Source of the DNA: Acidobacteria bacterium RIFCSPLOWO2_12_FULL_67_14b
GTDB taxonomy: Bacteria; Acidobacteriota; Vicinamibacteria; Vicinamibacterales; UBA2999
NCBI GenBank assembly: GCA_001768615.1
Contig: MELE01000160.1
Coordinates: 8,547 to 72,546 of the forward strand
Direction of reading: 5' to 3'
Length of the DNA: 64,000 bases
Below, in pieces: positions 1 through 64,000 of the stretch (positions are counted from its first letter, which is position 1; the number at the start of each line of letters is the position of its first letter). The translations under genes and the position numbers were made by a program. The notes below the pieces were generated by a model that saw only the letters and a program-made list of their open reading frames with translations, made no database searches and had not been told where the DNA came from.

Positions 1-3
1 GCC

Positions 4-843
4 ATGCCGCGCCTCGCCCGTGCCTTTCTGATCGCGCTCGTGCTTGCGGCCACCGCCGCCTCGGCCCAGGAACAATGGGGCGGGTTCCGCGGCTACGGCT
101 ACGGCCGCGGCCGTTTTCCGCCGCGTCTGCCCAACGCCAGGAGCTTCGACGGCGGGTTCAACTTCTGCCGGTTGATGTACACGAGCGTGCGCCGCGAGCA
201 AGGCGGGTCGGGCTGGACCACGGACTATCCCGACGCCGACATCAACTTCTCGATCCGGCTGTCCGAGCTCACCAAGACGACGATCAGCAGGCAGCCCGGG
301 GGCGATCCCAACCACCTGACGATCCGGCTGAACGATCCGGCGATGTTCCAGTGCCCGTTCCTGAGCGCGACCGACATCGGCACGGCGCAGTTCGACGAGG
401 CCGAGGTCGTTGCGCTGCGCGCCTACCTGGAGAAGGGCGGCTTCCTCTGGGTCGACGACTTCTGGGGGCCGTATGCCTGGGAGGCGTGGGTCGAGCAGAT
501 CGGCAAGGTGCTGCCGCCGGGCCAGTACCCGATTCAGGATCTCGATCGGGACCATCCGATCTACCGGACGCTGTTCGAGGTCGCGGAGCTGCCGCAGATC
601 CCGTCGATCAGTTTCTGGCGACAGACCGGCGGGCAGACCTCAGAGCGCGGCGAGATCAGCGCCGAGCCGCACTTCCGCGGCATCAGCGATGCACACGGCC
701 GGCTGATGGTGGTGATGACGCACAACACCGACATTTCGGACGCGTGGGAGCGCGAAGGGGAGGACCCGCAGTTCTTCTTCAGCTTCTCGCCGAATGGCTA
801 TGCGGTGGGGCTGGATGTCGTGCTGTATGGGATGACGCACTAG
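4..843 (+). CDS. DUF4159-like exported protein
   Basis: ATG at 4 and an N-terminal signal peptide (LIALVLAATAASAQ). The ORF is full length with ordinary composition. DUF4159 assignment is from remembered similarity. Confidence 0.6.
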   Translation: MPRLARAFLIALVLAATAASAQEQWGGFRGYGYGRGRFPPRLPNARSFDGGFNFCRLMYTSVRREQGGSGWTTDYPDADINFSIRLSELTKTTISRQPGGDPNHLTIRLNDPAMFQCPFLSATDIGTAQFDEAEVVALRAYLEKGGFLWVDDFWGPYAWEAWVEQIGKVLPPGQYPIQDLDRDHPIYRTLFEVAELPQIPSISFWRQTGGQTSERGEISAEPHFRGISDAHGRLMVVMTHNTDISDAWEREGEDPQFFFSFSPNGYAVGLDVVLYGMTH

Positions 844-870
844 CGAATCCGAACGCGTCCGGCGACATCA

Positions 871-2076
871 CTACTCCTGCGGTTTGAGCGCACCGCGAAG
901 CTTGTCGGCAAGCGATCCGAACCCCTCAGCCGGCGCCTGACTGCGTTCCTGGTACTCGCGCAATTCCTCGACCTCTTGCGCGTCCCCGGATGACGGCGGC
1001 GCTGCGCCGACCGCCCGCGCCGAACCCTCCTGAACGGGTGCGACACCGATCCGCCTCTTCTCAGGATCGATGCTCAGGATCTCGAATGCCCCCGTCATGT
1101 TCAAGGCGACCGACCGCGACCACCCCTGCGACCGTCCCGCCGACGCGAACGTGGAGGCGTGCGCCAACCCTTCGACGCCCGGTTCCAACTCGACGAACGC
1201 CCCGAACTCCGTGACGCGCGTGACGCGGCCGGTATGCACCTGGCCCACCTCGTAGGTCGACTGGACCGTCGCCCACGGATCGGCGGCGAGCTGCTTCAAT
1301 CCGAGGGCGATCCTCCCGGTGTCGGCGTCGACGCGCAAGACCTGGACGGTGATCTCCTCGCCGGGCGTGACGACCTGCGACGGGTCCAACCCGCGGGACC
1401 ACCCCATCTCGGACACGTGCAGCAGGCCCTGCACGCCGGCCCCCAGGTCGACGAAAGCGCCGAACTCGCGCACCGAGGCGATGCGCCCGGTCAGCACTGC
1501 GCCGGCGACGACCGTTCTTCGGATCTCGACGGCACTCGCCCGCTGCTCCTCCTCGAGCAGCGCGCGCCGCGACACGACGAGGTTCCTGCCGACGTCCTTG
1601 TACTCGATGATGCGGAAGGCGTAGACGCGCCCTTCGTGTTCCGCCGAATCGCGGCTCCGGGCGAGGTCGATCTGGGACATCGGGCAGAAGGCGCGCTGGC
1701 GGGCGATGCGCACCTCATATCCACCCTTCACCGCCCGTTCGACCTTACCCTCCACCGGAAGGCCGGCCTGAAACGCGTCTGCGAGCTGCCGCTCGGTCGC
1801 CGCCCCGCGCGCCAGCTTCCGCGAGAGTGTCAGCCCCCCGTCGGTCGAGACCACCACCGCCTGGATGCGGTCGCCGATGGCGACTTCGACCACGCCGTCG
1901 GGGTCCTTCAGCTCCTCGATCTCGATCAGGGCCTCGCCCTTGCCGCCGACGTTGACCAGCGCCACTTCCGGGCCGATCGCGACAATCGTGCCCTCGATGG
2001 TCTGACCTCTCTTGAAGCGCTTCGCTTGAAACGACGCCTCGAACATCGCAGCAAAATCTTCCTCGGGCTCACTCAC
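871..2076 (-). CDS. S1 RNA-binding domain protein (about four S1 repeats, charged C-terminal tail)
   Basis: Repeated S1-type segments (G.IVEG.V, GAFVDLG/GAFVELE, GLLHVSE/GLAHAS). GTG start at 2076 with a GGAG 7 nt upstream. Confidence 0.8.
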   Translation of the reverse strand: MSEPEEDFAAMFEASFQAKRFKRGQTIEGTIVAIGPEVALVNVGGKGEALIEIEELKDPDGVVEVAIGDRIQAVVVSTDGGLTLSRKLARGAATERQLADAFQAGLPVEGKVERAVKGGYEVRIARQRAFCPMSQIDLARSRDSAEHEGRVYAFRIIEYKDVGRNLVVSRRALLEEEQRASAVEIRRTVVAGAVLTGRIASVREFGAFVDLGAGVQGLLHVSEMGWSRGLDPSQVVTPGEEITVQVLRVDADTGRIALGLKQLAADPWATVQSTYEVGQVHTGRVTRVTEFGAFVELEPGVEGLAHASTFASAGRSQGWSRSVALNMTGAFEILSIDPEKRRIGVAPVQEGSARAVGAAPPSSGDAQEVEELREYQERSQAPAEGFGSLADKLRGALKPQE

Positions 2077-2246
2077 GGACGCGCTCCTCTCGGATTCACA
2101 CCGTCGCCTGTCGCTATCGCGAGGACAGCGTGCTTCATTGGGCCTCCTTTGCGTCTGCGACTTCGGGGTGTCGGGCCTGTGTTGGTTTGTATCTTGAAAG
2201 AATTCTCTGTGTCTGTGTCTCTGTGGCGCATCTGTTCTCCGTGGTC

Positions 2247-2888
2247 TCAGTGGACGGTGCCAGCATCGCCCACGGTCCTCTTCGACAACGCCTTCATCTC
2301 CAGCAGCTCGACCATCGACCGGCAGCGCGCGAGCGGGCCCTTGCGTTCGAGCAGGGCCAGCTTCTCGAGGGGATCGAACTCCAGGTACTGCGCGAGCGCA
2401 TTCACCAGATCCTCGTCCGGCATCGTCTTCGGCAGGCGATGCTCGGCGGGGGCGCCGTCGAAGAGCGGCGCCACCATCGACTCCAGGCGCCGCCGCTCGT
2501 TCGCCAGGGCCTCACGCTCGTGGCCGGGGACCGCTTCGTCCACCATGGTTACGAGCCCGCGGCGATAGAGCCGGTCCGTCGCCGGATCCTCCTCGCCGTG
2601 GACGATGAACTTCTCGAGCCCCCGCAGGATCAGGTTGTACCGCCCATCGTCGGCGCGCTCGACATGGGTAATGAGGCCGGCGCATCCCGTGCCGTAGATC
2701 GGCGGCCGTCCTTCGTAGTCGTTCTCGAAGCCCGGCTTGAGCAACACCATGCCGATGATCCGATCGTCGGACAGGGCATCGGCCACCATCTGGCGATACC
2801 GGGACTCGAAAATGTGCAGTGGCAGAAAGACGTTCGGAAAGAGAACGACGCTCGGCAGCGGAAAGATGGGAATCGACGATGGGAACAT
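2247..2888 (-). CDS. Stand-alone Lon N-terminal (LON substrate-binding) domain protein
   Basis: N-terminus IPIFPLPSVVLFPNVFLPLHIFESRYRQM is the typical start of a Lon N-domain. No ATPase or protease module at 213 aa. Confidence 0.75.
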   Translation of the reverse strand: MFPSSIPIFPLPSVVLFPNVFLPLHIFESRYRQMVADALSDDRIIGMVLLKPGFENDYEGRPPIYGTGCAGLITHVERADDGRYNLILRGLEKFIVHGEEDPATDRLYRRGLVTMVDEAVPGHEREALANERRRLESMVAPLFDGAPAEHRLPKTMPDEDLVNALAQYLEFDPLEKLALLERKGPLARCRSMVELLEMKALSKRTVGDAGTVH

Positions 2889-2899
2889 TGCGCATTTAT

Positions 2900-2922
2900 G
2901 GAGCCCGGAGCCCGGAGCCCGG
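2900..2922. repeat. Tandem heptamer array (GGAGCCC)x3
   Basis: Read directly. Fills most of the 40-nt gap between the vWA stop (2929) and the LonN start (2888). Confidence 0.85.
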
Positions 2923-2928
2923 CAAGTA

Positions 2929-4242
2929 TCAGTGAATGGTTTTGGTCTTCTTGTCCATGTAATCCATCAGGACGTACTCCCCGAGCGTGTACGGGGTCGT
3001 GAAGTACGCCTTGCCGCGGCACATCGCCGCCACGCGGCGGACGAAGGCCACCAGGTCGTAGTCGCGGGCGAGCATGAAGGTGTTGATCATGATCCCCGCC
3101 TTGGCGCAGGCCGACACTTCGGCCAGCGTCTCGCCGATCACGAACGGGTCGAGGCCGAATGGATTCTTGTAGATGCGGCCGTCGGGCTGGGTCAGCGCCG
3201 ACGGCTTGCCGTCGGTGATCATCACGATCTGCCGCATGTCCTTGCGCTGCCGCTCGAGGATGCGGCGGGCCACGCGCAGGCCTTCGCGCGTATTCGTATA
3301 GTACGGGCCGACGCGGACGCGGCCCAGCTCGCGGAGCGGGATCTCTTCGGCGCTGTCGTGGAACAGCACCGCGTGCAGGGTGTCGCCAGGGTACTGCGTG
3401 CGGATCAGGTGCGAGAGCGCCATGGCCACGCGCTTGGCCGGCGTGAAGCGGTCTTCGCCGTAGAGGATCATGCTGTGACTGCAGTCGAGCATCAGCACCG
3501 TTGCGCACGAGCTCTGGTACTCGCCCTGCGCGACCATCAGGTCGGGATAGTCGATGTCGATCCCACCATCCGGGCGGGTCTGAAGACCCGCCCCTACCAC
3601 ATCATGTGGGTCCGATCCTTTCGGTTCGGCCGCGGTCCGCTGCACGGCGTTGAGGATGGTGGCCGTGGCGTCGATGTTCAACGTGTCGCCGAACTCGTAC
3701 GGTTTCGGCGCGCCGCTGGCCTCGATGCCGGTGGAGAGGTCCCGAGTGTCGTGGCGGCCCGCGCTGCTGTGCCCGGACGACCCGAGCAGGTCGCGCAGCG
3801 CGCGATAGCCGAGAAAGTCCAGCGCCTTGTCGGTGACCTCGAACTTCACTTGCCCCGGTTCGCCGTCGCCGCCGCCACCCTGCGCGCGCCGCGCCTTTTC
3901 GCCTTCGAGGTCCGGCGGCGTGGTGATATAGCCGGACTCTTTCATGCGCTCGATGATCTGCTGGATCAACTGCTCGAGCTGATCGCGCATCTGTTGTTCG
4001 CTACCCTCGGCCTGATCGCCGAACAACTTCTCGAGCAGATCTTCCGGCAGCACGCCGCCGTTGAACAACGCCTCGAGAATGGCGTCGTGCAGCGCCTGCA
4101 TGGTGCGGTCGCTGTCGTCGCCGGTGTCGCGCGGGTTCCCGAAGCCGCTCGACAGCAGCAGGTCCGACAGCTTCGACATGAGGTCGTCCATGTCGAGCTC
4201 GTCGAGCAGGTTGGGCACGTATTTCGTGTATTTGTATTTCAT
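2929..4242 (-). CDS. von Willebrand factor A (vWA) domain protein with long N-terminal extension
   Basis: MIDAS motif in [10 protein letters not shown] followed by ITDGKPSAL. Partner of the upstream AAA+ gene. Carries an in-frame REP hairpin at 3572-3593. Confidence 0.8.
3572..3593. repeat. REP-like hairpin GGGCGGGTC-TGAA-GACCCGCCC inside the vWA CDS
   Basis: Perfect 9-bp stem and tetraloop. In frame, encoding GAGLQTRPD on the minus strand. Confidence 0.85.
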
Positions 4243-4250
4243 TGGTGTCA

Positions 4251-4309
4251 GCTACGGCTAAAGCCGTCGCTCTCCGAACGTTCGGAGGGCGATGGCTTCA
4301 GCCATCGCC
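4251..4309. repeat. Three consecutive palindromic hairpins in the AAA+/vWA intercistronic gap
   Basis: GCTACGGC-TAAA-GCCGTCGC (4251-4270), CTCCGAACGTTCGGAG (4272-4287) and GGCGATGGC-TTCA-GCCATCGCC (4288-4309). Confidence 0.85.
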
Positions 4310-4314
4310 TGAGA

Positions 4315-5838
4315 CTAGTTGTAATACTTCTTCTTCCGCCCACCGCCGCCTTCGTTCTCGTCCTCGTCGTCCGGTGTCAGGACGGGGGTGCGCGACGGTG
4401 GCGGCTGGGGCCGACGCACCGGCTCGGCGCCGTGGTAGCCGCGGTCGTCGCTCCGGCTGATCTTCTTCTGCGAATACAGCCCTTCCAGCACGAAGTCGAC
4501 GCCGGCCGCCAGCAGCGGGACCGGCGCGTCGGGCGCAATGCCCGCGCGCGACGCCAGTTCGACCAGGCCCTGCACGCGCCGCGCCTGTTCGACCAGCGAC
4601 TGGGCGGACGTCGTGTCCGACAGGCTGAGCGATCCGCCGAGGTCGAACCACTCGATCGCCGTCTTGAGGTCGGCGTCGGCGAAGTAGCCGTCGAACACCG
4701 TCGAAACCGCCGCGCGGACCAGATCGCGGGCCACCTGGTCGGCCCCCTTCAGCTCGCCTTCGTACTCGAGCTCGAACTTGCCCGTCATCGACGGCAGGGC
4801 GGCGTAGACGTCCGTGATCCGCGTCCCGACCACCGTTTCGCCGGCGGCGAGGGCGCGCCGCTCGGCGTTCGACACCGCGGTCTCGAGCACGCTGATCGGC
4901 ATGCGCTGGCTCACGCCCGATCGCTTGTCGACCTTGCGTTCGACGCGGGCCTGGAACGCGACCTCTTCGACCACTTCGCGGACGAACCGCGGCACCTCGA
5001 TCGCCCCGCCGCGGTTGACCCAGGCTTCCTGCGACGTGATCGCGATGGCATCCGACCGGCTGCTCATGTAGTGCGTGCGGATCTCCGCGCCGATGCGGTC
5101 CTTGAGCGGCGTGATGATCTTGCCGCGCGCCGTGTAGTCTTCCGGGTTCGCCGTGAAGACGATCATCACGTCGAGCGGCAGGCGGACGGGGTAGCCCTTG
5201 ATCTGGACGTCGCCCTCCTGGAGGATGTTGAAGAGGCCGACCTGGATCTTGCCGGCCAGGTCGGGCAGCTCGTTGATGGCGAAGATGCCGCGATTGGACC
5301 GCGGCAGCAGCCCGAAGTGCATCGACAGCTCGTTGCCGAGCTGCAGGCCGCCCTTCGCCGCCTTGATCGGATCGATGTCGCCGATCATGTCGGCAATCGT
5401 CACGTCCGGTGTCGCCAGCTTCTCGACGTAGCGCGCCTCGCGCGGACGCCACCGGATCGGCATCTGATCGCCTTCGGCCCTCACGCGCGCCTGGCCGAAC
5501 GCCGACAGCGGGGCGATCGGGTCGTCGTTGATCTCGCTGTCGGGCACCACCGGGATCCATTCGTCGAGCAGCGTCGTCAAGGCGCGGAGCAGGCGCGTCT
5601 TGGCCTGGCCGCGCAGCCCCAGCAGGATGAAGTGGTGGCGCGCGAGCACCGCGTTGACCAGTTGCGGCACGACCGTGTCGTCGTAGCCGATGATGCCGGG
5701 GAAGAGCGGGGCTTTCCGCCGCAGGCGCTCCGACAGGTTCTCGCGGACCTCATCGCGCACCGGCCGGCGGCGCACCTCGCCTCGCGCGATGGCCGCTTTC
5801 AGTTGTCCGAGGGTGTCAATGCGGGGCGAAGACGACAT
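4315..5838 (-). CDS. AAA+ ATPase, ChlI/MoxR-like (often auto-annotated magnesium chelatase or sigma-54 interaction domain)
   Basis: Walker A-like GLRGQAKT and Walker B-like IFAINELPDL. 507 aa with a basic/acidic tail. Sits directly upstream of the vWA gene on the same strand. Confidence 0.75.
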   Translation of the reverse strand: MSSSPRIDTLGQLKAAIARGEVRRRPVRDEVRENLSERLRRKAPLFPGIIGYDDTVVPQLVNAVLARHHFILLGLRGQAKTRLLRALTTLLDEWIPVVPDSEINDDPIAPLSAFGQARVRAEGDQMPIRWRPREARYVEKLATPDVTIADMIGDIDPIKAAKGGLQLGNELSMHFGLLPRSNRGIFAINELPDLAGKIQVGLFNILQEGDVQIKGYPVRLPLDVMIVFTANPEDYTARGKIITPLKDRIGAEIRTHYMSSRSDAIAITSQEAWVNRGGAIEVPRFVREVVEEVAFQARVERKVDKRSGVSQRMPISVLETAVSNAERRALAAGETVVGTRITDVYAALPSMTGKFELEYEGELKGADQVARDLVRAAVSTVFDGYFADADLKTAIEWFDLGGSLSLSDTTSAQSLVEQARRVQGLVELASRAGIAPDAPVPLLAAGVDFVLEGLYSQKKISRSDDRGYHGAEPVRRPQPPPSRTPVLTPDDEDENEGGGGRKKKYYN

Positions 5839-5847
5839 ATCCCTCTA

Positions 5848-6603
5848 TTATGACTCGCCGGGCGTCCGCCGGAGCGGCGGCAACTCGTAGGACACGCCCT
5901 TTCGCAGCACCGCGTTCTCGGTTTGCGCGGCGATGGGGTACACCGTGCGCAATCCGTTCGGCGTCTGACGATCGAACGGTTCGCCCAGCGTGAACCACCC
6001 ATCCGGCGTGATCACGAACGTGCCCTTGTTCCAGCCCGGCTTGCGCCGCGAGGCGACGATCACGAAATCGGCATCCGCCAGTCCGGCCCAGTTGCCTTTG
6101 TATCGCCGGTCCGGCTCGTCGACGCCCTCCGCCTCGAGCCGCGCCCGGCGCGCCGATCCCTCGCGCGCCGAGCGGCGCGTGCTTCGAATCAGCCAGTCGG
6201 CGCCGGAAAGCAGGGGATCGCCGTGCGGTTGCTCGATCCACCACGACACCACGCGCAACCAGCCGCTGACGACGAGGTAGAGCGAGAACAATCCCAGCGG
6301 CGTGAAGAACGCAAACGTCACCGGCGCGGTCATCCAGATGGCGGCGGGCACGGCACTCACCGCCGCGGTTTCCGGCAACGCGCCCGAAACCTGAAGTTGG
6401 GCGACCTCCAGAATGGACGCGGCGGGAGAGCCCCTGAGCCGTTCGAGGTACGCGAAGAAGCCGGTGATGCCGAGGGCCGAGCCGGCGAGCGCCGTGAGCA
6501 CTCCCGAAACCGGTGCCAGGGTGTGGATCGGCAGGAAGTCGAACCGCGGCCAGTACCGCTTCGGCAGCATCGCCACCCCGATGGCGCCGAGGGTATCGAA
6601 CAT
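5848..6603 (-). CDS. Hypothetical integral membrane protein (first gene of the AAA+/vWA operon)
   Basis: Only the C-terminal 251 codons of track ORF 5848..7521 are credible, from the ATG at 6603 (MFDTLGAIGV...). Several hydrophobic helices. The upstream part is antisense to a clear GDPD gene. Stop lies 10 nt from the AAA+ start. Confidence 0.5.
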   Translation of the reverse strand: MFDTLGAIGVAMLPKRYWPRFDFLPIHTLAPVSGVLTALAGSALGITGFFAYLERLRGSPAASILEVAQLQVSGALPETAAVSAVPAAIWMTAPVTFAFFTPLGLFSLYLVVSGWLRVVSWWIEQPHGDPLLSGADWLIRSTRRSAREGSARRARLEAEGVDEPDRRYKGNWAGLADADFVIVASRRKPGWNKGTFVITPDGWFTLGEPFDRQTPNGLRTVYPIAAQTENAVLRKGVSYELPPLRRTPGES

Positions 6604-6624
6604 GCGCACGAACCGCAGTATACG

Positions 6625-6686
6625 GTGGCGACAAACCTTTAGGTGTGTCGAGGTCGCGTGGCGACAAACCTTTAGGTTTGTCGAGG
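6625..6686. repeat. Direct duplication (33-bp period) of GTGGCGACAAACC-TTTA-GGTKTGTCGAGG hairpin element
   Basis: Two copies (6625-6653 and 6658-6686) lie in the divergent promoter region. The same GACAAACCTTTAGGTTTGTC core recurs at 58113. Confidence 0.9.
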
Positions 6687-6705
6687 CCCGTGCGAACATG
6701 GCACG

Positions 6706-7509
6706 GTGCTTCCCCCGGTGTTCCGGTCGCCGCGCCCGCTCGTCTTCGCGCATCGCGGCGGCGCGCGGCTCGCTCCCGAAAACACGATCCCGGCCTTCGA
6801 CAAAGGTATGTCGTTCGGCGCCGACGGCCTCGAGATTGACGTCCAGTTGTCCGCCGACGGCCTGGCCGTGGTGATCCACGACAAGACGCTCGAGCGGACC
6901 ACGGATCGCACCGGACCGGTGCACGCGCTGACCGCGGCCGAACTGTCGCGCGTCGATGCCGGCTATCGGTTCGAGCGCGACGGTGTGTTTCCATTCCGGG
7001 GCCAGGGCATCGGCATTACCACGCTCGACGTCGTGCTCGCGCGCTATCCGGCCGCCCGCGTGATCATCGAGATGAAGGGCGCCGAGCCCGAACTGGCCCG
7101 CGTGGTGGCGCGTGAAGTGCGCCGGGCCAGCGCGGTCGATCGCGTGTGCGTCGGCTCGTTCTACCCATCGTCGATCCTCGCCCTGCGAGCGGAGGCGCCC
7201 GACATCGTGACGAGCGCGTCGCAACCCGAGGCGCGCTGGACGTTGCATCGCTCGTGGGTACGCTGGCCGTGGATCGGCCCCCGCCCCTATGTGGCGTTCC
7301 AGGTTCCCGAATATGCGGGGCGCATGCGCGTCGTCTCGCCGGCGTTCGTGCGCCAGGTGCATCGCGAAGGGCAAGTGCTCCAGGTGTGGGTCGTCAACGA
7401 CCCGGCCGACGTGATCCGCCTGCTCGACTGGGGCGTCGACGGGGTGATTTCCGATCGCCCCGACATCGCCGTGCCGGTCAACGCCGCGTGGTATAAGAAA
7501 CGCCAATGA
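6706..7509 (+). CDS. Glycerophosphodiester phosphodiesterase (GDPD family)
   Basis: FAHRGG...ENT..AF......GADGLE.DV..S.DG..VV.HD is the canonical GDPD N-terminal signature. GTG start. Confidence 0.85.
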   Translation: MLPPVFRSPRPLVFAHRGGARLAPENTIPAFDKGMSFGADGLEIDVQLSADGLAVVIHDKTLERTTDRTGPVHALTAAELSRVDAGYRFERDGVFPFRGQGIGITTLDVVLARYPAARVIIEMKGAEPELARVVAREVRRASAVDRVCVGSFYPSSILALRAEAPDIVTSASQPEARWTLHRSWVRWPWIGPRPYVAFQVPEYAGRMRVVSPAFVRQVHREGQVLQVWVVNDPADVIRLLDWGVDGVISDRPDIAVPVNAAWYKKRQ

Positions 7510-8462
7510 CCCCGCCGACACTGAACGACGTCTACGTGGCGCGCGAGCGCATTTTGCCGCACGTGCCGCGGACGGCGCTGTTGCGTCATCCGCTGCTGGA
7601 TGCGGCGAGCGGGCTGTCGATCTGGGTGAAGCACGAGAACCACAACCCGACGTGCGCGTTCAAGGTCCGCGGCGGGCTGAACCTGGTGGGCTCGCTCACC
7701 GGGGCCGAGCGCGCGCGGGGCATCATGACGGCCAGCACGGGCAACCACGGCCAGTCGATCGGGATGGCCGCGCGCCTGCACGGCGTCGCCTGCACGGTGT
7801 TCGTGCCGGCGGGCAACAACCCGGAGAAGAACGCCGCCATGCGCGCCTACGGCGCCACCGTCGAGGAGGGCGGCCGCGACTTCGACGAGGCGCGCGAGCG
7901 CTGCGAGCGGCGCGCCGACGACACCGGCGCGCGCTACGTGCACTCCGCCAACGAGCCGATGTTGATCGCCGGGGTCGGCACCTACGCGCTCGAGGTGTTC
8001 GAGCAGATTCCGGATCCTGACGTGATCTACGTCCCGGTCGGCGGCGGCTCCGGCGCCTGCGGATTGATCACCGTGCGCAACGCCCTCGGCTCCAAGGCCC
8101 GCATCGTCGGCGTCGGCGCGGTCAAGGCGGATGCGGTCTTCCGCTCCTGGAAAGGCCCCGAGCGCGTCGTCGGCGAGTCGGCGGACACGTTGGCCGAAGG
8201 CATTGCGACCCGGGTCACGTTCGACCTGACGTTCGGGTTGCTCAAGCAGCACCTGGACGACTTCATCCTGCTGACCGAAGACGAGCTGGCCGAGGGCGTG
8301 CGCGTGGCGCTTCGCACGACGCACAACCTGGCCGAGGGCGCCGGTGCGGCGGCGATTGCGGCGGCGATCAAGCAGAAGGACGACCTGGCCGGGAAGCGCG
8401 TCGTCTGCATCATGAGCGGCGGCAACCTGGACGCCGCGAAACTCACCCGGATCCTGCGTTGA
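7506..8462 (+). CDS. PLP-dependent threonine/serine dehydratase family enzyme (no ACT domain)
   Basis: The PLP-lysine motif (FKVRGG), STGNHGQ and a GGGSG loop are present. ATGA overlap with the GDPD stop. Confidence 0.8.
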   Translation: MTPPTLNDVYVARERILPHVPRTALLRHPLLDAASGLSIWVKHENHNPTCAFKVRGGLNLVGSLTGAERARGIMTASTGNHGQSIGMAARLHGVACTVFVPAGNNPEKNAAMRAYGATVEEGGRDFDEARERCERRADDTGARYVHSANEPMLIAGVGTYALEVFEQIPDPDVIYVPVGGGSGACGLITVRNALGSKARIVGVGAVKADAVFRSWKGPERVVGESADTLAEGIATRVTFDLTFGLLKQHLDDFILLTEDELAEGVRVALRTTHNLAEGAGAAAIAAAIKQKDDLAGKRVVCIMSGGNLDAAKLTRILR

Positions 8463-8553
8463 CCTCCTGATCAACCTGCAGATCTCGACGGGAATCACCG
8501 CCATCCAGTTTTCGTCGACTTTCTACTGGGTCACGTACGGCGCCATCTGGCTG

Positions 8554-8940
8554 GTGCCCGTTCTCGGCTTGTGGCTCGCGATTCGGGGCCGCCACCGGGC
8601 GCTTCTCGATGCCGCCCTGGCGATGGCGCTGGCCACGTTCATGTCCAACAAGCCGTACCTGCACGGCCAGCCCAACGCGTGGGATCCCATCGTGTTCGGC
8701 GTGTTCCTGATGGGCGGCGCGATCGGCGTGCGACGCTGGCTTGCGGCCGGCGCCGGCGGCAGTCGCGATGGGTTCACCGCGACGCGCGTGCTGGCCTCCG
8801 ACAAGGCCACAGTCGGCCTCGTCGGGATGGCGTCGGTCGCGCATCCGGGCGCAGCACCGGCGTCGCCCGCCAGCGCCCCTCCAGACACGATCGGCGGTGG
8901 CGGACGCTCGGGCGGCGCCGGCTCCAGCGGTTCCTTCTAA
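8554..8940 (+). CDS. Hypothetical small membrane protein (start uncertain, possibly a truncated remnant)
   Basis: Hydrophobic N-terminal half and a low-complexity G/A/P/S tail. The hydrophobic segment already begins upstream of the first canonical start (GTG 8554) in the same frame. Confidence 0.3.
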   Translation: MPVLGLWLAIRGRHRALLDAALAMALATFMSNKPYLHGQPNAWDPIVFGVFLMGGAIGVRRWLAAGAGGSRDGFTATRVLASDKATVGLVGMASVAHPGAAPASPASAPPDTIGGGGRSGGAGSSGSF

Positions 8941-8976
8941 CGGCGGTATAGTGGGCGCCGAAAGGGAGGAACGACG

Positions 8977-9615
8977 ATGACCATTCGAGTTCTGGCGGCG
9001 TTGCTCGCGGCGGCGATACCGGCCGCGGCATTCGCGCAGTCGCCCAAGGGCGCCACCTACATTACCGACGAGCAGGTCAAGGCGATCAACGCCGGTCCCG
9101 GCGTCGATCGACAGATTGTCAATGTGGATATCGGCAAGTTGAATCTCGCCGTCGGCGTGATTCACCGGGGCCGAAGCGGTGCGCCCGCGCCGGCGCCGGC
9201 CGCCGCCCCCACCGCCGCGCCGGCCGCGGCTCCCGCGGTACCGTGCGGCGATCGGGTGGCCACGGCGCCTCCGGCCGGGACCGCCAGCGGCATCGCCCAC
9301 GATGGACAGACCGAGACGTACATCATCATTTCGGGCGGCGGCACGCTCGTCACCGGCGGCCACATCGTCAACGGCCGCAAGTCCGCGCCCGAGAGCGCGG
9401 TCACGAAGGTCCTCAACGGGCCGTCGTGCAGCGGGATGATCGTGGGCGACGATGTCGTGAGGAAAGTCGTGAAGACCGGCGACATCATCATTATTCCCGC
9501 CGGCATTCCGCACGGGTGGACCGACATCGCCGATCACGTGGATTACCTCAGCGTCCGGCCGGATCCGGATCGCGTGCTCGCGGCAGGTTATGTGAACCCG
9601 GCGATCAAGAAATAG
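8977..9615 (+). CDS. Secreted cupin-fold protein with Ala/Pro-rich insert
   Basis: Strong SD (AAGGGAGGA) before the ATG. Signal peptide ends AAAFAQ. C-terminal segment GDIIIIPAGIPHGW is a cupin motif. Confidence 0.6.
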   Translation: MTIRVLAALLAAAIPAAAFAQSPKGATYITDEQVKAINAGPGVDRQIVNVDIGKLNLAVGVIHRGRSGAPAPAPAAAPTAAPAAAPAVPCGDRVATAPPAGTASGIAHDGQTETYIIISGGGTLVTGGHIVNGRKSAPESAVTKVLNGPSCSGMIVGDDVVRKVVKTGDIIIIPAGIPHGWTDIADHVDYLSVRPDPDRVLAAGYVNPAIKK

Positions 9616-10327
9616 GGTGGCGGTGGCGCCAGCGGATCGTGACGAGGTCGGCGATCATCTTCAGGGCATCACGCACCCGGTTCACCGAGCTTCGATCGTG
9701 ATACGTGCAGGTGACCGGCAGCTCGTCGATCCGGTAGCCGAGCTTTCGGGCCAGGAACAGCGCTTCGACGTCGAAGCCGAAGCCGTTGGTCGCCTGATGC
9801 GCGAACACGCGCCTGGCGGCCTCGGCCCGGAATCCCTTGAGGCCGCACTGCGTGTCGCTCAGGCCCGGCAGGGCGGCCGCCTGCACCACCGCGTTGAAGA
9901 CCCGGCTCATGACGCGGCGAAGGCCGCCCGGCCCGCCGACCTCGCGCGCGCCGGGCGCCAGGCGCGAGCCGATCACCACGTCGGCGCCGGCGTCGAAGCG
10001 CGCCAGCATCGGCTCGAGCGCCTCGATCGGCAGCGACAGGTCGGCGTCGATGAAGACCAGCCGCTCTCCCGTCGCTTCGGCAAATCCCTGCCGGACGGCG
10101 TAGCCCTTGCCGCGGTTGATCGAGTTGGCGATCACGCGCGCGTTGCCGCGGCCGGCGGCCGCGTGTCTCGCTTCCACGACGGCAGCCGGATCGCCGCCGT
10201 CGATCACGACGAGCAATTCCCACGCGTACGGCTGCCGATCGAGATACGCACACACGCGCGTGATGGTGGCCCCGATGCGGCCGGCCTCGTTGTAGGCGGG
10301 GACGATCAGACTGAGAAGCGGGTTCAT
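9605..10327 (-). CDS. Family 2 glycosyltransferase (polyprenyl-phosphate glycosyltransferase-like)
   Basis: SLIVPAYNE, then DADL and GFK motifs. Real start is the ATG at 10327 (MNPLLS); the longer track ORF 9605..11551 is a read-through artefact. Confidence 0.8.
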   Translation of the reverse strand: MNPLLSLIVPAYNEAGRIGATITRVCAYLDRQPYAWELLVVIDGGDPAAVVEARHAAAGRGNARVIANSINRGKGYAVRQGFAEATGERLVFIDADLSLPIEALEPMLARFDAGADVVIGSRLAPGAREVGGPGGLRRVMSRVFNAVVQAAALPGLSDTQCGLKGFRAEAARRVFAHQATNGFGFDVEALFLARKLGYRIDELPVTCTYHDRSSVNRVRDALKMIADLVTIRWRHRHPIS

Positions 10328-11667
10328 CGCGCCGGGCCCAGTGTGACCTGGCCATCGGGTTGGATGTGCGCGGTCATCGGGGCATCCGAGGCGATGCGTC
10401 CCCCGAGGATTCGATACATGAAGTACTTGTCCATCGTCGGATGGACCGCGAAGGTCACGCGGATGTCGCGCAGCACCGGGGCCTCTGCGGCAAGGGTCTG
10501 CGACGCCAGCCGCATCGCGCGATACTCGGGATACTTGAAGCTCGTCTTCGACTCGGCAATCCGCGAGGGTTGCCAGAGGATCACGACGGCCAGCAGCGCC
10601 ACGCCGATCCCACGAAGCACCATGGGCCACGGCACGGCTGCCAGCGCCAGCGCGTGGGTGAGGGCCATCGACGAGGTCAGCGGCAGGAACCAGTAGCTGT
10701 CGTACGGGCTCGTCCACGTGGCAAAGAGGGCGGTGGCCGCGACGATGGCGCCCACCGACACGGCCAGCAACGGGAGGTCGTGCCGCCACCGCGCGAGCAC
10801 GATCAACCCGGCGATCAGCGTCGACACCTGGAAGGTCCACGTGCCCATCGACCGGAACAGCAGGCCGCCGGTGACGTCCACGACCACGCCGTAGCTCCGG
10901 ATCGGGTTCACGGCCGGGGCCCGGGCAATCGACTCGATCAGCCTGGTCGGCGCCAGCGACGTGCCGGGGGCCCTGAACTGCGCCACCGCGAGCGGAATCT
11001 GCAGCACCAGCACCACGGCCGCAACCGTTGCGGCGACCTCGAACGAGCGGCGCCACTGCCGATGCGCCAGCGGCATGGCGACGAGGACCGCGAGCACGGG
11101 GCCGGCGACGAAGATCGCGGTGGAATGCGCCTGCACCGCGAACCACGCGACCGCCGCGGTCACCACGATCCTCCACCGGGGCGGCTCGGCCCCGAGCGAC
11201 AGGGCGAGGGCGATCGCCATCTTGGCGAGTGCTGCGGCGACAGGCGGGTTCCAAATCACGGCAGAGAGCCCGACGTCGAACGGCGCCGACGCCACCAGCA
11301 GCGACACGGACAGCGCCAGGGCGATCGGCAGCCTGCGCCAGAGCACGACCAGCAGCCACGTGTCGGCCGCCGACTGCAGCAGCGCCACGACGATGCCTCC
11401 GGCATGCGGCAGGTTCTGCATGAAAGGCCCGACCAGGTGCCGGCCGAGCCACAGGATCCAGTAATAGACCGGCCCGAGGCCGCGGCCGCCCGCCGTGCTC
11501 GGGGGACCGGTGAGCGGGAGGTCGCGCCAGCCGCCGAGCGCGATCGTCCAATCCCGCGTCTGCTCGCCGAGCATCAGGAATGTGTTGGCGACGTCGGACG
11601 TGCGCATCACCAGCACATACAGGAAGAAGAGGGCCGCCAGGGCCATCCGCACGCGCGGCGCGATCAT
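10324..11667 (-). CDS. Polytopic membrane protein, GT-C (ArnT/PMT-like) glycosyltransferase candidate
   Basis: More than 10 predicted hydrophobic helices. Its stop overlaps the start of the GT2 gene (ATGA). The pairing is typical of lipid-carrier-sugar synthase plus GT-C transferase. Confidence 0.55.
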   Translation of the reverse strand: MIAPRVRMALAALFFLYVLVMRTSDVANTFLMLGEQTRDWTIALGGWRDLPLTGPPSTAGGRGLGPVYYWILWLGRHLVGPFMQNLPHAGGIVVALLQSAADTWLLVVLWRRLPIALALSVSLLVASAPFDVGLSAVIWNPPVAAALAKMAIALALSLGAEPPRWRIVVTAAVAWFAVQAHSTAIFVAGPVLAVLVAMPLAHRQWRRSFEVAATVAAVVLVLQIPLAVAQFRAPGTSLAPTRLIESIARAPAVNPIRSYGVVVDVTGGLLFRSMGTWTFQVSTLIAGLIVLARWRHDLPLLAVSVGAIVAATALFATWTSPYDSYWFLPLTSSMALTHALALAAVPWPMVLRGIGVALLAVVILWQPSRIAESKTSFKYPEYRAMRLASQTLAAEAPVLRDIRVTFAVHPTMDKYFMYRILGGRIASDAPMTAHIQPDGQVTLGPAR

Positions 11668-11682
11668 CAGCGGGATTCTACT

Positions 11683-11822
11683 GGACTCCTCGCTGCGCTC
11701 GTCGTTGGGAGTCGTTCGCTTCGCTCACTCCTGGGCTCGGCCCTTCGGGCCTCGAGCCCAGGAGGGCCGAAGGCCCGACTCCGACGAACGAAGTGAGCCC
11801 ACGAGGGGCGCAGCCCCGAGCC
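11683..11822. repeat. Dispersed imperfect-palindrome element, copy E1
   Basis: Arms carry CTCGCTGCGCTCGTCGTTGGGAGTC and GACTCCGACGAACGAAGTGAGC. The central hairpin is at 11730-11762. Shares the exact 13-mer CGAACGAAGTGAG with E2 and E3. Confidence 0.75.
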
Positions 11823-11834
11823 TAGACTTCGCGC

Positions 11835-11850
11835 TATAGTCACGGGCATG
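11835..11850 (+). promoter_or_regulatory. -10 box TATAGT placed 7 nt before the ATG (leaderless-type arrangement)
   Basis: The sequence is TATAGTcacgggcATG with no SD. Confidence 0.4.
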
Positions 11851-13284
11851 CGACGGTGGTGGTGTGCGGCGGCGCTGGTTGTGGGCATGGTGAGCCTGGG
11901 CTCGGCGCAGCCGGTGTTCCGCGGCTCCGAGATCTTCCCGCCCGACGAGTTTGCGGCGCGGCGACAGCAGGTGATGGCGCGGATCGGCGAGGCCGTGGCC
12001 ATCGTGATCGGGACCACCGAGCCGGCCGGCGAGAGGCCGCTGCGGCAGAACAACCAGTTCTTCTACCTGACCGGGGTGGTCGAGCCGCGAGCCGTCGTCA
12101 TCATCGACGGCCGGGCGAAGACCAGCACCCTGTTTCTCCTGCCGCGCAACGAGCGCCGCGAGACGCGGCAGTACGGTCCGGCGCTGTCGCCGGGTGCGGC
12201 CGCGGCGACCGAGACCGGGATCGAGAACGTGGTGTCGCGCGAGACGTTGACGGCGGCCATCGCCAAGCTCGCCGCCGATCGCCGAGTCATCTACACGCCG
12301 TTTCGCGCGGAGGTGTTGGGCAGCGAATCCTCGGGCGACCCGTCGCGGATGTGGGCCGCCAACAAGCAGGATCCCTGGGATGGCCGCGGCTCACGCGAGG
12401 ACGCGTTTGTCGAGAAGGTGAAGGCGGCCGCGCCCAACGCCGAGGTGCGCGACCTCGATCCGGCGCTCGACGCCCTGCGGGCGGTGAAGAGCCCGCGCGA
12501 GATCGCGGTGATCCGCGAGGCCACCCGGATTGCGGGACTCGGCATCATCGAGGCCATGCGCGACGCCAGGCCCGGGATGTTCGAACACGAGCTGCAGGCC
12601 GCGGCCGAGTTCGTGTTCACGAAGAACGGGGCGGCCGGTCCGGCCTACTTCGCCCTGATCGCCACGGCGCGGAACACCTATTACTCGCATTACCACAAGA
12701 ACACCGAGCGGCTGGCCGACGGCGATCTCGTCCAGTTCGACTACGCGCCCGACTTCAAGTACTACCAGTCTGACGTCACCCGCGTGTTCCCGGCCAACGG
12801 GACGTTCACGCCGCGCCAGCGCGAGTTCTACACCATCTACCTGCGGCTGTATCAGGCCATCATGACCTCGATTCGCGTGCACGCCACGCCCGGTGACGTG
12901 ATGCGCGACGCCGTCGCCAAGATGGACCGCATCATGGCCGGCTTCGCCTTCACCGATCCGAAGATCAGGCTCGCGGCCGGGCGCTTCGTCGAGGCGCAAC
13001 GCGGCCGGTTCGAGGCGCGCGGCCTCGGCCACACCGTCGGCCTCGAGGTCCACGACGTCGGCGGGTTGCAGGCGCCGACGCTCGAACCCGGACGGATCTT
13101 CACCATCGAGCCGGCGATGCAGATCGAGGACGAGCGGCTCGGCCTCCGGCTCGAGGACATGATCCTGATCACCGAGACCGGTTACGAAAACATCTCGGCG
13201 TTCGTCCCCATCGAGATCGCCGATATCGAACGGCTGATGGCGGAACCCGGCCTGAGCGACGGCCTGGGGCGCATCAAGCCATGA
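11848..13284 (+). CDS. Xaa-Pro aminopeptidase / M24 family peptidase, exported
   Basis: Signal peptide present. The M24 pita-bread signature (HTVGLEVHD) is followed by two acidic segments (FTIEP, LEDMILIT) with creatinase-like N-domain spacing. Confidence 0.8.
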   Translation: MRRWWCAAALVVGMVSLGSAQPVFRGSEIFPPDEFAARRQQVMARIGEAVAIVIGTTEPAGERPLRQNNQFFYLTGVVEPRAVVIIDGRAKTSTLFLLPRNERRETRQYGPALSPGAAAATETGIENVVSRETLTAAIAKLAADRRVIYTPFRAEVLGSESSGDPSRMWAANKQDPWDGRGSREDAFVEKVKAAAPNAEVRDLDPALDALRAVKSPREIAVIREATRIAGLGIIEAMRDARPGMFEHELQAAAEFVFTKNGAAGPAYFALIATARNTYYSHYHKNTERLADGDLVQFDYAPDFKYYQSDVTRVFPANGTFTPRQREFYTIYLRLYQAIMTSIRVHATPGDVMRDAVAKMDRIMAGFAFTDPKIRLAAGRFVEAQRGRFEARGLGHTVGLEVHDVGGLQAPTLEPGRIFTIEPAMQIEDERLGLRLEDMILITETGYENISAFVPIEIADIERLMAEPGLSDGLGRIKP

Positions 13285-14030
13285 CCGAGGTGCGGACCAC
13301 CGACGCGGCCTTCGTGAAGTACGCGGACGAGGGCGCCTACCACTGGAAGGAGATCAGCCGGCACTGGTGGCGCCACAACGCGTTCACCGCCGAACGCTAC
13401 CGTCGTCTGATCGCCGCCCTGGGCGGCCGGCGCAGCGGGCGGGTGCTCGACTTCGGCTGCGGTGATGGTGCGCTGTTGGGCCTGCTGCACAAGCAGCAGC
13501 CAGCGCTCGAGCTTCACGGCTTCGATCCGAACGAACACGGCCTGGCCGCGGGACGGGCGATGCTCGAGCGCCACGGCGTCCGCGCCACCCTGCACGCCGA
13601 CGCGGGCGCGCTGCCGGATGACGGCTTTGACGCCGTGGTCTGCACCGAGGTGATCGAACACGTCACCGACCCGGCCGCATTGCTGCAGACCATCCGGCGC
13701 GTGCTCGCTCCCGGCGGCACGGCGGTCATCAGCACACCCATCCGCCTGGCCGAGGAGCCGTGGGACAAGAACCACCGCTTCGAATGGTTTCCGTCCGAGT
13801 TCCGCCGGTTACTGGAGGCGTCGGGCCTGCACGTGACGCGGGTCGAGGCCGTGATGCCGGTGGCCGCGGTCGAGGCCTATTTCTGGCGGCCGCGTCTCTT
13901 CTTCCGGGTTCCCGTGTTCAGGGTGCTCACCAACCTGCTGTCGATCTACGGCGGCGTCAACGCGTCCACCTGGTTGGCGATGCGCCCGCGACTCCATATG
14001 ATGCAGCTGGCCGTGTTGACCAAACCCTGA
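13281..14030 (+). CDS. Class I SAM-dependent methyltransferase
   Basis: VLDFGCGDG SAM-binding motif with downstream LAPGG. ATGA overlaps on both sides. Confidence 0.8.
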   Translation: MTEVRTTDAAFVKYADEGAYHWKEISRHWWRHNAFTAERYRRLIAALGGRRSGRVLDFGCGDGALLGLLHKQQPALELHGFDPNEHGLAAGRAMLERHGVRATLHADAGALPDDGFDAVVCTEVIEHVTDPAALLQTIRRVLAPGGTAVISTPIRLAEEPWDKNHRFEWFPSEFRRLLEASGLHVTRVEAVMPVAAVEAYFWRPRLFFRVPVFRVLTNLLSIYGGVNASTWLAMRPRLHMMQLAVLTKP

Positions 14031-14866
14031 TGGCAGGCCCCGCGATTCCACGCACGGTTCGCCTCGAGCCCCCGGCGTCGTGGCAGTTTCTCGATTTCGG
14101 CGAGCTGTGGGCGTATCGCGAGCTGCTGTTCTTCTTCGTGTGGCGCGATGTCAAGGTCCGCTACAAGCAGACCGTGCTCGGCGCGCTGTGGGCGGTCATC
14201 CAGCCGGTGATGGCGACGGTGCTGTTCACGATCTTCTTCGGCCGGCTCGGCGGCATGGCGCAGCAGGTCGATGGCCCGTACGCGTTGCATGTGTTCGTGG
14301 CCCTGCTGCCGTGGACGTTCTTCTCGAACGCCGTCACCCAGGCCGGTAACAGTCTCGTCGGCAGCAGCCACTTGATCAGCAAGATCTACTTTCCCCGGCT
14401 GCTCGTGCCCGCCTCCGCCGTTGTCGCCGGCCTCGTCGACTTCGGCATCTCGTTTCTCGTGCTGCTGGCGGCGATGGCCTACTACGGCGTGGCGCCGTCG
14501 GCGTCGATGCTGGCGCTGCCGCTGTTTCTGATCGCGTCGATCCTGTGCGCCACCGGTGTCGGCGTCCTGCTCGCGGCCCTGACCGTCAGCTATCGTGACT
14601 TCCGCTACGTGGTCTCGTTCCTGATGCAGCTGTGGATGTTCGCGACGCCGATTGTGTATCCGCTCGAAATCATCCCGGCGTCGTGGCGGGCGCTCTACGC
14701 CCTCAACCCGATGGTCGGCGTAGTCGCCGGGTTTCGCCGGGCCATCCTCGATATTCCCGTGCCGGCCGACGTGCTGGCCATTTCCGGCGCGAGCGCGCTC
14801 GTGTTCCTGGTGGCGGGGGTGGTCTACTTCCTTCAAGTCGAACGGCGCTTCGCCGACGTGATCTGA
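14030..14866 (+). CDS. wzm: ABC-2 type polysaccharide export permease (Wzm/TagG-like)
   Basis: LWAYRELLFFFVWRDVKVRYKQTVLGALWAV is the hallmark ABC-2 N-terminus, followed by six hydrophobic helices. The ATG at 14030 overlaps the upstream TGA. Confidence 0.85.
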   Translation: MAGPAIPRTVRLEPPASWQFLDFGELWAYRELLFFFVWRDVKVRYKQTVLGALWAVIQPVMATVLFTIFFGRLGGMAQQVDGPYALHVFVALLPWTFFSNAVTQAGNSLVGSSHLISKIYFPRLLVPASAVVAGLVDFGISFLVLLAAMAYYGVAPSASMLALPLFLIASILCATGVGVLLAALTVSYRDFRYVVSFLMQLWMFATPIVYPLEIIPASWRALYALNPMVGVVAGFRRAILDIPVPADVLAISGASALVFLVAGVVYFLQVERRFADVI

Positions 14867-16119
14867 TGGCCGCGATCATTGTCAGCAACCTGGGTAAGCG
14901 CTACACGATCGGCGTCCGATCGCCCGGGGAAGGCACGTTTCGCGATGCGGTGACCGGACTCTTCACCGCGCCCTGGCGCCGCTTCCGCCGCCTGGCCGGC
15001 TACGACGATCACATCGGCGAGTTCTGGGCGCTGCGCGGGATCGACTTCACCGTGGCCGCCGGCGGAACCGTGGGCATCATCGGCCCAAACGGGGCCGGCA
15101 AGAGCACGCTCTTCAAGGTGCTGTCCCGCATCACCCCGCCGACCGAGGGATTCGTCGAGTTGCAGGGGCGGGTCTCCAGCCTGCTCGAGGTCGGCACCGG
15201 CTTTCATCCCGAGCTGACGGGCCGCGAGAACATCTACCTGAACGGCGCCATTCTCGGCATGTACCGCGCGGAGATCCGGCGCAAGTTCGACAACATCGTG
15301 GCCTTTGCGGAACTGGAACAGTTCATCGACACGCCGGTCAAGCGCTACTCGAGCGGCATGTTCGTGCGCCTCGCCTTTTCGGTGGCCGCGCACCTCGACC
15401 CGGAGATCCTGATCGTCGACGAGGTCCTCTCGGTGGGCGACCTGAATTTCCGGAACCGGTGCCTCGGCCGCATGAGCGACTTGCGCGGCGAGGGGCGCAC
15501 GGTGCTCTTCGTGAGCCACGACCTCACCAGCATCCGCCAACTCTGCTCGCGCGCGCTCCTGCTCAACGGCGGGCGCGTCGTCGCCGACGGCGATGCCGAC
15601 GAAGTCACCCGGCGGTACGAGCGGATGCACCAGGACCCCGCATCGATCGCCTTGGGTGGCGCCGATCGCGTCCACCCGCCTCCGGCGTATCACCTCACAC
15701 GCGTCGAGCTGCGCAACGAGGCGGGCGCGGTGACGCGGCAGTTCGAGGCGGGCCAGATCATGGAGATCCATCTCTGGTCGAGCGGCCGGGCGCCGGAAGA
15801 TTCCTACGGCGCCGAGTTCCGGCTGCACGACAGCGAAGGGGAAGTGATCAGCTTCGGCGCCGCCAACCCCGTGCGGTCGACGTACTATCGGGCCGACCAG
15901 CAGCACTTCGTCTGCCGTCTCGGGCCGTTGCCCCTGACCGAAGGCGCCTACACGTTCAGCTTCATCGTCGGCGTGTGGAACGCCGTCCGCTGGGACCACT
16001 GGCCGCGCGCGATCGGTTTCGAGATCGTCAAGTGCGATCCGTTCAAGACCGGCCACGGCATCAGCAACGTCCACGACGGCGATTTCGTGATTCCCCAGGA
16101 CTGGCTGGCGGGTGACTGA
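14866..16119 (+). CDS. wzt: Polysaccharide ABC exporter ATP-binding protein with C-terminal carbohydrate-binding-type domain (Wzt/TagH-like)
   Basis: Walker A (GPNGAGKST), signature (YSSGM) and Walker B (ILIVDE), plus an extra C-terminal domain of about 150 aa. The ATG at 14866 overlaps the wzm stop. Confidence 0.85.
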   Translation: MAAIIVSNLGKRYTIGVRSPGEGTFRDAVTGLFTAPWRRFRRLAGYDDHIGEFWALRGIDFTVAAGGTVGIIGPNGAGKSTLFKVLSRITPPTEGFVELQGRVSSLLEVGTGFHPELTGRENIYLNGAILGMYRAEIRRKFDNIVAFAELEQFIDTPVKRYSSGMFVRLAFSVAAHLDPEILIVDEVLSVGDLNFRNRCLGRMSDLRGEGRTVLFVSHDLTSIRQLCSRALLLNGGRVVADGDADEVTRRYERMHQDPASIALGGADRVHPPPAYHLTRVELRNEAGAVTRQFEAGQIMEIHLWSSGRAPEDSYGAEFRLHDSEGEVISFGAANPVRSTYYRADQQHFVCRLGPLPLTEGAYTFSFIVGVWNAVRWDHWPRAIGFEIVKCDPFKTGHGISNVHDGDFVIPQDWLAGD

Positions 16120-17066
16120 TGCCGACGCCTCCAGCCGGGGCCATGCGCACGCCCCTGGTTTCGATCAACATTCCCTGCTATCGGCAACTCGACTACGCCC
16201 GCCGGTGCGTGGCGTCGATTCTGGCGCAATCACTCCAGGACTTCGAGGTGACGCTCGTAGACGACGGGGCGTCGGACGAGTACCGCACGTATGTTGCGTC
16301 GCTTGGTGACGCGCGCGTGCGCTACGTGCGCAATCCCGAGCGGCTGGGCGCCATGGCGAACATGTTCCAGGTGATTGGGATGGGTTCCGGCGCGTACGTC
16401 CTCGCCTTTCATGAAGACGACCTGCTTGGCCGCCACTACCTGATGGCGGCCGTCGGCGTGCTGGAGCAGCATCCGGACTGCGGGTTCGTGGCGGCCGAAC
16501 TCCGCGAGTTTCGACAGGAGTCCGACGCGGACCTGGCGTGCGAGGCGGATCCGGCGGCATGTGAGTACTGGGCATCGCCGGCGGATTTCGCGCGCGCGGT
16601 CTGTCGTGGCGCGAACCCCATGTTCGGATCGGTCGTGTATCGGCGGGCGGCGCTGCCTTCCGGGCCCCCGCCGCTCGGCGAGTACGGCACCCTGATGGAC
16701 CGCCCCTTTCTGATGATGGTGCTCGGTCGATGGACCGGCGCGCTGGTGCGCCAACCGCTCGTCTGGTACCGGCACCATGGCGACACCGACCAGCGGCACC
16801 ACGGCATGCGCGCCGATCACATCCTCGAGTTGTTGCGGGCGTACCGGGATGCGCTGCCGCAACCGCTGTCGGCCGCCGACCGGACCCTGCTGCATCACTA
16901 TGCCGGCTACTGGCTGATCCAGCTGTATCGCCTGCTGCCCGCCGAGGCGCAGCCGCCGTTGCCCGGGTTTGTCTTTCGCGCGTGGCGAGAGGGACTCTAC
17001 AACCCGATGCGCGAACGCGGCGTCGGCCGCGCCGGATTGCTGCGAGCCATGGTGACCGGCCTGTGA
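16119..17066 (+). CDS. Family 2 glycosyltransferase
   Basis: VSINIPCYRQ...LVDDGASD...FHEDDD-type GT-A motifs. ATG overlaps the wzt TGA. Confidence 0.75.
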   Translation: MPTPPAGAMRTPLVSINIPCYRQLDYARRCVASILAQSLQDFEVTLVDDGASDEYRTYVASLGDARVRYVRNPERLGAMANMFQVIGMGSGAYVLAFHEDDLLGRHYLMAAVGVLEQHPDCGFVAAELREFRQESDADLACEADPAACEYWASPADFARAVCRGANPMFGSVVYRRAALPSGPPPLGEYGTLMDRPFLMMVLGRWTGALVRQPLVWYRHHGDTDQRHHGMRADHILELLRAYRDALPQPLSAADRTLLHHYAGYWLIQLYRLLPAEAQPPLPGFVFRAWREGLYNPMRERGVGRAGLLRAMVTGL

Positions 17067-18061
17067 CCCGCCCGTTCCTCACGGTGCTCACGGCGCCGGT
17101 GCTGCCGCCGTCCACGCGCGCCTACCGGCGCCTGCGCGCCGCCGTCCGGCGCCTCGTCAAACCCGGCGTGCCGCTCCCGTCAGCGTCGCCGTACCCCGGG
17201 CACTTCGCGCTCGTGCGCAGCGTGGTCGAAGGCCTGCGCGCGAATCAGGCTGATTTCAATTTCAATCCGCGGACGTGCCGCCATGTCGGCCGCGCCGTCT
17301 ACGCCCCGGCCAACGAGGCGCTGCGGCAGGCGGCCGCATGGAAGCGCGACGGCACCATCGACCTGCTGGCCGCCGGCCCGGTCAACGCGCTCTTTCCCGA
17401 TCAGGTCGACGGGATCCTGCAATTACCGGAGATCGACATCCTGATCATCCCGTCGGACTGGTGCCGGCTGTTCTATGCTGACTCGCCGGCACTCCAGCCG
17501 AAGCTGCGCGTCTGCCCGGCGGGTGTCGATGCCGGCTATTGGACGCCATCGGGCGCGCCGAGGACCAATCGCGCCGTTGTCTACTGGAAGAGCGGATCCG
17601 AGGAGTTCTGCGGCGAGGTCGAGCAGGCCGTGCGCGAGGCCGGCCTCACCCCGTTGCGCATCGCCTCCAAGCCTGGCCAGCACTCCGGTTTTACGCCCGG
17701 GCAATTCCACCAGGCGCTCGACGAGGCGGCGCTGGCGGTGTACCTGAGCGACTTCGAAACGCAGGGCCTGGCCCTCGCCGAAGCCTGGTCGATGGACGTG
17801 CCGACGGTCGTGTGGGATCCACGGGGCCGGTCGGAGTGGATGGGCCGGGCGTTCGTCGCCGGGTCGTCGGCGCCGTACCTGACCGGCCGCACCGGCCTGT
17901 CGTGGCGCGCGCCGGCCGAGCTGGCGCCGGCGTTGCGCCGCGCCCTCGACGAGCGGGCCCAATTCAGCCCGCGCGCGTGGGTGCTGGCCCACATGACCGA
18001 TGCGATCTGCGCGCAGGCGCTCGAACGCCTCCTCCGCGACGCCGAAGGGCAGCGGCGATGA
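17063..18061 (+). CDS. Putative GT-B (GT1/GT4-like) glycosyltransferase
   Basis: C-terminal E..G.A..EA....PTV motif region (FETQGLALAEAWSMDVPTVVW). The GTG at 17063 overlaps the upstream stop, so the longer track ORF 16730.. is rejected. Confidence 0.55.
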   Translation: MTRPFLTVLTAPVLPPSTRAYRRLRAAVRRLVKPGVPLPSASPYPGHFALVRSVVEGLRANQADFNFNPRTCRHVGRAVYAPANEALRQAAAWKRDGTIDLLAAGPVNALFPDQVDGILQLPEIDILIIPSDWCRLFYADSPALQPKLRVCPAGVDAGYWTPSGAPRTNRAVVYWKSGSEEFCGEVEQAVREAGLTPLRIASKPGQHSGFTPGQFHQALDEAALAVYLSDFETQGLALAEAWSMDVPTVVWDPRGRSEWMGRAFVAGSSAPYLTGRTGLSWRAPAELAPALRRALDERAQFSPRAWVLAHMTDAICAQALERLLRDAEGQRR

Positions 18062-18924
18062 TCAAGGTCGGCTACCTCGTGTCGTACGACTACCCGATGA
18101 TCTTCACGTCGCTCGGCCAGATCTACGATCACGTCGATGCGATCACGATCGCGATCGACGCGAATCGACGGACCTGGACCGGGAACACGTTCGACCTGGC
18201 CCCGGCCTTCTTCGCCGAGATCGCCCGGCTCGATCGCCGGCGCATCATCACGATCTACGAAGACGACTTCTGCCTGCCGTCGCTGTCGCCGATGGCCAAC
18301 GAGACGCGGGAACGCAATATGGTGGCGGCCCGCATGGGCGACGGATGGCTGATGCAGCTGGACGTCGACGAGTACATCTACGGGTTTGCCGCGGCCGCCG
18401 CGTTCCTGCGGCAGCACGACCTCCTCTGCGCGTTTCCGCGGCTGACGCCGATCGTCTTCACCGGGACGTGGATCACGCTGTTCAAGCGGGTGCCCGACGG
18501 GTTCCTGTACATCGAGAACCACGAGACGTTCGCCTTCGTCACCAACGTGCCGGCGTACGCCGAGGCCAGGCGTAACCCGGCCATCCCGAGCCACGACACC
18601 AATATCCAGGTCATCCACCAGTCGTGGGCGAGAGACATCGACGAGATCGTGCGCAAGGTCGAGAACTGGGGGCACAGCGACGACGTGCACCGCCGCTACG
18701 TCGAGTTCTGGAAGACCGTGGACAGCCGGAACTACCGGACCTTCAGGAACTTCCACCCCACCGTTGCCGAGGTCTGGGACGAGCTGCACTTCCTGCCGTG
18801 TGCCGGCATCGACGAGTTCATCGAGACCTACGCGACGCAGCACCCGCAGCGCCCGACGCCGATGCCGGCGTCGACGATCGCGATGCAGGCCGCCCGATCG
18901 GTGCGGCGCCGCCTGGGGCTTTAG
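18058..18924 (+). CDS. Hypothetical protein, possible GT-A-like glycosyltransferase (DVDEY motif)
   Basis: The ATG at 18058 overlaps the upstream TGA. Ordinary composition. A DxD-like LDVDEY is present. Last gene of the tightly coupled cluster. Confidence 0.4.
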   Translation: MIKVGYLVSYDYPMIFTSLGQIYDHVDAITIAIDANRRTWTGNTFDLAPAFFAEIARLDRRRIITIYEDDFCLPSLSPMANETRERNMVAARMGDGWLMQLDVDEYIYGFAAAAAFLRQHDLLCAFPRLTPIVFTGTWITLFKRVPDGFLYIENHETFAFVTNVPAYAEARRNPAIPSHDTNIQVIHQSWARDIDEIVRKVENWGHSDDVHRRYVEFWKTVDSRNYRTFRNFHPTVAEVWDELHFLPCAGIDEFIETYATQHPQRPTPMPASTIAMQAARSVRRRLGL

Positions 18925-19152
18925 GACTCGGCGCTTCGCACCTCGTCGGAGTCGGCAGCTTCGCTGCCTCCTTGGACTTGCCGCTTCGCGGCTCGTGGGC
19001 TCGGAGGAACAACTCAGCGTCGTTGGTGAGTTACCCGGGGTTCTCGGTCCCACGAACGAAGTGAGTCCCAGGAGCGAGCGCCAGGTCTTCGACAAGGCGA
19101 GCGACTCCCACGACGAGCGAAGCGAGGAGTCCTACGAGCGCAGCGAGTCCTG
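18925..19152. repeat. Dispersed imperfect-palindrome element, copy E2
   Basis: Fills the convergent gap and supplies the UDG C-terminus (DSLRS stop). Multiple GGACTC..CGCTTCGC.. and GACTCCCACGACGAGCGAAGCGAG motifs. The 13-mer lies at 19053-19065. Confidence 0.75.
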
Positions 19153-19896
19153 TACGGTTCTCAGCACCTCGTCGTACATGGCGGGCGTGACCGTCCCTGT
19201 ATTCGTGTTCTGCCGCGAGGGATGATACAGGCCCACCAGGGTGCATGGGTGCATGGGTGCTTGGGTGCTCGGGTGCTTCGGTGCATGGGTGCTCAGGTGC
19301 GCGAGGCGGGCGATGGCGCCGTGGCCGAACGCCGGACGGGGACGCGGCAATGGCACGCCTTGTCCGGCCAGCATCTTGAGCCAGGCATCCCAGGCAATCT
19401 TGCCGAGCGCGATCACGACCTCGAGGCGGGGGAGCTGTGCCACTTCCGCCGCGAGATGATCGAGACACGTGTCGATCTCCTCGGGCAGCGGCTTGTTGGC
19501 CGGCGGCGCGCAGCGGACCGCGGCCGCAATGTACGCATCGGTCAGCACCAGGCCATCGTCGACGCGCTGCGACGTCGTGATGTTGGCAAAGCCGGCGCGA
19601 TGGAGCGCCGCCATCAGGAAGTCCCCGGAGGCGCCGATGCCGTCTCCGGTAAAGACCCGCCCCGTCCGGTTCGCGCCGTGCGCCGCCGGCGCCAGGCCGA
19701 CAATCAGGACCCGGGCCCGCGGATCGCCGAAGCCGGGCACCGGCTTCGCCCAGTAGACATCGCTCCGGTGCGCGGCCTTCTTCACGCGGCCCACTTCCTG
19801 GCAGTACGCCCGCAGGCGAGGGCAGCGGTCGCAGCTAATGATGGCGGTCCGAACGGCCGAGAGAGAGGGAGGACGGGTTCCGCGCCGTGGGCTCAT
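19132..19896 (-). CDS. Uracil-DNA glycosylase, family 4/5 type (UdgB-like, Fe-S cluster Cys ligands)
   Basis: CDRCPRL, GLAPAAHGANRTGRVFTGD and YHPSRQNTNTG motifs. Contains an in-frame insertion made of an 8-mer tandem array. ATG at 19896 preferred over TTG at 19911. Confidence 0.8.
   Translation of the reverse strand: MSPRRGTRPPSLSAVRTAIISCDRCPRLRAYCQEVGRVKKAAHRSDVYWAKPVPGFGDPRARVLIVGLAPAAHGANRTGRVFTGDGIGASGDFLMAALHRAGFANITTSQRVDDGLVLTDAYIAAAVRCAPPANKPLPEEIDTCLDHLAAEVAQLPRLEVVIALGKIAWDAWLKMLAGQGVPLPRPRPAFGHGAIARLAHLSTHAPKHPSTQAPMHPCTLVGLYHPSRQNTNTGTVTPAMYDEVLRTVQDSLRS
19239..19302. repeat. Tandem octamer array (GGGTGCWY)x8 inside the UDG coding sequence
   Basis: The units read gggtgcat, gggtgcat, gggtgctt, gggtgctc, gggtgctt, cggtgcat, gggtgctc, aggtgcgc. 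On the minus strand this encodes HLSTHAPKHPSTQAPMHP. Confidence 0.9.
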
Positions 19897-20014
19897 GTGT
19901 CTTAGCTGCAATATGTTACGAGCCGAGCCCCGCGCCTGTCGCTTTCATTTGTCCGCCAGTCCCGCTAAAATGGATCGATTGTCTTATCGACGAAAAGGAA
20001 GGTCATCGCCGGTC

Positions 20015-22693
20015 ATGAGAAATACAGCTCCCACCGATGCCGCCCAGCTCGAAGCCCTCGAAACCCGGGAGTGGCTCGATTCGCTGGACGACGTGCTCAG
20101 GCACGGCGGTCCGGCGCGCGTCGGCGGTTTGCTCCGCGAACTCGGAATATACGCCCAGACGCAGGGCGTCCGGCTCCCGTTTACGGCCAACACGCCGTAC
20201 ATCAACACGATCAACGCCGACGAACAGGTGCCGTATCCCGGCAGCCGCGAGATCGAGCGCCGGATCAAGAGCCTCGTGCGGTGGAACGCCATGGCCATGG
20301 TCGTGCGCGCCAACCGCGTGGAAGACGGCATCGGCGGCCACATCTCGACCTTCGCCTCGTCGGCGACCCTGTATGAGGTGGGCTACAACCACTTCTTCCG
20401 CGGCCGCGACAACGGCAACGAGGGCGACGTCGTCTACTTCCAGGGCCACGGCTCGCCCGGCATCTACTCGCGCGCGTTCCTCGAAGGCCGCCTGACCAAC
20501 GAACAGCTCGTGAACTTCCGCCGCGAGTTCGCGGAGGGCGGCGGCCTCTCGTCGTACCCGCACCCGTGGCTGATGCCGAACTTCTGGGAGTTCCCCACGG
20601 TGTCGATGGGCCTCGGCCCGATCATGGCCATCTACCAGGCACGGTTCAACCGCTACCTGGAAGACCGCGGCCTCAAGCCGAAGACCGACGCGAAGGTGTG
20701 GGCGTTCCTGGGCGACGGCGAAACCGACGAGCCCGAGTCGCTCGGCGCCATTACGCTCGCCTCCCGCGAGACGCTCGACAACCTGATCTTCGTGATCAAC
20801 TGCAACCTGCAGCGGCTCGACGGCCCGGTGCGCGGCAACGGCCAGATCATCCAGGAGCTCGAAGCGACCTTCCGCGGCGCGGGCTGGAACGTGATCAAGT
20901 GCATCTGGGGCTCGGAATGGGACGCCCTGCTCGCGAAAGACAACGACGGCCTGCTGGTAAAGCGCATGGGCGAGATCGTCGACGGCGAGTACCAGAAGTA
21001 CGCCGTCGAATCGGGCGCCTACGTCCGCAAGCACTTCTGGGGCGCGGACCCGCGGCTGCTCGACATGGTCAAGCACCTCTCGGACGAGCAGCTCAAGAAG
21101 CTGACGCTCGGCGGTCACGATCCGGAAAAGGTCTACAACGCGTTCAAGCGCGCCACCGAAACCAAGGGCGTGCCGACCCTGGTGCTGGCGCGCACGATCA
21201 AGGGCTACGGCGTCGGCGAGTCGGGTGAGGGCAAGAACATCACCCACCAGCAGAAGAAGCTCAACGACGATGAGGTGAAGGCGTTCCGGACGCGTTTCGG
21301 CATCCCGATTTCGGACGACGAAGTGGCGCAGGCGCCGTTCTACCGTCCGGCGCCCGACAGCGTCGAGATGAAGTACATCACCGAGCGCCGCGCCGCCCTG
21401 CACGGACCCGTGCCGAAGCGCGTGGTGCGCGTCGAGCCGATCCAGGCGGACCTCGCCGAGGCGTTCGAGGAGTTCCACAAGGGCACCGAGGCCCGCAAGG
21501 CCTCGACCACCATGGTGTTCGTGCGCCTGCTCTCGAAGCTGCTGCGCGACGAGCAGATCGGCAAGTTTGTGGTGCCGATCGTGCCCGATGAAGCGCGCAC
21601 CTTCGGGATGGAGGCGCTGTTCCGCCAGGTCGGCATCTACGCGCACAGCGGCCAGCTCTACGAGCCGGTCGATCGCGACACGCTCCTGTACTACAAGGAA
21701 GCCTCGGACGGCCAGATTCTCGAAGAGGGCATCAACGAAGCCGGCTCGATGTCGTCGTTCATCGCTGCGGGCACCGCCTACGCCACCCACGGGATCAACA
21801 TGATCCCGTTCTTCATCTTCTATTCGATGTTCGGCTTCCAGCGGGTCGGCGACCTGATCTGGGCCGGCGCCGACATGCGGATGAAGGGCTTCGTGGTCGG
21901 CGGCACCTCCGGCCGCACCACGCTCAACGGCGAGGGGCTGCAGCACGAAGACGGCCAGAGCCATGTGCTGGCGCTGCCGGTGCCGAACTGCCAGTCGTAC
22001 GACCCGGCGTTTGCCTACGAGCTGGCCGTGATCGTCGAGGACGGCATCAAGCGCATGTATCGCGACCAGGAAGACATCTTCTACTACCTGACCGTGATGA
22101 ACGAGCAGTACGAGCACCCGCCGATGCCGGCGGGCGCGACCGAGGGGATTCTCAAGGGCATGTATGTCTGCAGGCCCACCAGCCAGCCGAAGGCGAAGCT
22201 GCGCGCACAGCTGTTCGGCAGCGGCACCATCCTGCTGCAGGCGCTCGAGGCGCAGAAGATCCTCGAAGAGCAGTACGGCGTGGGCGCCGACGTCTGGAGC
22301 GTGACGAGCTACGTCGGCCTCCACCGCGACGGCCACGCGTGCGAGCGCTGGAACCGCCTGCACCCTGCGGAGCCGCCGCGCGTGCCGTACGTGACGCAGA
22401 TGACCAAGGACGCGCCCGGCGTCTTCGTGGCCGCCTCCGACTACTTGAAGACGCTGCCGGATTCGATCGACCGGTGGCTGCCCAAGCCGCTGCAGGCGCT
22501 TGGCACCGACGGCTTCGGGCGCAGCGACTCGCGCGCGGCGCTCAGGAACTTCTTCGAAGTGGATGCGCGCTTCATCGTGCTGGCCACGCTGTATGCCCTG
22601 ATGAAGGACCGGCAGGTCGACGCGGCGCTGGTGCAGCAGGCGATCAAGGACCTCGGGATCGATACCGAGAAGTCAAATCCTGCCATCAGCTAA
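20015..22693 (+). CDS. aceE: Pyruvate dehydrogenase E1 component (homodimeric AceE type)
   Basis: About 890 aa. N-terminus ETREWLDSLDDVL and a ThDP-binding GDGE...N region are colinear with AceE as remembered. Confidence 0.9.
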   Translation: MRNTAPTDAAQLEALETREWLDSLDDVLRHGGPARVGGLLRELGIYAQTQGVRLPFTANTPYINTINADEQVPYPGSREIERRIKSLVRWNAMAMVVRANRVEDGIGGHISTFASSATLYEVGYNHFFRGRDNGNEGDVVYFQGHGSPGIYSRAFLEGRLTNEQLVNFRREFAEGGGLSSYPHPWLMPNFWEFPTVSMGLGPIMAIYQARFNRYLEDRGLKPKTDAKVWAFLGDGETDEPESLGAITLASRETLDNLIFVINCNLQRLDGPVRGNGQIIQELEATFRGAGWNVIKCIWGSEWDALLAKDNDGLLVKRMGEIVDGEYQKYAVESGAYVRKHFWGADPRLLDMVKHLSDEQLKKLTLGGHDPEKVYNAFKRATETKGVPTLVLARTIKGYGVGESGEGKNITHQQKKLNDDEVKAFRTRFGIPISDDEVAQAPFYRPAPDSVEMKYITERRAALHGPVPKRVVRVEPIQADLAEAFEEFHKGTEARKASTTMVFVRLLSKLLRDEQIGKFVVPIVPDEARTFGMEALFRQVGIYAHSGQLYEPVDRDTLLYYKEASDGQILEEGINEAGSMSSFIAAGTAYATHGINMIPFFIFYSMFGFQRVGDLIWAGADMRMKGFVVGGTSGRTTLNGEGLQHEDGQSHVLALPVPNCQSYDPAFAYELAVIVEDGIKRMYRDQEDIFYYLTVMNEQYEHPPMPAGATEGILKGMYVCRPTSQPKAKLRAQLFGSGTILLQALEAQKILEEQYGVGADVWSVTSYVGLHRDGHACERWNRLHPAEPPRVPYVTQMTKDAPGVFVAASDYLKTLPDSIDRWLPKPLQALGTDGFGRSDSRAALRNFFEVDARFIVLATLYALMKDRQVDAALVQQAIKDLGIDTEKSNPAIS

Positions 22694-22727
22694 GGCAGAA
22701 GGCAGAAGGCAGAAGGCAGAATGGCAG
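22692..22727. repeat. Tandem heptamer array (AAGGCAG)x4 plus one variant unit containing the aceF ATG
   Basis: Starts inside the aceE TAA and ends in aceF codon 3. The whole intercistronic spacer is array. Confidence 0.95.
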
Positions 22728-24052
22728 AGTTTATCCTCCCGAATCTCGGTGACGGCGTCGCCCAGGGCGATGTGCTGAAGGTGCTGGTCAAGATCGGCGA
22801 CACGATCGCGGTCGATCAGCCGGTGGTGGAGCTCGAAACAGACAAGGCCACCATTGAGGTGCCGTCGAACGTGGCGGGCAAGGTGAAGGAGATCCGCGTC
22901 AAGGCCGGCGACAAGGTGAAGCCGGGACAGGCCGTGCTCGTCATGGAGAACGGCGCAGGGAGCGCGGCTACGGCCGCACCTGTAGCACCGGCACCGGAAG
23001 CACCCAAGGCACCTGAGGCGCCTTTGGCGTCGCCGTCGGTTGAGCGGCCGAGGGCGCCGGTCGTGGACATCGCCGCGGGCCGCCCGCCGGCGGCCCCCGC
23101 CGCCGCCGCTCTGTCGCCGTCGGTCCACACGTCGTCGCCAGCGGCGCCGTCGGTCCGCCGCCTCGCGCGTGAGATCGGCGTCGATGTGAGCCAGGTCACG
23201 GGCACCGGACCGGGCGGCCGCATCACGCAGGATGACGTCAAGGAGTTCGCCAAGCGCGTCATGCACAGCATCGGCGGAAACGGGCAGGCCGCCGCCGCGT
23301 CGGCGCGGCCGGCCGCCGCCGGCCCGGCGCTGCCGGATTTCACCAAGTGGGGCGAGGTCGAGCGGAAACCCATGACGGGCATCCGCCGCAAGACCTCCGA
23401 GCACCTCAGCCATGCCTGGAACGCGATCCCGCACGTCACGCAGTTCGACAAGGCGGACATCACCCAGCTCGAACAGGTCCGGAAGAAGTACCGCGCCGAG
23501 GTCGAGAAGGCGGGCGGCAACCTCACGGTGACGGCCGTCGCCGCGAAGGTGATCGCGAGCGCGCTCAAGGCGTTCCCGCAGTTCAACGCCTCGGTCGATG
23601 CCGCGGGCGAGGCGATCGTCTACAAGAAGTACGTCCATGTCGGCATCGCGGTCGACACGGAGAACGGCCTGCTCGTCCCGGTGATCCGCAATGCCGATCG
23701 CAAGAACCTGATCGAGCTGTCGGTGGAGATCAACCAGCTCGCCGAGAAGGCCAAGGCGCGCAAGCTGACGCTGGAGGAAATGTCAGGCGGGTCGATGTCG
23801 ATCTCGAACCTCGGCGGCATCGGCGGCACCGCGTTCACGCCGATCATCAACTGGCCCGAGGTCGCGATTCTCGGCATCTCGCGCGGCATCTTCGAACCGG
23901 TGTGGAACGGGACCACGTTCGAGCCGCGGCAGATGCTGCCGCTCTCGCTCAGCTACGACCACCGGCTGATCGACGGCGCCGACGCCATCCGCTTCCTGCG
24001 CTGGGTCGCCGAAGCCCTCGAGCAACCCTTCACGCTTGCCTTGCGCGGATAA
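22721..24052 (+). CDS. aceF: Dihydrolipoamide acetyltransferase E2
   Basis: Lipoyl domain (ELETDKATIEVPS), Ala/Pro linkers, E3-binding domain (PSVRRLAREIGVD) and catalytic DHRLIDGA. Confidence 0.9.
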   Translation: MAEFILPNLGDGVAQGDVLKVLVKIGDTIAVDQPVVELETDKATIEVPSNVAGKVKEIRVKAGDKVKPGQAVLVMENGAGSAATAAPVAPAPEAPKAPEAPLASPSVERPRAPVVDIAAGRPPAAPAAAALSPSVHTSSPAAPSVRRLAREIGVDVSQVTGTGPGGRITQDDVKEFAKRVMHSIGGNGQAAAASARPAAAGPALPDFTKWGEVERKPMTGIRRKTSEHLSHAWNAIPHVTQFDKADITQLEQVRKKYRAEVEKAGGNLTVTAVAAKVIASALKAFPQFNASVDAAGEAIVYKKYVHVGIAVDTENGLLVPVIRNADRKNLIELSVEINQLAEKAKARKLTLEEMSGGSMSISNLGGIGGTAFTPIINWPEVAILGISRGIFEPVWNGTTFEPRQMLPLSLSYDHRLIDGADAIRFLRWVAEALEQPFTLALRG

Positions 24053-24058
24053 CCGACT

Positions 24059-24125
24059 GGCTTGAGGCTTGAGACTTGAGGCTTGAAAGGCCTCAACCCA
24101 AGTCCCAAGCCGCAAGCCCCAAGCC
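24059..24125. repeat. Heptamer array forming an imperfect palindrome: (GGCTTGA)x4 - AAGGCC - (CAAGYCS)x4-5
   Basis: Left-arm units and right-arm units are approximate reverse complements. Occupies the aceF-lpdA spacer up to the lpdA ATG (24127). Confidence 0.9.
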
Positions 24126-24126
24126 T

Positions 24127-25560
24127 ATGTCGACAAGCATTGCAGTAATCGGAGCCGGGCCGGGCGGCTACGCGGCTGCGTTCTATGCCGCCGACCTCGG
24201 GCTGAAGGTCACGCTCATCGACAACGAGAAGAACCCCGGGGGCGTGTGCCTTTACCGCGGGTGCATTCCCTCCAAGGCGCTGCTGCACGTCGCCAAGGTC
24301 CTGGACGAGTCCAAGCACGCGAAGGACTGGGGCATTGAGTTCGGCACTCCGAAGATCGACGTCGACAAGCTCCGCGACTTCAAGAACCGCGTCGTCGAGA
24401 AGCTGACGAGCGGGACCGGGCAGGTCTCGAAGTTCCGCAAGGTCAACTACCTCCGGGGCTGGGCGTCGATCGCCGATCCGAAGACGATCACGGTCAAGAA
24501 GGCGGACGGCGGGGACGAGACGGTCGCGGTGGACTACATGATCCTCGCCACCGGATCGTTGCCGACGAAGATCCCGTCGCTCTCGATCGACTCGCCGCGC
24601 GTCCTCGATTCGACCGGCGCGCTCGACCTGCCGGAGATCCCGAAGTCGATGCTCGTCATTGGCGGCGGCTACATCGGGCTCGAGCTCGGGTCGGTCTATG
24701 CGGCGCTCGGGACCAGGGTCTCGGTGGTCGAGATGACGCCCGGCCTGCTGCCCGGCGCCGACCGCGACCTGGTGAAGTTCCTCTCGCAGCGCGTCGAGAA
24801 GATCTACGAGAGGGTGATGGTCTCGACCCGCGTGACGTCGCTCACCGAGGTACGTAGGGGCGGGTCTTCAGACCCGCCAACCGGCGTGAAGGTGTCGTTC
24901 GAGGGCGAGGGCGCGCCGAAGGAAGCGACCTACGACTACGTGCTCGTCTCGATCGGCCGGCGGCCGAATGCAACGATCGCCGGCCTCGACAAGACCAGGG
25001 TCAAGGTCGACGCGAAGGGGTTTATCGAAACCGACAAGCAGCGCCGTACCGCCGAGCCGACGATTTTCGCCATCGGCGATGTGGCGGGCGAGCCGATGCT
25101 GGCGCACAAGGCCTCGCACGAGGCGCGCGTGGCGGTGGATGCCATCGAGGGCCAGAAGGTCGAGTTCGAACCGGCCGCCATTCCGGCGGTGGTGTTCACC
25201 GATCCCGAGATCGCGTGGGCGGGGCTGACCGAGACGGAGGCCGAGAAGCAGGGTATCAAGATCGAGGTCGCGAAGTTTCCGTGGCCGGCCTCCGGCCGCG
25301 CGATTGCGATCGATCGCGTCGACGGGCTGACGAAGCTGCTGATCGATCCGGAGACGGAGCGCATTCTTGGCGTGGGGATCGCGGGCTCAGGCGCGGGCGA
25401 ACTGATCGCCGAAGGCGTCGTCGCCATCGAGATGGGCGCCACCGCATCGGATCTGAAGCTGTCGATCCACCCGCATCCGACGCTCACCGAAACGCTGATG
25501 GAAGCCGCCGAGGTGTTCTTCGGGCAGGCGACGCACGTCTACAAACCTAAACGAAAATAA
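24127..25560 (+). CDS. lpdA: Dihydrolipoyl dehydrogenase E3
   Basis: GAGPGGY FAD motif, redox-active GGVCLYRGCIPSK, NAD motif GGGYIGLE and C-terminal HPHPTLTE. Carries an in-frame REP hairpin at 24859-24878. Confidence 0.9.
   Translation: MSTSIAVIGAGPGGYAAAFYAADLGLKVTLIDNEKNPGGVCLYRGCIPSKALLHVAKVLDESKHAKDWGIEFGTPKIDVDKLRDFKNRVVEKLTSGTGQVSKFRKVNYLRGWASIADPKTITVKKADGGDETVAVDYMILATGSLPTKIPSLSIDSPRVLDSTGALDLPEIPKSMLVIGGGYIGLELGSVYAALGTRVSVVEMTPGLLPGADRDLVKFLSQRVEKIYERVMVSTRVTSLTEVRRGGSSDPPTGVKVSFEGEGAPKEATYDYVLVSIGRRPNATIAGLDKTRVKVDAKGFIETDKQRRTAEPTIFAIGDVAGEPMLAHKASHEARVAVDAIEGQKVEFEPAAIPAVVFTDPEIAWAGLTETEAEKQGIKIEVAKFPWPASGRAIAIDRVDGLTKLLIDPETERILGVGIAGSGAGELIAEGVVAIEMGATASDLKLSIHPHPTLTETLMEAAEVFFGQATHVYKPKRK
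24859..24878. repeat. REP-like hairpin GGCGGGTC-TTCA-GACCCGCC inside the lpdA CDS
   Basis: Same core as 3572 and 53539. Encodes RGGSSDPP in a segment that is about 8 residues longer than in E. coli Lpd as I remember it. Confidence 0.8.
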
Positions 25561-25628
25561 GGCGCCTATGGTGCCTACGGGTGCCTCTGGTGCCTAAGGC
25601 CTGGTGCCGGGTGCCACGGGTGCGCTCG
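25561..25628. repeat. Degenerate GGTGCC(T) array with 7-10 bp period
   Basis: Seven GGTGC cores directly after the lpdA TAA. The array continues into the last 9 codons of the convergent membrane-protein gene. Confidence 0.8.
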
Positions 25629-26721
25629 GCTGTTGACTCGTGCGCCTGCTCGCGATCTGCAGGGCGACCGCGCCCAGCACGAACACGACCGTCGGGATCC
25701 AGTATGGCAGCCGCCAGAACGTCAGGTCGTTGCCGAGATACGCCAGCCGTCCTTCGAACAGCATCACCGCGAACCAGGCGAGGGCGAACCACAGGACAGC
25801 GTGCACGACGCGGGTGCGGCCCAATCCGGCGAGCGCCCAGCCCATCACGCCGAGGGCCAGCGCGAGAATCGGCGCGCGGAGCATCGCGTGCCACGCCAGC
25901 ACGCGCGTGATCGACTGCCCGAGCGGACTCTGATCCGTGCGCAGCGTGCGCGTCATCTCCGGCAGCGTCTGGGTCGCCGGCCAGGTGCGGAACTCCACCC
26001 GCTGCTGCGCCCGTTGCTCCGGCGTCGTCGGCCGCAATTGGCGGATCGCCGAGCCGGGGTACGAATGGCGTCCGGTCCGATCGTTGGCGATCGATCGTTG
26101 ATAGGCGCGTTCGAGCTGGGCATCCTGGAGCGGCCGGTTCATGAGCGGCGCCGCCCAGCCGGCGGCGACGAAGGCCAGCACTGAACCGGCCACGAGGCAC
26201 TGCACGGCATGCCACCCTGCCACGCGCCCGCGGCTCCGCAGCCGCATCATCACCGGCAGCAAGGCCAGCGGCACGATCAGCGGCAGCGCGAGGATCACGG
26301 CTTCGAGCAACAGGATGTCCAGCGGGCGATCGAACGACATCGGGCCGCCGCGCGTTTGCACGTAGCGAATCGCCGCTTGCGACGCAATCATGGCCGCGGC
26401 GGTGACCGCGAACACGAGCGCGCCTCGCGCGAGCGCGCGGCCGGGCGGGACGGTGAGCGCGTGGGTCATCGCACACCTCGATAAGGAACGCGCGAACGCC
26501 AGACCGCCGCCGGCGATGATCCGCCCGCGCGCCGGCGCGGACAGGCCGGCGGCGTCGGCGAGCTGCCGCTGCCAGTCCGCCACCAGCGGCTCGAACACGC
26601 GCTCGCGCAGTGCGGGACCGCACAACCATTGTGCGAACGCGAGCAGCCATGCTACGGACAACCGATCACCTTGCCGGTGAAAATGAGACCGCGTTCGTCG
26701 GTGAAGACCGCCACGCCGCAT
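25594..26721 (-). CDS. Hypothetical polytopic membrane protein (PadR operon, start uncertain)
   Basis: Multiple hydrophobic helices. Downstream of padR and the small exported protein on the same strand. Possible starts at 26721 or the TTG near 26661. The last 9 codons lie in the GGTGCC array. Confidence 0.5.
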   Translation of the reverse strand: MRRGGLHRRTRSHFHRQGDRLSVAWLLAFAQWLCGPALRERVFEPLVADWQRQLADAAGLSAPARGRIIAGGGLAFARSLSRCAMTHALTVPPGRALARGALVFAVTAAAMIASQAAIRYVQTRGGPMSFDRPLDILLLEAVILALPLIVPLALLPVMMRLRSRGRVAGWHAVQCLVAGSVLAFVAAGWAAPLMNRPLQDAQLERAYQRSIANDRTGRHSYPGSAIRQLRPTTPEQRAQQRVEFRTWPATQTLPEMTRTLRTDQSPLGQSITRVLAWHAMLRAPILALALGVMGWALAGLGRTRVVHAVLWFALAWFAVMLFEGRLAYLGNDLTFWRLPYWIPTVVFVLGAVALQIASRRTSQQPSAPVAPGTRP

Positions 26722-27044
26722 TCCGATGGCGGCACGAGGGCCGCTTGATAGTGCTGGCCGTCGCCGCTCACGACCAGCCGCAACGACTGGCCGAGGTAGG
26801 TGGCGTCGTGGCCGTCCAGGACCACGCTTTGCGCCACGCCACCCATCATCGGATGGGTCAGCAGCCGCTCGATCGCCACGTAGCCGTCGTTGCGGCGGCC
26901 GGCATTCTCGGCGGTGTTGATGGCGCGCATGAGCCTGACCCCGGCTCGCGCATCATAGGGGACGGGCTCTTGTCCGACGACGCCATGCGTGGCCATCAGG
27001 GTGATGGTCACGATGGCGAACGACCCAACAATGGCTGCGCGCAT
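26652..27044 (-). CDS. Hypothetical small exported protein
   Basis: ATG at 27044 preceded by GGGAGG. N-terminal hydrophobic segment (AAIVGSFAIVTITLMA). Lies between padR and the membrane protein. Confidence 0.5.
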   Translation of the reverse strand: MRAAIVGSFAIVTITLMATHGVVGQEPVPYDARAGVRLMRAINTAENAGRRNDGYVAIERLLTHPMMGGVAQSVVLDGHDATYLGQSLRLVVSGDGQHYQAALVPPSECGVAVFTDERGLIFTGKVIGCP

Positions 27045-27055
27045 GAAGCCTCCCA

Positions 27056-27370
27056 TTACGTGATCTGAGTGTTGAGTGCCTTGAAAAACGATCGCTCGGC
27101 GTGTCGCCACGCGTCGAGCACGCGCAGGGCGTATCCCGTCGGGCGGTAGAGGCGGCGCGGCAGTCCGATGGCGCCCTCGGGCAGCGGTTCCTGCCGCGAT
27201 TCGAGATAGCCCTTTTCCTGCATCCGGCCGAGCGTCACGTAGACGGTTCCGCGCTTCAACCGGCCGCCCGACTGTTCCACCATCTGCAGGCCGAACAACT
27301 CCCCGTGCTCGGTGAGCAGTTCGACAATCATCCGCTCGGTCGCCGAGAACTTGGGTAAATCGCCAATCAC
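27056..27370 (-). CDS. PadR family transcriptional regulator
   Basis: 104 aa winged-helix protein with the recognition-helix/wing segment GTVYVTLGRMQEKGYLESR typical of PadR. Confidence 0.85.
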   Translation of the reverse strand: MIGDLPKFSATERMIVELLTEHGELFGLQMVEQSGGRLKRGTVYVTLGRMQEKGYLESRQEPLPEGAIGLPRRLYRPTGYALRVLDAWRHAERSFFKALNTQIT

Positions 27371-27386
27371 ACCAGCTATTATCGGT

Positions 27387-27401
27387 CTTACATTATGTAA
27401 G
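27387..27401. promoter_or_regulatory. Candidate PadR operator: perfect palindrome CTTACAT-T-ATGTAAG
   Basis: Lies 17 nt upstream of the padR GTG in the padR/DUF1592 divergent region. Contains the ACAT/ATGT half-sites associated with PadR-family operators. Confidence 0.45.
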
Positions 27402-27446
27402 TCAAGAGGAGAGTTTCGCCGGCTCGTGCCCTATACTCCGAACCCA

Positions 27447-29885
27447 GTGAAGCGCCTTCTCGCCGGCCCGGTCGTTGTCTGCCTGCTCGCCGTGACCTTG
27501 TCGGCTCAGCAATCAGCCAAACCAGCGCCGGCCGTCACACCCGTCGCCGCGCACACAACCGGCATGACGGCGTCTGCGCAAGCGGAGCTGGTGTCGCAGT
27601 ACTGCGCGACCTGTCACAGCGAGCGCGGCAAGGCCGGGGAGCTCTCGCTGGTCGGCTGGGACACGCGGCGCGCATCGGAGCACCGCGACCTCACCGAGAA
27701 GATGATCCACAAGCTCCGCGCCGGCATGATGCCGCCGGCCGGCGCCCGTCGTCCGCCCGAGGCCGCGCTCGCGTCGTTTGTCGGCGCGCTCGAAGCGCGC
27801 ATGGACGCGCTGGCCGCGGCCAATCCCGATCCGGGATGGCGGCCGTTCCAGCGGCTCAACCGCGCCGAGTACACGCGCGAGATCAAACACCTGCTTGGCC
27901 TCGACGTCGACGTCACGGCGTTCCTGCCGCCCGACACGATCAGCGACGGCTTCGACAACGTCGCCGACGTGCAGACGTTCTCGCCGACGCTGATGGAGGG
28001 GTACCTCCGGGCCGCGAGCCGCATCGCGATGCTGGCGGTCGGCGATCCCGACAGCTCCGCGACGCAGGCCACCTTCAAGTTGCCGAAGACGGCGTCGCAA
28101 CTCGAACGCGCGGACGGCGCGCCGCCGGGCACGCGCGGCGGTATCTCGGTCGATCACACGTTCCCGGCCGACGGTGAGTACGTCTTCAGTATGGACTTTT
28201 TCGCCGAGCCGCTCGGCCTGCTCTTCGGCAGCACGACGCCGGGCGAACAGATCGAAGTGTCGCTGGACGGCGCGCGCCTGGCGCTGTTCGACATCAATCC
28301 GCGCATGAGCGAGGAGAAGACGGGGCTCACGCTCAAGACCGCCCCCCTCCACGTGAAGGCCGGCTCACACCGCGTGACGGCCGCCTTCATCCAGCGGTTC
28401 GAAGGGTTGATCAACGACCTGATTGCGCCGATCGATCACACGATGGCCGACACGGAAATCGGGACCGCCTTCGGCATCACGACGCTGCCGCACCTGCGCA
28501 GTCTCAGCGTGATCGGCCCGCACCGCGTGACCGGCGTGTCCGACACGCCCAGCCGCCGGACGGTCTTCACCTGCCGGGCGACCTCCGCCGCCGAAGAGAC
28601 CTCGTGCGCCGACGAGATCGTCCGCACCCTCGCCACGCGCGCCTTCCGGCGCCCCGTTTCCGACCACGACGCGGCGCGGTTGATGGGGTTCTACGCCCGC
28701 GGCCGCAAGGAGCGCAGCTTCGAGTTCGGCGTGACGAAAGCGCTCGAGGCGATTCTCGCCAGCCCGCAGTTCCTGTTCCGCGTCGAGGAAGTGCCCCGCC
28801 TTCGCTCGGCGAGCTTCGGCGCGGCAGGCTATCGCCTGGGTGAGTACGAGTTGGCCTCGCGGCTGTCGTTCTTTCTCTGGGGCACGGGTCCCGACGACGA
28901 GCTCCTGAAGGTGGCCGGGCAGGGGCGCCTGTCGCTGCCGGGCGCGTTGTCGCGGCAGGCGAAGCGGATGCTCGCGGCGCCGCGCGCCGATGCACTCGCC
29001 ACCCGCTTTGCCTCGCAGTGGCTGCGCCTGCAGGACCTCGAACGGGTGATCCCGGATCCGATCCTGTATCCGTACTCCGATCACACGCTCTCGCTCGCGC
29101 TGCGCCAGGAAACCGAGTTCTTCTTCGAGAGCCTGGTCCGCGAGGATCGGAGCCTGCTGGAACTGCTGACGGCCGACTACACCTTCGCCAACGAGCGGGT
29201 GGCGCGGCATTACGGCATTGCCAATGTGACCGGCAACAGGTTCCGTCGCGTCACGGTGCCGGACCATCGCCGCGGCATTCTCGGACATGGCAGCGTCCTC
29301 ACGCTGACGTCAATCGCCGATCGCACGTCTCCGGTGATGCGCGGCAAGTGGGTGATGGAAGTGCTGCTCGGATCGCCGCCGCCTCCGCCGCCGCCCAACG
29401 TGCCGGCGCTCGAAGAGACGAAAGGCACCACCGACACCGGCCGCACGCTGTCGGTCCGCGAGCGGATGGAGCAGCACCGCAGCAACCCCGCGTGCACCTC
29501 CTGCCATCGCGTGATCGATCCGCTTGGCCTGGCGCTCGAGAACTTCGATGCCACCGGCAAGTGGCGCATCAAGGACGGCGGCGCGCCCGTGGACGCCGGC
29601 GGCCAGCTGTTCGACGGCACGACCATCGACGGGCCCGCGGGCCTGCGGGGCGCGATCCTGCGGCACAAGGACGCGTTCCTCCTGAGTTTCACCCGCAGCC
29701 TGATGACCTACGCGCTCGGCCGGCGCGTCGAGGCCGCGGACATGCCCACGGTGCGCCGGATCATCCGGTCGGCCGAAGCGCAGGACTACCGCCTGAGCGC
29801 CTTCATCGCCGGCGTGATCGAATCGAGCGCCTTCCAACGGGTGCGGAGGCCCGCGCCGGAGACGACCACCGATGTTCAACACTAG
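27447..29885 (+). CDS. DUF1592/DUF1588/DUF1585-family protein with two CxxCH haem-binding motifs
   Basis: YCATCH near the N-terminus and ACTSCHRVIDPLG near the C-terminus. Signal peptide from the GTG at 27447 (the start could instead be GTG 27426). Usual partner of DUF1552. Confidence 0.8.
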   Translation: MKRLLAGPVVVCLLAVTLSAQQSAKPAPAVTPVAAHTTGMTASAQAELVSQYCATCHSERGKAGELSLVGWDTRRASEHRDLTEKMIHKLRAGMMPPAGARRPPEAALASFVGALEARMDALAAANPDPGWRPFQRLNRAEYTREIKHLLGLDVDVTAFLPPDTISDGFDNVADVQTFSPTLMEGYLRAASRIAMLAVGDPDSSATQATFKLPKTASQLERADGAPPGTRGGISVDHTFPADGEYVFSMDFFAEPLGLLFGSTTPGEQIEVSLDGARLALFDINPRMSEEKTGLTLKTAPLHVKAGSHRVTAAFIQRFEGLINDLIAPIDHTMADTEIGTAFGITTLPHLRSLSVIGPHRVTGVSDTPSRRTVFTCRATSAAEETSCADEIVRTLATRAFRRPVSDHDAARLMGFYARGRKERSFEFGVTKALEAILASPQFLFRVEEVPRLRSASFGAAGYRLGEYELASRLSFFLWGTGPDDELLKVAGQGRLSLPGALSRQAKRMLAAPRADALATRFASQWLRLQDLERVIPDPILYPYSDHTLSLALRQETEFFFESLVREDRSLLELLTADYTFANERVARHYGIANVTGNRFRRVTVPDHRRGILGHGSVLTLTSIADRTSPVMRGKWVMEVLLGSPPPPPPPNVPALEETKGTTDTGRTLSVRERMEQHRSNPACTSCHRVIDPLGLALENFDATGKWRIKDGGAPVDAGGQLFDGTTIDGPAGLRGAILRHKDAFLLSFTRSLMTYALGRRVEAADMPTVRRIIRSAEAQDYRLSAFIAGVIESSAFQRVRRPAPETTTDVQH

Positions 29886-31248
29886 ACGTGCGCTGTCCCG
29901 CCGGACGATGCTCAAAGGAATCGGCGCCTCGATCGCGCTGCCGTTCCTCGACGCGATGGCGCCGGCGGGCTCCGCGCAGGGTCGCACGCCCGTGCGCCTG
30001 ATCGCCATCGAAATGGTGCATGGCGCCGCGGGCAGCACCGCCTTCGGCATCAAGCAGAACATGTGGGCGCCGGCCGCGACGGGGAGTGCGTTCGACCTCA
30101 GGCCCACGAGCATGCGCGCGCTCGAGCCGTATCGCGACTACCTCACAATCGTCAGCAACACCGACGCGCGCAACGCCGAGGCCTTTCTGCCGCCAGAGAT
30201 CGGCGCCGATCACTTCCGCACGGCGGCCGTGTTCCTGACCCAATCGAAGCCAAAGCAGACGCAGGGGTCCGACGTGTTCGCGGGCACGTCCTTCGATCAG
30301 ATCTACGCGCACAGCGCCGGCCAGGCGACGCCGATCCCATCGATGCAGTTGTGCATCGAGAACGTCGATCAGGCGGGCGGCTGTTCGTACAACTACTCGT
30401 GCGTCTACACCGACACGATCAGCTGGGCGTCGCCCACCGATCCGCTGCCGATGATCCGCGACCCGCGCGCCGTCTTCGACCAGCTCTTCGGCGTCGGCGC
30501 CACGCCCGCGGCGCGGCGCGCCAGGCGCACGGACGATCAGAGCATTCTCGACTGGGTCACCGAAGCGGTGACCGACCTGAAGCGCCGGCTGGGCGCCGCC
30601 GACCGCGCGCGGCTGGCCGACTACCTGGACGACGTGCGCGAGATCGAGCGGCGGATTCAGAAGGTCGAGGCGGCCAACCAGGCAGGAGAGCCGCGCGAGC
30701 TGCCGGGCGCCCCCGTCGGGGTTCCCGATTCGTTCGAGGGTCACGTGAAGCTGATGTTCGACCTGCAGGCGGTGGCCTTCGCGGCCGACACGACCCGCAT
30801 CTTCTCGTTCAAGCTCAGTCGCGACGTCTCGAACCGCGTGTTCGCCGCCAGCGGATCGACCGCCGCCTTCCACACCGGCTCGCATCATCTCGATCGGGAA
30901 GAACGGATCACGGACTTCCAGAAGATCAACACCTACCATGTGGGCCTGGTCACGCACCTGCTCGACAAGCTCAAGCAGACGCCGGACGGGGCCGGCAACC
31001 TCCTCGACAACGCGCTCGTCATCTACGGATCGGCGATGGGCAACTCGAACCTGCACAACCACAAGCGGTGTCCGCTCTTCTTCGCCGGCAAGGCCGGCGG
31101 CGCGCTCAAGGGGAACCTGCACATCCGCGCGGCCGACGGCACGCCGATGGCCAACGCGATGCTGACGGCGCTGCAGGGCCTGGGCGTCGAGGTCAGCCAG
31201 TTCGGCGACAGCACGGCGGTGCTCGATCTCAATACGGTGAAGTCGTGA
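29872..31248 (+). CDS. DUF1552 domain protein with twin-arginine signal
   Basis: Tat-like N-terminus RRALSRRTMLKGIGASIALPFL. Overlaps the DUF1592 gene end by 14 nt, which is the canonical gene pair arrangement. Confidence 0.8.
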   Translation: MFNTRRALSRRTMLKGIGASIALPFLDAMAPAGSAQGRTPVRLIAIEMVHGAAGSTAFGIKQNMWAPAATGSAFDLRPTSMRALEPYRDYLTIVSNTDARNAEAFLPPEIGADHFRTAAVFLTQSKPKQTQGSDVFAGTSFDQIYAHSAGQATPIPSMQLCIENVDQAGGCSYNYSCVYTDTISWASPTDPLPMIRDPRAVFDQLFGVGATPAARRARRTDDQSILDWVTEAVTDLKRRLGAADRARLADYLDDVREIERRIQKVEAANQAGEPRELPGAPVGVPDSFEGHVKLMFDLQAVAFAADTTRIFSFKLSRDVSNRVFAASGSTAAFHTGSHHLDREERITDFQKINTYHVGLVTHLLDKLKQTPDGAGNLLDNALVIYGSAMGNSNLHNHKRCPLFFAGKAGGALKGNLHIRAADGTPMANAMLTALQGLGVEVSQFGDSTAVLDLNTVKS

Positions 31249-32891
31249 TGAAGGCTGTGGTCCTCGCCCTCGCGCTTGCGGGGGGCTTCAGTGCGTCTGA
31301 TGGCACCGTGGCCGACGCGGCGAAGGCCCGCGATGTGGCCGCAGTCCGCGCGCTGCTGAAGCAGGGCGCCGATGTCAACGCCGCGCAAGGCGACGGCATG
31401 ACGGCGCTGCACTGGGCGGCGTCGCTCGGCGACTCCACGCTGACGCAGATGCTGATCTCGGCCGGGGCCAACGTGCGCGCCACCACGCGTCTCGGCGGGT
31501 TGACGGCCCTGCACATGGCCAGCCAGGCCGGCCATGCGCCGGTGGTGGCGGCGCTGGTCGCCGCGGGCGCCGATCCGAATCTCGCCACGTCGACCGGTGC
31601 CTCTGCCCTGATGCTGGCCGCGCGCTCCGGGAGCGCGGAGACGGCGACGCGGCTGGTTGAGGTCGGCGCCGACATCAACCGCGCCGAGAAGACCTTCGGC
31701 CAGACCGCCCTCATGGTGGCGGCGGGCCTCGACCGCGCCGACCTCATCCGGCTGCTGCTCTCGCGCGGCGCGGATTGGAAGGCGGCCTCATCGGTCGCCG
31801 ACCTCAAGGCGCTCACGGCCCCGGCGGAACAGGAAGGCCGGCCGCAGGCGGCGGCCGGCGGCGGCGGATCGCGCGTCGATGTGGCCGGCGTGACCCGCGG
31901 CTACCGCTACAACGAGCTGATCGGATCGCAGGGCGGGCTCACCGCCCTCCACTTCGCCGCCCGGCAGGGCAGCGCCAACGCCGTGCGGGCGCTCGTCGGA
32001 GGTGGCGTCGACGTCAACCAGGTGAGCCCCGGCGATCGCGCCACGCCGCTGCTGGTTGCGATCATCAACGGGCATTTCGACCTGGCGGCCTACCTGATCG
32101 AACACGGCGCCGATCCGAACCTGGCGAGCGACGCCGGCGTCTCGCCCGTCTACGCGACGCTCAACGTCCAATGGGCGCCGGTCGCCGCGTACCCGCAGCC
32201 GCGCGCGCACCTGCAGCAGGCGCGGACCTATCTCGATCTGCTGGCGCTGCTGCTCGACCGGGGCGCCGATCCGAACGCGCGGGTCCGGCGGAAGGTCTGG
32301 TACTCCGGCTACAACTTCGATCAGTCCGGCGTGGACGAGGCGGGCGCCACCGCATTCTGGCGCGCGTCGTACGCCAGCGACGTTGCCGCCATGAAACTGC
32401 TGGTGTTGCGCGGCGCCGATCCGTCGATTCCCACCACCCGGCTGTTCTCGCGCCGCGGTCCCGAGGATCCGCAGGCCGGCGCCGACAAGTCAGGGCTGCC
32501 CGTGATTCCCATCGGCGGTCCCGGCGCGACGCCGCTGCACGCGGCGGCGGGGCCGGGCTACGCGATGGGCTTTGCCGGCAACTCGCATCACTACGCGCCG
32601 GGCGGCATGCTGCCGGCCGTGAGGTACCTCGTCGAAGAGCTCGGCGCCGACGTCAACGCCGTCGATCCGGACGGCAACACCGTGGTCCACAACGCCGCAG
32701 CGCGCGGCGACACGGAGATGATCCGCTATCTCGTCTCGAAGGGCGCGGACGTGAAGAAGGTGAATCGCGCCGGCCAGACGACGATCGATGTGGCCAACGG
32801 ACCGGTGCAGCGCACACAGCCGTATCCCGGGACGATCAAGCTGCTCGAGAGCCTGGGCGCCGTCAACAACCACAAGTGTGTCTCTTGCTAG
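31248..32891 (+). CDS. Exported ankyrin-repeat protein (about 10 or more repeats)
   Basis: Repeated G.TALH.AA..G motifs. Signal peptide from the ATG at 31248, which overlaps the upstream TGA. The track ORF 30063.. is a read-through extension. Confidence 0.8.
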   Translation: MKAVVLALALAGGFSASDGTVADAAKARDVAAVRALLKQGADVNAAQGDGMTALHWAASLGDSTLTQMLISAGANVRATTRLGGLTALHMASQAGHAPVVAALVAAGADPNLATSTGASALMLAARSGSAETATRLVEVGADINRAEKTFGQTALMVAAGLDRADLIRLLLSRGADWKAASSVADLKALTAPAEQEGRPQAAAGGGGSRVDVAGVTRGYRYNELIGSQGGLTALHFAARQGSANAVRALVGGGVDVNQVSPGDRATPLLVAIINGHFDLAAYLIEHGADPNLASDAGVSPVYATLNVQWAPVAAYPQPRAHLQQARTYLDLLALLLDRGADPNARVRRKVWYSGYNFDQSGVDEAGATAFWRASYASDVAAMKLLVLRGADPSIPTTRLFSRRGPEDPQAGADKSGLPVIPIGGPGATPLHAAAGPGYAMGFAGNSHHYAPGGMLPAVRYLVEELGADVNAVDPDGNTVVHNAAARGDTEMIRYLVSKGADVKKVNRAGQTTIDVANGPVQRTQPYPGTIKLLESLGAVNNHKCVSC

Positions 32892-32922
32892 GCACCCAAG
32901 GCACCGTACGCACCGTACGCAC
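32891..32922. repeat. GCACC-core array with 8-9 bp period (reverse orientation of the GGTGC arrays)
   Basis: The sequence ggcacccaaggcaccgtacgcaccgtacgcac fills the 30-nt gap between two convergent stop codons. Confidence 0.8.
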
Positions 32923-34568
32923 TATTGCTTTTTGACGTTCCACGTGCCGCTGCAGGTTGCGCCGGTAATCGAGCAGCTCCACGATCCCAGCGCGCCGGCC
33001 CGGCCGGCGTCATCCGCCCAGAATCGCCCGCCCCATCGACACGTGGCGCCCGCCACGGCCGCGGCGCCGGAACTCACCTGGCCGGAAGCGGTGACCGTGC
33101 CCGATCCCGTTCCCCCGGACGTGATCGCAATGGTCCCGCTGCTCACGGTCATCGAGACCGCGCCCGGCGTCGCCACCGTTGCTTCGCCGGGACTGCTGCA
33201 CGACCCGTTCACGCTGCCCGAGTACAGGCCGTTGAACCTCGCGATCTCCGGCGGCGGCAGCGTGACCGACAGGATGGGCAGGATCTGCTGCGTGCCGGCG
33301 GCCGCGAGCCATCGCGCCGTCGAGCTGATCCCGAGTCCCTGGTAGGCGATCACCGGCCTCGTGTTCGCCGGCACGCGTTGCGGCGGCGCCGCCACCACCA
33401 CACCCTGCCGTGGGACCGTGGCCGACGGACCGTTCGGCGCATTGGCCGCCTGTTCGTACTCGGCGGCCAGCTGCACGGCGGCGTTGATCCCGCTCGTGAT
33501 CGGCAGTCCGAGGAACGTGAAGTTGTCGAGGATCGACAGGCCGAGGTCGGTGAACGTCGAACCAGCCGACGGCAGGGCAGCGCCGGTTGCGTACGCCGAC
33601 ACGTGCGAGGTGACCGGTCCCATCGCGAGGCCCAGGCCGGTCGCCGTCGCCTCGCTGACGATCCCCGCCGCGCCGATGCCGGCCGCCGCCTGGCCGCCGA
33701 GCACAGAGAGCGGCATGCCGTACGCGAGCGCGGCGCCCGTCTGGATCATCGCCGGCCCGCGCGTCGCCAGCGGGTCGTAATAGCCGTGGAGCGAGCAGAA
33801 CATCTGGTCGGCCTGAGGATCCCCGGTCGTCGGCGGACAGGTGACGGCGGCGGGGGCCGCCGCGGCGGCCCCCGCCACGGCCGACAGTTCCGCGGACACT
33901 TCCTTCGCGATCGCATACGCGATGCGATCCGACACGCGTAGCGCGTCGCTGGTGACGACGAACGGATCGCCGTTGGTCGTCGCCAGCGTCATCGTGCGGC
34001 CGGGGTCGCCCGCGATCGCCGTCGCGACATCGATCATCGCCTGCCACTCGGCATCGAGCGCGCGCGAGCGGTCGACGACGCGCGCGAACCGCGGGTTCGC
34101 GGCCAGCGCCGCCCGCAGGATGCCCTGCACGTCCCGGGTGAGGAGCAGCCACGCCTTCGTGAGCGCGCCCGGCGGCGCGCTGGTCGACGGCGCGGGCTCG
34201 ATCGTCAGGCCGCCGAGCACGTTCGAAGTGACCACCGCGGTGGCGGAGACCTGTACGACCTGCACCTCGGCCACGACCGGCACGTCGAACAACCGCGAGG
34301 TGGCCGTCTCGACCAGCGGCGGCACGACGATCTTCAGCGCGACCGCATTGGCGAAATAGGCCGGCACGCTCACGGCGACACCGCCGCGCGGGGCGACGAC
34401 CACGCTGATGGCGGCGTTGGCGGGGTCGAAACCGTTGCCGTTGACGACCAGCGAGCCGAGCGTGGCCACGGTCTGCCGGTCGAGGGCGGTGAGGGAGATC
34501 GAGCTTTGCGCGGCCACGGACACCGCGCACAGGGCCAGGACGATCGCGGAGGCGCCGGCGCGTCTCAT
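32922..34568 (-). CDS. Hypothetical secreted protein (Ala/Gly/Thr-rich, Cys-containing C-terminal module)
   Basis: Signal peptide (IVLALCAVSVAAQ). 548 aa with no motif I recognise. Confidence 0.5.
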   Translation of the reverse strand: MRRAGASAIVLALCAVSVAAQSSISLTALDRQTVATLGSLVVNGNGFDPANAAISVVVAPRGGVAVSVPAYFANAVALKIVVPPLVETATSRLFDVPVVAEVQVVQVSATAVVTSNVLGGLTIEPAPSTSAPPGALTKAWLLLTRDVQGILRAALAANPRFARVVDRSRALDAEWQAMIDVATAIAGDPGRTMTLATTNGDPFVVTSDALRVSDRIAYAIAKEVSAELSAVAGAAAAAPAAVTCPPTTGDPQADQMFCSLHGYYDPLATRGPAMIQTGAALAYGMPLSVLGGQAAAGIGAAGIVSEATATGLGLAMGPVTSHVSAYATGAALPSAGSTFTDLGLSILDNFTFLGLPITSGINAAVQLAAEYEQAANAPNGPSATVPRQGVVVAAPPQRVPANTRPVIAYQGLGISSTARWLAAAGTQQILPILSVTLPPPEIARFNGLYSGSVNGSCSSPGEATVATPGAVSMTVSSGTIAITSGGTGSGTVTASGQVSSGAAAVAGATCRWGGRFWADDAGRAGALGSWSCSITGATCSGTWNVKKQ

Positions 34569-34620
34569 GGCTGGGCCGACGCTAGGCTAAACCCCGGCGG
34601 CCCACAAAGCAAGCCAGCCG

Positions 34621-34676
34621 GAGTCAAGAGTGCAGAGTTGAGAGTTCAGAGTTGAGAGTTAAGAGCCAAGAGCGGC
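34621..34676. repeat. Tandem heptamer array (GAGTNNA)x8
   Basis: The units read gagtcaa, gagtgca, gagttga, gagttca, gagttga, gagttaa, gagccaa, gagcggc. Overlaps the lipA stop and its last codons. Confidence 0.9.
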
Positions 34677-35591
34677 GACGGCGGCGTCGGCCTGTTCGTG
34701 CGCGTGATACGAGCTGCGCACGAGCGGACCCGCCTCGACGTGCACGAAGCCCATGCCGAGGGCAATACGCTTGAGCTCGCGGAACTCGTCCGGGTGGTAG
34801 TAGCGCGTCATCACCGCGTGCCGGTCCGAGGGGCGCAGGTACTGGCCGAGCGTCAGGATCGAGACGCCCACCGCGCGCAGGTCCCTGAAGACCTCGACCA
34901 CTTCGTCGTGCTCTTCGCCCAGGCCCATCATCATGCCGGTCTTGGTCGGGATGGCCGGCGTGAACGCGCGCGCGCGGTCGAGCAGCTCGAGCGTGCGCCC
35001 GTACTTGCCGCCGGATCGCACGGCGCGATACAGGCGCGGCACCGTCTCGGTGTTGTGGTTGAGCACGTCGGGCCGGGCGCGCAGCACCGTCTCGAGCGGC
35101 CCGGCCTCGCCCTTGAAGTCGGGAATCAGCACCTCGACGCGGCAGTCAGGCAGCCGGCGCTTGATCTCGCGGATCGTCGCGGCGAAGCTGGCGGCCCCGC
35201 CGTCCGCCTGGTCGTCGCGATCTACTGAGGTGATCACCGCGTACTTCAGCGCCATCTTCTCGACGGCCTCACCGACCCGGCGCGGCTCGTCGATGTCGAG
35301 CGTCGCCGGCCGGCCGTGCGCGACGGCGCAGTAGGTGCAGGCCCGGGTGCAGACGTCGCCGAGGATCATGAAGGTGGCCGTGCCGTGATGCCAGCACTCG
35401 CCGATGTTGGGGCAGTGGGCATCCTCGCACACGGTGTTGAGCGCGAGGTCGCGCATGATGCCGCGCAGCCGCAGGTAGTTCTCCGACCCCGGCGCGCGGA
35501 CTTTCAGCCAGTCCGGCTTCGGTTCACGCCTGCCCGCCGTAGCCTCGGCGGAGGTGGGGGGGGTCACGAAATGCAGGCGCGATTCGACCAT
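34659..35591 (-). CDS. lipA: Lipoyl synthase
   Basis: CEDAHCPNIGECW auxiliary-cluster motif and CTRACTYC radical-SAM motif. ATG at 35591 preferred over the upstream alternative start. Confidence 0.9.
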   Translation of the reverse strand: MVESRLHFVTPPTSAEATAGRREPKPDWLKVRAPGSENYLRLRGIMRDLALNTVCEDAHCPNIGECWHHGTATFMILGDVCTRACTYCAVAHGRPATLDIDEPRRVGEAVEKMALKYAVITSVDRDDQADGGAASFAATIREIKRRLPDCRVEVLIPDFKGEAGPLETVLRARPDVLNHNTETVPRLYRAVRSGGKYGRTLELLDRARAFTPAIPTKTGMMMGLGEEHDEVVEVFRDLRAVGVSILTLGQYLRPSDRHAVMTRYYHPDEFRELKRIALGMGFVHVEAGPLVRSSYHAHEQADAAVAALGS

Positions 35592-35595
35592 CTTT

Positions 35596-35714
35596 GATCC
35601 AGTGTAACTGAAAAGGCACATCGAATGATCTAATGAGCTCGTGATCGGTTGATCAATCTGTCGAACTTATGAACTGTTGATCTGGTGATCGATCTTGTGA
35701 TCTAAGTGATGATC
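35596..35714. repeat. Degenerate NNTGATC array (9 GATC sites) left of the four-helix-bundle gene
   Basis: GATC counted at 35596, 35627, 35643, 35651, 35679, 35687, 35691, 35699 and 35711. The stretch is AT-richer than its surroundings. Confidence 0.85.
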
Positions 35715-35830
35715 GAGAACATTGCCATGCCTCTGACCGCGGGGTATGGCGATTCCTGCGACGCTTCCGAGCGCCAGTCGGCGAAATCCGCCCGATCTCT
35801 GACGGTACGACCGATGCAGCGGCTTGGGCC

Positions 35831-36229
35831 ATGGATAGAGAGGAACTCGAAGCAAGAACAAAAGCCTTTGCCGTCGCCGTCATCGCGGTTTGCGATTCCA
35901 TCCGCGCCCATCCCGAGGGGAAGACCGCGGCTAAACAGCTACTGGACTGTTCCTCGTCGGTCGGAGCAAACTATCGGGCAACGTCCCGCGCGCGATCGCG
36001 CGCGGAATGGATCGCCAAGTTGGGGACCGTCGTGGAAGAGGCCGACGAATCGGCCTACTGGCTGGAGGTGGCAGACCAAGCGGGGCTAGGTGACCGGACA
36101 ACGGTGAGGCGCCTGCTCATCGAAGCCCGTGAACTCCGCGCGATCTTCGCCAAGTCGTACGCGACCTCGCGCCGGAATCACCGAAGGGGCCGCTCAAAGG
36201 ATCAATCACAAGATAGATCAAAAGACTGA
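35831..36229 (+). CDS. Four-helix-bundle protein (23S rRNA intervening-sequence protein / Avd-like family)
   Basis: 132 aa. SSVGANYRATSRARSRAEWIAKLGTVVEEADESAYWLEV matches the remembered family core (..NY.EA......DF..KL.I...E..E..YWL). The C-terminal tail is encoded by the flanking tandem array. Confidence 0.8.
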   Translation: MDREELEARTKAFAVAVIAVCDSIRAHPEGKTAAKQLLDCSSSVGANYRATSRARSRAEWIAKLGTVVEEADESAYWLEVADQAGLGDRTTVRRLLIEARELRAIFAKSYATSRRNHRRGRSKDQSQDRSKD

Positions 36230-36291
36230 TCAGTAGATCCCAAGATCAACAGCTCAATAGACAGATCACCAGATCGCCAGATCACGAGATC
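36200..36291. repeat. Degenerate AGATCANN array (9 GATC sites) right of and overlapping the 3' end of the four-helix-bundle gene
   Basis: GATC at 36200, 36216, 36228, 36236, 36244, 36264, 36272, 36280 and 36288. The last four units are regular 8-mers. This is the reverse complement of the left array motif. Confidence 0.85.
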
Positions 36292-36296
36292 AAAAG

Positions 36297-36992
36297 ATGC
36301 CAACATTAGCAATAACCTGGTTAGGCCATTCGTCCTTCCGCCTGAGAACGCCGGGTGGGAAAGAGATTCTCTTCGATCCCTGGTATACGGGCAATCCCGT
36401 GTTCGTCGAGGCCTCGCGGCCGAAGGCGGCGGACCTCATCCTCGTGTCGCACGGTCACAGCGATCACATCACCGACGCCGCCGCGATGGCGAAGGCGACC
36501 GGGGCCACCGTCGTCGGCATCTGGGAGGTGGCGACCTGGCTCGGATCGAAAGGCGTTCAGCACATCGAGCCGATGAACAAGGGCGGGACGATTACGGTCA
36601 AGGGCCTCCGCATCACCATGACCGACGCGCGTCACAGCAGCAGCTTCGACGACAACGGTTTCGTCTACCTGGGCGAGCCGGCAGGATTTGTCGTGAAGCT
36701 GGAGAACGGCCAAACGATCTACTTCGCCGGCGACACGTCGCTGTTTGGCGACATGAAGCTCGTCGGCGAGCTCTACAAGCCCGACATCGCGTTCCTGCCG
36801 ATCGGCGATCGGTTTACCATGGGGCCCGACACCGCCGCCATGGCGGCGCAGTGGCTCGGCGTCAAGCAGGTGGTGCCGATGCACTACGGCACGTTCCCGC
36901 TCCTCACCGGCACGCCGGAGCTGCTCGAGCAACAGCTGGCGGGGACGGGGATCGAGGTACTGAAGCTGAAGCCCGGTGAAACGGCTCAGTAG
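36297..36992 (+). CDS. MBL-fold metal-dependent hydrolase (UPF0173-like)
   Basis: ITWLGHSSF...LVSHGHSDH metallo-beta-lactamase motif. 231 aa. Confidence 0.8.
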   Translation: MPTLAITWLGHSSFRLRTPGGKEILFDPWYTGNPVFVEASRPKAADLILVSHGHSDHITDAAAMAKATGATVVGIWEVATWLGSKGVQHIEPMNKGGTITVKGLRITMTDARHSSSFDDNGFVYLGEPAGFVVKLENGQTIYFAGDTSLFGDMKLVGELYKPDIAFLPIGDRFTMGPDTAAMAAQWLGVKQVVPMHYGTFPLLTGTPELLEQQLAGTGIEVLKLKPGETAQ

Positions 36993-37577
36993 CTATTTCT
37001 TGAGGAGCCCGCCGACCAGGTAGTCGGCAAAGGCATCGCCAATCTGATCGGACTTGGCGGGGCCCTGCGGGTCGAACCACTTCGGGATCCAGTTGACGGC
37101 GCCCATCATCGCAAACTCGATCAGCTTCGGATCGCCGGTGCGGAAGACCTCCTGGTCGATCCCTTGCTGGATGATCTCGCGGATGCCGTGGTCGAACTCG
37201 TCGCGCTTGGCGATCACCTTCTTCAGCAGCGGCGGCGACAGCGCCTCGGGATCGAGCGTCAACGCGCTGGCGTGCAGCTCGTCGAGAATCAAATGCACGA
37301 ACGCGAGCACGAGCCGCCGCAGCTTGGCCTCGGGCGACGACGATTCGACCTGCACGTCGGCCATCAGCTTGAGCAGCAGGTCCAGCGAATAGTCGTGGCA
37401 CGCGAAGAGAATCTCTTCCTTGTTCTTGAAGTAGTAGTAGAGGTTGCCCTTCGTCATCTCCAGCGCCGACGCGATTTCGTCGACGCTGGCGCCGTGATAC
37501 CCGCGCCGGCGGAACGCGGCGGCCGCGCTCTTGAGGATCTCGATGCGCCGATCGGACGCGGTGGTGGCTTTGGCCAT
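36993..37577 (-). CDS. TetR/AcrR family transcriptional regulator
   Basis: N-terminal HTH FRRRGYHGASVDEIASALEMTKGNLYYYFKNKEEIL. Divergent from boxC. Confidence 0.85.
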   Translation of the reverse strand: MAKATTASDRRIEILKSAAAAFRRRGYHGASVDEIASALEMTKGNLYYYFKNKEEILFACHDYSLDLLLKLMADVQVESSSPEAKLRRLVLAFVHLILDELHASALTLDPEALSPPLLKKVIAKRDEFDHGIREIIQQGIDQEVFRTGDPKLIEFAMMGAVNWIPKWFDPQGPAKSDQIGDAFADYLVGGLLKK

Positions 37578-37649
37578 GGCTCAGGACGCGGGGTTGCGTT
37601 TCCAGGGGCACGAGGGGCGGAAGTTCAACCCGGCGCCTTTATATCACAG

Positions 37650-37669
37650 ATTTGAACGAGCGTTTAAAT
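37650..37669. promoter_or_regulatory. Candidate TetR operator: ATTTGAAC-GAGC-GTTTAAAT (one mismatch)
   Basis: AT-rich imperfect inverted repeat in the tetR/boxC divergent region. Confidence 0.35.
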
Positions 37670-37688
37670 TCGTAGTAAACTCCGCCCT

Positions 37689-39347
37689 GTGGATCAGACC
37701 GTTCCGGCCCCGACGGTGACTTTCGAGACCGCGCCCGACCAGTACAAGCACTGGAAGCTCACCATCGCCGGCAACATCGCGACGCTCGCGATGGACGTCC
37801 GCGAAGACGCGGGGCTGCGGCCGGCCGACTACAAGCTGAAGCTGAATTCCTACGACCTGGGCGTCGACATCGAGCTGGCCGACGCGCTGCAGCGGCTTCG
37901 CTTCGAACATCCCGAGGTGCACGCGGTCGTGCTCACGAGCCTCAAGCCCCGCATCTTCTGCGCCGGCGCCAACATCTTCATGCTCGGCACGTCGAGCCAC
38001 GGCTTCAAGGTGAACTTCTGCAAGTTCACCAACGAGACGCGCCTCGGCATGGAGGACATGAGCGCCCACAGCGGGATCAAGTTCCTCGCGGCCGTCAACG
38101 GCGTGTGCGCCGGTGGCGGCTACGAGCTGGCGCTGGCGTGCGACGAGATCCTGCTCGTCGACGACGGCAGCGCGTCGGTGGGATTACCCGAGACGCCGCT
38201 GCTCGGCGTGCTTCCCGGCACCGGCGGGCTCACGCGCGTGGTCGACAAGCGCAAGGTCCGCCGCGATCTCGCGGACGACTTCGGCACGCTCACCGAAGGC
38301 GTGCGCGGCAAGCGCGCCGTCGAAGGCCGGTTCGTCGACGCGGTCTACCCGACGAGCAAGTTCCAGGACGCCGTGGCCCGGCGCGCGCAGGAGCTGGCCG
38401 CGCAGTCGGATCGTCCGGCCACCGGCCCGGGCGCCCGGCTGGGACCGCTGGCCCCGGCGATCTCCGGCGACGTCATTCAATACCAGTACGTAAAGGGCAG
38501 CATCGACCGCGTGAAGCGCGTCTGCGATCTGACCATCGCCGCGCCCGATGCCCCGCAGCCGTCAACGCCCGACGCCTTCCTCAAGGCCGGCGATCGGGCC
38601 TGGGCGATCCGCGCGTTCCGCGAGCTGGATGACGCGCTGCTCCGGCTGCGCCTGAACGAACCGGAAATCGGGATCATCGTGCTGAAGACCACCGGCGATC
38701 CCGCGGCGGTGCTCGCCGTCGACGAGGCGTTGCACGCGCATGCGTCGCACTGGCTCGTGCGCGAGATCATCGGATTGATCCGCCGCACGCTGAAGCGCGT
38801 GGACCTCACGTCGCGCAGTTTCTTCGCCCTGATCGAACCTGGCAGCGCCTTCGCCGGCACGCTGTTCGAGCTGGCCCTCGCCGCGGATCGCGCCTACATG
38901 CTCAACCACCCGGACGAGCCCAACACGATCGAGCTGTCGGTGATGAACGGCGGCGCCTATCCGATGAGCAACGGGATCTCGCGGCTGCAGGTGCGGTTCC
39001 TCGGCGAGCCGGACTCGGTGGGCACGGCGCTGGCGCACGACGGCCCCTTCGATGCGCACCAGGCGCTCGAGGCCGGCCTCGTGTTCTCCGCGCCCGACGA
39101 CATCGACTGGGATGACGAGGTGCGCATGGCGCTCGAGGCGCGCGCGGCGTTTTCGCCCGACGCGCTCACCGGCATGGAGGCCAACCTGCGCTTCGCCGGG
39201 CCGGAAACCATGGAGACGAAGATCTTCGGCCGCCTGACGGCGTGGCAGAACTGGATCTTCCAGCGCCCCAACGCGGTGGGCGAGCGCGGGGCGCTGATGA
39301 CCTACGGCCGCGAAGGCCGGCCGTCGTTCGACTTCAAGAGGACGTAA
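37689..39347 (+). CDS. boxC: 2,3-epoxybenzoyl-CoA dihydrolase (benzoyl-CoA-dihydrodiol lyase)
   Basis: 552 aa. YKLKLNSYDLGVDIELADALQRLRFEHPEV and a crotonase-like core match my memory of BoxC. GTG start. Confidence 0.8.
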   Translation: MDQTVPAPTVTFETAPDQYKHWKLTIAGNIATLAMDVREDAGLRPADYKLKLNSYDLGVDIELADALQRLRFEHPEVHAVVLTSLKPRIFCAGANIFMLGTSSHGFKVNFCKFTNETRLGMEDMSAHSGIKFLAAVNGVCAGGGYELALACDEILLVDDGSASVGLPETPLLGVLPGTGGLTRVVDKRKVRRDLADDFGTLTEGVRGKRAVEGRFVDAVYPTSKFQDAVARRAQELAAQSDRPATGPGARLGPLAPAISGDVIQYQYVKGSIDRVKRVCDLTIAAPDAPQPSTPDAFLKAGDRAWAIRAFRELDDALLRLRLNEPEIGIIVLKTTGDPAAVLAVDEALHAHASHWLVREIIGLIRRTLKRVDLTSRSFFALIEPGSAFAGTLFELALAADRAYMLNHPDEPNTIELSVMNGGAYPMSNGISRLQVRFLGEPDSVGTALAHDGPFDAHQALEAGLVFSAPDDIDWDDEVRMALEARAAFSPDALTGMEANLRFAGPETMETKIFGRLTAWQNWIFQRPNAVGERGALMTYGREGRPSFDFKRT

Positions 39348-40774
39348 TGATTTCCAGCGAACGTATCCCCAACAACGTCGACCTGGCCGGCAACAAGCGC
39401 CTGCAGCGGGCGCTCGAGCACTGGCAGCCGGCCTATCTCGATTGGTGGCGCGACATGGGGCCGCCCGGGTTTCAGGACAGCCACCGCGTCTACCTGCGCA
39501 CCGCGGTGAGCGTCGACGCGGCGGGCTGGGCGCACTTCGACTTCGTGAAGCTCCCCGAGTACCGCTGGGGCATCTTCCTCGCGGAGCCGACGCCGGATCG
39601 GCGGATCGGCTTCGGCGACTTCAAGGGCCAGCCCGTGTGGCACGAGGTGCCCGGCGAGTTCCGCAACCAGCTCCGCCGCCTGATCGTGATCCAGGGCGAC
39701 ACCGAGCCGGCCAGCGTCGAGCAGCAGCGGTCGCTCGGCGCGCACTGTCCGAGCCTGTACGACCTGCGCAACCTGTTTCAGGTGAACGTCGAGGAAGGCC
39801 GCCACCTCTGGGCCATGGTCTACCTGCTGCACTCGTACTTCGGGCGCGACGGCCGCGAAGAGGCCGAGGCCCTGCTCGAGCGGCGCAGCGGCAACGACGA
39901 CACGCCGCGTATGCTCGAGGCCTTCAACGAGCCCATCGACACCTGGCTCGACTTCTTCGCGTTCACGATGTTCACCGATCGCGACGGCAAGTCGCAGTTG
40001 CTGTCGCTGTCGGAAAGCTCGCTCGATCCGCTGGCGCGGACCACGCGCTTCATGCTGACCGAAGAGGCACACCACATGTTCGTCGGCGAAACCGGGATCG
40101 CCCGCATTCTCGAACGCACCTGCCAGCTGCTGCGCGAGTCGGGCTTCTCGGGCGACGTGCGCCGGTCCGGCGGCATCGACCTGCCGCTGGTCCAGAAGTT
40201 CGTCAACTTCTGGTTCAGCCAGAGCCTCGATCTCCATGGCAGCGAAGTGTCCAGCAACGCGGCCGCCTACTTCTCGAACGGCCTCAAGGGCCGCGCCGAG
40301 GAGGACAAGTTCGGTGACGACCACGTGCTGGCGGCGAACATGTACATGCTCGACCTGCTGGACGCGAGCGGCCGCATCACCAGGGAGGAAGTGCCGATGC
40401 GCAACGCGCTGAACGAGGTGCTTCGCGACTGGTATGTCGGCGACTGCCAGGCCGGCGTCGATCGCTGGAACAAGCGCGTGCTCGAGGCGCACGGCATGTC
40501 GGATCGGATCGTCCTGCCGTCCCGGAAGTTCAACCGCCGCGTCGGGGTGTATGCGGGCAGGCACTTCGACCCGATGGGCAACATCCTGACGCCCGAGGAA
40601 TGGGAGCGCCAGAAGCCCGAGTGGCTGCCGACCGCCGCCGACAAGGCGTTCCTGCACAGCCTGCAGGTCACGCCGGTGTACAAGCCGGGGCAGTTCGCCA
40701 ACTACATTGCGCCGCCCCAGCGTGGCATCAACCGGCAGCCGATCGACTTCGAGTACGTGCGGACCGAGGGCTAA
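39347..40774 (+). CDS. boxB: Benzoyl-CoA 2,3-epoxidase, diiron oxygenase subunit B
   Basis: 475 aa. N-terminus SERIPNNVDL..NKRLQRALEHWQP.YLDWW and YLRTAVSVD match BoxB as remembered. ATG overlaps the boxC TAA. Confidence 0.85.
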   Translation: MISSERIPNNVDLAGNKRLQRALEHWQPAYLDWWRDMGPPGFQDSHRVYLRTAVSVDAAGWAHFDFVKLPEYRWGIFLAEPTPDRRIGFGDFKGQPVWHEVPGEFRNQLRRLIVIQGDTEPASVEQQRSLGAHCPSLYDLRNLFQVNVEEGRHLWAMVYLLHSYFGRDGREEAEALLERRSGNDDTPRMLEAFNEPIDTWLDFFAFTMFTDRDGKSQLLSLSESSLDPLARTTRFMLTEEAHHMFVGETGIARILERTCQLLRESGFSGDVRRSGGIDLPLVQKFVNFWFSQSLDLHGSEVSSNAAAYFSNGLKGRAEEDKFGDDHVLAANMYMLDLLDASGRITREEVPMRNALNEVLRDWYVGDCQAGVDRWNKRVLEAHGMSDRIVLPSRKFNRRVGVYAGRHFDPMGNILTPEEWERQKPEWLPTAADKAFLHSLQVTPVYKPGQFANYIAPPQRGINRQPIDFEYVRTEG

Positions 40775-40809
40775 GAAGGCAGAAGGCAGAAGGCAGAAGG
40801 CAGAAGGCT
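40775..40809. repeat. Tandem heptamer array (GAAGGCA)x5, same unit as at 22692
   Basis: Fills the entire 33-nt gap between the boxB TAA (40774) and the convergent stop at 40808-40810. Confidence 0.95.
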
Positions 40810-41236
40810 ACTGGATGACGATCCGGCCCTGGAGGCCGGTATTCTCCGGCAGGTTGTGATCGTGGAAGCCGCAGGTCCGCACGGTGTTCAGGTTGCCCGT
40901 CGTGCGCTGCTGGCCCGGCGTGAGGAAGCCCACCTGGTTGATCTCGGGGCACTGCGTGTGCTCCGGATGCGGATCCGACGACATGTCGTGCGCCAGCGTG
41001 TGGTTGTTGATGAACGTGACCCGTCCGCCGGGCGCGACCGTGACCGACGACGGGCTCACCGTGCCGTTGGCGCCGATCGTGATCGTGGCCGTCGACGGGT
41101 TGCCGCCCGTGCCGGGCGTTGTCGGCGTCGTCGGCGTCGTGGGTGTTGTCGGCGTCGAACCGCCGCCGCCGCACGCCGCCACCGTGGCCGCCGCCACCAC
41201 CGCCGCCGCCACCGCCATCCACACCGATTGCCTCAT
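40808..41236 (-). CDS. Lipoprotein with cupredoxin-like beta-sandwich domain (His/Cys-rich)
   Basis: Lipobox VAAC, a (TPT)n linker, then VTVAPGGRVTFINNHTLAHDM...CGFHDH. Confidence 0.55.
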   Translation of the reverse strand: MRQSVWMAVAAAVVAAATVAACGGGGSTPTTPTTPTTPTTPGTGGNPSTATITIGANGTVSPSSVTVAPGGRVTFINNHTLAHDMSSDPHPEHTQCPEINQVGFLTPGQQRTTGNLNTVRTCGFHDHNLPENTGLQGRIVIQ

Positions 41237-41250
41237 ACGCTCTCGCTCCC

Positions 41251-42102
41251 TCAGAAGAATTTGCGCGACAGGTTGAAGCCAACATACCAGTCGCTCTTCC
41301 CCGTGCCGCCCCGGGCCGCCTGGGCCAGCGTGGTGCCGAAGCCGTTGGAGAAGTTGATCTGGAAGAGGTGGCCGCCCGCGCGCTGCTCGATCCCGAAGCT
41401 CACCAGCGTGACGCCGGGCTTGAAGCCCGCGATGCGCGGCGACGCTTCGACGAACAGAAACGTGTTCCGGCGCGCGCGGATGCGGGCGCCCACGCCCGCC
41501 ATCACCGTGTAGTCGTCGCCATCCACCCCGGTGATGTTGCTGTTGCTGACGACGGAGGGCTCGAGGTAGAGGGCGCCCTTGTCGCTGATCTCCCGCGACA
41601 GCACGAGCATCGCGCCCGGCGAGAACTCGTCGCTGAAATTGTCGGTGCCGTCGACGTTGACGACGATGCCCAGGCCGACGGGCGCGTTCTTCTGCGAGAC
41701 GGCGTCGTACTGTCCCGAGAACTGGATGGTCCGATCCGAGGTGCGATAGACGCCGACCTGGCCGCCGCGGAACAGCCCGTACTTCAACTCGAGGCCGATC
41801 TGCGCGCCGCTGTCGAAGCCGAACGCGCGTTTCACGAGGTCGCCGAAGTCGCCGTCGCCGAGCGTGCGCAGGAAGCGGTGCGTCAGCCGGAACGCCATCT
41901 TCCCCTTGGGCAGCCGCAGGTTCGTCGGCATCGTCGCGACGTAGAAGTCCGGCTGGGCGTTGTTGGGGTCGCGGTCCGGATCGTCGTCTTGCGGCGGGGT
42001 GGCCGCGGCCGGCGCCGGGTCGGCCGGCGGCTGGGCCGCCGCTGGGATGGCGACGGCCGCGACGAGCAGGAGCGCCAGGACTGCGTGCAACGAGCGTGTC
42101 AT
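41251..42102 (-). CDS. DUF5777-like outer-membrane beta-barrel protein
   Basis: Signal peptide, alternating beta-strand pattern and a C-terminal ...NLSRKFF aromatic terminus typical of OM barrels. Confidence 0.6.
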   Translation of the reverse strand: MTRSLHAVLALLLVAAVAIPAAAQPPADPAPAAATPPQDDDPDRDPNNAQPDFYVATMPTNLRLPKGKMAFRLTHRFLRTLGDGDFGDLVKRAFGFDSGAQIGLELKYGLFRGGQVGVYRTSDRTIQFSGQYDAVSQKNAPVGLGIVVNVDGTDNFSDEFSPGAMLVLSREISDKGALYLEPSVVSNSNITGVDGDDYTVMAGVGARIRARRNTFLFVEASPRIAGFKPGVTLVSFGIEQRAGGHLFQINFSNGFGTTLAQAARGGTGKSDWYVGFNLSRKFF

Positions 42103-42115
42103 CGAGTGGAGTCTC

Positions 42116-42529
42116 CTACCGCGCTTTCTTCGCGCTGACGACGAGCATACCCTTCATGTCCTCGTGGCCGTCGCCGCAGTACTCGGAGCAGACGATCGGG
42201 AACTGGCCGGGCGTCGAGGCGACAAAGTCGATGGTCACGGCCTTGCCGCCGCGCGGCACCGTCCTGGCGACCCTGAATTTCTTGATCTCGACGCCGTGCA
42301 CGCCGTCGGCGGACGTGACGACGAGCCGCACGCGCTCGCCTTCGGTGACCTCCACCTGGGCCGGCTCGAAGCCGAATCGCTTGGCCACGACGTCGATGAC
42401 GCGTGGCGCAGAAGCCGTGGCGGGGTCCTGATGGGCATACGACATCGCTGCCACTCCCAACAAGAGCGCCGTCCCCGCCACGGCAACTGAATCCGCAAAA
42501 AGGGTCGGTCGAACGAACACCGCAGACAT
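42116..42529 (-). CDS. Membrane-anchored cupredoxin with CuA-type ligand motif
   Basis: The sequence CSEYCGDGHEDM fits the CuA pattern C-x-E-x-C-G-x-x-H-x-x-M, with an upstream His in DGVHGV. Start uncertain (see the sigma-54 promoter candidates). Confidence 0.65.
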   Translation of the reverse strand: MSAVFVRPTLFADSVAVAGTALLLGVAAMSYAHQDPATASAPRVIDVVAKRFGFEPAQVEVTEGERVRLVVTSADGVHGVEIKKFRVARTVPRGGKAVTIDFVASTPGQFPIVCSEYCGDGHEDMKGMLVVSAKKAR

Positions 42530-42531
42530 GT

Positions 42532-42548
42532 AAGCAAGGGTGATGCCT
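42532..42548 (-). promoter_or_regulatory. Sigma-54 -24/-12 candidate aGGCAT-N5-TTGCT
   Basis: The minus-strand sequence AGGCATCACCCTTGCTT matches TGGCAC-N5-TTGCW in spacing and in the GG/GC dinucleotides. It ends only 2 nt before the annotated ATG, which would force a downstream start. Confidence 0.4.
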
Positions 42549-42591
42549 GATTCGGATTTGCCTGGAGGCCGGGACTTTAGTCCCGCCGGGG

Positions 42592-42608
42592 CGCGATCCC
42601 GGAGCCAA
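42592..42608 (-). promoter_or_regulatory. Sigma-54 -24/-12 candidate TGGCTC-N5-ATCGC
   Basis: The minus-strand sequence TTGGCTCCGGGATCGCG is a weaker match but sits at a conventional distance (about 60-80 nt) from the ATG at 42529. Confidence 0.3.
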
Positions 42609-42665
42609 CGCCGTGTGCGGAGTTGTCGCGTGGCGTAAGAACTTACGCTGAGCGTAAAGGCGCGG

Positions 42666-44030
<1,365 letters not shown>

Positions 44031-44032
44031 AG

Positions 44033-45796
44033 TCAGGAGTCGGATCCGGGCGCGTCGCCGATCTCGACGCGGAAGTCGGTGCCCGCGCCGAGCGTGGTGG
44101 CCACGCCGATCGACCCGCCGAGGCCTTCGACGATGTTCTTGGCGATGGCGAGGCCGAGTCCCGTGCCCGCGCGCCTCGTCGTGAAGTATGGATCGAAGAT
44201 GCGCGGCAGATCATCCTCCGCGATGCCGCGGCCGTTGTCGCGGATGGTCACCGCCACGCGGCGATCGCCGATGCGCTGTGTCACCAGGCGCACGCGGGCG
44301 GACGGCGGCGCCGCGGCGGCCTGGGCGTCCTTGGGCGGCTCCACCGCATGCTGCGCGTTGGTGAGCAGGTTCACCAGCACCGTCCGCAGGCGCTCGCCGT
44401 CGGTGACCAGGTCGGGGAGCGACGGCGCCAGGTCGAGCGTGACCTGCCCGGCCCCCTCACCGGCGCCGGCGGCGGCCGCCGCATCGCGGCACACGGCGTT
44501 GACGTCGGTCGGCGCGGGATCGAAGCGGATGGGGCGCGCCACGTCGAGGACGTCGTTGACGAGGCTGTTCAACCGGTCGATCTCCTCGTCGATGTCCTGG
44601 GCCGCGTCCCGCACGTCGGCGGGGCTGGCGCCGTCACGGTCGAGCGTCCTGAGCGCGCCCTTGATGATCATCAGCGGGTTCCTGACCTCGTGCGCGATCA
44701 CCGTGGACAGCCGGCCGAGCGACGACAGGCGCTCGCGCTGGCCCGCTTCCCGCTGGAACCCCGCAATCGAGTCGGTCAGCGAGTTGAACGTCGTCGCCAG
44801 CATGTGCGCGTCATCGTCATCCCAGCCGCCGCGCGGCTTGGTGGCGATCTTGCGGCTGAGGTCGCCGGTGGCGGCCAGGTGCCGCATGTGGTCGGTGATG
44901 GCCGCCAGCGGGCGCGTAATCGTCCTGGCGACGGCATAGCTGACGACGATGGCCAGCAGCGTGGCGCCGAGGGCAATGGCGCCGAGGGCCGCCTGGATGC
45001 TGCCGAGCGTGCGCATCCGCTCGCTGCGCGACCGCATCACGATGGCCGCCGGATCGGTGGCGCCGTTGCCGGTCCCGAGCGGCTGCACCTGCGCCACGTA
45101 TTCTTCGCCGCCGATCAGCACGCGGGCCGGCCGTGTCGCACGCAACAGCGGGGCGAGCGTTTCGGCGGCGCCCGGTCCCAGCGTCGACGCGCGCACGGCC
45201 CCGGCCATCGCGAACGCGATGTCGGCGCCCGTGAGCAGCTTGAACTGCGCCGCGCGCCCGTCGTCGAGCAGGTAGCCGAGGCTGAGCACGCCCAGAATGT
45301 CGGGCCGCTCGATGCCGACGGTCACCGGCACGCTGACCACCTCGAGCACGCCGCGGGCGTGGGGCCAGAAGGCCGGAGAGACCACGCCGTCCATCGCCAG
45401 TTGCAGGTCGGGCGTGCGCTCGATGATCGCGGCGCGGTCGCCCGCTCGCGCCAGCGTCTCGCCGCGCCGGCCGGTGACGATGAGCAGGTCGGCCCCCGCC
45501 TGCTCCTGATAATCCTTCGCGATCGGTTCGATCGTCGGCGAATCCTGGGTGTCGACCGCCGACTTGAACTTCGGAAGGTCGGCAATGAGCCGGGCGGTGC
45601 GCGCGACATTGTCGAACTGGGTGCGCCGCTGCTCGTCGACGAGCGTCGCCGCCTCGGTCAGGTCGCGCTGGAGCTCGGCCTCGGTCTCGCGCGTCATCCG
45701 GGCGCTGATGAAGAACACGGCGGCGCCGATCGACAACATGGCCAGCAGCGCGCTCGCCAGGAAGATGCGGTTGGTAATCGATCCCAGGACCCGCAT
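44033..45796 (-). CDS. Sensor histidine kinase (periplasmic sensor domain-HAMP-HisKA-HATPase)
   Basis: Two TM segments flank a sensor domain of about 270 aa. H-box (IAHEVRNPL) plus N and G boxes (DNGRGI, GTGLGL). The ATG at 45796 overlaps the upstream TGA. Confidence 0.85.
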   Translation of the reverse strand: MRVLGSITNRIFLASALLAMLSIGAAVFFISARMTRETEAELQRDLTEAATLVDEQRRTQFDNVARTARLIADLPKFKSAVDTQDSPTIEPIAKDYQEQAGADLLIVTGRRGETLARAGDRAAIIERTPDLQLAMDGVVSPAFWPHARGVLEVVSVPVTVGIERPDILGVLSLGYLLDDGRAAQFKLLTGADIAFAMAGAVRASTLGPGAAETLAPLLRATRPARVLIGGEEYVAQVQPLGTGNGATDPAAIVMRSRSERMRTLGSIQAALGAIALGATLLAIVVSYAVARTITRPLAAITDHMRHLAATGDLSRKIATKPRGGWDDDDAHMLATTFNSLTDSIAGFQREAGQRERLSSLGRLSTVIAHEVRNPLMIIKGALRTLDRDGASPADVRDAAQDIDEEIDRLNSLVNDVLDVARPIRFDPAPTDVNAVCRDAAAAAGAGEGAGQVTLDLAPSLPDLVTDGERLRTVLVNLLTNAQHAVEPPKDAQAAAAPPSARVRLVTQRIGDRRVAVTIRDNGRGIAEDDLPRIFDPYFTTRRAGTGLGLAIAKNIVEGLGGSIGVATTLGAGTDFRVEIGDAPGSDS

Positions 45797-46518
45797 CACG
45801 GCACGACCATATCGACTTCGGCCCATCCCGTGGCGGGCACGACGACCGACCGCGTGACCCGGGCCTCGCCCTCGTACCAGCCGACCAGCGTGTAGGTGCC
45901 GGCCGGGACCAACGGCAGGTCGAAGCGCCCGTCGACATCGGTGACGTCGAAGAACGGGTGGTTGAACACCACGACGAACGCGTTCATGTGCGAGTGGATG
46001 TCGCAGAACACGCGGATCACGCCGGGACGGTCCATGCGCACCGATTTCGAGCGCCCGGCGGCGTAGCGGCCGAGGTCGAAACGCTGCGCCCGCGACAGCG
46101 AGAACACGTTGTGATAGGTGCGATCGCTGTTCGGGAAGTCGACGATGGTGCCGACCACCACGGCGAGCAGGTGCGGCACGAAGCGCTCGTTGCGCTGGTC
46201 CATCACGGCGCGCCCGGGTTCGCGTTCGTCGAAGGCCGCGCGCGGGGCGGTGTCGAGATACACGAGCCCGCGGCGCAGGTCGGGCAGATCGCGCGGTCCG
46301 GCCGCTCCGGCCGACGCCACATCCGGCCGCCGCTCGGCCGGCCGGGCGAGCCGGCGGATGTCGAGCCGCCCGCGAATGCCGCCCGGGGATGGAGTCGGTC
46401 GATCCTGGCTCCTGGGACTCGCTTCGCTCGTGGGAGAAATATCGGCAAGCAGCAGCACGCATCCGAGGAGCGCCGAAGGCGCGACCCCAAGGAGGCGGCG
46501 CCAGCCGCCGACTCCCAC
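45796..46518 (-). CDS. Type-1-copper-like cupredoxin fused to a carboxypeptidase-regulatory-like beta-sandwich
   Basis: YHNVFS...FCDIHSHM fits the H...C-x2-H-x2-M ligand pattern. C-terminal VDGRFDLPLVPAGTYTLVGW. N-terminus uncertain (GTG 46518) and overlaps dispersed repeat E3. Confidence 0.55.
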   Translation of the reverse strand: MGVGGWRRLLGVAPSALLGCVLLLADISPTSEASPRSQDRPTPSPGGIRGRLDIRRLARPAERRPDVASAGAAGPRDLPDLRRGLVYLDTAPRAAFDEREPGRAVMDQRNERFVPHLLAVVVGTIVDFPNSDRTYHNVFSLSRAQRFDLGRYAAGRSKSVRMDRPGVIRVFCDIHSHMNAFVVVFNHPFFDVTDVDGRFDLPLVPAGTYTLVGWYEGEARVTRSVVVPATGWAEVDMVVP

Positions 46519-46565
46519 ACGCGAACGAAGTGAGCGTGTCCTACCGAGCCGAAGGCGAGGCCTCT
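46425..46565. repeat. Dispersed imperfect-palindrome element, copy E3
   Basis: GGGACTCGCTTCGCTCGTGGGAG (left) and GACTCCCACACGCGAACGAAGTGAGC (right) are approximate inverted repeats about 55 nt apart. Overlaps the N-terminal coding region of the cupredoxin gene. Confidence 0.7.
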
Positions 46566-47858
46566 TTAGAACCAATAGAGCACCTGCGCGGTCATCATCG
46601 TGTCGCCCCGCACGCGCCCGCCGTCGCGGTGATTGCGCTGCCAGGCGCCTTTGATCTGGATGTTGCGCATGATCGAGTAGCCGCCGCCGGCCTCGATCCG
46701 CCACACATTCGAGTCCCAGGTCTGGGGCCCCCGCGTCGTCGAGAGGGTGCTGAAGTCGAGGCGATCCGCCCGGGCCGCGAGGTAGGCGCCCGGCGCGACC
46801 TTATAGCGGCCCTCGAGCAGGAACGAGGTGGCCACCAGGGGCCCCTCGATCATCGGCGCCGCGATCGCCGGCATCGCCCACGACGAGCGGATGGCCTCGC
46901 CCCGGACGAGCACGCGACCGGCCGAGAACTCCGCGTCGCCGCCCACCGCGGTCTGGTTCGGCCGCTCGGCCGTGCGCGCATCGAACGATCGATCGAGCCA
47001 CGAGCCGCGCGCGGCCGACACGCCGAATGCCAGGGCCGGCGTCGGCCGCGTGACGACGCGGCCGGCAAGCTGGCGGCCGCCGTTGTTGTCCCGCAGCCGC
47101 GGATCCGAGAGCGAGCCCACGCTGATCGCGCCGGTCCACTCGAAGACGCCGTTCACGCCGTGCGCCTGGATGCCGGTGTCCCAGCGTGACGTGTTGACCA
47201 TCGGGAGGCCCGGACCCGGCTCGGTGTTGCCGATGGGGAAGTTCGACAGCCATCCGCGCCCGCGCATTCGCACGAGGTCGTCGGCGTTGGCCGGCAGCGC
47301 ATCGGAGCGGATCGACAGCAGGTACTGATACGCGAGGGGTTGCCCCACCAGCAGGTTGCCGCTGCCGTACGCCGTGCGCGTCATCGAGCCGAACGTCGGC
47401 GGGATGCGGCCGGCCTGCAGATCGAATCGCCGGCCGGGCCACGGACGGATCCGCAGGAACAAGCCATAGGCCTCGAGCACATGACCCTGGTCGAGCCGCA
47501 CCTCGCCGAGCACCTGCACGTGATCGTTCGCGCGCACTTCGACCGAGACCCCCAGCCGGAGATTGCGGATGGCGCTGTATTCGTAGCTGGTGTAGTTGAA
47601 GAAACCGGGATCGTCCGGCGCGAGCGTGGCCGCAACTTCGGCGCCCAGCACGAAGTGTCCGCCGGCGAGGGAAATTGGTTGTTCGGGCAGCAGCTGCGCC
47701 GCGGCCTCGCGCGCCGGGCCGAGCGCGAGGATCCCGCCCAGCACCGAGCACCTCAGCACCGAGCACCTCAGCACCGAGCACCTCAGCACCGAGCACCTCA
47801 GCACCGAGCACCTCAGCACCGAGCACCCAAGCACCCGAGCACCCAAGCACCTAAGCAC
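46566..47858 (-). CDS. Outer-membrane beta-barrel (porin-like) protein, N-terminus built from a tandem repeat
   Basis: C-terminal ...QVLYWF terminus, alternating strands and a cleavage-like AAAQ. The first roughly 40 codons (VLRCS x5) are the 15-bp array, so the true start is uncertain. Confidence 0.6.
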   Translation of the reverse strand: MLRCLGARVLGCSVLRCSVLRCSVLRCSVLRCSVLRCSVLGGILALGPAREAAAQLLPEQPISLAGGHFVLGAEVAATLAPDDPGFFNYTSYEYSAIRNLRLGVSVEVRANDHVQVLGEVRLDQGHVLEAYGLFLRIRPWPGRRFDLQAGRIPPTFGSMTRTAYGSGNLLVGQPLAYQYLLSIRSDALPANADDLVRMRGRGWLSNFPIGNTEPGPGLPMVNTSRWDTGIQAHGVNGVFEWTGAISVGSLSDPRLRDNNGGRQLAGRVVTRPTPALAFGVSAARGSWLDRSFDARTAERPNQTAVGGDAEFSAGRVLVRGEAIRSSWAMPAIAAPMIEGPLVATSFLLEGRYKVAPGAYLAARADRLDFSTLSTTRGPQTWDSNVWRIEAGGGYSIMRNIQIKGAWQRNHRDGGRVRGDTMMTAQVLYWF

Positions 47859-47861
47859 CCC
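47739..47861. repeat. Tandem array: (CAGCACCGAGCACCT)x5-6 followed by NNAGCACC 7-8-mers (16 AGCACC cores)
   Basis: Read directly. Lies in the divergent region between the porin-like gene and the DUF4097 gene and forms the annotated porin N-terminus. Confidence 0.95.
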
Positions 47862-47866
47862 AAAAG

Positions 47867-47881
47867 TATAATGCCCGCGTG
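47867..47881 (+). promoter_or_regulatory. -10 box TATAAT placed 6 nt before the GTG start (leaderless-type arrangement)
   Basis: The sequence is TATAATgcccgcGTG with no SD. Lies directly after the tandem array. Confidence 0.4.
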
Positions 47882-48597
47882 TGGCTCACCCTGCTGCTCA
47901 TGTGGTCGGCGATCGCGGCGGCCGCCACCGATCGCCTGGCGCAAACCGTGCCGCTGCCGGAGGGCCGAACGCTCGCGATCGAGGTCACCATCGGCTCGGT
48001 TCGCCTCGAGGGGTGGGATCGGCCCGAGGCCGAGATCGTGATCGAGCGCCAGGCGCCGACGGCCGACGCGCTCTCGCGATTGCCGGTCGCGATCGACGAG
48101 ACGCCGGACCGTGTACAAGTCAGGGTGATTCAGGCCGCGGGCGGGACCGACCCCGCCCTGCGCGCCGACGTGCTGGTGCGCCTGCCTCGGCGGGCCCGCG
48201 TCGAGCGCGTGCAGGTGCTCGAAGGGACGGTTGCGATCGAGGGCTTCGGCGGCACGCTGACGGCCGACGTCCGCCGGGGGTCGATCGGGGGCACGAACCT
48301 GTCGGGCACGCTCAGGCTCGAAACCGGCATCGGATCCGTGGTGCTGTCGGGCGCGCGCCTGTCGCCCAACGGCCTCCTCCGGCTGCGCGCGTTCAACGGT
48401 GACGTGAAGCTCAGGCTGGCGGAACGGCCGGTCGATGCCCGCATCATGGCGCTCGCGCTCAACGGATCCATCCGATCCGGGATCCCGCTGACCATGAAGG
48501 ACACGTGGGGGCCGAGGTGGGGAGAAACGACCCTGGGCAAGGGCGAGCCGGTGATCTCGATCGACGTGATCACCGGGACGATCGAGATCTCGCTGCC

Positions 48598-48601
<4 letters not shown>
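47879..48601 (+). CDS. DUF4097-like beta-strand-repeat protein (putative adhesin fold)
   Basis: Signal peptide. Repeated G.V.L....G.L.L.T..G.V segments. The GTG start lies 6 nt after a TATAAT box. Confidence 0.6.
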
Positions 48602-50730
<2,129 letters not shown>

Positions 50731-50760
50731 GGCGGAGTGCCATCGTATGCCTGTAACGCC

Positions 50761-50790
50761 TTGACAGGGAAGGGGGCCAACCGGTACAGT
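50761..50790 (+). promoter_or_regulatory. Candidate sigma-70 promoter TTGACA-N18-TACAGT upstream of the iclR-like gene
   Basis: Perfect -35 hexamer, 18-nt spacer and a 4/6 match at -10. Lies about 28 nt before the ATG at 50818. Confidence 0.35.
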
Positions 50791-50817
50791 CAGAAATCTG
50801 AAACGTCGTTCCGTATA

Positions 50818-51579
50818 ATGGAATCAGCCTCGTCCTCAGCACGCGTCCAGGCCGCCGCCACTTCCATCGACAAGGCCCTCAAGGTCTGCGAAGTCCTCAG
50901 CGGCGTGCCTCGCGGGATGAGCCTGTCGGATCTGGCCCGTGCCGTCCGCCAGCCGGCCTCCACCGTCCATCGCCTCCTCGCGGTCCTCAAGCGGCGCGGC
51001 TACGTTCGCAAAGATGACGAGTCGCAGCGCTACGGCCTGACCTTGAAGATGCTCGACCTGAGTTTCCGTTCGCTCGGGCAATCGGAATTACGTCTGCACG
51101 CGTACCCGATCATGCGCGAGTACGTCCTGCGCACGCCGTACCGCGGGTTCATCGCGATTCCGTCGAGTGGCGAGGTCACCTACGTGTGGAGCACCGGCCC
51201 GGACGAGGTGGCGATGCGGACCGTCTACGGGAAGGAAATGCCGGGGCACTGCGCGATCTATTTTTCGCCGCGCCAAGCCACGCGCCGCCTCAGTTGCCTG
51301 CGGCTCGCCACGTCCGCGGAATTGAGCAAGCCCGAGGCCACCGTCATTCGCCTCGGGCCGCCGCCGATGGAACCCGATGCGCTCCAGCGCCTGTTCTGCA
51401 CCTGCGCGCCGGTGCGCGATTACACGGGGCAGGAAGTGGCCCGCGTCGGCGTGTTCGGGCACGGCGCCGACGATGGTCCCATCCTGACGGAACATCACCG
51501 CGGCGCGTGGGACCTGGCGCGCCGCATCTCGATGCGCCTCGGCCACGTGGCAGCCAGCGCGCTCGAAAGCACGGCATAA
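50818..51579 (+). CDS. IclR family transcriptional regulator
   Basis: N-terminal wHTH SIDKALKVCEVLSG...MSLSDLARAVRQPASTVHRLLAVLKRRGYV. ATG 50818 chosen, though GTG 50737 is possible. Confidence 0.75.
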   Translation: MESASSSARVQAAATSIDKALKVCEVLSGVPRGMSLSDLARAVRQPASTVHRLLAVLKRRGYVRKDDESQRYGLTLKMLDLSFRSLGQSELRLHAYPIMREYVLRTPYRGFIAIPSSGEVTYVWSTGPDEVAMRTVYGKEMPGHCAIYFSPRQATRRLSCLRLATSAELSKPEATVIRLGPPPMEPDALQRLFCTCAPVRDYTGQEVARVGVFGHGADDGPILTEHHRGAWDLARRISMRLGHVAASALESTA

Positions 51580-51582
51580 CCC

Positions 51583-51617
51583 TGAACTCTGAACTTTGAA
51601 CTCTGAACTCTTAACTA
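51583..51617. repeat. Tandem heptamer array (TGAACTC)x4-5, reverse complement of the GAGTTCA unit at 34621
   Basis: Starts 4 nt after the iclR TAA and lies upstream of fdxA. Confidence 0.9.
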
Positions 51618-51629
51618 CAAGGATCAGTA

Positions 51630-51890
51630 ATGGCCTACATCATCACCGAACCCTGCATCGGCACCAAGGACTCCGCCTGCGTCGACGTGTGCCCGGTCGA
51701 CTGCATTCACCCGCGGAAGGACGAAGCCGATTTCGAGGCCGCGACGCAGCTCTACATTCACCCCGACGAGTGCATCGATTGCGGCGCGTGCGTGCCGGCC
51801 TGCCCGGTGGAGGCCATCTTCGCCCTCGACGAGGTGCCCGAAAAGTGGAAGAACTACATCGAAATCAACGCCAAGCACTTCCAGAAATAA
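51630..51890 (+). CDS. fdxA: 7Fe ferredoxin (3Fe-4S plus 4Fe-4S)
   Basis: C-x7-C-x3-CP followed by CIDCGACVPACP. 86 aa. Confidence 0.85.
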   Translation: MAYIITEPCIGTKDSACVDVCPVDCIHPRKDEADFEAATQLYIHPDECIDCGACVPACPVEAIFALDEVPEKWKNYIEINAKHFQK

Positions 51891-52025
51891 GGGGTTGCCG
51901 GGCGGAGGATTGCCATTAGAATCGGCCACAGGACCACGGGTTGCGCCCCCGGGGCCCTGGATCTCCTGATCTCGTGATTTCGCGGCTTCGCCTGATTCCC
52001 GGCGAAGCAGTTGGAATGAGGGTGT

Positions 52026-53531
52026 ATGCCGATTCGACCCCGCTATACGTTGGTTGCCGCGGCCCTTGCCACGGCGCTGGTCTCGGGTGTTCACGGGCGC
52101 ACGGCCGACGATGCCGAACTGCAGTTCCAGATTGGCACGCTCCTGTTCGAGGAGACGCGCTTCCGCGAAGCGCTGGAAGCCTTCCGCAAAGCCACGCTGA
52201 CCGACAACAAGTCGATGGCCGTCCAGGCGCGGATCGGCGTGGTGAAGTCGGCCCTGCGCCTGGGCGAGTTCGCCGAGGCGCAGCGCGAGGCCGCCACCCT
52301 CAAGACTGCGGCGCCGCGCAGCGCCGAGGTCATCTCGATTCACGCCGACGCGCAGTGGTCGGCCGGCCTGTTCGACGAGGCGCATGCCGGGTTCAAGGAC
52401 GCGCTCGCCCTCGTGCCCGACCTGTCGCGCGGGCACCATGGCCTGGCCCGGGCCCTCGCGTCGCAGAACAAGCTGGACGAGGCGCTCAACGAGGCGCAGA
52501 TTGCGCTGAAGCTCGCGCCCCGCGACGAGGAAGTCCACCACACGGTGGGCAGCATCTTCGAGCGCATGCGCCGCTACGAGCAGGCCGCCGCCGCGTACGG
52601 CAACTACGTCAACCTGCTGCCGAACAAGGACCGCAGCGATAAGGCCTCGTGGTCGCGGTCGCAGATCCGTTTCCTCAAGTCGTTCGGCGAACGCGAGCCG
52701 ATCGCCATTGAAGAGCCAGGCGCAGACGTCCTCCACACGATGGACTTCCGCGTGGTCGACGAAAAGGTGATCGTCAAGGCCAAGGTCAACGGCGGCCGTC
52801 CGCAGGACTTCGTGCTGGACACCGGCTCGGAGCTGACGACCATCTCGCGCCAGACGGCGTCGTCGGCGATCGTGCGGCCCATCACCTACACGCTCAGCGC
52901 CGGCGTCGGCGAGGTGGGCCTGCGCGGCCTGCAACTGGGCCGCCTCGATTCCCTCGAGATCGGCACGCTCAAGCTGACCAACGTGCCGGCCCTGATCAAG
53001 GCCCCGGCGCTGCGCGGCATCCCGAAGCGCGAAACCGAGAGCTTCTCGCCGCTCGGCCTCGGCCTGTCGATGACCATCGACTACGCGAGCCGCAAGCTGT
53101 CGATCGGCCGCCACCTGCCCGAGGAGCGCGCCGAGTTCACGCTGCCGATGCGGCACCACCGGCTGACCCTGGTGCGCGGGCTGATCAACCGGACGCGTCC
53201 CACCTACTTCGTGGTCGACACCGGCGGCGAGGTGATCTCGATCAGCACCGCCACGGCCGACGAGATCAACCAGTCGATGCCGCGGAAGATCGCGCTGAGG
53301 GTCTACGGCACGTCGGGGTGGGACCGCGATGCGTTCCTGCTGCCGGGCGTCAACCTGCAGTTCCAGAACATCGCCTTCAACAACTTCGCCGTCGTCGTCC
53401 TGAACCTCCACGCGCCGAGCGTCCTGCTCGGCTTCCAGGTCGGCGGCATCGTCGGCCACAAGTTCCTGAGTCCGTACCGCGTCTCGCTGGATCTGGACCG
53501 CAGCGAGCTGCGGATGACGAAAGCCAACTAG
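52026..53531 (+). CDS. Exported TPR protein with two retropepsin-like aspartyl protease domains
   Basis: Signal peptide, N-terminal TPR helices, then FVLDTGSELT and FVVDTGGEVI (DTG active-site motifs). Confidence 0.75.
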   Translation: MPIRPRYTLVAAALATALVSGVHGRTADDAELQFQIGTLLFEETRFREALEAFRKATLTDNKSMAVQARIGVVKSALRLGEFAEAQREAATLKTAAPRSAEVISIHADAQWSAGLFDEAHAGFKDALALVPDLSRGHHGLARALASQNKLDEALNEAQIALKLAPRDEEVHHTVGSIFERMRRYEQAAAAYGNYVNLLPNKDRSDKASWSRSQIRFLKSFGEREPIAIEEPGADVLHTMDFRVVDEKVIVKAKVNGGRPQDFVLDTGSELTTISRQTASSAIVRPITYTLSAGVGEVGLRGLQLGRLDSLEIGTLKLTNVPALIKAPALRGIPKRETESFSPLGLGLSMTIDYASRKLSIGRHLPEERAEFTLPMRHHRLTLVRGLINRTRPTYFVVDTGGEVISISTATADEINQSMPRKIALRVYGTSGWDRDAFLLPGVNLQFQNIAFNNFAVVVLNLHAPSVLLGFQVGGIVGHKFLSPYRVSLDLDRSELRMTKAN

Positions 53532-53538
53532 CCGTAGC

Positions 53539-53583
53539 GGCGGGTCTTGAGACCCGCCGTTCCCTCTTCAGACCCGCCGTTCC
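53539..53583. terminator. REP-like hairpin GGCGGGTC-TTGA-GACCCGCC plus duplicated half-site, between convergent genes
   Basis: Perfect 8-bp stem (53539-53558). The right arm is repeated at 53566-53583 and overlaps the thioesterase stop. Possible bidirectional terminator. Confidence 0.5.
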
Positions 53584-54044
53584 ATCTTCCGGCGCAGCCG
53601 TTCGGCGCGCCGCTGGTGGGCCTGGCGGCAGCGTTCCTCGTCTTCAGGCGTCTCCAGCAGCAGGGGCGGCACCGGCTGTGCCTTGCCGTCCCGATCGATC
53701 GCCACAAACGTGAGGTACGCGCGGCTGGTGAGCCTGCGCGTACCCGTTTCGATGGCCTCGGAGAAGACCTCCACTTCCACCTCGAGCGACGTCTTGAAGG
53801 TGCAGGTGACGCGGGACTTGAGGAGGATCAGGTCGCCGACCTTGATCGGGTGGATGAACTCGAGACCGTCCACGCCCGCCGTGAGGGCGAGCGTGTTGGT
53901 GTGGCGGTGGCACGCGATCGCCCCGGTGATGTCGATGAGGTGCATCACCGTGCCGCCCAGGATGAACCCGAGCGGGTTGGAGTCGTTGGGCAGGACGACC
54001 TGGACCGTCTCGGCCGTGGAGTCCTGCCAGCGCTTGGCCTTCAA
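53568..54044 (-). CDS. Acyl-CoA thioesterase (hotdog fold, YciA-like)
   Basis: PNDSNPLGFILGGTVMHLIDITGA...FIHPIKVGD. The last codons are encoded by a REP half-site. Confidence 0.8.
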   Translation of the reverse strand: MKAKRWQDSTAETVQVVLPNDSNPLGFILGGTVMHLIDITGAIACHRHTNTLALTAGVDGLEFIHPIKVGDLILLKSRVTCTFKTSLEVEVEVFSEAIETGTRRLTSRAYLTFVAIDRDGKAQPVPPLLLETPEDEERCRQAHQRRAERLRRKMERRV

Positions 54045-54051
54045 GCCGTGG

Positions 54052-57000
54052 TTACCAGTCGTAACCGATCCACAGCGAGAACTTGACCTTGCGGAACGCT
54101 TCGCTGCCGCCCTCGCGGGCGAAGACGATGTCTTCCCAGTCCTTGTTCATCAGCGTCTTCCACGACCAGTCGAAGTGGACGGGGAAGCCCAGGGCGAAGG
54201 TCGAGAGGCTGATGCCGTAGGAGGCGCGGGCGTCGACGAGGCGGTTGCCGCTGATCAGCACGGGCGCGCCGTACACGGGCGTCTGGTCCTCGTTGAAGTT
54301 GACGATGGGCCGTTCGATCGACGCGGTGCGCGTGAACACCTTGAACGGCGTGCCTTCGAAGTGCGCGCCGCCGAGCCCGGCGAAGAGCGTGGCCCGCACG
54401 CCGCCGAGCACGCCGATCGGCGTGGCCATGGCGTCGATCAACGGGAAGCGCACCTCCGCGTTGGTGAAGAAGGCGTTCTGCCCCACGAACTGCAGGTACT
54501 CGTAGCCGCGCAACTCCGAGTTGCCGCCGAAGTAGGTGTAGTCGGGGTTGTCGCCCCAGCTCTTGAAACCGCGCGCGCGCAGCGCGAGCAGGCCGGTTGC
54601 GCCGAGGCGGAAGTACTTCCGGGCATCGCCGTCGAGGGTCTGCCGCGCCAGCGAGTCGCCGATCTTCGGCGCCACTTCATAGGCGAGCCGCATGGTGCTG
54701 CCCGAGAGCGGCCCGAACTCGCGGAAGACCGTGGTCTCCTGCACGAAGGCGGCGCCGAACGGAATCATGCTGCCGTTGTTGAACAGCGGCCGCCCGAACT
54801 GCTCCTGCTGGTACTCGGCCGAGATCTGCTCGAGCACGGGGTCGTTGAAGCTCTCCTTGTAGCGGTTGAATCCGCCGTAGACCTCGATGCGGCGATACCG
54901 GTTGAACGGGTAGATCCCGAACATCGTCCCGCCCTGCATGGTGCGGGTCGCGGTGGCGAGATCGCGGTCGATCAGGCTCGAGTAGATCGGGTCGTAGAAC
55001 ACGTTCTCGAGCTGGCCGTAGTAGAACTGCGTCGTGTTGTAGCCCTGGAGCGCCCACTGCAGGCGCTTCTCCATGTTGACCCACGTGAACGACATGGTGC
55101 GGTACTGCGACACCGACGACACGAACAGGTTGAACTGCTGGTCGCCGAGCACGTCGGTGAACACCACCTGGGTGCCGCCGAACACGTCGCCGCCGCTGGT
55201 CACGCCGAGGGCGACCGGCGGGCGCCCCTCGAGGAACAGCTTCTCGAACTTGCCCTTCTTCTTCTTGTTGTCGGCCACCAGCGTGTGGCTGAGCGGCGCC
55301 TGGAAGTCGACGATGGGGCCCGGCGAGCCGAAGTCGGCCGACGCGACCTTGGTGATCTCGTCCTTGCGCTCGAGCACGTGCAGGCCGTACTCGCCCTTGA
55401 AGTAGGTGACAAACGCCAGCTTCGAGTTGGCGCCGTCGCGCAGCACCACCGGCGATACGTTACCGGCAAGGGCATCGGTGTACTGCTTGAGCTCGTTGGT
55501 CTTGAGGTCGAGCGTCCAGAGGTTGTAGACCTGTCCGTTCCGGGCCACCTCGGGATCGATCGGCTCGGCCGGGTTCACCGCCGTCGACGCGAACACCAGC
55601 GTGTTGGCGTCCATGAACTGGGCGCCGCTCTCGTCGTGCGTGCCGAAGGTGAGCTGGGTCTTGTTCCCGCCGTTGGCGTCCATCCGGAAGATCTTCTCGT
55701 TGCCGCTGACGCGCACGAGGTAGACGAGCGACCGGCCGTCGGCGGCCCACGTCGGCGCGTAGTTGGCAAACGGGTCCTTCGTCAGGTTGACGACTTCCTT
55801 CGTGTCGAGGTTGATGGTGAAGATGTCGGAGTCGCTGTCGCGCATGCCCGAGAAGGCGATCAGCCGGCCATCGGGCGAGAAGTCGGGCGACTCGGGCGCG
55901 TCGATCGTGTTCAGCGGAATGCGAATCTCGACCTTCTTCGAGATCACGTTCTGCACGATCAGCGAGCGGTCCTTCTCGGTGCGCACGAAGTAGGCGAGGC
56001 GGTCGCCCTGCGGCGACCACGACATCCACGGCACCGAGTTCCAGCGCCCGCCCGGTGTCGCCAGGTACTCGAAACCCATGCTCTGGTCGAAGCCCGCCGT
56101 GAGGTTGCGGATGATCGAACCGTCCTTCGCCGAAATCAGGACGATGTCGTATTCGCGATCGCGGCCGTTGCCGGTCATGCCGGCGATCAGGTCGCCCGAC
56201 GGCGACGGCTCGATCGACAGCACGTTCGAGAAGCGGCCCTTGCGCGGGTCCGGAGCCAGGTCGCGGCCGTAATCGGCGGGCCGCTCCTTGTCGCGGAACG
56301 GCTTGAAGCGCTCCTTCAGGTAGCGATCGAACTGCTGGTCCCATTCCTCCGGCGTGACCTGGAACGCTTCCTCGTAGGCATCATCGCTGCCGCCGATCAC
56401 CGAGCGGCGCAGCGCGAAGACATAGGCGCGCACGCCTTCCTTGCCCCACTTCGACTCCATGAACTCGAACGCGGCGTGGCCCAGGTTGTAGATCAGGCGC
56501 GGGTTGCTGAAACCGCCGTAATCCTCCATTTCGCTCATCTTCGGCACGATGTCCGACACTGCGGCGTCGCGCACGGTCATGAGGTCGAGCGGACGCCAGT
56601 AGCCCGTCATGTAGTCCGACATCCCTTCCATCGTCCACAGCGGCATGTTGCGGCGGATGAGGCCCGTGGGAATGATGTCGAACTGGAACTGGTGGGTGAG
56701 CTCGTGGACGATCAGCCGGTAGAGCAGGTCCGGCGGCTCGTCGATCGGCATGACGATGCGGTAGCGGCCCGGCTCGGCGAAGGCGCCGACGCCCTCCTGG
56801 GCGGCGCCCGGCACCACGTTCTGCTGCCAGAACTCGCTGCTCGTCGAGAACAGGATCAGCGGCAGCTTCATCGACAGGTCGTGCTTCAGCTCGGAGCTGA
56901 CGTGCTGATAGGCGCTCTCGGCGTAGCCGGCAATGCGCTCGAGGTGCGGCTCGATCTCCGGGTAGTAGTAGATCTCGAAGTGCTCGGTCTGATACGTGTG

Positions 57001-57153
57001 CCAGTCGAAGTGGTCGTAGCGGATCTGGTTCTTGCCGAAGTACGGGATGTACTGGGTCTGCGCCTCCACGTTGGGCGCGCCGAAGGCAACCGCCACCATC
57101 ACGAGGACGGCCATGGCCATGGGCGCCAAGGACTTTCGCTGCGGGGTGCGCAT
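54052..57153 (-). CDS. Large outer-membrane protein: HExxH metallopeptidase-like module, TolB-like beta-propeller repeats and an Omp85/BamA-type barrel
   Basis: HELTHQF motif in the N-terminal module. Repeated PD40-like segments (SP.GD.IAF, DIF...). The C-terminal barrel ends IGYDW. The ATG at 57153 has AAGGAG 6 nt upstream. Confidence 0.75.
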   Translation of the reverse strand: MRTPQRKSLAPMAMAVLVMVAVAFGAPNVEAQTQYIPYFGKNQIRYDHFDWHTYQTEHFEIYYYPEIEPHLERIAGYAESAYQHVSSELKHDLSMKLPLILFSTSSEFWQQNVVPGAAQEGVGAFAEPGRYRIVMPIDEPPDLLYRLIVHELTHQFQFDIIPTGLIRRNMPLWTMEGMSDYMTGYWRPLDLMTVRDAAVSDIVPKMSEMEDYGGFSNPRLIYNLGHAAFEFMESKWGKEGVRAYVFALRRSVIGGSDDAYEEAFQVTPEEWDQQFDRYLKERFKPFRDKERPADYGRDLAPDPRKGRFSNVLSIEPSPSGDLIAGMTGNGRDREYDIVLISAKDGSIIRNLTAGFDQSMGFEYLATPGGRWNSVPWMSWSPQGDRLAYFVRTEKDRSLIVQNVISKKVEIRIPLNTIDAPESPDFSPDGRLIAFSGMRDSDSDIFTINLDTKEVVNLTKDPFANYAPTWAADGRSLVYLVRVSGNEKIFRMDANGGNKTQLTFGTHDESGAQFMDANTLVFASTAVNPAEPIDPEVARNGQVYNLWTLDLKTNELKQYTDALAGNVSPVVLRDGANSKLAFVTYFKGEYGLHVLERKDEITKVASADFGSPGPIVDFQAPLSHTLVADNKKKKGKFEKLFLEGRPPVALGVTSGGDVFGGTQVVFTDVLGDQQFNLFVSSVSQYRTMSFTWVNMEKRLQWALQGYNTTQFYYGQLENVFYDPIYSSLIDRDLATATRTMQGGTMFGIYPFNRYRRIEVYGGFNRYKESFNDPVLEQISAEYQQEQFGRPLFNNGSMIPFGAAFVQETTVFREFGPLSGSTMRLAYEVAPKIGDSLARQTLDGDARKYFRLGATGLLALRARGFKSWGDNPDYTYFGGNSELRGYEYLQFVGQNAFFTNAEVRFPLIDAMATPIGVLGGVRATLFAGLGGAHFEGTPFKVFTRTASIERPIVNFNEDQTPVYGAPVLISGNRLVDARASYGISLSTFALGFPVHFDWSWKTLMNKDWEDIVFAREGGSEAFRKVKFSLWIGYDW

Positions 57154-57415
57154 AGTCTCTCCTTGCTGCATCTTACCGATCATGAGACGAGGGCCGCAAT
57201 CAAAGGGCCTGCCTGAGCGTCCCGCAGAGCAAGATTCGATCCGGCGATCTTCGTCCTATACTTGGGACGCGGCGGCCTGCTCCGCCGGACCCTTGGGAGT
57301 ATTCAGGTGGCCCCGGGGTTCTCGTCAAAGTCGGCCTGATTTTCGCATGTTTTCCGGTCCTACCTGGAGGCGTTTCGCCTGCGGCCGGTTTGCCGCGTAG
57401 CGCGATGCCCGCAGA

Positions 57416-58072
57416 ATGAGGCAAAATAGCGGCATGGAACAGCAGCCCACCGCCAGCGAAACGCCGCCGCAGCCGTCGTCGAAGATGCGGATGGTGGCCG
57501 TCGCCGCCACCGCGCTCGCCCTGCTGGGCATCAGCATCCCGTTCGTCTGGCAGCCGACCGAGGCGGAGCCGGTGTCGGCGGCCGCGGGCGGCGTGACGCC
57601 GGTGGCCTCGCACGACACCGGTGAGGCGAGCGCCGAGACCGCCGCGTGCATGGCCAACCCCAAGACCGCCAACATGGACTTCACGATGAAGGACCTGGAC
57701 GGCAAGGACGTGTCGCTGTCGTCCTATAAGGGCAAGGTCGTGCTGCTCAACTTCTGGGCGACCTGGTGCGGCCCGTGCAAGGCGGAGATCCCGGGCTTTG
57801 TCGAGATCCAGGAAAAGTACAAGGACAAGCTCGTGATCGTCGGTTTCTCGGTGGACGACACCGCTGAAAAAGCGCGCGAGTATGCGAACCAGTACAAGAT
57901 GAATTACCCGATTCTGCTCGGCGAGGGGCGCGAAGACGTGCAGGACGCGTACGGTCCGATCTGGGGCATTCCCGCGTCGTTCATCATCAGCAAGGACGGG
58001 AAGGTCTGCCGCAAGCACCTCGGCATCGCGCCGAAGGCCGTGTTCGAAAAAGAGGTCGTCGCGCTGATGTGA
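57416..58072 (+). CDS. TlpA-family periplasmic thiol:disulfide oxidoreductase
   Basis: VLLNFWATWCGPCKAEIP thioredoxin motif with a membrane anchor. The start could instead be an internal ATG. Confidence 0.85.
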   Translation: MRQNSGMEQQPTASETPPQPSSKMRMVAVAATALALLGISIPFVWQPTEAEPVSAAAGGVTPVASHDTGEASAETAACMANPKTANMDFTMKDLDGKDVSLSSYKGKVVLLNFWATWCGPCKAEIPGFVEIQEKYKDKLVIVGFSVDDTAEKAREYANQYKMNYPILLGEGREDVQDAYGPIWGIPASFIISKDGKVCRKHLGIAPKAVFEKEVVALM

Positions 58073-58110
58073 GAGAAAAAGCGACCGGCTGATGAGAAAA
58101 GGCCGATGTG

Positions 58111-58134
58111 GGGACAAACCTTTAGGTTTGTCCC
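58111..58134. repeat. Hairpin GGGACAAACC-TTTA-GGTTTGTCCC (third copy of the 6625 family)
   Basis: Perfect 10-bp stem located 39 nt after the tlpA-like stop. Could terminate that gene. Confidence 0.8.
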
Positions 58135-58154
58135 TGTAGTATGATCACGACATC

Positions 58155-58379
58155 ATGTTGAAGGGTTTCTCACACGCTCGTCTCGCCTGCGGGTGCCGGC
58201 TCGCGTTTCGAGAAGGCTCTTCTGGCAGCCCCGTGCTCGTCGTGCTCGAAACCAAGTCCACGGGCTGCGTCAACCCTCGGCACGTGTCAAGCCTGCCGCT
58301 CTACGACTACCGCGAAGCGCTGCGTCCCTCGACCCGTCTCGGCCCTCCCGGCGAGGAAGAGTTCGAGGAAGAGAGTTAG
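58155..58379 (+). CDS. Hypothetical small protein with acidic C-terminal tail
   Basis: 74 aa with four Cys. ATG 9 nt after a TATGAT box. Ordinary composition for this genome. No family recognised. Confidence 0.35.
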   Translation: MLKGFSHARLACGCRLAFREGSSGSPVLVVLETKSTGCVNPRHVSSLPLYDYREALRPSTRLGPPGEEEFEEES

Positions 58380-58427
58380 GCGAGGCTGAAGCCTCGCCCT
58401 CCTGGAGGGCGGCACTTTAGTGCCGCC
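58379..58427. terminator. Two GC-rich tetraloop hairpins between convergent genes
   Basis: GGCGAGGC-TGAA-GCCTCGCC (58379-58398) and GGCGGCAC-TTTA-GTGCCGCC (58408-58427). No U-tract. Confidence 0.45.
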
Positions 58428-58429
58428 AT

Positions 58430-59086
58430 TCATTTCTTGAACGGGTAGAAGCCAAACCCGACGGTGGCGTGAAAACTGCTCGCATTCCAACGGTCGCCGA
58501 TCGAGCCCGCTGCCGCCGTGACGGCGATGTTCGGGCGCGTCAACATGTAGTCGGCCGACGTCCGGATCGTGAGTTTCCGCGTGATGAAGTATTCCAGCGT
58601 GAGTTTCGGCCGGAGCAGAAGTGAGTTGCCGACCCTGAGCGACACAGGCCCGTCGGCGTTGAAGGCCCGCGCCGCGTTGACGTCGAGCCGGCCTGAATTG
58701 AACGCCACGCCGGTCTGCACCGCTGCGCTGGTGGTCAGCTTGCCGAAGTTCCAGCCATAGCCGATCCCGCCCACGATCGCCCACGAACTGAGCGTGGCGA
58801 ATTGCTCGCCGCCCGGTCCATGCAGGTTCTCATTGAAGGTGGTGAGCGCGACAGGGTACTTCCAACCCGGGGTTCGACCGCCGCCGAGTACGACCGAGCC
58901 CCCGAACGACGTGCCCTTCGTGACATCACCGTCGAGCGGCTCGCGAACACTCATGTTCACGTGCACCCCGACCTTGCGGACGATCTTGGTGACGTTGTCC
59001 TTGACGAACTCCGGTTGCGCTTGAGCCGGCGCGGGAGCCATGACGAAACCGATCAACAGAAGGGCGGTGGCCGTGTAGATCCTCAT
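58430..59086 (-). CDS. Small outer-membrane beta-barrel protein
   Basis: ATG at 59086 (MRIYTATALLLIGFVMAPAPAQA signal). Alternating strands and a C-terminal FGFYPFKK. Confidence 0.6.
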   Translation of the reverse strand: MRIYTATALLLIGFVMAPAPAQAQPEFVKDNVTKIVRKVGVHVNMSVREPLDGDVTKGTSFGGSVVLGGGRTPGWKYPVALTTFNENLHGPGGEQFATLSSWAIVGGIGYGWNFGKLTTSAAVQTGVAFNSGRLDVNAARAFNADGPVSLRVGNSLLLRPKLTLEYFITRKLTIRTSADYMLTRPNIAVTAAAGSIGDRWNASSFHATVGFGFYPFKK

Positions 59087-59280
59087 GCCGCCCGACGCTG
59101 CAAGACCCGGGCCTGCGAGTTCTGGCGGAAGAGCACCCGAAATGCCCGGTGGAGGCCCTTTCCGAGCGATGCAGGCCCGTAACACGGTAAGCCGCTTCCT
59201 CAACGAGGGCCGGTTGAGGATGTGCAGAACAGAACACAGCGGCGCCTCGCTGGCGCGGCAAGATGGTCGAGGAGCTGCAC

Positions 59281-59646
59281 ATGAGACGGACACTCTCGCC
59301 TGGCACGCTGGTCCTCCTCGTGGTCGCGCTGGCGTCGGCGGCCTGCGCGTCGGTCACGATCAACAAGGTCCTCGCCGACCCGAGTCGCTATCGCGATCGC
59401 AACGTGACCGTGTCCGGCGAAGTTGCCGACAGTTTTTCGGTGGCCTCGCGCGGCGTCTATCGACTCAAGGACGGTTCCGGGGAACTCTGGGTCGTTTCCG
59501 AGCAGGGCGTGCCGCGCACGGGCGCGCGGGTCGAGGTGACCGGGAGGATTCGCGAGGGCTACAACCTGGGCGAGCTCGGCGGCCGGCTGCCGGCGGGGTT
59601 GGGTACCGGCCTCGTGCTCGTGGAGTCGTCACACCGGGCCAAGTAA
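59281..59646 (+). CDS. Hypothetical lipoprotein
   Basis: Lipobox LASAAC after MRRTLSPGTLVLLVV. Beta-rich domain of about 100 aa. Confidence 0.5.
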   Translation: MRRTLSPGTLVLLVVALASAACASVTINKVLADPSRYRDRNVTVSGEVADSFSVASRGVYRLKDGSGELWVVSEQGVPRTGARVEVTGRIREGYNLGELGGRLPAGLGTGLVLVESSHRAK

Positions 59647-59650
59647 CGGC

Positions 59651-60289
59651 TCAGGGCGCGAGACACTCGATGCGCCAGCCCTTACCGTCCGGCTGGTAGC
59701 GGAACCGGTCGTGAAGACGGTGGGTGCCGCCCTGCCAGAACTCAATCGTGCGGGGCGCCACGCGGAACCCGCCCCAGAACGACGGCACCGGAATCTCGCC
59801 GTCGCCGAACTTCTTCAGCATCTCGTCGAACTTCATTTCGAGCATCTGTCGCGCATCGATCACGCGGCTCTGGGGCGACACCCACGCCGCAACGCGGCTT
59901 TCACGCGGACGCGAGAAGAAATAGCGCGCCACATCGGCCATCGGCAGCCGCGATGCGGTGCCGGCGATCGTCACCTGGCGCTCGAACTCCCGCCAGTAGA
60001 ACAGGAGCGCGACACTCGGGTTCTCGGCAATCTGCTGGCTCTTGGTGCTCTGGAGGTTGGTGAAAAACACGAAGCCGTCCTCGCTGTACGCCTTGAGCAG
60101 CACGGTGCGCAGCGACGGCTCACCCGCCGTGTTGGCCGTGGCCAGGCTCATCGCGTTGGCGTCCACCAGGTGGGCGGAGAGCGCCTCGTCCAGCCATCGT
60201 TTGAACTGCATGAACGGATCGGGATCGAGATCTTCCAGGCGCAGTTGAGCGCGGCCGTAGTCGCGGCGGAGACCGGCGATATCGCTCAC
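59651..60289 (-). CDS. pdxH: Pyridoxamine 5'-phosphate oxidase
   Basis: RTVLLK, FFTN and the C-terminal IEFWQGG..RLHDR..Y signature. Confidence 0.9.
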   Translation of the reverse strand: MSDIAGLRRDYGRAQLRLEDLDPDPFMQFKRWLDEALSAHLVDANAMSLATANTAGEPSLRTVLLKAYSEDGFVFFTNLQSTKSQQIAENPSVALLFYWREFERQVTIAGTASRLPMADVARYFFSRPRESRVAAWVSPQSRVIDARQMLEMKFDEMLKKFGDGEIPVPSFWGGFRVAPRTIEFWQGGTHRLHDRFRYQPDGKGWRIECLAP

Positions 60290-60314
60290 AGGCTCACCTT
60301 TGTGCCCTTGGTGG

Positions 60315-61505
60315 TTATAACTCGCGAAGCGCCGACGGAATCGGCAGCCGCGCGGCGCGAATGGCGGGGAAGAGCCCGCCCACCAGACCCATCAGCAGGG
60401 CATACACCAGGCCCATGACGAGCAACTGCGGCGTGACCTGGAACGCGAACGCGACCTGGCTGAACGTCTGGAAGTTCATGGTCGAGGTCTGATAGCCGTT
60501 GAACGCGAGGTACGCGGCCACCCCGCCCATCACCCCGCCGAGTGCGGCGAGCGCGAGCGACTCGACCAGCACCGACACCACGACCGAGGTCGTGTTGAAC
60601 CCGAGCGCGCGCAAGGTGGCAATCTCACGCGCGCGCGTCGACACCGCTGTGTACATCGTCAGAATGGCGCCGAACACCGCGCCGATGCCCATCAGCGCGG
60701 CGATGCCGTAGCCGACGCCCTGGATCAGCCCGCTGAGCGCGCGCGACTGCGCCGCGTAGTACTCCGTTTCGCGGCGCACCTGCACGTTGACCTGCGGGTT
60801 GGCGAGCAGCCAGTCGCGGAAGGTGTTGAAACTCTCGGACGAGTCCAGCCGCGCGAGCACCGTCTGATAGCTGTTGCCGCGGCGGTAGGCGCCCTGCAGC
60901 ACGCGCGAGTCGCACCAGATCTCGGTCTCGTAGATGCCGCCGTCGGCCTCGAACATGCCGACGACCTTCCACGTGTCCTGACCCGAATGGAGCTCGTTGC
61001 CGACCGTGAGTCCGGCAAACTGCCCGTTGGCGCCGCGTCCGACCACCACCTCGTTGGTGCCGAACTCGAACATGCGGCCCTCGACGATCGTCACTTCGTC
61101 ACGCACGCGCATCACCGTCCGATCGACGCCGCGCATCGGCACGTTCGCCGGCGTGTTCGTCGAGATCTTGGGCAGGTCGATGATGACGAAGAGCTCGGCC
61201 GAGGCCACGGCGGTGTGGCCGTCGCGGCGCAGGCCGGGCGCCTGTTTGATCACATCGACCTCGGCGCCGCCCAGCCCGCTGGTCATTTCGCTGTCGGCGC
61301 CGCTGCGCATCACCAGGGCGCGCGACGTCGACCCCGAGCCGTGCATGGCCGCCGTGAAGCCCGAGGCGATGGAGAGCACCGACACCAGCACGATCACCAC
61401 GCCGGCAATGCCGATGATGGCGACGCCGGACGAGCCGAGGCGCTGCGGGATGGTCCGGAGGTTGAGCGCGGTGACCGCGATGGTCTGGCCGATCCAGTTG
61501 AACAC
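60315..61505 (-). CDS. ABC transporter permease, FtsX/MacB type
   Basis: N-terminal TM segment, large periplasmic domain and a C-terminal FtsX-like three-helix domain (EIATLRALGF). Confidence 0.8.
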   Translation of the reverse strand: MFNWIGQTIAVTALNLRTIPQRLGSSGVAIIGIAGVVIVLVSVLSIASGFTAAMHGSGSTSRALVMRSGADSEMTSGLGGAEVDVIKQAPGLRRDGHTAVASAELFVIIDLPKISTNTPANVPMRGVDRTVMRVRDEVTIVEGRMFEFGTNEVVVGRGANGQFAGLTVGNELHSGQDTWKVVGMFEADGGIYETEIWCDSRVLQGAYRRGNSYQTVLARLDSSESFNTFRDWLLANPQVNVQVRRETEYYAAQSRALSGLIQGVGYGIAALMGIGAVFGAILTMYTAVSTRAREIATLRALGFNTTSVVVSVLVESLALAALGGVMGGVAAYLAFNGYQTSTMNFQTFSQVAFAFQVTPQLLVMGLVYALLMGLVGGLFPAIRAARLPIPSALREL

Positions 61506-61506
61506 G

Positions 61507-62655
61507 TCAGGCCCTCCTCAAGGCGTCGGTGATTTTCAGGTTCATCGCGTTCACCGCGGGCAGCAGGCCCGCCAGCAGGCCAAGGCCGACGATCAGCGCG
61601 GCGCCCGACCAGACGTCGCGCGTCGGCAGCATGAAGATCGGCAGCATGCCGCCTGTCGGATCGCCCTGCCGGACGAACAGCCACGACGCGAGTAGTCCCA
61701 GGCCACCGCCAATCACGGCGACGAGCAGCGATTCGCTCAGCACGAGCACCAGGATCGACGCATTCGAGAAGCCCAGCGTCTTCAGCACGCCCACTTCGCT
61801 GGTGCGTTCCCGCACCGACTGGGCCATCGTGTTCGCGGCCACGAGGATCATCGTGAACAGCACGGCGATGGTGATCGCGATCATGATGGCGCCGATGTCG
61901 CCCATCTGTTTGGCGAAGCCTTCGACGAAGCCCTTCTCGGTCGTGGTCTTGGTTTCGAACGACGAGTTCGCGAACATGGCGTCGAACTTGGCGCCCATCT
62001 CGTGAGCCTGTGACGCGTCGGCGATCTTCACCACGTACCAGCCCACGAGCCCCTCACCCCCGGCACGGTTTTCGTCCAGGTAGTCGTAGCGGAAGAACAA
62101 ATTCGTCTTGTCCACACCCGCCTCGCCGTCGTAGGTCCCGGCGATGTTGAAGTCCCAGACCTGTCCTTGCTTCGGCTGCCAGATGGTGCCGATGATCGGG
62201 ATGCGATCCCCGACCTTCCAGTTGAATCGCTTCGCCAGGTCCACCCCCACGATCACCCCCTGGCGATCCGCCTTCCACGCCGCCACCTGATCCGGCGCCA
62301 CTTTGAACTCGGGATAGAGCGCCAGGAACGGTTCCGGATCCACGGCCATCTGCGCGAAGAAGTTCGAGGGGTCCTGGTAGACGCCGCCAAACCAGGTCTG
62401 ATGCGTGGCCAGCTTGACGCCGTCCATGGTGCTGAGCCGGCCGAGGTACGACACCGGCAGCGGCATGATCAGGCTGACCTTGTGAATCAGGATCAGGCGA
62501 TCCAGCCCGGCGATGTCGACGCCGAAGGTGAACGCCGTGCGGATCGTCATCAGCAATCCGAAGAGCAGGAACGCGACGAAGATCGACGCCAGCGTGAAGA
62601 TCGTCCGGATCTTCTTGCGCCAGAGGCTGCTCCAGAGCAGGGGCAGGAACTTCAT
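61507..62655 (-). CDS. ABC transporter permease, FtsX/MacB type (paralog)
   Basis: Same architecture as the neighbouring permease (EVGVLKTLGF). Confidence 0.8.
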   Translation of the reverse strand: MKFLPLLWSSLWRKKIRTIFTLASIFVAFLLFGLLMTIRTAFTFGVDIAGLDRLILIHKVSLIMPLPVSYLGRLSTMDGVKLATHQTWFGGVYQDPSNFFAQMAVDPEPFLALYPEFKVAPDQVAAWKADRQGVIVGVDLAKRFNWKVGDRIPIIGTIWQPKQGQVWDFNIAGTYDGEAGVDKTNLFFRYDYLDENRAGGEGLVGWYVVKIADASQAHEMGAKFDAMFANSSFETKTTTEKGFVEGFAKQMGDIGAIMIAITIAVLFTMILVAANTMAQSVRERTSEVGVLKTLGFSNASILVLVLSESLLVAVIGGGLGLLASWLFVRQGDPTGGMLPIFMLPTRDVWSGAALIVGLGLLAGLLPAVNAMNLKITDALRRA

Positions 62656-63341
62656 GCGGGCACCCCTTCCGCCGTGAGCACGCCCTTCTCCAGGTGCAGC
62701 GTCCGCTTGGCGCGCTCGGCCGCGCGCGGGTCGTGCGTCACCATCACGATGGTCTTGCCGTGGTCACGATTGAGCGCCTGCAGCAGGTCGAGGATTTCGT
62801 CGCCCGACTTCCGATCGAGGTCACCGGTGGGCTCGTCGCAGAGCAGCAGCGTCGGGTCGGTGACGATCGCCCGCGCAATGCCGACGCGCTGCTCCTGGCC
62901 GCCCGACAGCTGCCGCGGGTAGTGCTTGGCGCGGTCGGAGAGGCCGACGACCTTGAGCGCGATGGCCACGCGCTTCTTGCGCTCGGCCTTCGACAGCTTT
63001 GTCAGCAGCAGCGGCAGATCGACGTTGCGCTCGGCGGTGAGCACCGGCAGCAGGTTATAGAGCTGGAAGACGAAGCCGATGTTGTTGGAGCGCCACTTCG
63101 ACAACTGGCCGCCCGAGAGGTCGACAATGTCCGTGCCGCCGACCTCGATTGAACCGCTCGACGGCTGGTCGAGGCCGCCCATTACGTTGAGCAGCGTCGT
63201 CTTGCCCGACCCCGACGGCCCCATCAGCGCGAGGAAGTCGCCCTTCGGTATGTCCAGGTTCACGCCCTTCAGCACGTCGATCTTCTCGCTGCCGCGGGTG
63301 AAATACTTGTGCACGCCGTTGATCTTGACGAGTGATTCCAT
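62652..63341 (-). CDS. ABC transporter ATP-binding protein (MacB/LolD-like)
   Basis: Walker A (GPSGSGKTT), signature (LSGGQEQR) and Walker B (LLLCDEPTGDLD). Confidence 0.9.
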   Translation of the reverse strand: MESLVKINGVHKYFTRGSEKIDVLKGVNLDIPKGDFLALMGPSGSGKTTLLNVMGGLDQPSSGSIEVGGTDIVDLSGGQLSKWRSNNIGFVFQLYNLLPVLTAERNVDLPLLLTKLSKAERKKRVAIALKVVGLSDRAKHYPRQLSGGQEQRVGIARAIVTDPTLLLCDEPTGDLDRKSGDEILDLLQALNRDHGKTIVMVTHDPRAAERAKRTLHLEKGVLTAEGVPA

Positions 63342-63367
63342 GAACGGTCGACTCCTGCCTCTTCTGC

Positions 63368-63387
63368 GGCGGGACCAAAGTCCCGCC
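63368..63387. repeat. Hairpin GGCGGGAC-CAAA-GTCCCGCC in the macA-like/ATPase intercistronic gap
   Basis: Perfect 8-bp stem directly after the adaptor gene stop. Confidence 0.8.
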
Positions 63388-64000
63388 CTACTTGATCACT
63401 ATCGGCTTGCCCTCGGCCAACTCCGGCGGCGGCGCGACCACGACCCGATCGCCGCCCTTGAGGCCGGCGGTCACCTCCAGGCGGTCGCCGTCGATGCCGC
63501 CGGTCCGGATGGCGCGGCGCTCGACCGTCTGGTCCCGCACGACGAACACATAGCTGGCGTTGTTCTCGGTCCGCACGGCCGCGGCCGGCACCAGCGTCAT
63601 CGGCTGGGGCACCACCGCCTCGGCCGCGTCGGCCTCGCGGAGGAACGTCACCTTCACGCCCATGTCGGGCAGGATCCGCGGATCGAGCGCGTTGAACCCG
63701 ATCCGCACGAGCACCGTGGCCTTCTGCCGATCCGCGGTCGGCACCACGGCGATCACCTTTGCCGGGATCTGGAAGTCCGGATACGCGTCGAGCACGGCCG
63801 TCACGGGCTGCCCGGCGCGCACGCGGTTGATGTAGCTCTCGTTGACGTCCACCTCGATCTCGAGGGAGCGCATGTCGACGATCGTGCTGATGCCGGTGCG
63901 CGTGAAACCGCCGCCCGCCGACACGGGGGACACCATCTCGCCGGGCTGCGCGTCCTTCGAGATGGCGATGCCGCTGAACGGCGCGCGAATCACCATGTCG
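63388..64000 (-). CDS. Periplasmic adaptor subunit (MacA/HlyD family), 5'-truncated by the window edge
   Basis: C-terminal beta-barrel and membrane-proximal region typical of adaptors (V..V..A..Q...). The ORF runs off the window. Confidence 0.75.
   Translation of the reverse strand, partial: DMVIRAPFSGIAISKDAQPGEMVSPVSAGGGFTRTGISTIVDMRSLEIEVDVNESYINRVRAGQPVTAVLDAYPDFQIPAKVIAVVPTADRQKATVLVRIGFNALDPRILPDMGVKVTFLREADAAEAVVPQPMTLVPAAAVRTENNASYVFVVRDQTVERRAIRTGGIDGDRLEVTAGLKGGDRVVVAPPPELAEGKPIVIK

Follow-up and report, generated by a model that had tools for sequence, protein, structure and literature searches.

Long simple-sequence repeats (SSRs) occur in many bacteria, and heptamers are over-represented among them, as far as PMC4692102 relays the survey of Mrazek et al. 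(2007). In Xanthomonas, arrays of the heptamer GGGAATC contain about 4 units, are 89-93% intergenic, and lie at a mean distance of 28 nt from the upstream ORF versus 160 nt from the downstream ORF; divergent genes account for only 7-8% of cases, 70-75 inverted pairs are present, and array length differs among species (Rehm et al. 2015, PMC4692102). The same paper describes GGGGAYT heptamer repeats in Nostoc and cites three heptanucleotides that are tandemly repeated in Calothrix sp. PCC7601. TAACTGA repeats are found in Beggiatoaceae, cyanobacteria and Bacteroidetes (MacGregor 2015, PMC4679880), and the 23S rRNA intervening sequence (IVS) of Coxiella, which carries an S23p ORF, has variable-number GACAGAT heptamers upstream of that ORF (PMC4990558).

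Our window, a stretch of 64,000 nucleotides from a soil acidobacterium of the Vicinamibacterales, contains 12 arrays of 7-8-nt units listed in an earlier note, all of which TRF recovered where they had been read. That note knew of no described element class with such properties, which was wrong: heptamer-dominated long SSRs had already been reported (PMC4692102). Like the Xanthomonas repeats, the arrays are tandem heptamers of about 4 units that are intergenic and nearer to the upstream ORF end than to the next start, favor co-directional over divergent gaps, include inverted pairs, occur on both strands, and vary in length between close relatives. Unlike them, they comprise at least six families rather than one G-rich family, with most units unable to form G-quadruplexes; octamers are common, the arrays lie tighter to stop codons (0-7 nt), and the host is an acidobacterium. 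Cyanobacteria reportedly contain short tandemly repeated repetitive (STRR) heptamers, an account credited to Mazel in 1990. These also form a few heptamer families per genome, in tandem arrays scattered through non-coding DNA, and in the cyanobacterial plasmids that we examined heptamer arrays border four-helix-bundle (4HB) genes, as they do here; the present arrays differ in phylum, in units, and in their setting of 68% G+C. TAACTGA repeats resemble them as intergenic heptamers (2-6 copies) beside many unrelated genes with a patchy phylogeny, but precede start codons by a few nt, are almost all direct, and consist of one unit with stop triplets, whereas the arrays here hug stop codons. The idea that the units here supply stop triplets fails, as just 5/25 units contain one.

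Other repeat systems share particular features with the arrays. The REP/BIME (REPIN) elements of enterobacteria and pseudomonads are 20-40-nt imperfect palindromes tied to RAYT transposases; they too are extragenic, located mostly at gene 3' ends and in operon interiors, present singly, as inverted pairs or in clusters, and divided into species-specific families, but here the elements are 7-8-mer tandem arrays and no RAYT transposase was seen. Mycobacterial MIRU, with units of 40-100 bp and small ORFs for translational coupling, are likewise tandem repeats in the intercistronic gaps of operons that overlap adjacent stop and start codons, whereas periods of 7-8 are unable to keep the reading frame. 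Eukaryotic Foldback (FB) transposons have long terminal inverted repeats composed of short tandem repeats, with an optional central coding segment, and many copies are 'empty'; the likeness here is one of architecture alone, without homology. We tentatively propose, with somewhat less than even confidence, that the arrays are STRR-like members of the heptamer-dominated long SSRs, a known but unexplained class, and act in this lineage as foldback-type selfish DNA resized by slippage.

Arrays in the window and their placement

The window contains 9 strong period-7/8 loci (at least 3 copies, score at least 40) versus a mean of 0.04 (maximum 1) across 50 dinucleotide shuffles, and 11/32 of its intergenic gaps hold arrays. 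A scaffold break falls within the longest array, and a shorter version in another assembly could be a collapse, as might be expected if the arrays were products of short-read metagenome assembly or sequencing. Against such an origin, near-identical strains from several independent metagenome assemblies have the same arrays, base for base; relatives have homologous arrays inside contigs of 0.6-1.4 Mb; orthologous sites in at least 20 other genomes hold related arrays, Mb-scale contigs among them; and finished plasmid records contain arrays of like appearance. We consider it exceedingly improbable that the arrays are artefacts.

The arrays described next were delimited by TRF. At 2900-2922, GGAGCCC (x3.3) separates two minus-strand genes, 6 nt past one stop codon (2929) and 11 nt ahead of the next start (2888) according to gene calls; it is one unit longer (+7 nt) in strain L035. 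The octamer GGGTGCWY (x6.9-7.7; 19239-19300, minus strand) is translated in frame within the UDG gene (19132-19896, minus strand), where the Pfam UDG domain (residues 54-247) extends across it and the array occupies the loop flanked by the GHG and YHPS motifs. AAGGCAG (x5.1; 22692-22728, plus strand) takes up the whole aceE-aceF gap, from the aceE TAA to the aceF ATGGCAG; the unit resembles the ancestral aceF start, ATGGCAG. The aceF-lpdA gap is filled by an inverted pair, GGCTTGA (x4; 24059-24086) and CCCAAGC (x4.1; 24097-24125), predicted to form a segmented hairpin of 6-bp helices split by single mismatches (24059-24125; -36 kcal/mol, z = -5.6).

Two arrays fill convergent gaps. A degenerate GGTGCC core with variable 1-4-nt spacers (25561-25620) lies between lpdA and the gene at 25594-26661 (minus strand), extends into the C-terminus of the latter, and recurs as the same family at the orthologous site of L001. 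A GCACC(GTAC) array (32891-32922) separates an ankyrin gene from the gene at 32922-34568 (minus strand); the equivalent L001 site holds an inverted pair of the same GCACC-type family. AGAAGGC (x5.0; 40774-40808), the same unit as at 22692, runs from stop codon to stop codon across a third convergent gap and is one unit shorter (-7 nt) in strain L032. The minus-strand array at 34621-34672, with unit GAGTNNA (in reverse complement, the AACTCTG family), covers the lipA stop codon (34659-34661), and its unit is shared by TGAACTC/AACTCTG (x5.6; 51578-51616, plus strand), which runs from the IclR stop codon to 13 nt before the ferredoxin start. In a divergent region, an AGCACC core plus 1-2 nt forms alternating 7/8-nt units (15-mer x7.5; 47739-47860) that also cover the called N-terminus of the gene at 46566-47852 (minus strand); this array is four 15-mers shorter (-60 nt) in L031, and the L030 scaffold breaks there.

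The earlier note had placed the arrays at gene termini. Measured against independent gene calls, 9/12 overlap a stop codon or lie within 6 nt of one, and arrays make up 100% of five short gaps (22694-22720, 25561-25593, 32892-32921, 36230-36296 and 40775-40807), which bears out the claim that entire gaps can be filled. The rule has exceptions, however: the 19239 array lies inside the UDG domain, and the arrays read at 35596 and 47739 are at gene starts in divergent gaps. We extended the comparison to 447 kb of Vicinamibacterales loci, with uniform placement within the same gaps as the null (10,000 simulations). Among these relatives, all sampled around aceF (so that orthologous arrays are non-independent counts) and annotated with a home-made gene caller validated on this window only (46/47 stops), an array began no more than 7 nt from the upstream stop in 30/40 co-directional gaps, versus a null of 19.3 +- 2.0 and 0/10,000 simulations that reached 30. 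Arrays per kb of gap in the 447 kb numbered 2.09 in co-directional, 1.86 in convergent and 0.41 in divergent gaps, an approximately five-fold deficit in the last. Enrichment at stop codons thus exceeded random placement. The reported constancy of period was upheld as well: in the 447 kb, runs of at least 3 copies (shuffle in parentheses) were almost confined to periods 7 (43 (1)), 8 (22 (2)) and 9 (8 (0)), with 5 (11) at period 5, 10 (1) at period 6 and 0 at periods 10-11. Copy number is often 4-5, cores are constant and spacers variable (GGTGC+N, GATC+NNN), and both orientations are present without strong strand bias, single arrays following no orientation rule. As the note had argued, the arrays are not intrinsic terminators: none of the terminator-like sites coincides with any array, their number is at chance level (7 versus 8.8 in shuffles), and direct arrays cannot fold.

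Insertion, resizing and shared units

Relative to the minimal junctions of relatives, the arrays are insertions. In relatives without arrays, the aceE-aceF gap is 0-13 nt and the aceF-lpdA gap 2-22 nt (taaGCgtg, taaatg and similar); otherwise, relatives carry an AAGGCAA version of the array at the former and different inverted pairs at the latter. Other lineages hold at least five array families in the aceE-aceF gap and at least four in the aceF-lpdA gap. Once the array block is subtracted, the median gap is 17.5 nt, versus 28 nt for array-free gaps. Similarly, the UDG loop contains, according to lineage, a period-8 GGGTGC array, a period-9 GGTGC-type array, a period-7 AACTCTG array, or none. 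At the lipA 3' end, strain L034 has, in place of approximately 34594-34672, an unrelated segment that contains a 9-bp hairpin; the sequence on either side is identical.

We weighed whether the arrays might instead be functional cis-elements: multi-site platforms bound by a multimeric protein with affinity for single-stranded nucleic acid (candidates being the pentameric 4HB protein itself, S1 or a cold-shock protein), with the hairpins serving RNA processing or stability between cistrons, and both jointly setting the relative expression of adjacent cistrons. Binding of S1, Csp or CsrA has been proposed for TAACTGA repeats (MacGregor, PMC4679880), and the comparable stem in the 23S rRNA IVS is cleaved by RNase III (PMC4990558). 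The location of arrays in transcribed gaps and their scarcity in divergent ones, the constant cores with variable spacers, and the common copy number of 4-5, beside the 5 chains in each of PDB 2RLD and 2GSC, would fit such a role, as would the persistence of AAGGCAR at aceE-aceF across species with aceF identities of only 75-89%. Yet the same junctions are array-free in relatives, one site holds different families in turn, and arrays in the UDG coding loop are difficult to read as regulatory. In addition, hairpin stability showed no asymmetry between sense and antisense (8 vs 11), single arrays lack an orientation rule, unit sequence is independent of 4HB protein lineage, and Rfam returned no match for the arrays. 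We therefore regard a regulatory role as improbable.

Strains that are 99.5-99.96% identical differ by +7, -7 and -60 nt at arrays, which hold 4/7 indel events, and mismatches per kb are approximately 10 times as frequent in arrays as in coding DNA (13.7 vs 1.44). Length polymorphism in whole units, which the note had proposed to look for, thus exists between near-identical strains. Its dismissal of ordinary slippage holds in part: slippage is insufficient alone, but unit-step slippage does operate here. Such variability, together with the presence of both orientations, would be expected if 7-8-nt duplications had arisen by chance in place and been resized by replication slippage. The period would then follow from the polymerase footprint and from mismatch repair that ignores loops of at least 4 nt, arguments that have been published (PMC4692102, PMC4060949), and purifying selection would confine arrays to harmless DNA, directly past stop codons in a compact genome. 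The resemblance of AAGGCAG to the neighboring aceF start also fits an in-place origin and speaks against the foldback reading.

Against plain slippage, a small set of unit families recurs at unrelated loci within each genome. Pairs with identical canonical units numbered 24 at period 7, versus approximately 2 under the null, and 23 at period 8, versus 0.2-0.3; a unit is common to different gaps of one genome in 3/40 cases at period 7 (P = 5e-4) and 4/11 at period 8 (P = 7e-10). The dialects of the aceF-lpdA hairpin and the 4HB cassette also match better within genomes (cosine 0.36) than between them (0.22), with 5/120 permutations as high. Matched inverted pairs recur across many lineages: of 12 such elements folded, 10 gave z of -4.3 to -8.5 and two gave -3.1 and -1.8, with 6-7-bp helices, each followed by one mismatch, as the recurring pattern. 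The sharp tuning to periods 7/8, the shared vocabulary, the inverted pairs and the association with one particular gene (described below) indicate that slippage alone does not suffice; the recurrence of the same array families within the UDG loop and the allele swap at lipA point the same way. We consider in-place duplication unlikely, if less so than a regulatory role.

The four-helix-bundle cassette

The arrays listed separately at 35596 and 36200 are actually two inverted arms around one gene, located between lipA and a metallo-beta-lactamase-fold gene. The left arm, NNNTGATC (35628-35715, plus strand), is a degenerate octamer array upstream of the 4HB gene (35831-36229, plus strand). The right arm, the octamer array AGATCNNN (36194-36298, plus strand; TRF), is its reverse complement, encodes the C-terminal tail of the 4HB protein, and fills the gap to the metallo-beta-lactamase-fold gene start at 36297. 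The arms pair in the MFE fold (z = -8.2). The product belongs to TIGR02436 / PF05635, the Avd-like '23S rRNA intervening sequence protein' family (Pfam E = 1.7e-9, NCBIfam TIGR02436 E = 3.7e-17, PDB 2RLD E = 1.4e-9). Like the 23S rRNA IVS, the element at 35628-36298 has a long terminal-inverted-repeat stem around a PF05635 ORF; unlike it, this element lies outside any 23S rRNA gene and has arms that are themselves tandem arrays.

Association of 4HB genes with arrays extends beyond the window. Orthologues of the cassette are likewise array-flanked, as are 12/12 plasmid-borne 4HB genes from Cyanobacteria, Chloroflexota, Bacteroidota and Spirochaetota (a sample that is mostly cyanobacterial) and 3 more on metagenome contigs. 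Among 120 loci picked solely for AAGGCAG arrays, there were 5-6 4HB genes, all bounded by AAGGCAG...CTGCCTT, and the start of the Xanthomonas PF05635 gene XCC0516 is overlapped by a heptamer repeat. In total, approximately 20 independent 4HB-family genes from several phyla, every case examined, are array-flanked. As a control, 7/17 arrays in 168 kb of plasmid lay no more than 161 nt from the single 4HB gene, versus approximately 0.28 expected, and in two stretches the sole array adjoins that gene. The DUF1156/HEPN junction, in contrast, is 5-6 nt without an array when empty, and XisH-XisI or Uma2 insertions there have no arrays, which also argues against plain slippage. The literature searched contained no publication linking STRR to four-helix-bundle genes.

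Other observations complicate the foldback reading. A 4HB gene is present at 1 of approximately 12 window array loci, and most window arrays are single direct arrays. Neither a transposase nor a target-site duplication was found, nor any transposition event caught in the act. Unit and 4HB lineage are uncoupled: AAGGCAG lies beside unrelated 4HB proteins, and 75%-identical proteins have different units. The arrays could thus be made or homogenised by the host and merely accumulate around 4HB genes.

Under the foldback reading, which we favor with the reserve expressed above, the basic unit would be a long hairpin, each arm a tandem array of a 7-8-nt unit. Its complete form, built like the 23S rRNA IVS, would enclose the 4HB gene, whose protein may play some part; hairpins that are empty, and arrays that stand singly, would be derivatives or remnants of that form. 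Such elements may be mobile, entering junctions where genes otherwise abut, and would be retained only at low-harm sites, past stop codons, between convergent genes, or in tolerant protein loops and linkers. A hairpin inserted exactly between stop and start might bring both codons together again. After insertion, replication slippage would alter copy number by whole units and homogenise them, and exchange among the arrays of one genome would maintain its small, genome-specific vocabulary.

Period, position and class of the arrays

An earlier note, made from the sequence alone, had placed twelve tandem arrays with a period of 7 or 8 bp at gene ends in the window, and TRF found all twelve. They consist of contiguous 7-8-mers, head to tail, with non-palindromic units of 7-8 nt. 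Strong period-7/8 loci number 9 in the window (G+C 68%), whereas 50 dinucleotide shuffles averaged 0.04. The host, judged by relatives of the window's aceF protein, belongs to the Vicinamibacterales (Acidobacteriota). Near-identical strains (99.5-99.96%) from independent metagenome assemblies carry the same arrays base for base, and more than 20 other Vicinamibacterales genomes have related arrays, some on contigs of 0.6-1.4 Mb. The earlier note had raised the prospect of an assembly artefact; the arrays recur across independent assemblies and are not confined to one, and we regard an origin in assembly or sequencing as barely credible.

Statistics were drawn from the window and 25 related loci, together 447 kb with 381 genes and a coding share of 88%. 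Genes were called with a home-built codon-usage caller, which recovered 46 of the 47 trusted stops in the window. Counting arrays of at least three copies and a score of at least 40, TRF returned 53 of period 7, 24 of period 8 and 23 of period 9, together with two of period 6, one each of periods 10 and 11, and none of period 5. Runs of at least three copies, counted free of TRF thresholds, numbered 43, 22 and 8 for periods 7, 8 and 9, 10 for period 6, 5 for period 5 and none for periods 10-11; in shuffles we obtained 1, 2, 0 and 11 for periods 7, 8, 9 and 5, respectively. Both counts bear out the constant 7-8 period that had been proposed. Arrays were intergenic in 46/53 (period 7), 21/24 (period 8) and 13/23 (period 9) cases; for periods 7 and 8 together this is 67/77, while 88% of the DNA is coding.

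In the same 447 kb, the upstream stop codon lay no more than 7 nt from the array start in 30 of the 40 co-directional gaps that hold arrays. Uniform placement in these gaps gave 19.3 +- 2.0 within 7 nt, and the observed 30 was never attained in 10,000 simulations. The earlier note had proposed to look for enrichment near stop codons. The stop was nearer than the next start in 28/40, and array density per kb of gap was 2.09 in co-directional, 1.86 in convergent and 0.41 in divergent gaps. Given the period counts, the stop-distance simulation and the gap densities, we conclude that both regularities, the constant period and the placement at gene ends, are real.

Within the window, where the gene map for 1-53544 came from gene calls on public contigs of near-identical strains, 11 of the 32 gaps that are 15 nt or longer hold arrays. 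Five short gaps consist entirely of array; the earlier note had described several of this kind. Placement at stop codons held for 9 of the 12 arrays, which overlap a stop or lie within 6 nt of one; the positions of the rest required correction. The 19239 array lies inside a UDG gene. Those at 35596 and 47739 occupy divergent gaps, at the starts of genes. The 35596 and 36200 arrays, listed separately before, belong together as the two arms of a single structure. A tandem repeat with a 20-nt period (TCTTCAGACCCGCCGTTCCA x2.9) at 53545-53603 keeps the position rule of the arrays with a different period: beginning 14 nt past a stop codon (gene end at 53531), it takes up what remains of the convergent gap, as far as 53567, and extends into the start of ORF 53568-54044(-). 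The PALP-domain gene at 7506-8462 is a single 318-aa ORF and is called as 83-aa and 232-aa products in two further assemblies from the same group of strains (L035 and L036).

The earlier note had argued that the arrays are not Rho-independent terminators. This stands: no predicted site (G+C-rich hairpin plus T run) coincides with any array, and direct arrays cannot pair. Between 19000 and 38000 we found 7 terminator-like sites versus 8.8 in shuffles, none at an array-bearing gene end, and the window genome may rely little on canonical terminators. That the arrays form a cis-regulatory platform or an RNA-processing element seems to us distinctly unlikely. Several more specific proposals were rejected. 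Period 7/8 does not supply stop triplets in all three frames, a sense stop triplet occurring in only 5 of 25 single arrays. Selection for sense-strand RNA hairpins had no significant support (sense more stable in 8, antisense in 11). The evidence that single arrays are biased in orientation or purine content with respect to transcription (G>C, 18 vs 7; purine-rich, 17 vs 8) was unconvincing because orthologues were counted several times.

Cyanobacterial heptamer arrays have been known since about 1990. The statement in the earlier note that no described element class has these properties is wrong, because Rehm et al. 2015 and other described members exist: the Xanthomonas, Calothrix and TAACTGA repeats had already been published. 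By the account in Rehm et al. 2015 (PMC4692102), heptamers were found in 2007 to be over-represented among bacterial SSRs. Xanthomonas GGGAATC arrays are 89-93% intergenic, with a mean distance of 28 nt to the upstream ORF versus 160 nt to the downstream ORF, and 16% lie in convergent and 7-8% in divergent gaps; they form 70-75 inverted pairs, have a mode of 4 units, use both strands and differ in length among species, and no function was found for them (PMC4692102). The same paper cites three tandemly repetitive heptanucleotides in Calothrix sp. PCC7601, and TAACTGA repeats are a further member (PMC4679880).

The window arrays match heptamer-dominated long SSRs (units of 5-11 nt) in having head-to-tail copies far above chance, a predominance of heptamers, a strong non-coding bias and whole-unit copy-number changes between close strains. 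Like the Xanthomonas repeats, arrays of the window lineage lie nearer the upstream ORF end and are rare between divergent genes. To cyanobacterial STRR they are similar in kind only, as host phylum and unit sequences differ. REP/BIME (REPIN) elements, by contrast, have units that are 20-40-nt imperfect palindromes linked to RAYT (Y1 transposase), whereas the window units are non-palindromic and 7-8 nt long; no transposase appeared among the Pfam calls for the window. Contiguous 7-8-mers rule out a CRISPR array (24-48-nt repeats, unique spacers), and a MIRU-type minisatellite (40-100-bp ORF-carrying units over flanking stop and start codons) shares the position alone. We likewise rejected a phase-variation contingency locus: there the SSR sits in the promoter or the 5' coding region and turns a (surface) gene on and off, whereas the arrays follow the stops of housekeeping genes (pyruvate dehydrogenase, lipA, ferredoxin). 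The arrays are a member of a known, unexplained repeat class, in a new phylum. The observation made in the earlier note is confirmed and its interpretation partly supported.

Slippage, insertion and unit vocabulary

Among near-identical strains, the 2900 array gained one unit, the 40774 array lost one and the 47739 array differed by four 15-mers; these whole-unit changes of +7, -7 and -60 nt are the length polymorphism that the earlier note had suggested seeking. Four of the seven indel events between these strains fell at arrays, and mismatches reached 13.7 per kb in arrays, compared with 6.2 for the remaining intergenic sequence and 1.44 for coding sequence. Slippage is operating on the arrays, and mismatch repair copes poorly with loops of at least 4 nt (Huang and Mrazek, PMC4060949). 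A search for a preferred copy number gave no decisive result, the distribution having a shoulder at 4-5 copies. The in-frame 9-nt and 3-nt repeats (GGCGTCGTC, CCG) at 41115-41216, within gene 40808-41236(-), encode low-complexity protein and differ by 3 nt in the near-identical strain L034.

We consider it rather unlikely that slippage alone makes the arrays. The whole-unit changes between near-identical strains speak for this reading; it leaves unexplained the insertion into junctions, the inverted pairs, the small vocabulary of units, the same families in frame within UDG and an allele swap at the lipA 3' end. In the last case, L034 has an unrelated 87-nt sequence in place of window 34594-34672, between flanks that are 100% identical. 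The replacement contains a 9-bp hairpin (CGCGGAGCT/AGCTCCGCG) and alters the last three lipA residues from LGS to MNR.

In array-free relatives, the aceE-aceF and aceF-lpdA junctions take forms such as taaGCgtg, taaatg and taaCCgtg, and other lineages have unrelated array families there, at least five in the first junction and at least four in the second. Relative to such relatives, the arrays are insertions into junctions otherwise of 0-13 nt. Many arrays occur as inverted pairs, in which the units match between arms. When folded, 10 of 12 such elements gave z values of -4.3 to -8.5 (the other two, -3.1 and -1.8), and in them 6-7-bp helices alternate regularly with single mismatches.

We also found 24 period-7 pairs with identical units (null about 2) and 23 of period 8 (null about 0.2-0.3). 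A unit was common to unrelated gaps of one genome in 3/40 cases for period 7 (P = 5e-4) and 4/11 for period 8 (P = 7e-10), well above chance. The window itself has AAGGCAG twice, AACTCTG twice, GGTGC-type units four to five times and GATC-type units three times, and a genome's dialect can appear at two loci at once (AGATCAAC in the related locus L001, CAAATCAC in L026). Each genome keeps a small common unit vocabulary. A MITE-like body was rejected because the same-unit loci 22692/40774 and 34621/51578 have no flank sequence in common past the array.

The same families occur in frame in coding DNA. The Pfam UDG domain spans the 19239 array. In the window and in the related locus L003, an array of GGGTGC octamers occupies the UDG loop between GHG and YHPS; L004 and L020 have GGTGC-type 9-mer arrays there, L001 has an AACTCTG array, and five other relatives have none. 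Period-9 arrays, some of them inverted pairs, lie within the aceF linker after the lipoyl domain in four compared loci (L008 10232-10365, L014 10239-10402, L020 10393-10529, L024 10228-10352); coding DNA, too, thus retains array-type repeats when their period is a multiple of three.

A four-helix-bundle gene between inverted arms

The arms at 35628-35715 (left, NNNTGATC) and 36194-36298 (right, AGATCNNN) are inverted relative to each other and enclose a gene at 35831-36229 of the four-helix-bundle (4HB) family (TIGR02436, PF05635, '23S rRNA intervening sequence protein'), whose last 12 or so codons lie in the array. In the minimum-energy fold of 35590-36300 the two arms pair (z = -8.2). PF05635 is similar to the Avd protein of diversity-generating retroelements (PMC10053308). 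With its long stem of terminal inverted repeats around a PF05635 ORF, this cassette has the architecture of a 23S rRNA intervening sequence (IVS). An IVS sits in a helix of the 23S rRNA gene, whereas the cassette lies between lipA and a metallo-beta-lactamase-fold gene, and neither rRNA nor any other Rfam family matched in the window. RNase III excises an IVS from its transcript. In Coxiella, GACAGAT heptamers of variable number precede the IVS ORF (PMC4990558).

Cassette orthologues in five relatives have arrays. So do all 12 plasmid-borne 4HB genes sampled (from Nostoc, Aulosira, Dolichospermum, Planktothrix, Gloeocapsa, Pseudanabaena, Chlorohelix, Bernardetia and Treponema), with the arrays clearly inverted across the gene in 10, and three more on metagenome contigs. 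Among 120 metagenome loci selected solely for AAGGCAG arrays we found five or six 4HB genes, each with AAGGCAG on its upstream side and CTGCCTT on its downstream side. The Xanthomonas gene XCC0516, which encodes a PF05635 protein (PDB 2GSC), has its start codon overlapped by repeat #15 of Rehm's supplement. In all of the approximately 20 independent cases examined, 4HB genes were flanked by arrays; the very large 4HB gene family comprises at least 8,000 clusters. Of the 17 arrays in 168 kb of plasmid sequence (four stretches), 7 lay no more than 161 nt from the single 4HB gene, about 0.28 being expected, and in two of the stretches the sole array was beside the 4HB gene. A limited literature search, which is not proof of novelty, yielded no published link between 4HB genes and heptamer arrays.

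The junction between DUF1156 and a Swt1-family HEPN gene, in a defence-type operon (plasmids L163, L166 and L181-L184), is a hotspot for small inserted genes; depending on the record it contains a 4HB gene, XisH-XisI or Uma2, or nothing, and heptamer arrays occur there solely with the 4HB insert. It hosts the cassette in Gloeocapsa and Chlorohelix plasmids, is 5-6 nt long and array-free in Burkholderia and Meiothermus, and has XisH-XisI or Uma2 genes without arrays in Tolypothrix and Nostoc flagelliforme.

We rejected the idea that the 4HB protein lineage sets the unit, as AAGGCAG flanks unrelated proteins. Since unit sequence does not follow protein lineage, a host-level process may shape the arrays, and the cassette may merely sit among them. 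Exact AAGGCAG arrays on the metagenome contigs chosen for AAGGCAG x3 (L037-L156), whose G+C ranges from 35% to 69%, belong to very different organisms and usually adjoin other heptamer arrays. An AAGTAA tail is common to array ends in contigs of one sample (L046, L103, L116) and of other samples (L071, L087).

Origin and significance of the arrays

The most economical reading, which we prefer tentatively and at somewhat short of even confidence, is a foldback-type element with array arms, plus slippage. Such an element would sometimes be complete with its 4HB gene, often an empty hairpin and often reduced to one arm. It would enter gene junctions, after which slippage would resize and homogenise the arrays. 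Tolerance would account for where the arrays sit: promoters would keep arrays out of divergent gaps, and a stem formed exactly between stop and start would bring these codons back together. Against this reading, most window arrays are single and their units do not track 4HB protein lineage; we found no mobility machinery and caught no transposition event.

A broader proposal, which we think unlikely as a whole, is that STRR-type, Xanthomonas and window heptamer and octamer arrays are all arms or debris of one kind of foldback element, widespread in bacteria and as yet undescribed. When complete, it would consist of an array, an Avd-like 4HB (TIGR02436/PF05635) gene and an inverted array, with the 23S rRNA IVS as a special case. 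Entry into junctions would be precise and tolerated because the stem re-joins the flanks, and the pentameric protein may act on arrays of about five units.

The window adds a new phylum to the heptamer-array class, and its arrays are where most length variation among near-identical strains arises, as well as a break point for short-read assemblies. The anomalies that slippage leaves unexplained, together with the 4HB association, make an old question testable. If the 4HB link holds genome-wide, the heptamer-array puzzle and the 23S rRNA IVS/4HB puzzle would become one tractable question.

Follow-up and report, generated by a model that had tools for sequence, protein, structure and literature searches.

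A cassette of about 0.68 kb (positions 35621-36296 of the window, the whole 64-kb stretch of DNA analysed here) appears to have been set into the short divergent spacer between lipA and the gene for an MBL-fold hydrolase, and the inverted arrays of short repeats at its two sides would be its cis-acting ends or exchange handles, bound by the four-helix-bundle (4HB) protein that it encodes. We give this joint reading a probability of about 0.5. The cassette is related to the intervening sequence (IVS) of 23S rRNA in its ORF-bearing form, but is free-standing. The locus is composed of the following features:

34659-35591, minus strand: lipA, lipoyl synthase (Pfam Radical_SAM and LIAS_N; confirmed by gene calling on this contig)
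35589-35591, minus strand: start codon of lipA
35592-35620: lipA-proximal ancestral spacer CTTTGATCCAGTGTAACTGAAAAGGCAC, also found at the empty junctions L129, L133 and L140
35621-35714: left arm, a degenerate array of units of about 8 bp (nnTGATCT, GGTGATC), with 8 GATC sites and 41% GC
35748-35763: imperfect palindrome GGCGATTCCTGCGACG, recognized by eye in the upstream regions of relatives
35803-35818, plus strand: putative sigma54-type -24/-12 motif CGGTACGACCGATGCA, from motif scoring across Acidobacteriota loci
35831-36229, plus strand: 4HB gene (S23p, 23S-IVS protein, Avd-like; PF05635, TIGR02436)
35831-36178, plus strand: core of the 4HB gene; its tail, 36179-36229, runs into the right array
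36196-36296: right arm, an array with the unit AGATCAnn and 9 GATC sites
36297-36992, plus strand: MBL-fold hydrolase gene (Pfam Lactamase_B_2/3; synteny)

A preliminary description of this DNA had placed a 399-bp gene of the four-helix-bundle family between lipA and the MBL-fold gene, which the HMM matches and gene calls bear out (132 aa), and had called the islet AT-richer than its surroundings, which also holds: the GC content is 41% in the arrays and 61% in the 4HB gene, compared with 68% in the window, and GC3 is 0.67-0.72 in the 4HB gene versus 0.85-0.95 in the neighbouring genes. The HMM search and structure prediction that it had proposed both gave clear results. The ORF matches PF05635 (E 1.7e-9, 38.3 bits, cutoff 33.8), TIGR02436 (62.5 bits, cutoff 24) and, at E 1.7e-18, the PDB entry 2rld_A, and the AlphaFold2 monomer model (pLDDT 94.1) predicts a four-helix fold with helices at residues 3-25, 30-53, 57-84 and 89-130. 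Foldseek retrieved the S23p proteins 2RLD (TM 0.73-0.88) and 2GSC (TM 0.7-0.8) and also the Avd proteins of diversity-generating retroelements (DGRs; 8UB7, 4DWL); the 2GSC and Avd structural matches share just 9-15% sequence identity with the 4HB protein.

The resemblance to Avd, whose pentamer serves as a scaffold and, together with the reverse transcriptase, binds nucleic acid (PMC10053308), extends to the fold and the basic surface, and the gene might thus be taken for the remnant of a DGR. However, by structure and by sequence it is the S23p proteins 2RLD and 2GSC, and not Avd, that match best, the genes called within 10 kb on either side include no reverse transcriptase, no template/variable repeat was found in the 30-42 kb region, and no DGR part lies beside the gene at any related locus examined, so that, unlike a DGR Avd, the window gene stands without these partners. 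An orphan Avd is the least probable of all the explanations considered. As the preliminary description had also stated, rRNA is missing too: the Rfam search of the 64-kb window detected neither rRNA nor any other Rfam family.

The last codons of the gene were correctly recognized earlier as array units, the C-terminal tail of the protein overlapping the right array, and the tails of 4HB homologues differ in both length and sequence. The dN/dS ratio is 0.11-0.24 in all pairs, showing that the protein evolves under purifying selection; since dS is raised while this ratio stays low, in-situ hypermutation of the gene was rejected. The window contains one 4HB copy only, and its protein is 86% identical to that of the paralogue L015 and 80% identical to that of the syntenic L016, a gap too small to argue from, and gene conversion between loci was therefore dropped as an explanation.

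The arms are degenerate, and TRF detects fragments of them only. Nine GATC sites were counted in the left flank (35596 to 35711) and nine in the right flank (36200 to 36288), in agreement with the preliminary description; the sites are spaced by 4-32 bp, often by 8 bp. The left array, which had been given as 35596-35714, is real, but begins at about 35621, because 35592-35620 is ancestral spacer that is also found at the empty sites of relatives. The claim that the GATC sites are clustered beyond expectation stands insofar as no other part of the window reaches the density of the arm clusters (8-9 sites per 120 bp versus a maximum of 7 elsewhere), but the expected value of one site per 300-350 bp had been a mononucleotide expectation only, and the real density is one per 95 bp (673 sites in the window, a 3.5-fold over-representation). 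An epigenetic switch of the divergent lipA/MBL region, based on Dam-type methylation or SeqA-like binding at the arrays, would account for the number and close spacing of the sites and for the retention of GATC in the arm units across Vicinamibacterales. Nevertheless, this is extremely improbable: GATC is over-represented throughout the window anyway, relatives with an empty site run lipA and MBL from a 23-bp spacer, and the homologous arms of other clades lack GATC altogether, so that GATC is not an essential feature of the arms and a Dam-based mechanism was rejected as a general explanation.

On the plus strand the left arm is G/T-rich, and the right arm is C/A-rich and G-poor. The longest inverted pair within the 30-42 kb region is formed by 35656-35703 and 36251-36298, and the inverse local alignment of the two flanks scored 43, whereas 616 control positions averaged 20 and never exceeded 32, confirming that the right array is the reverse complement of the left motif. 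Local alignment scores were used in place of the sharing of inverted 7-mers, because the background of the latter is high in high-GC DNA (mean of about 8). At orthologous loci the left arm is kept in kind, and the conserved end of the right arm, ...CACGAGATCAnCAG abutting the ATG, is seen in relatives.

Comparison of the lipA/MBL junction among related genomes, which had been suggested as a check, revealed clean empty sites: relatives with a lipA protein 85-89.5% identical have spacers of 23-48 bp at this position. The 4HB gene and its arms travel together, and they are missing as a block from close relatives. Between occupied and empty junctions about 20 nt of the old spacer are replaced, and neither a target-site duplication nor a sharp element terminus was visible when the two were compared. 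Of the 83 related loci that allowed scoring, 32 have the MBL gene directly 3' of a 4HB cassette, and on an MBL tree of these 83 loci the distribution of 32 occupied and 51 unoccupied sites, with a wholly empty outgroup, corresponds to at least 14 state changes, a number that is approximate because the tree (neighbour-joining on 231 aa) is poorly resolved.

In addition to being present or absent, the block is exchanged for strongly divergent alleles while its flanks stay almost identical. The loci L020 and L028 encode MBL proteins that are 98% identical and 4HB proteins that are 67% identical, with a dS of 0.15 for MBL versus 1.29 for 4HB (4HB dN/dS 0.18). The nucleotide identity profile is 95-100% in lipA, 70-78% in the left arm and 20-88% in the interior of the islet, and climbs again within the right arm, reaching 98% at the MBL ATG; identity thus declines from the outer edge of each arm towards the interior. 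Among occupied loci MBL and 4HB identities correlate weakly (Spearman 0.27). It should be noted that fast turnover of the arrays by slippage could contribute to sharp boundaries of divergence.

The arms also persist in other surroundings. They are kept in L023 despite a changed left neighbour, and the question whether paralogues are flanked by arrays was answered positively for L015 and L012 (amidohydrolase locus), which carry them on both sides; the DNA of the paralogues is 75-77% identical, and this over promoter and gene only. Exchange of the cassette must be rare, because no variation in the arrays was seen among 11 conspecific contigs and synteny at the locus holds throughout the order; the identity of these 11 contigs also led to the rejection of hypervariable arrays. 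The preliminary notion of a mobile or recombination-prone cassette is therefore upheld by the empty sites, the patchy presence and the replacement of whole islets, but not in the sense of an actively moving element: there is no sign of recent transposition, given the order-wide synteny, the lack of a target-site duplication and the 75-77% identity of paralogue DNA.

These data bear on the possibility of a classical transposon or MITE, in which the arrays would be terminal inverted repeats with multiple binding sites, the transposase would act in trans and the 4HB gene would be cargo or accessory. In its favour, the arms are inverted subterminal repeat arrays, they bound a block that is present or absent at one and the same site, and ORF-less forms exist. 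The ends of Tn7, Mu and plant En/Spm likewise contain multiple short subterminal sites that are inverted between the two ends. Scattered gene-less intergenic hairpins resemble, in turn, the REP/BIME hairpin repeats. Unlike transposons or REP/BIME, however, the cassette lacks a transposase or RAYT-type enzyme, occupied and empty sites reveal no target-site duplication, near-identical copies were not found, and it is stable across the order; no transposase, recombinase or reverse transcriptase was found in or near it (gene calls within 10 kb on either side; PADLOC and PHROGs, both without hits). A classical transposon is thus very unlikely.

Inverted flanks were also found around other members of the family, well beyond the Acidobacteriota. 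In a sample of 80 PF05635 loci from many phyla, which are not fully independent (about 20 come from one locus, lipA-MBL, and about 10 from Mucilaginibacter), the inverse flank alignment reached z > 3 in 68, and 63 lay above the 95th percentile of control genes (p = 5e-36), the median being 45 for 4HB genes versus 18 for 512 other genes of the same loci. These results support the view that inverted flanks are a family-wide property of 4HB genes across phyla. The polarity of the arms is fixed, G-rich when read inward and G-poor when read outward, with G exceeding C in the 5' arm in 61 of 62 loci. The units are clade-specific, yet a GAT[TC] core recurs in them across phyla, and a comparison of consensus units, which is crude because the phase drifts, reached p-1 matches in the inverse orientation for 8 of 22 loci and in the direct orientation for none.

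Arrays also exist without the gene. A strict detector (25 of 32 matches) overlooked the two flanking arrays on account of their degeneracy; with a relaxed criterion of 30 of 48 matches, 10 shuffled copies of the window gave 0.0 hits on average. The window contains ten arrays of period 7 or 8 belonging to about five unit families, all of them intergenic. The preliminary description had held that similar arrays in other intergenic DNA, or at junctions lacking the gene, would speak against its reading, and in part they do occur: the window holds eight gene-less arrays besides the 4HB flanks, and some relatives without the gene retain arrays of other units (hairpins at the lipA-MBL junction in L134, L157 and L159) or a remnant of the right arm at this junction. 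One gene-less inverted pair (24059-24125) lies between the E2 and E3 genes, and the orthologous spacer in L013, a locus with several gene-less arrays, also has such a pair, with units of the GATC type. Arms can therefore exist without the protein.

These gene-less forms speak for a generic origin, according to which short-period arrays are common to the intergenic DNA of the whole lineage, perhaps as slippage products kept as G-poor translation leaders or terminator-like hairpins, and would not be part of the 4HB unit; the 4HB gene would merely sit in, or preferentially insert into, the loop of a hairpin that was already there. Published heptamer arrays are likewise situated just 5' of start codons, where they replace the Shine-Dalgarno motif (PMC4679880). 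Against this, many non-Acidobacteriota loci contain the two 4HB-flanking arrays as the only arrays in 12 kb; outside the Acidobacteriota 41 of 82 arrays fall within the gene-adjacent 8.6% of the sequence, an enrichment of about 10-fold; the complementarity of the 4HB flanks far exceeds that of the 512 other genes; the arms persist at paralogous loci and in L023; and their units have the GAT[TC] core in common across phyla. We regard a generic origin as unlikely.

The heptamer arrays resemble the arms also in being intergenic tandem 7-8-nt units of lineage-specific families, as do cyanobacterial STRR arrays, and the right arm, which abuts the MBL ATG in place of a Shine-Dalgarno motif in the window and likewise in relatives, occupies the same position. 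However, the units differ (nnTGATCT and AGATCAnn in the window), TAACTGA arrays are absent from all loci examined, and the TAACTGA arrays of Beggiatoaceae, Cyanobacteria and Bacteroidetes are direct repeats with almost no inverted partners (PMC4679880). The paper describing them contains neither "four helix" nor "S23" (PMC4679880).

A closer relationship exists to the ORF-bearing IVSs of Leptospira, Coxiella and Xanthomonas, in which the same protein family is encoded in the loop and complementary termini are able to form a long stem around the ORF. The link to rRNA intervening sequences that had been drawn earlier is therefore apt: in the IVS of Coxiella, which has an S23p ORF, inverted repeats at the termini form a stem, and GACAGAT heptamers lie in tandem (three to four, part of the 5' arm; PMC4990558). 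IVS elements have long been suspected to be selfish or mobile (PMC4990558). The window unit differs from them in its site between protein-coding genes, outside rRNA, in its arms, which are degenerate arrays of about 95-100 bp instead of a 28-bp stem, and in having its own putative sigma54-type promoter. Both groups include ORF-bearing and ORF-less forms side by side, ORF-less IVSs occurring in Salmonella and other bacteria.

The ability to form a stem is shared. In silico, cofolding of the arms yielded a gain of -34.9 kcal/mol, compared with -16.4 +/- 4.2 kcal/mol when the right arm was shuffled (z = -4.45), and in the minimum free energy structure of the 705-nt sense strand 67 left-right pairs enclose the ORF. 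As a single-stranded nucleic acid, the arms could thus zip into a predicted stem of about 67 bp. This might operate at the level of RNA as in IVSs: RNase III would cut the stem, the 4HB message would be excised or destabilized, the flanking cistrons would be uncoupled or regulated, and exchange of DNA would be incidental. RNase III does cut the Coxiella IVS stem at the first heptamer (PMC4990558), the outward G-poor arm adjoins start codons, and in 51 of the 80 sampled loci the genes on either side run in the same direction, separated by short gaps only, which would place both arms on one transcript. At the locus studied here, however, lipA as the upstream gene is transcribed divergently, and the ORF is separated from the left arm by a conserved promoter motif, making a shared sense transcript of both arms unlikely. 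Furthermore, the antisense strand folds equally well (70 pairs), and the mismatches in arm pairing show no excess of G-U on the sense strand (97 G-U versus 128 A-C), so that wobble pairing lends no support to selection on an RNA stem. An RNA-level mechanism is hence doubtful, to about the same degree as the generic origin discussed above.

We favour instead the reading in which the arms are cis-acting ends of the cassette. Because their units are common to all copies in a lineage, they would act as portable handles for homology or pairing, through which cassettes would be exchanged, inserted or deleted by recombination. We infer that the basic, Avd-like protein, as a pentamer, may bind the units of the arms, or these units when single-stranded, and that the arm-bound protein would help to keep or spread the cassette. 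A broader proposal, tentative and on balance improbable, would be that PF05635 genes with inverted short-period arms form a widespread, hitherto undescribed class of exchangeable intergenic cassettes, that gene-less hairpins are their non-autonomous derivatives and the rRNA IVS a special landing site, and that the protein recognizes units of the GAT[TC] type, probably in single-stranded form, thereby driving retention or spread. If this were true, some of the unexplained heptamer and octamer arrays in Bacteroidota, Cyanobacteria, Acidobacteriota and other groups would be footprints of 4HB cassettes.

The "four helix bundle protein" family (PF05635/TIGR02436) is large and very widespread in bacteria, and according to the paper on the Coxiella IVS its proteins are still without a known function, although rRNA IVSs carrying them were described in the early 1990s (PMC4990558). 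Repeat-flanked free-standing PF05635/S23p members were not found described in the literature, in a search of incomplete coverage. That free-standing members keep IVS-like inverted arms of short repeats across many phyla provides a testable handle on the family: the fixed polarity of the arms and the recurrent GAT[TC] core suggest which nucleic acid to use in binding assays, the swapping of the whole unit between near-identical genomes, with the protein under purifying selection, indicates which loci to compare, and retention or exchange of the cassette and control of the downstream gene are suggested as phenotypes. The arms may also point to an origin for some intergenic heptamer and octamer arrays that lack an explanation, and in annotation they can be used to delimit 4HB cassettes.

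Control of the downstream gene is of interest in view of the promoter region. The sigma54-type motif ends 12 nt 5' of the 4HB ATG, and a score of at least 13/16 (criterion: GG-N10-GC, TGGCAC / TTGCA flavour, conserved position) was reached in 23 of 31 Acidobacteriota loci, compared with 0.7% of control windows. In nearly all of these 23 loci the motif stands 11-13 nt away from the ATG, and the spacing implies a leaderless 4HB mRNA. Thus, a conserved sigma54-type promoter probably precedes the 4HB gene. The palindrome at 35748-35763, for which the relatives suggest the consensus GTCGCAG-N3-CTGCGAC (by eye, without statistics), is a candidate activator site for this putative promoter, and a gene for a sigma54 activator is present in the window.

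No sigma70-type promoter and no intrinsic terminator were found within 35400-36500, including the gap between the 4HB and MBL genes, and the right arm extends to the MBL start codon without an evident Shine-Dalgarno motif. The insertion would have cost the MBL gene its own promoter; the gene is probably co-transcribed from the promoter of the cassette, and the G-poor, outward-facing right arm would now serve as its leader. On the other side of the cassette, a function of the arrays as 5' leader of lipA was rejected, because a conserved spacer with a -10-like box separates the left arm from lipA. This box, TACACT, was recognized by eye on the minus strand of 35592-35620.

The window belongs to a metagenomic Acidobacteriota genome of Vicinamibacterales type. 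The open reading frame at 35831-36229 encodes 132 aa and passes the gathering threshold of PF05635; it also matches TIGR02436 ('four helix bundle protein'). By superposition of the AlphaFold2 model (pLDDT 94.1, four helices), the closest structures are 2RLD and 2GSC of the S23p family, with the Avd protein of diversity-generating retroelements (DGR) next. These matches and the gene calls agree with the earlier assignment of a 23S-IVS/Avd-family gene (four-helix bundle, 4HB) between lipA and an MBL-fold gene. GC3 is 0.67-0.72 in the 4HB gene versus 0.85-0.95 in its neighbours. In one of 11 conspecific contigs (L011, 4001-4354), a 52-bp deletion inside the gene (window 36113-36164) shifts the frame; the copy may be a genuine pseudogene, or the assembly may be wrong there.

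Features around the 4HB gene
34659-35591, minus strand, lipA, left neighbour
35748-35763, palindrome upstream of the sigma54-type motif, seen by eye
35803-35818, sigma54-type motif upstream of the 4HB ATG, scored
36297-36992, MBL-fold gene (MBL), right neighbour

Nine GATC sites lie on each side of the 4HB gene, and the arrays have 41% GC versus 68% for the window. The preliminary description had set this clustering against one site per 300-350 bp, but that figure is merely compositional: GATC is 3.5-fold over-represented (673 sites in the whole window versus 192 expected from base composition), at a real density of one per 95 bp with the majority of sites inside coding sequence. Nevertheless, the two flanking clusters are the densest of the entire window. 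The left array had been placed from 35596 onwards, but the first 29 bases past lipA (35592-35620) recur at empty junctions of relatives and are ancestral spacer, so that the array starts at about 35621. That the two arrays are inverted to each other is borne out in several ways: 35656-35703 and 36251-36298 form the longest inverted pair in the stretch from 30 to 42 kb of the window, co-folding of the arms gains -34.9 kcal/mol versus -16.4 +/- 4.2 with shuffled right arms, and the MFE fold of the 705-nt islet contains 67 long-range pairs joining 35634-35714 with 36200-36292 around promoter and ORF. An equally good fold is obtained for the antisense strand. The initial observation of a 4HB gene bracketed by inverted arrays is confirmed.

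The proposal that gene and arrays form a mobile cassette is partly supported and considerably extended: absence as a block, patchy occupancy and block replacement argue for it, while gene-less arrays and the absence of array variation among 11 conspecific contigs argue against it. A scan with the MBL protein yielded 80 junctions. Many close relatives (lipA 85-89.5% protein identity) lack the 4HB gene and have a clean lipA-MBL spacer of 23-48 bp (for example, CAT, then CTCTTCTAAGTATATTAGGTGCC, then ATG), and the stretch AGTGTAACTGAAAGG is common to the window and the spacers of L129, L133 and L140. Of 83 scorable related loci, 32 have the 4HB gene immediately ahead of MBL, including some whose 4HB protein is just 55-63% identical. 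In a neighbour-joining tree of MBL, occupied loci (32) and unoccupied ones (51) are intermixed, with at least 14 state changes and a wholly unoccupied outgroup. The left arrays at related loci consist of nnTGATCT or GGTGAGCT units and the right arrays of AGATCAnn or ACCTCACC units; their kind is conserved but not their sequence and length, and ...GAGATCAnCAG directly before the MBL ATG is the constant end of the right arm. L023, whose left neighbour is not lipA, retains a left arm of perfect (GTTGATCT)x5. Arrays also flank both sides of the paralogues L015 and L012, which sit at an amidohydrolase locus and are homologous to the window at the DNA level over promoter and gene only.

Among occupied loci, 4HB identity hardly follows MBL identity (Spearman 0.27). 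Between L020 and L028, the MBL proteins are 98% identical and the 4HB proteins 67%; at the nucleotide level, lipA is 95-100% identical, the value declines where the left arm begins, is 20-88% in the islet interior and rises again along the right arm, reaching 98% at the MBL ATG, and dS is 1.29 for 4HB versus 0.15 for MBL. Because of this profile and dS contrast, and because dN/dS is 0.11-0.24 in all compared 4HB pairs, the alleles are, on this comparative evidence, old, functional and swapped as a block. Hypermutation of the 4HB gene in place is ruled out by the same dN/dS and dS values. Judged from the sequences compared, gene and arms make up an IVS-type cassette that is free-standing and exchangeable; the 4HB protein's role and the exchange mechanism are what we infer.

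Seven of ten contigs with an identical 4HB protein (contig ends L004-L010) terminate at window 35317-35633, in the 5' part of lipA or the left array, and L004 1-229 has no match to the window whatsoever; these ends could reflect an assembly break at repeats or another left context in that population. L027 contains two 4HB genes (2134 and 6001) and, at ~5720-5800, a right-type array ending CAGATG, ~40 bp (ATG...CAT) and a left-type array, the arms facing outward as if two cassettes adjoined or an intervening gene had been lost.

A genome scan with the 4HB alignment yielded 80 loci from Acidobacteriota, Bacteroidota, Planctomycetota, Verrucomicrobiota, a Deltaproteobacteria MAG, Armatimonadota, Nitrospirota and others; they include orthologous groups and are not all independent, and at least eight lineages show the inverted-flank pattern. 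Upstream and downstream flanks align in inverse orientation with z > 3 at 68 of the 80 loci (median z 12.4), and the median flank score is 45 versus 18 for 512 other genes of the same loci (63/80 above the 95th percentile, p = 5e-36). Period-7/8 arrays lie beside the 4HB gene at 26/28 Acidobacteriota loci and 30/52 others, where half of all arrays fall within the 8.6% of sequence adjoining the gene. The units are clade-specific and complementary across arms (TAATGCTT // AAGCATTA; GGATTGCG // CGCAATCC; ATTTTGGA // TCCAAAAT), and a GAT[TC] core is common to many unrelated lineages (CGGATTT, GGATTGCG, GGTGATCT). G exceeds C in the 5' arm of 61/62 loci, so that by symmetry the outward-read arm is G-poor on either strand. 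The generality across phyla, arm polarity, common unit core and block replacement should interest specialists.

The closest precedent for the window cassette is the Coxiella IVS, which combines an S23p ORF with a stem of terminal inverted repeats that RNase III cleaves and includes tandem GACAGAT heptamers, 3-4 of them depending on the strain (PMC4990558). RNA processing of the arm stem, to which this precedent lends weight, is the main rival to a role at the DNA level, and an RNA stem would be possible at the 51/80 loci where 4HB lies in a co-directional gene string with short gaps. In the window, however, the left arm lies upstream of the internal promoter and beside a divergent gene, and arm mismatches show no sense-strand G-U excess (97 G-U versus 128 A-C). 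For these reasons, we favour arms that act at the DNA or single-strand level, as cassette ends and homology handles. A DGR survey remarks on the likeness of PF05635 to Avd (PMC10053308), and TAACTGA heptamer arrays occur just upstream of start codons (PMC4679880); full-text searches of incomplete coverage returned no description of repeat-flanked, free-standing PF05635-family members.

A sigma54-type -24/-12 motif, (C/T)GGCA(C/T)G-N4-nTGC(A/T), ends 11-13 nt ahead of the 4HB ATG in nearly all Acidobacteriota loci (orthologous positions in L012-L038) and scores at least 13 of 16 in 23/31 Acidobacteriota loci versus 0.7% of control windows. This position implies that the 4HB transcript would be leaderless and activator-dependent, and its expression regulated. 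The window also encodes a sigma54 activator and a histidine kinase, at ~42659-45789. Neither a sigma70-type promoter nor a terminator was found between the 4HB ORF and MBL, and the occupied site, by eye, has lost the -10-like box that empty sites show 6-7 nt ahead of the MBL ATG; from this loss we infer that MBL is probably co-transcribed from the cassette. In cassette-less relatives (L098, L100, L106, L111, L105, L116), the divergent lipA and MBL are just 23 bp apart, TATATT preceding the MBL start codon by 7 nt and TATACT lying on the opposite strand, which suggests leaderless mRNAs for both genes.

Eight more short-period arrays of about five unit families occur in the window, every one intergenic.

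Gene-less arrays in the window (the first seven of period 7, 8 or 15 bp)
19219-19313, array
22679-22734, array
34608-34692, array
40750-40830, array
47739-47878, array
51562-51637, array
51945-52002, array
24050-24135, inverted pair (GGCTTGA)x4 then (CCCAAGC)x4, between the E2 and E3 genes of a 2-oxoacid dehydrogenase cluster

The inverted pair folds into a hairpin of -38.8 kcal/mol (z = -5.9), and the orthologous E2-E3 spacer of L013 (1145-1280) contains a gene-less pair of like architecture, but with GATC-type units. At the lipA-MBL junction, many relatives lacking the gene have a clean spacer, but L134/L136, L157 and L159 have inverted arrays that enclose no gene and whose units are quite different, and L103 has a right-arm remnant only. 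The eight window arrays, the L013 pair and the junction arrays speak against the view that such arms simply belong to the 4HB gene. By analogy with ORF-less IVSs beside ORF-bearing ones, gene-less arrays may be cassette derivatives; they may equally well form a background of their own. The units of the seven further arrays recur in either orientation (GGGTGCWT / AAGCACCC; AAGGCAG x2; AGAGTTC / AACTCTG; a third TGATCT-type array), several adjoin stop or start codons, and TATAAT follows the 15-mer array 47739-47851. The extremely array-rich genome of Maribellus (L060) has ten short-period arrays in a 12-kb locus, of the GGAATGC, GTAAAAG and CCGTTCA families.
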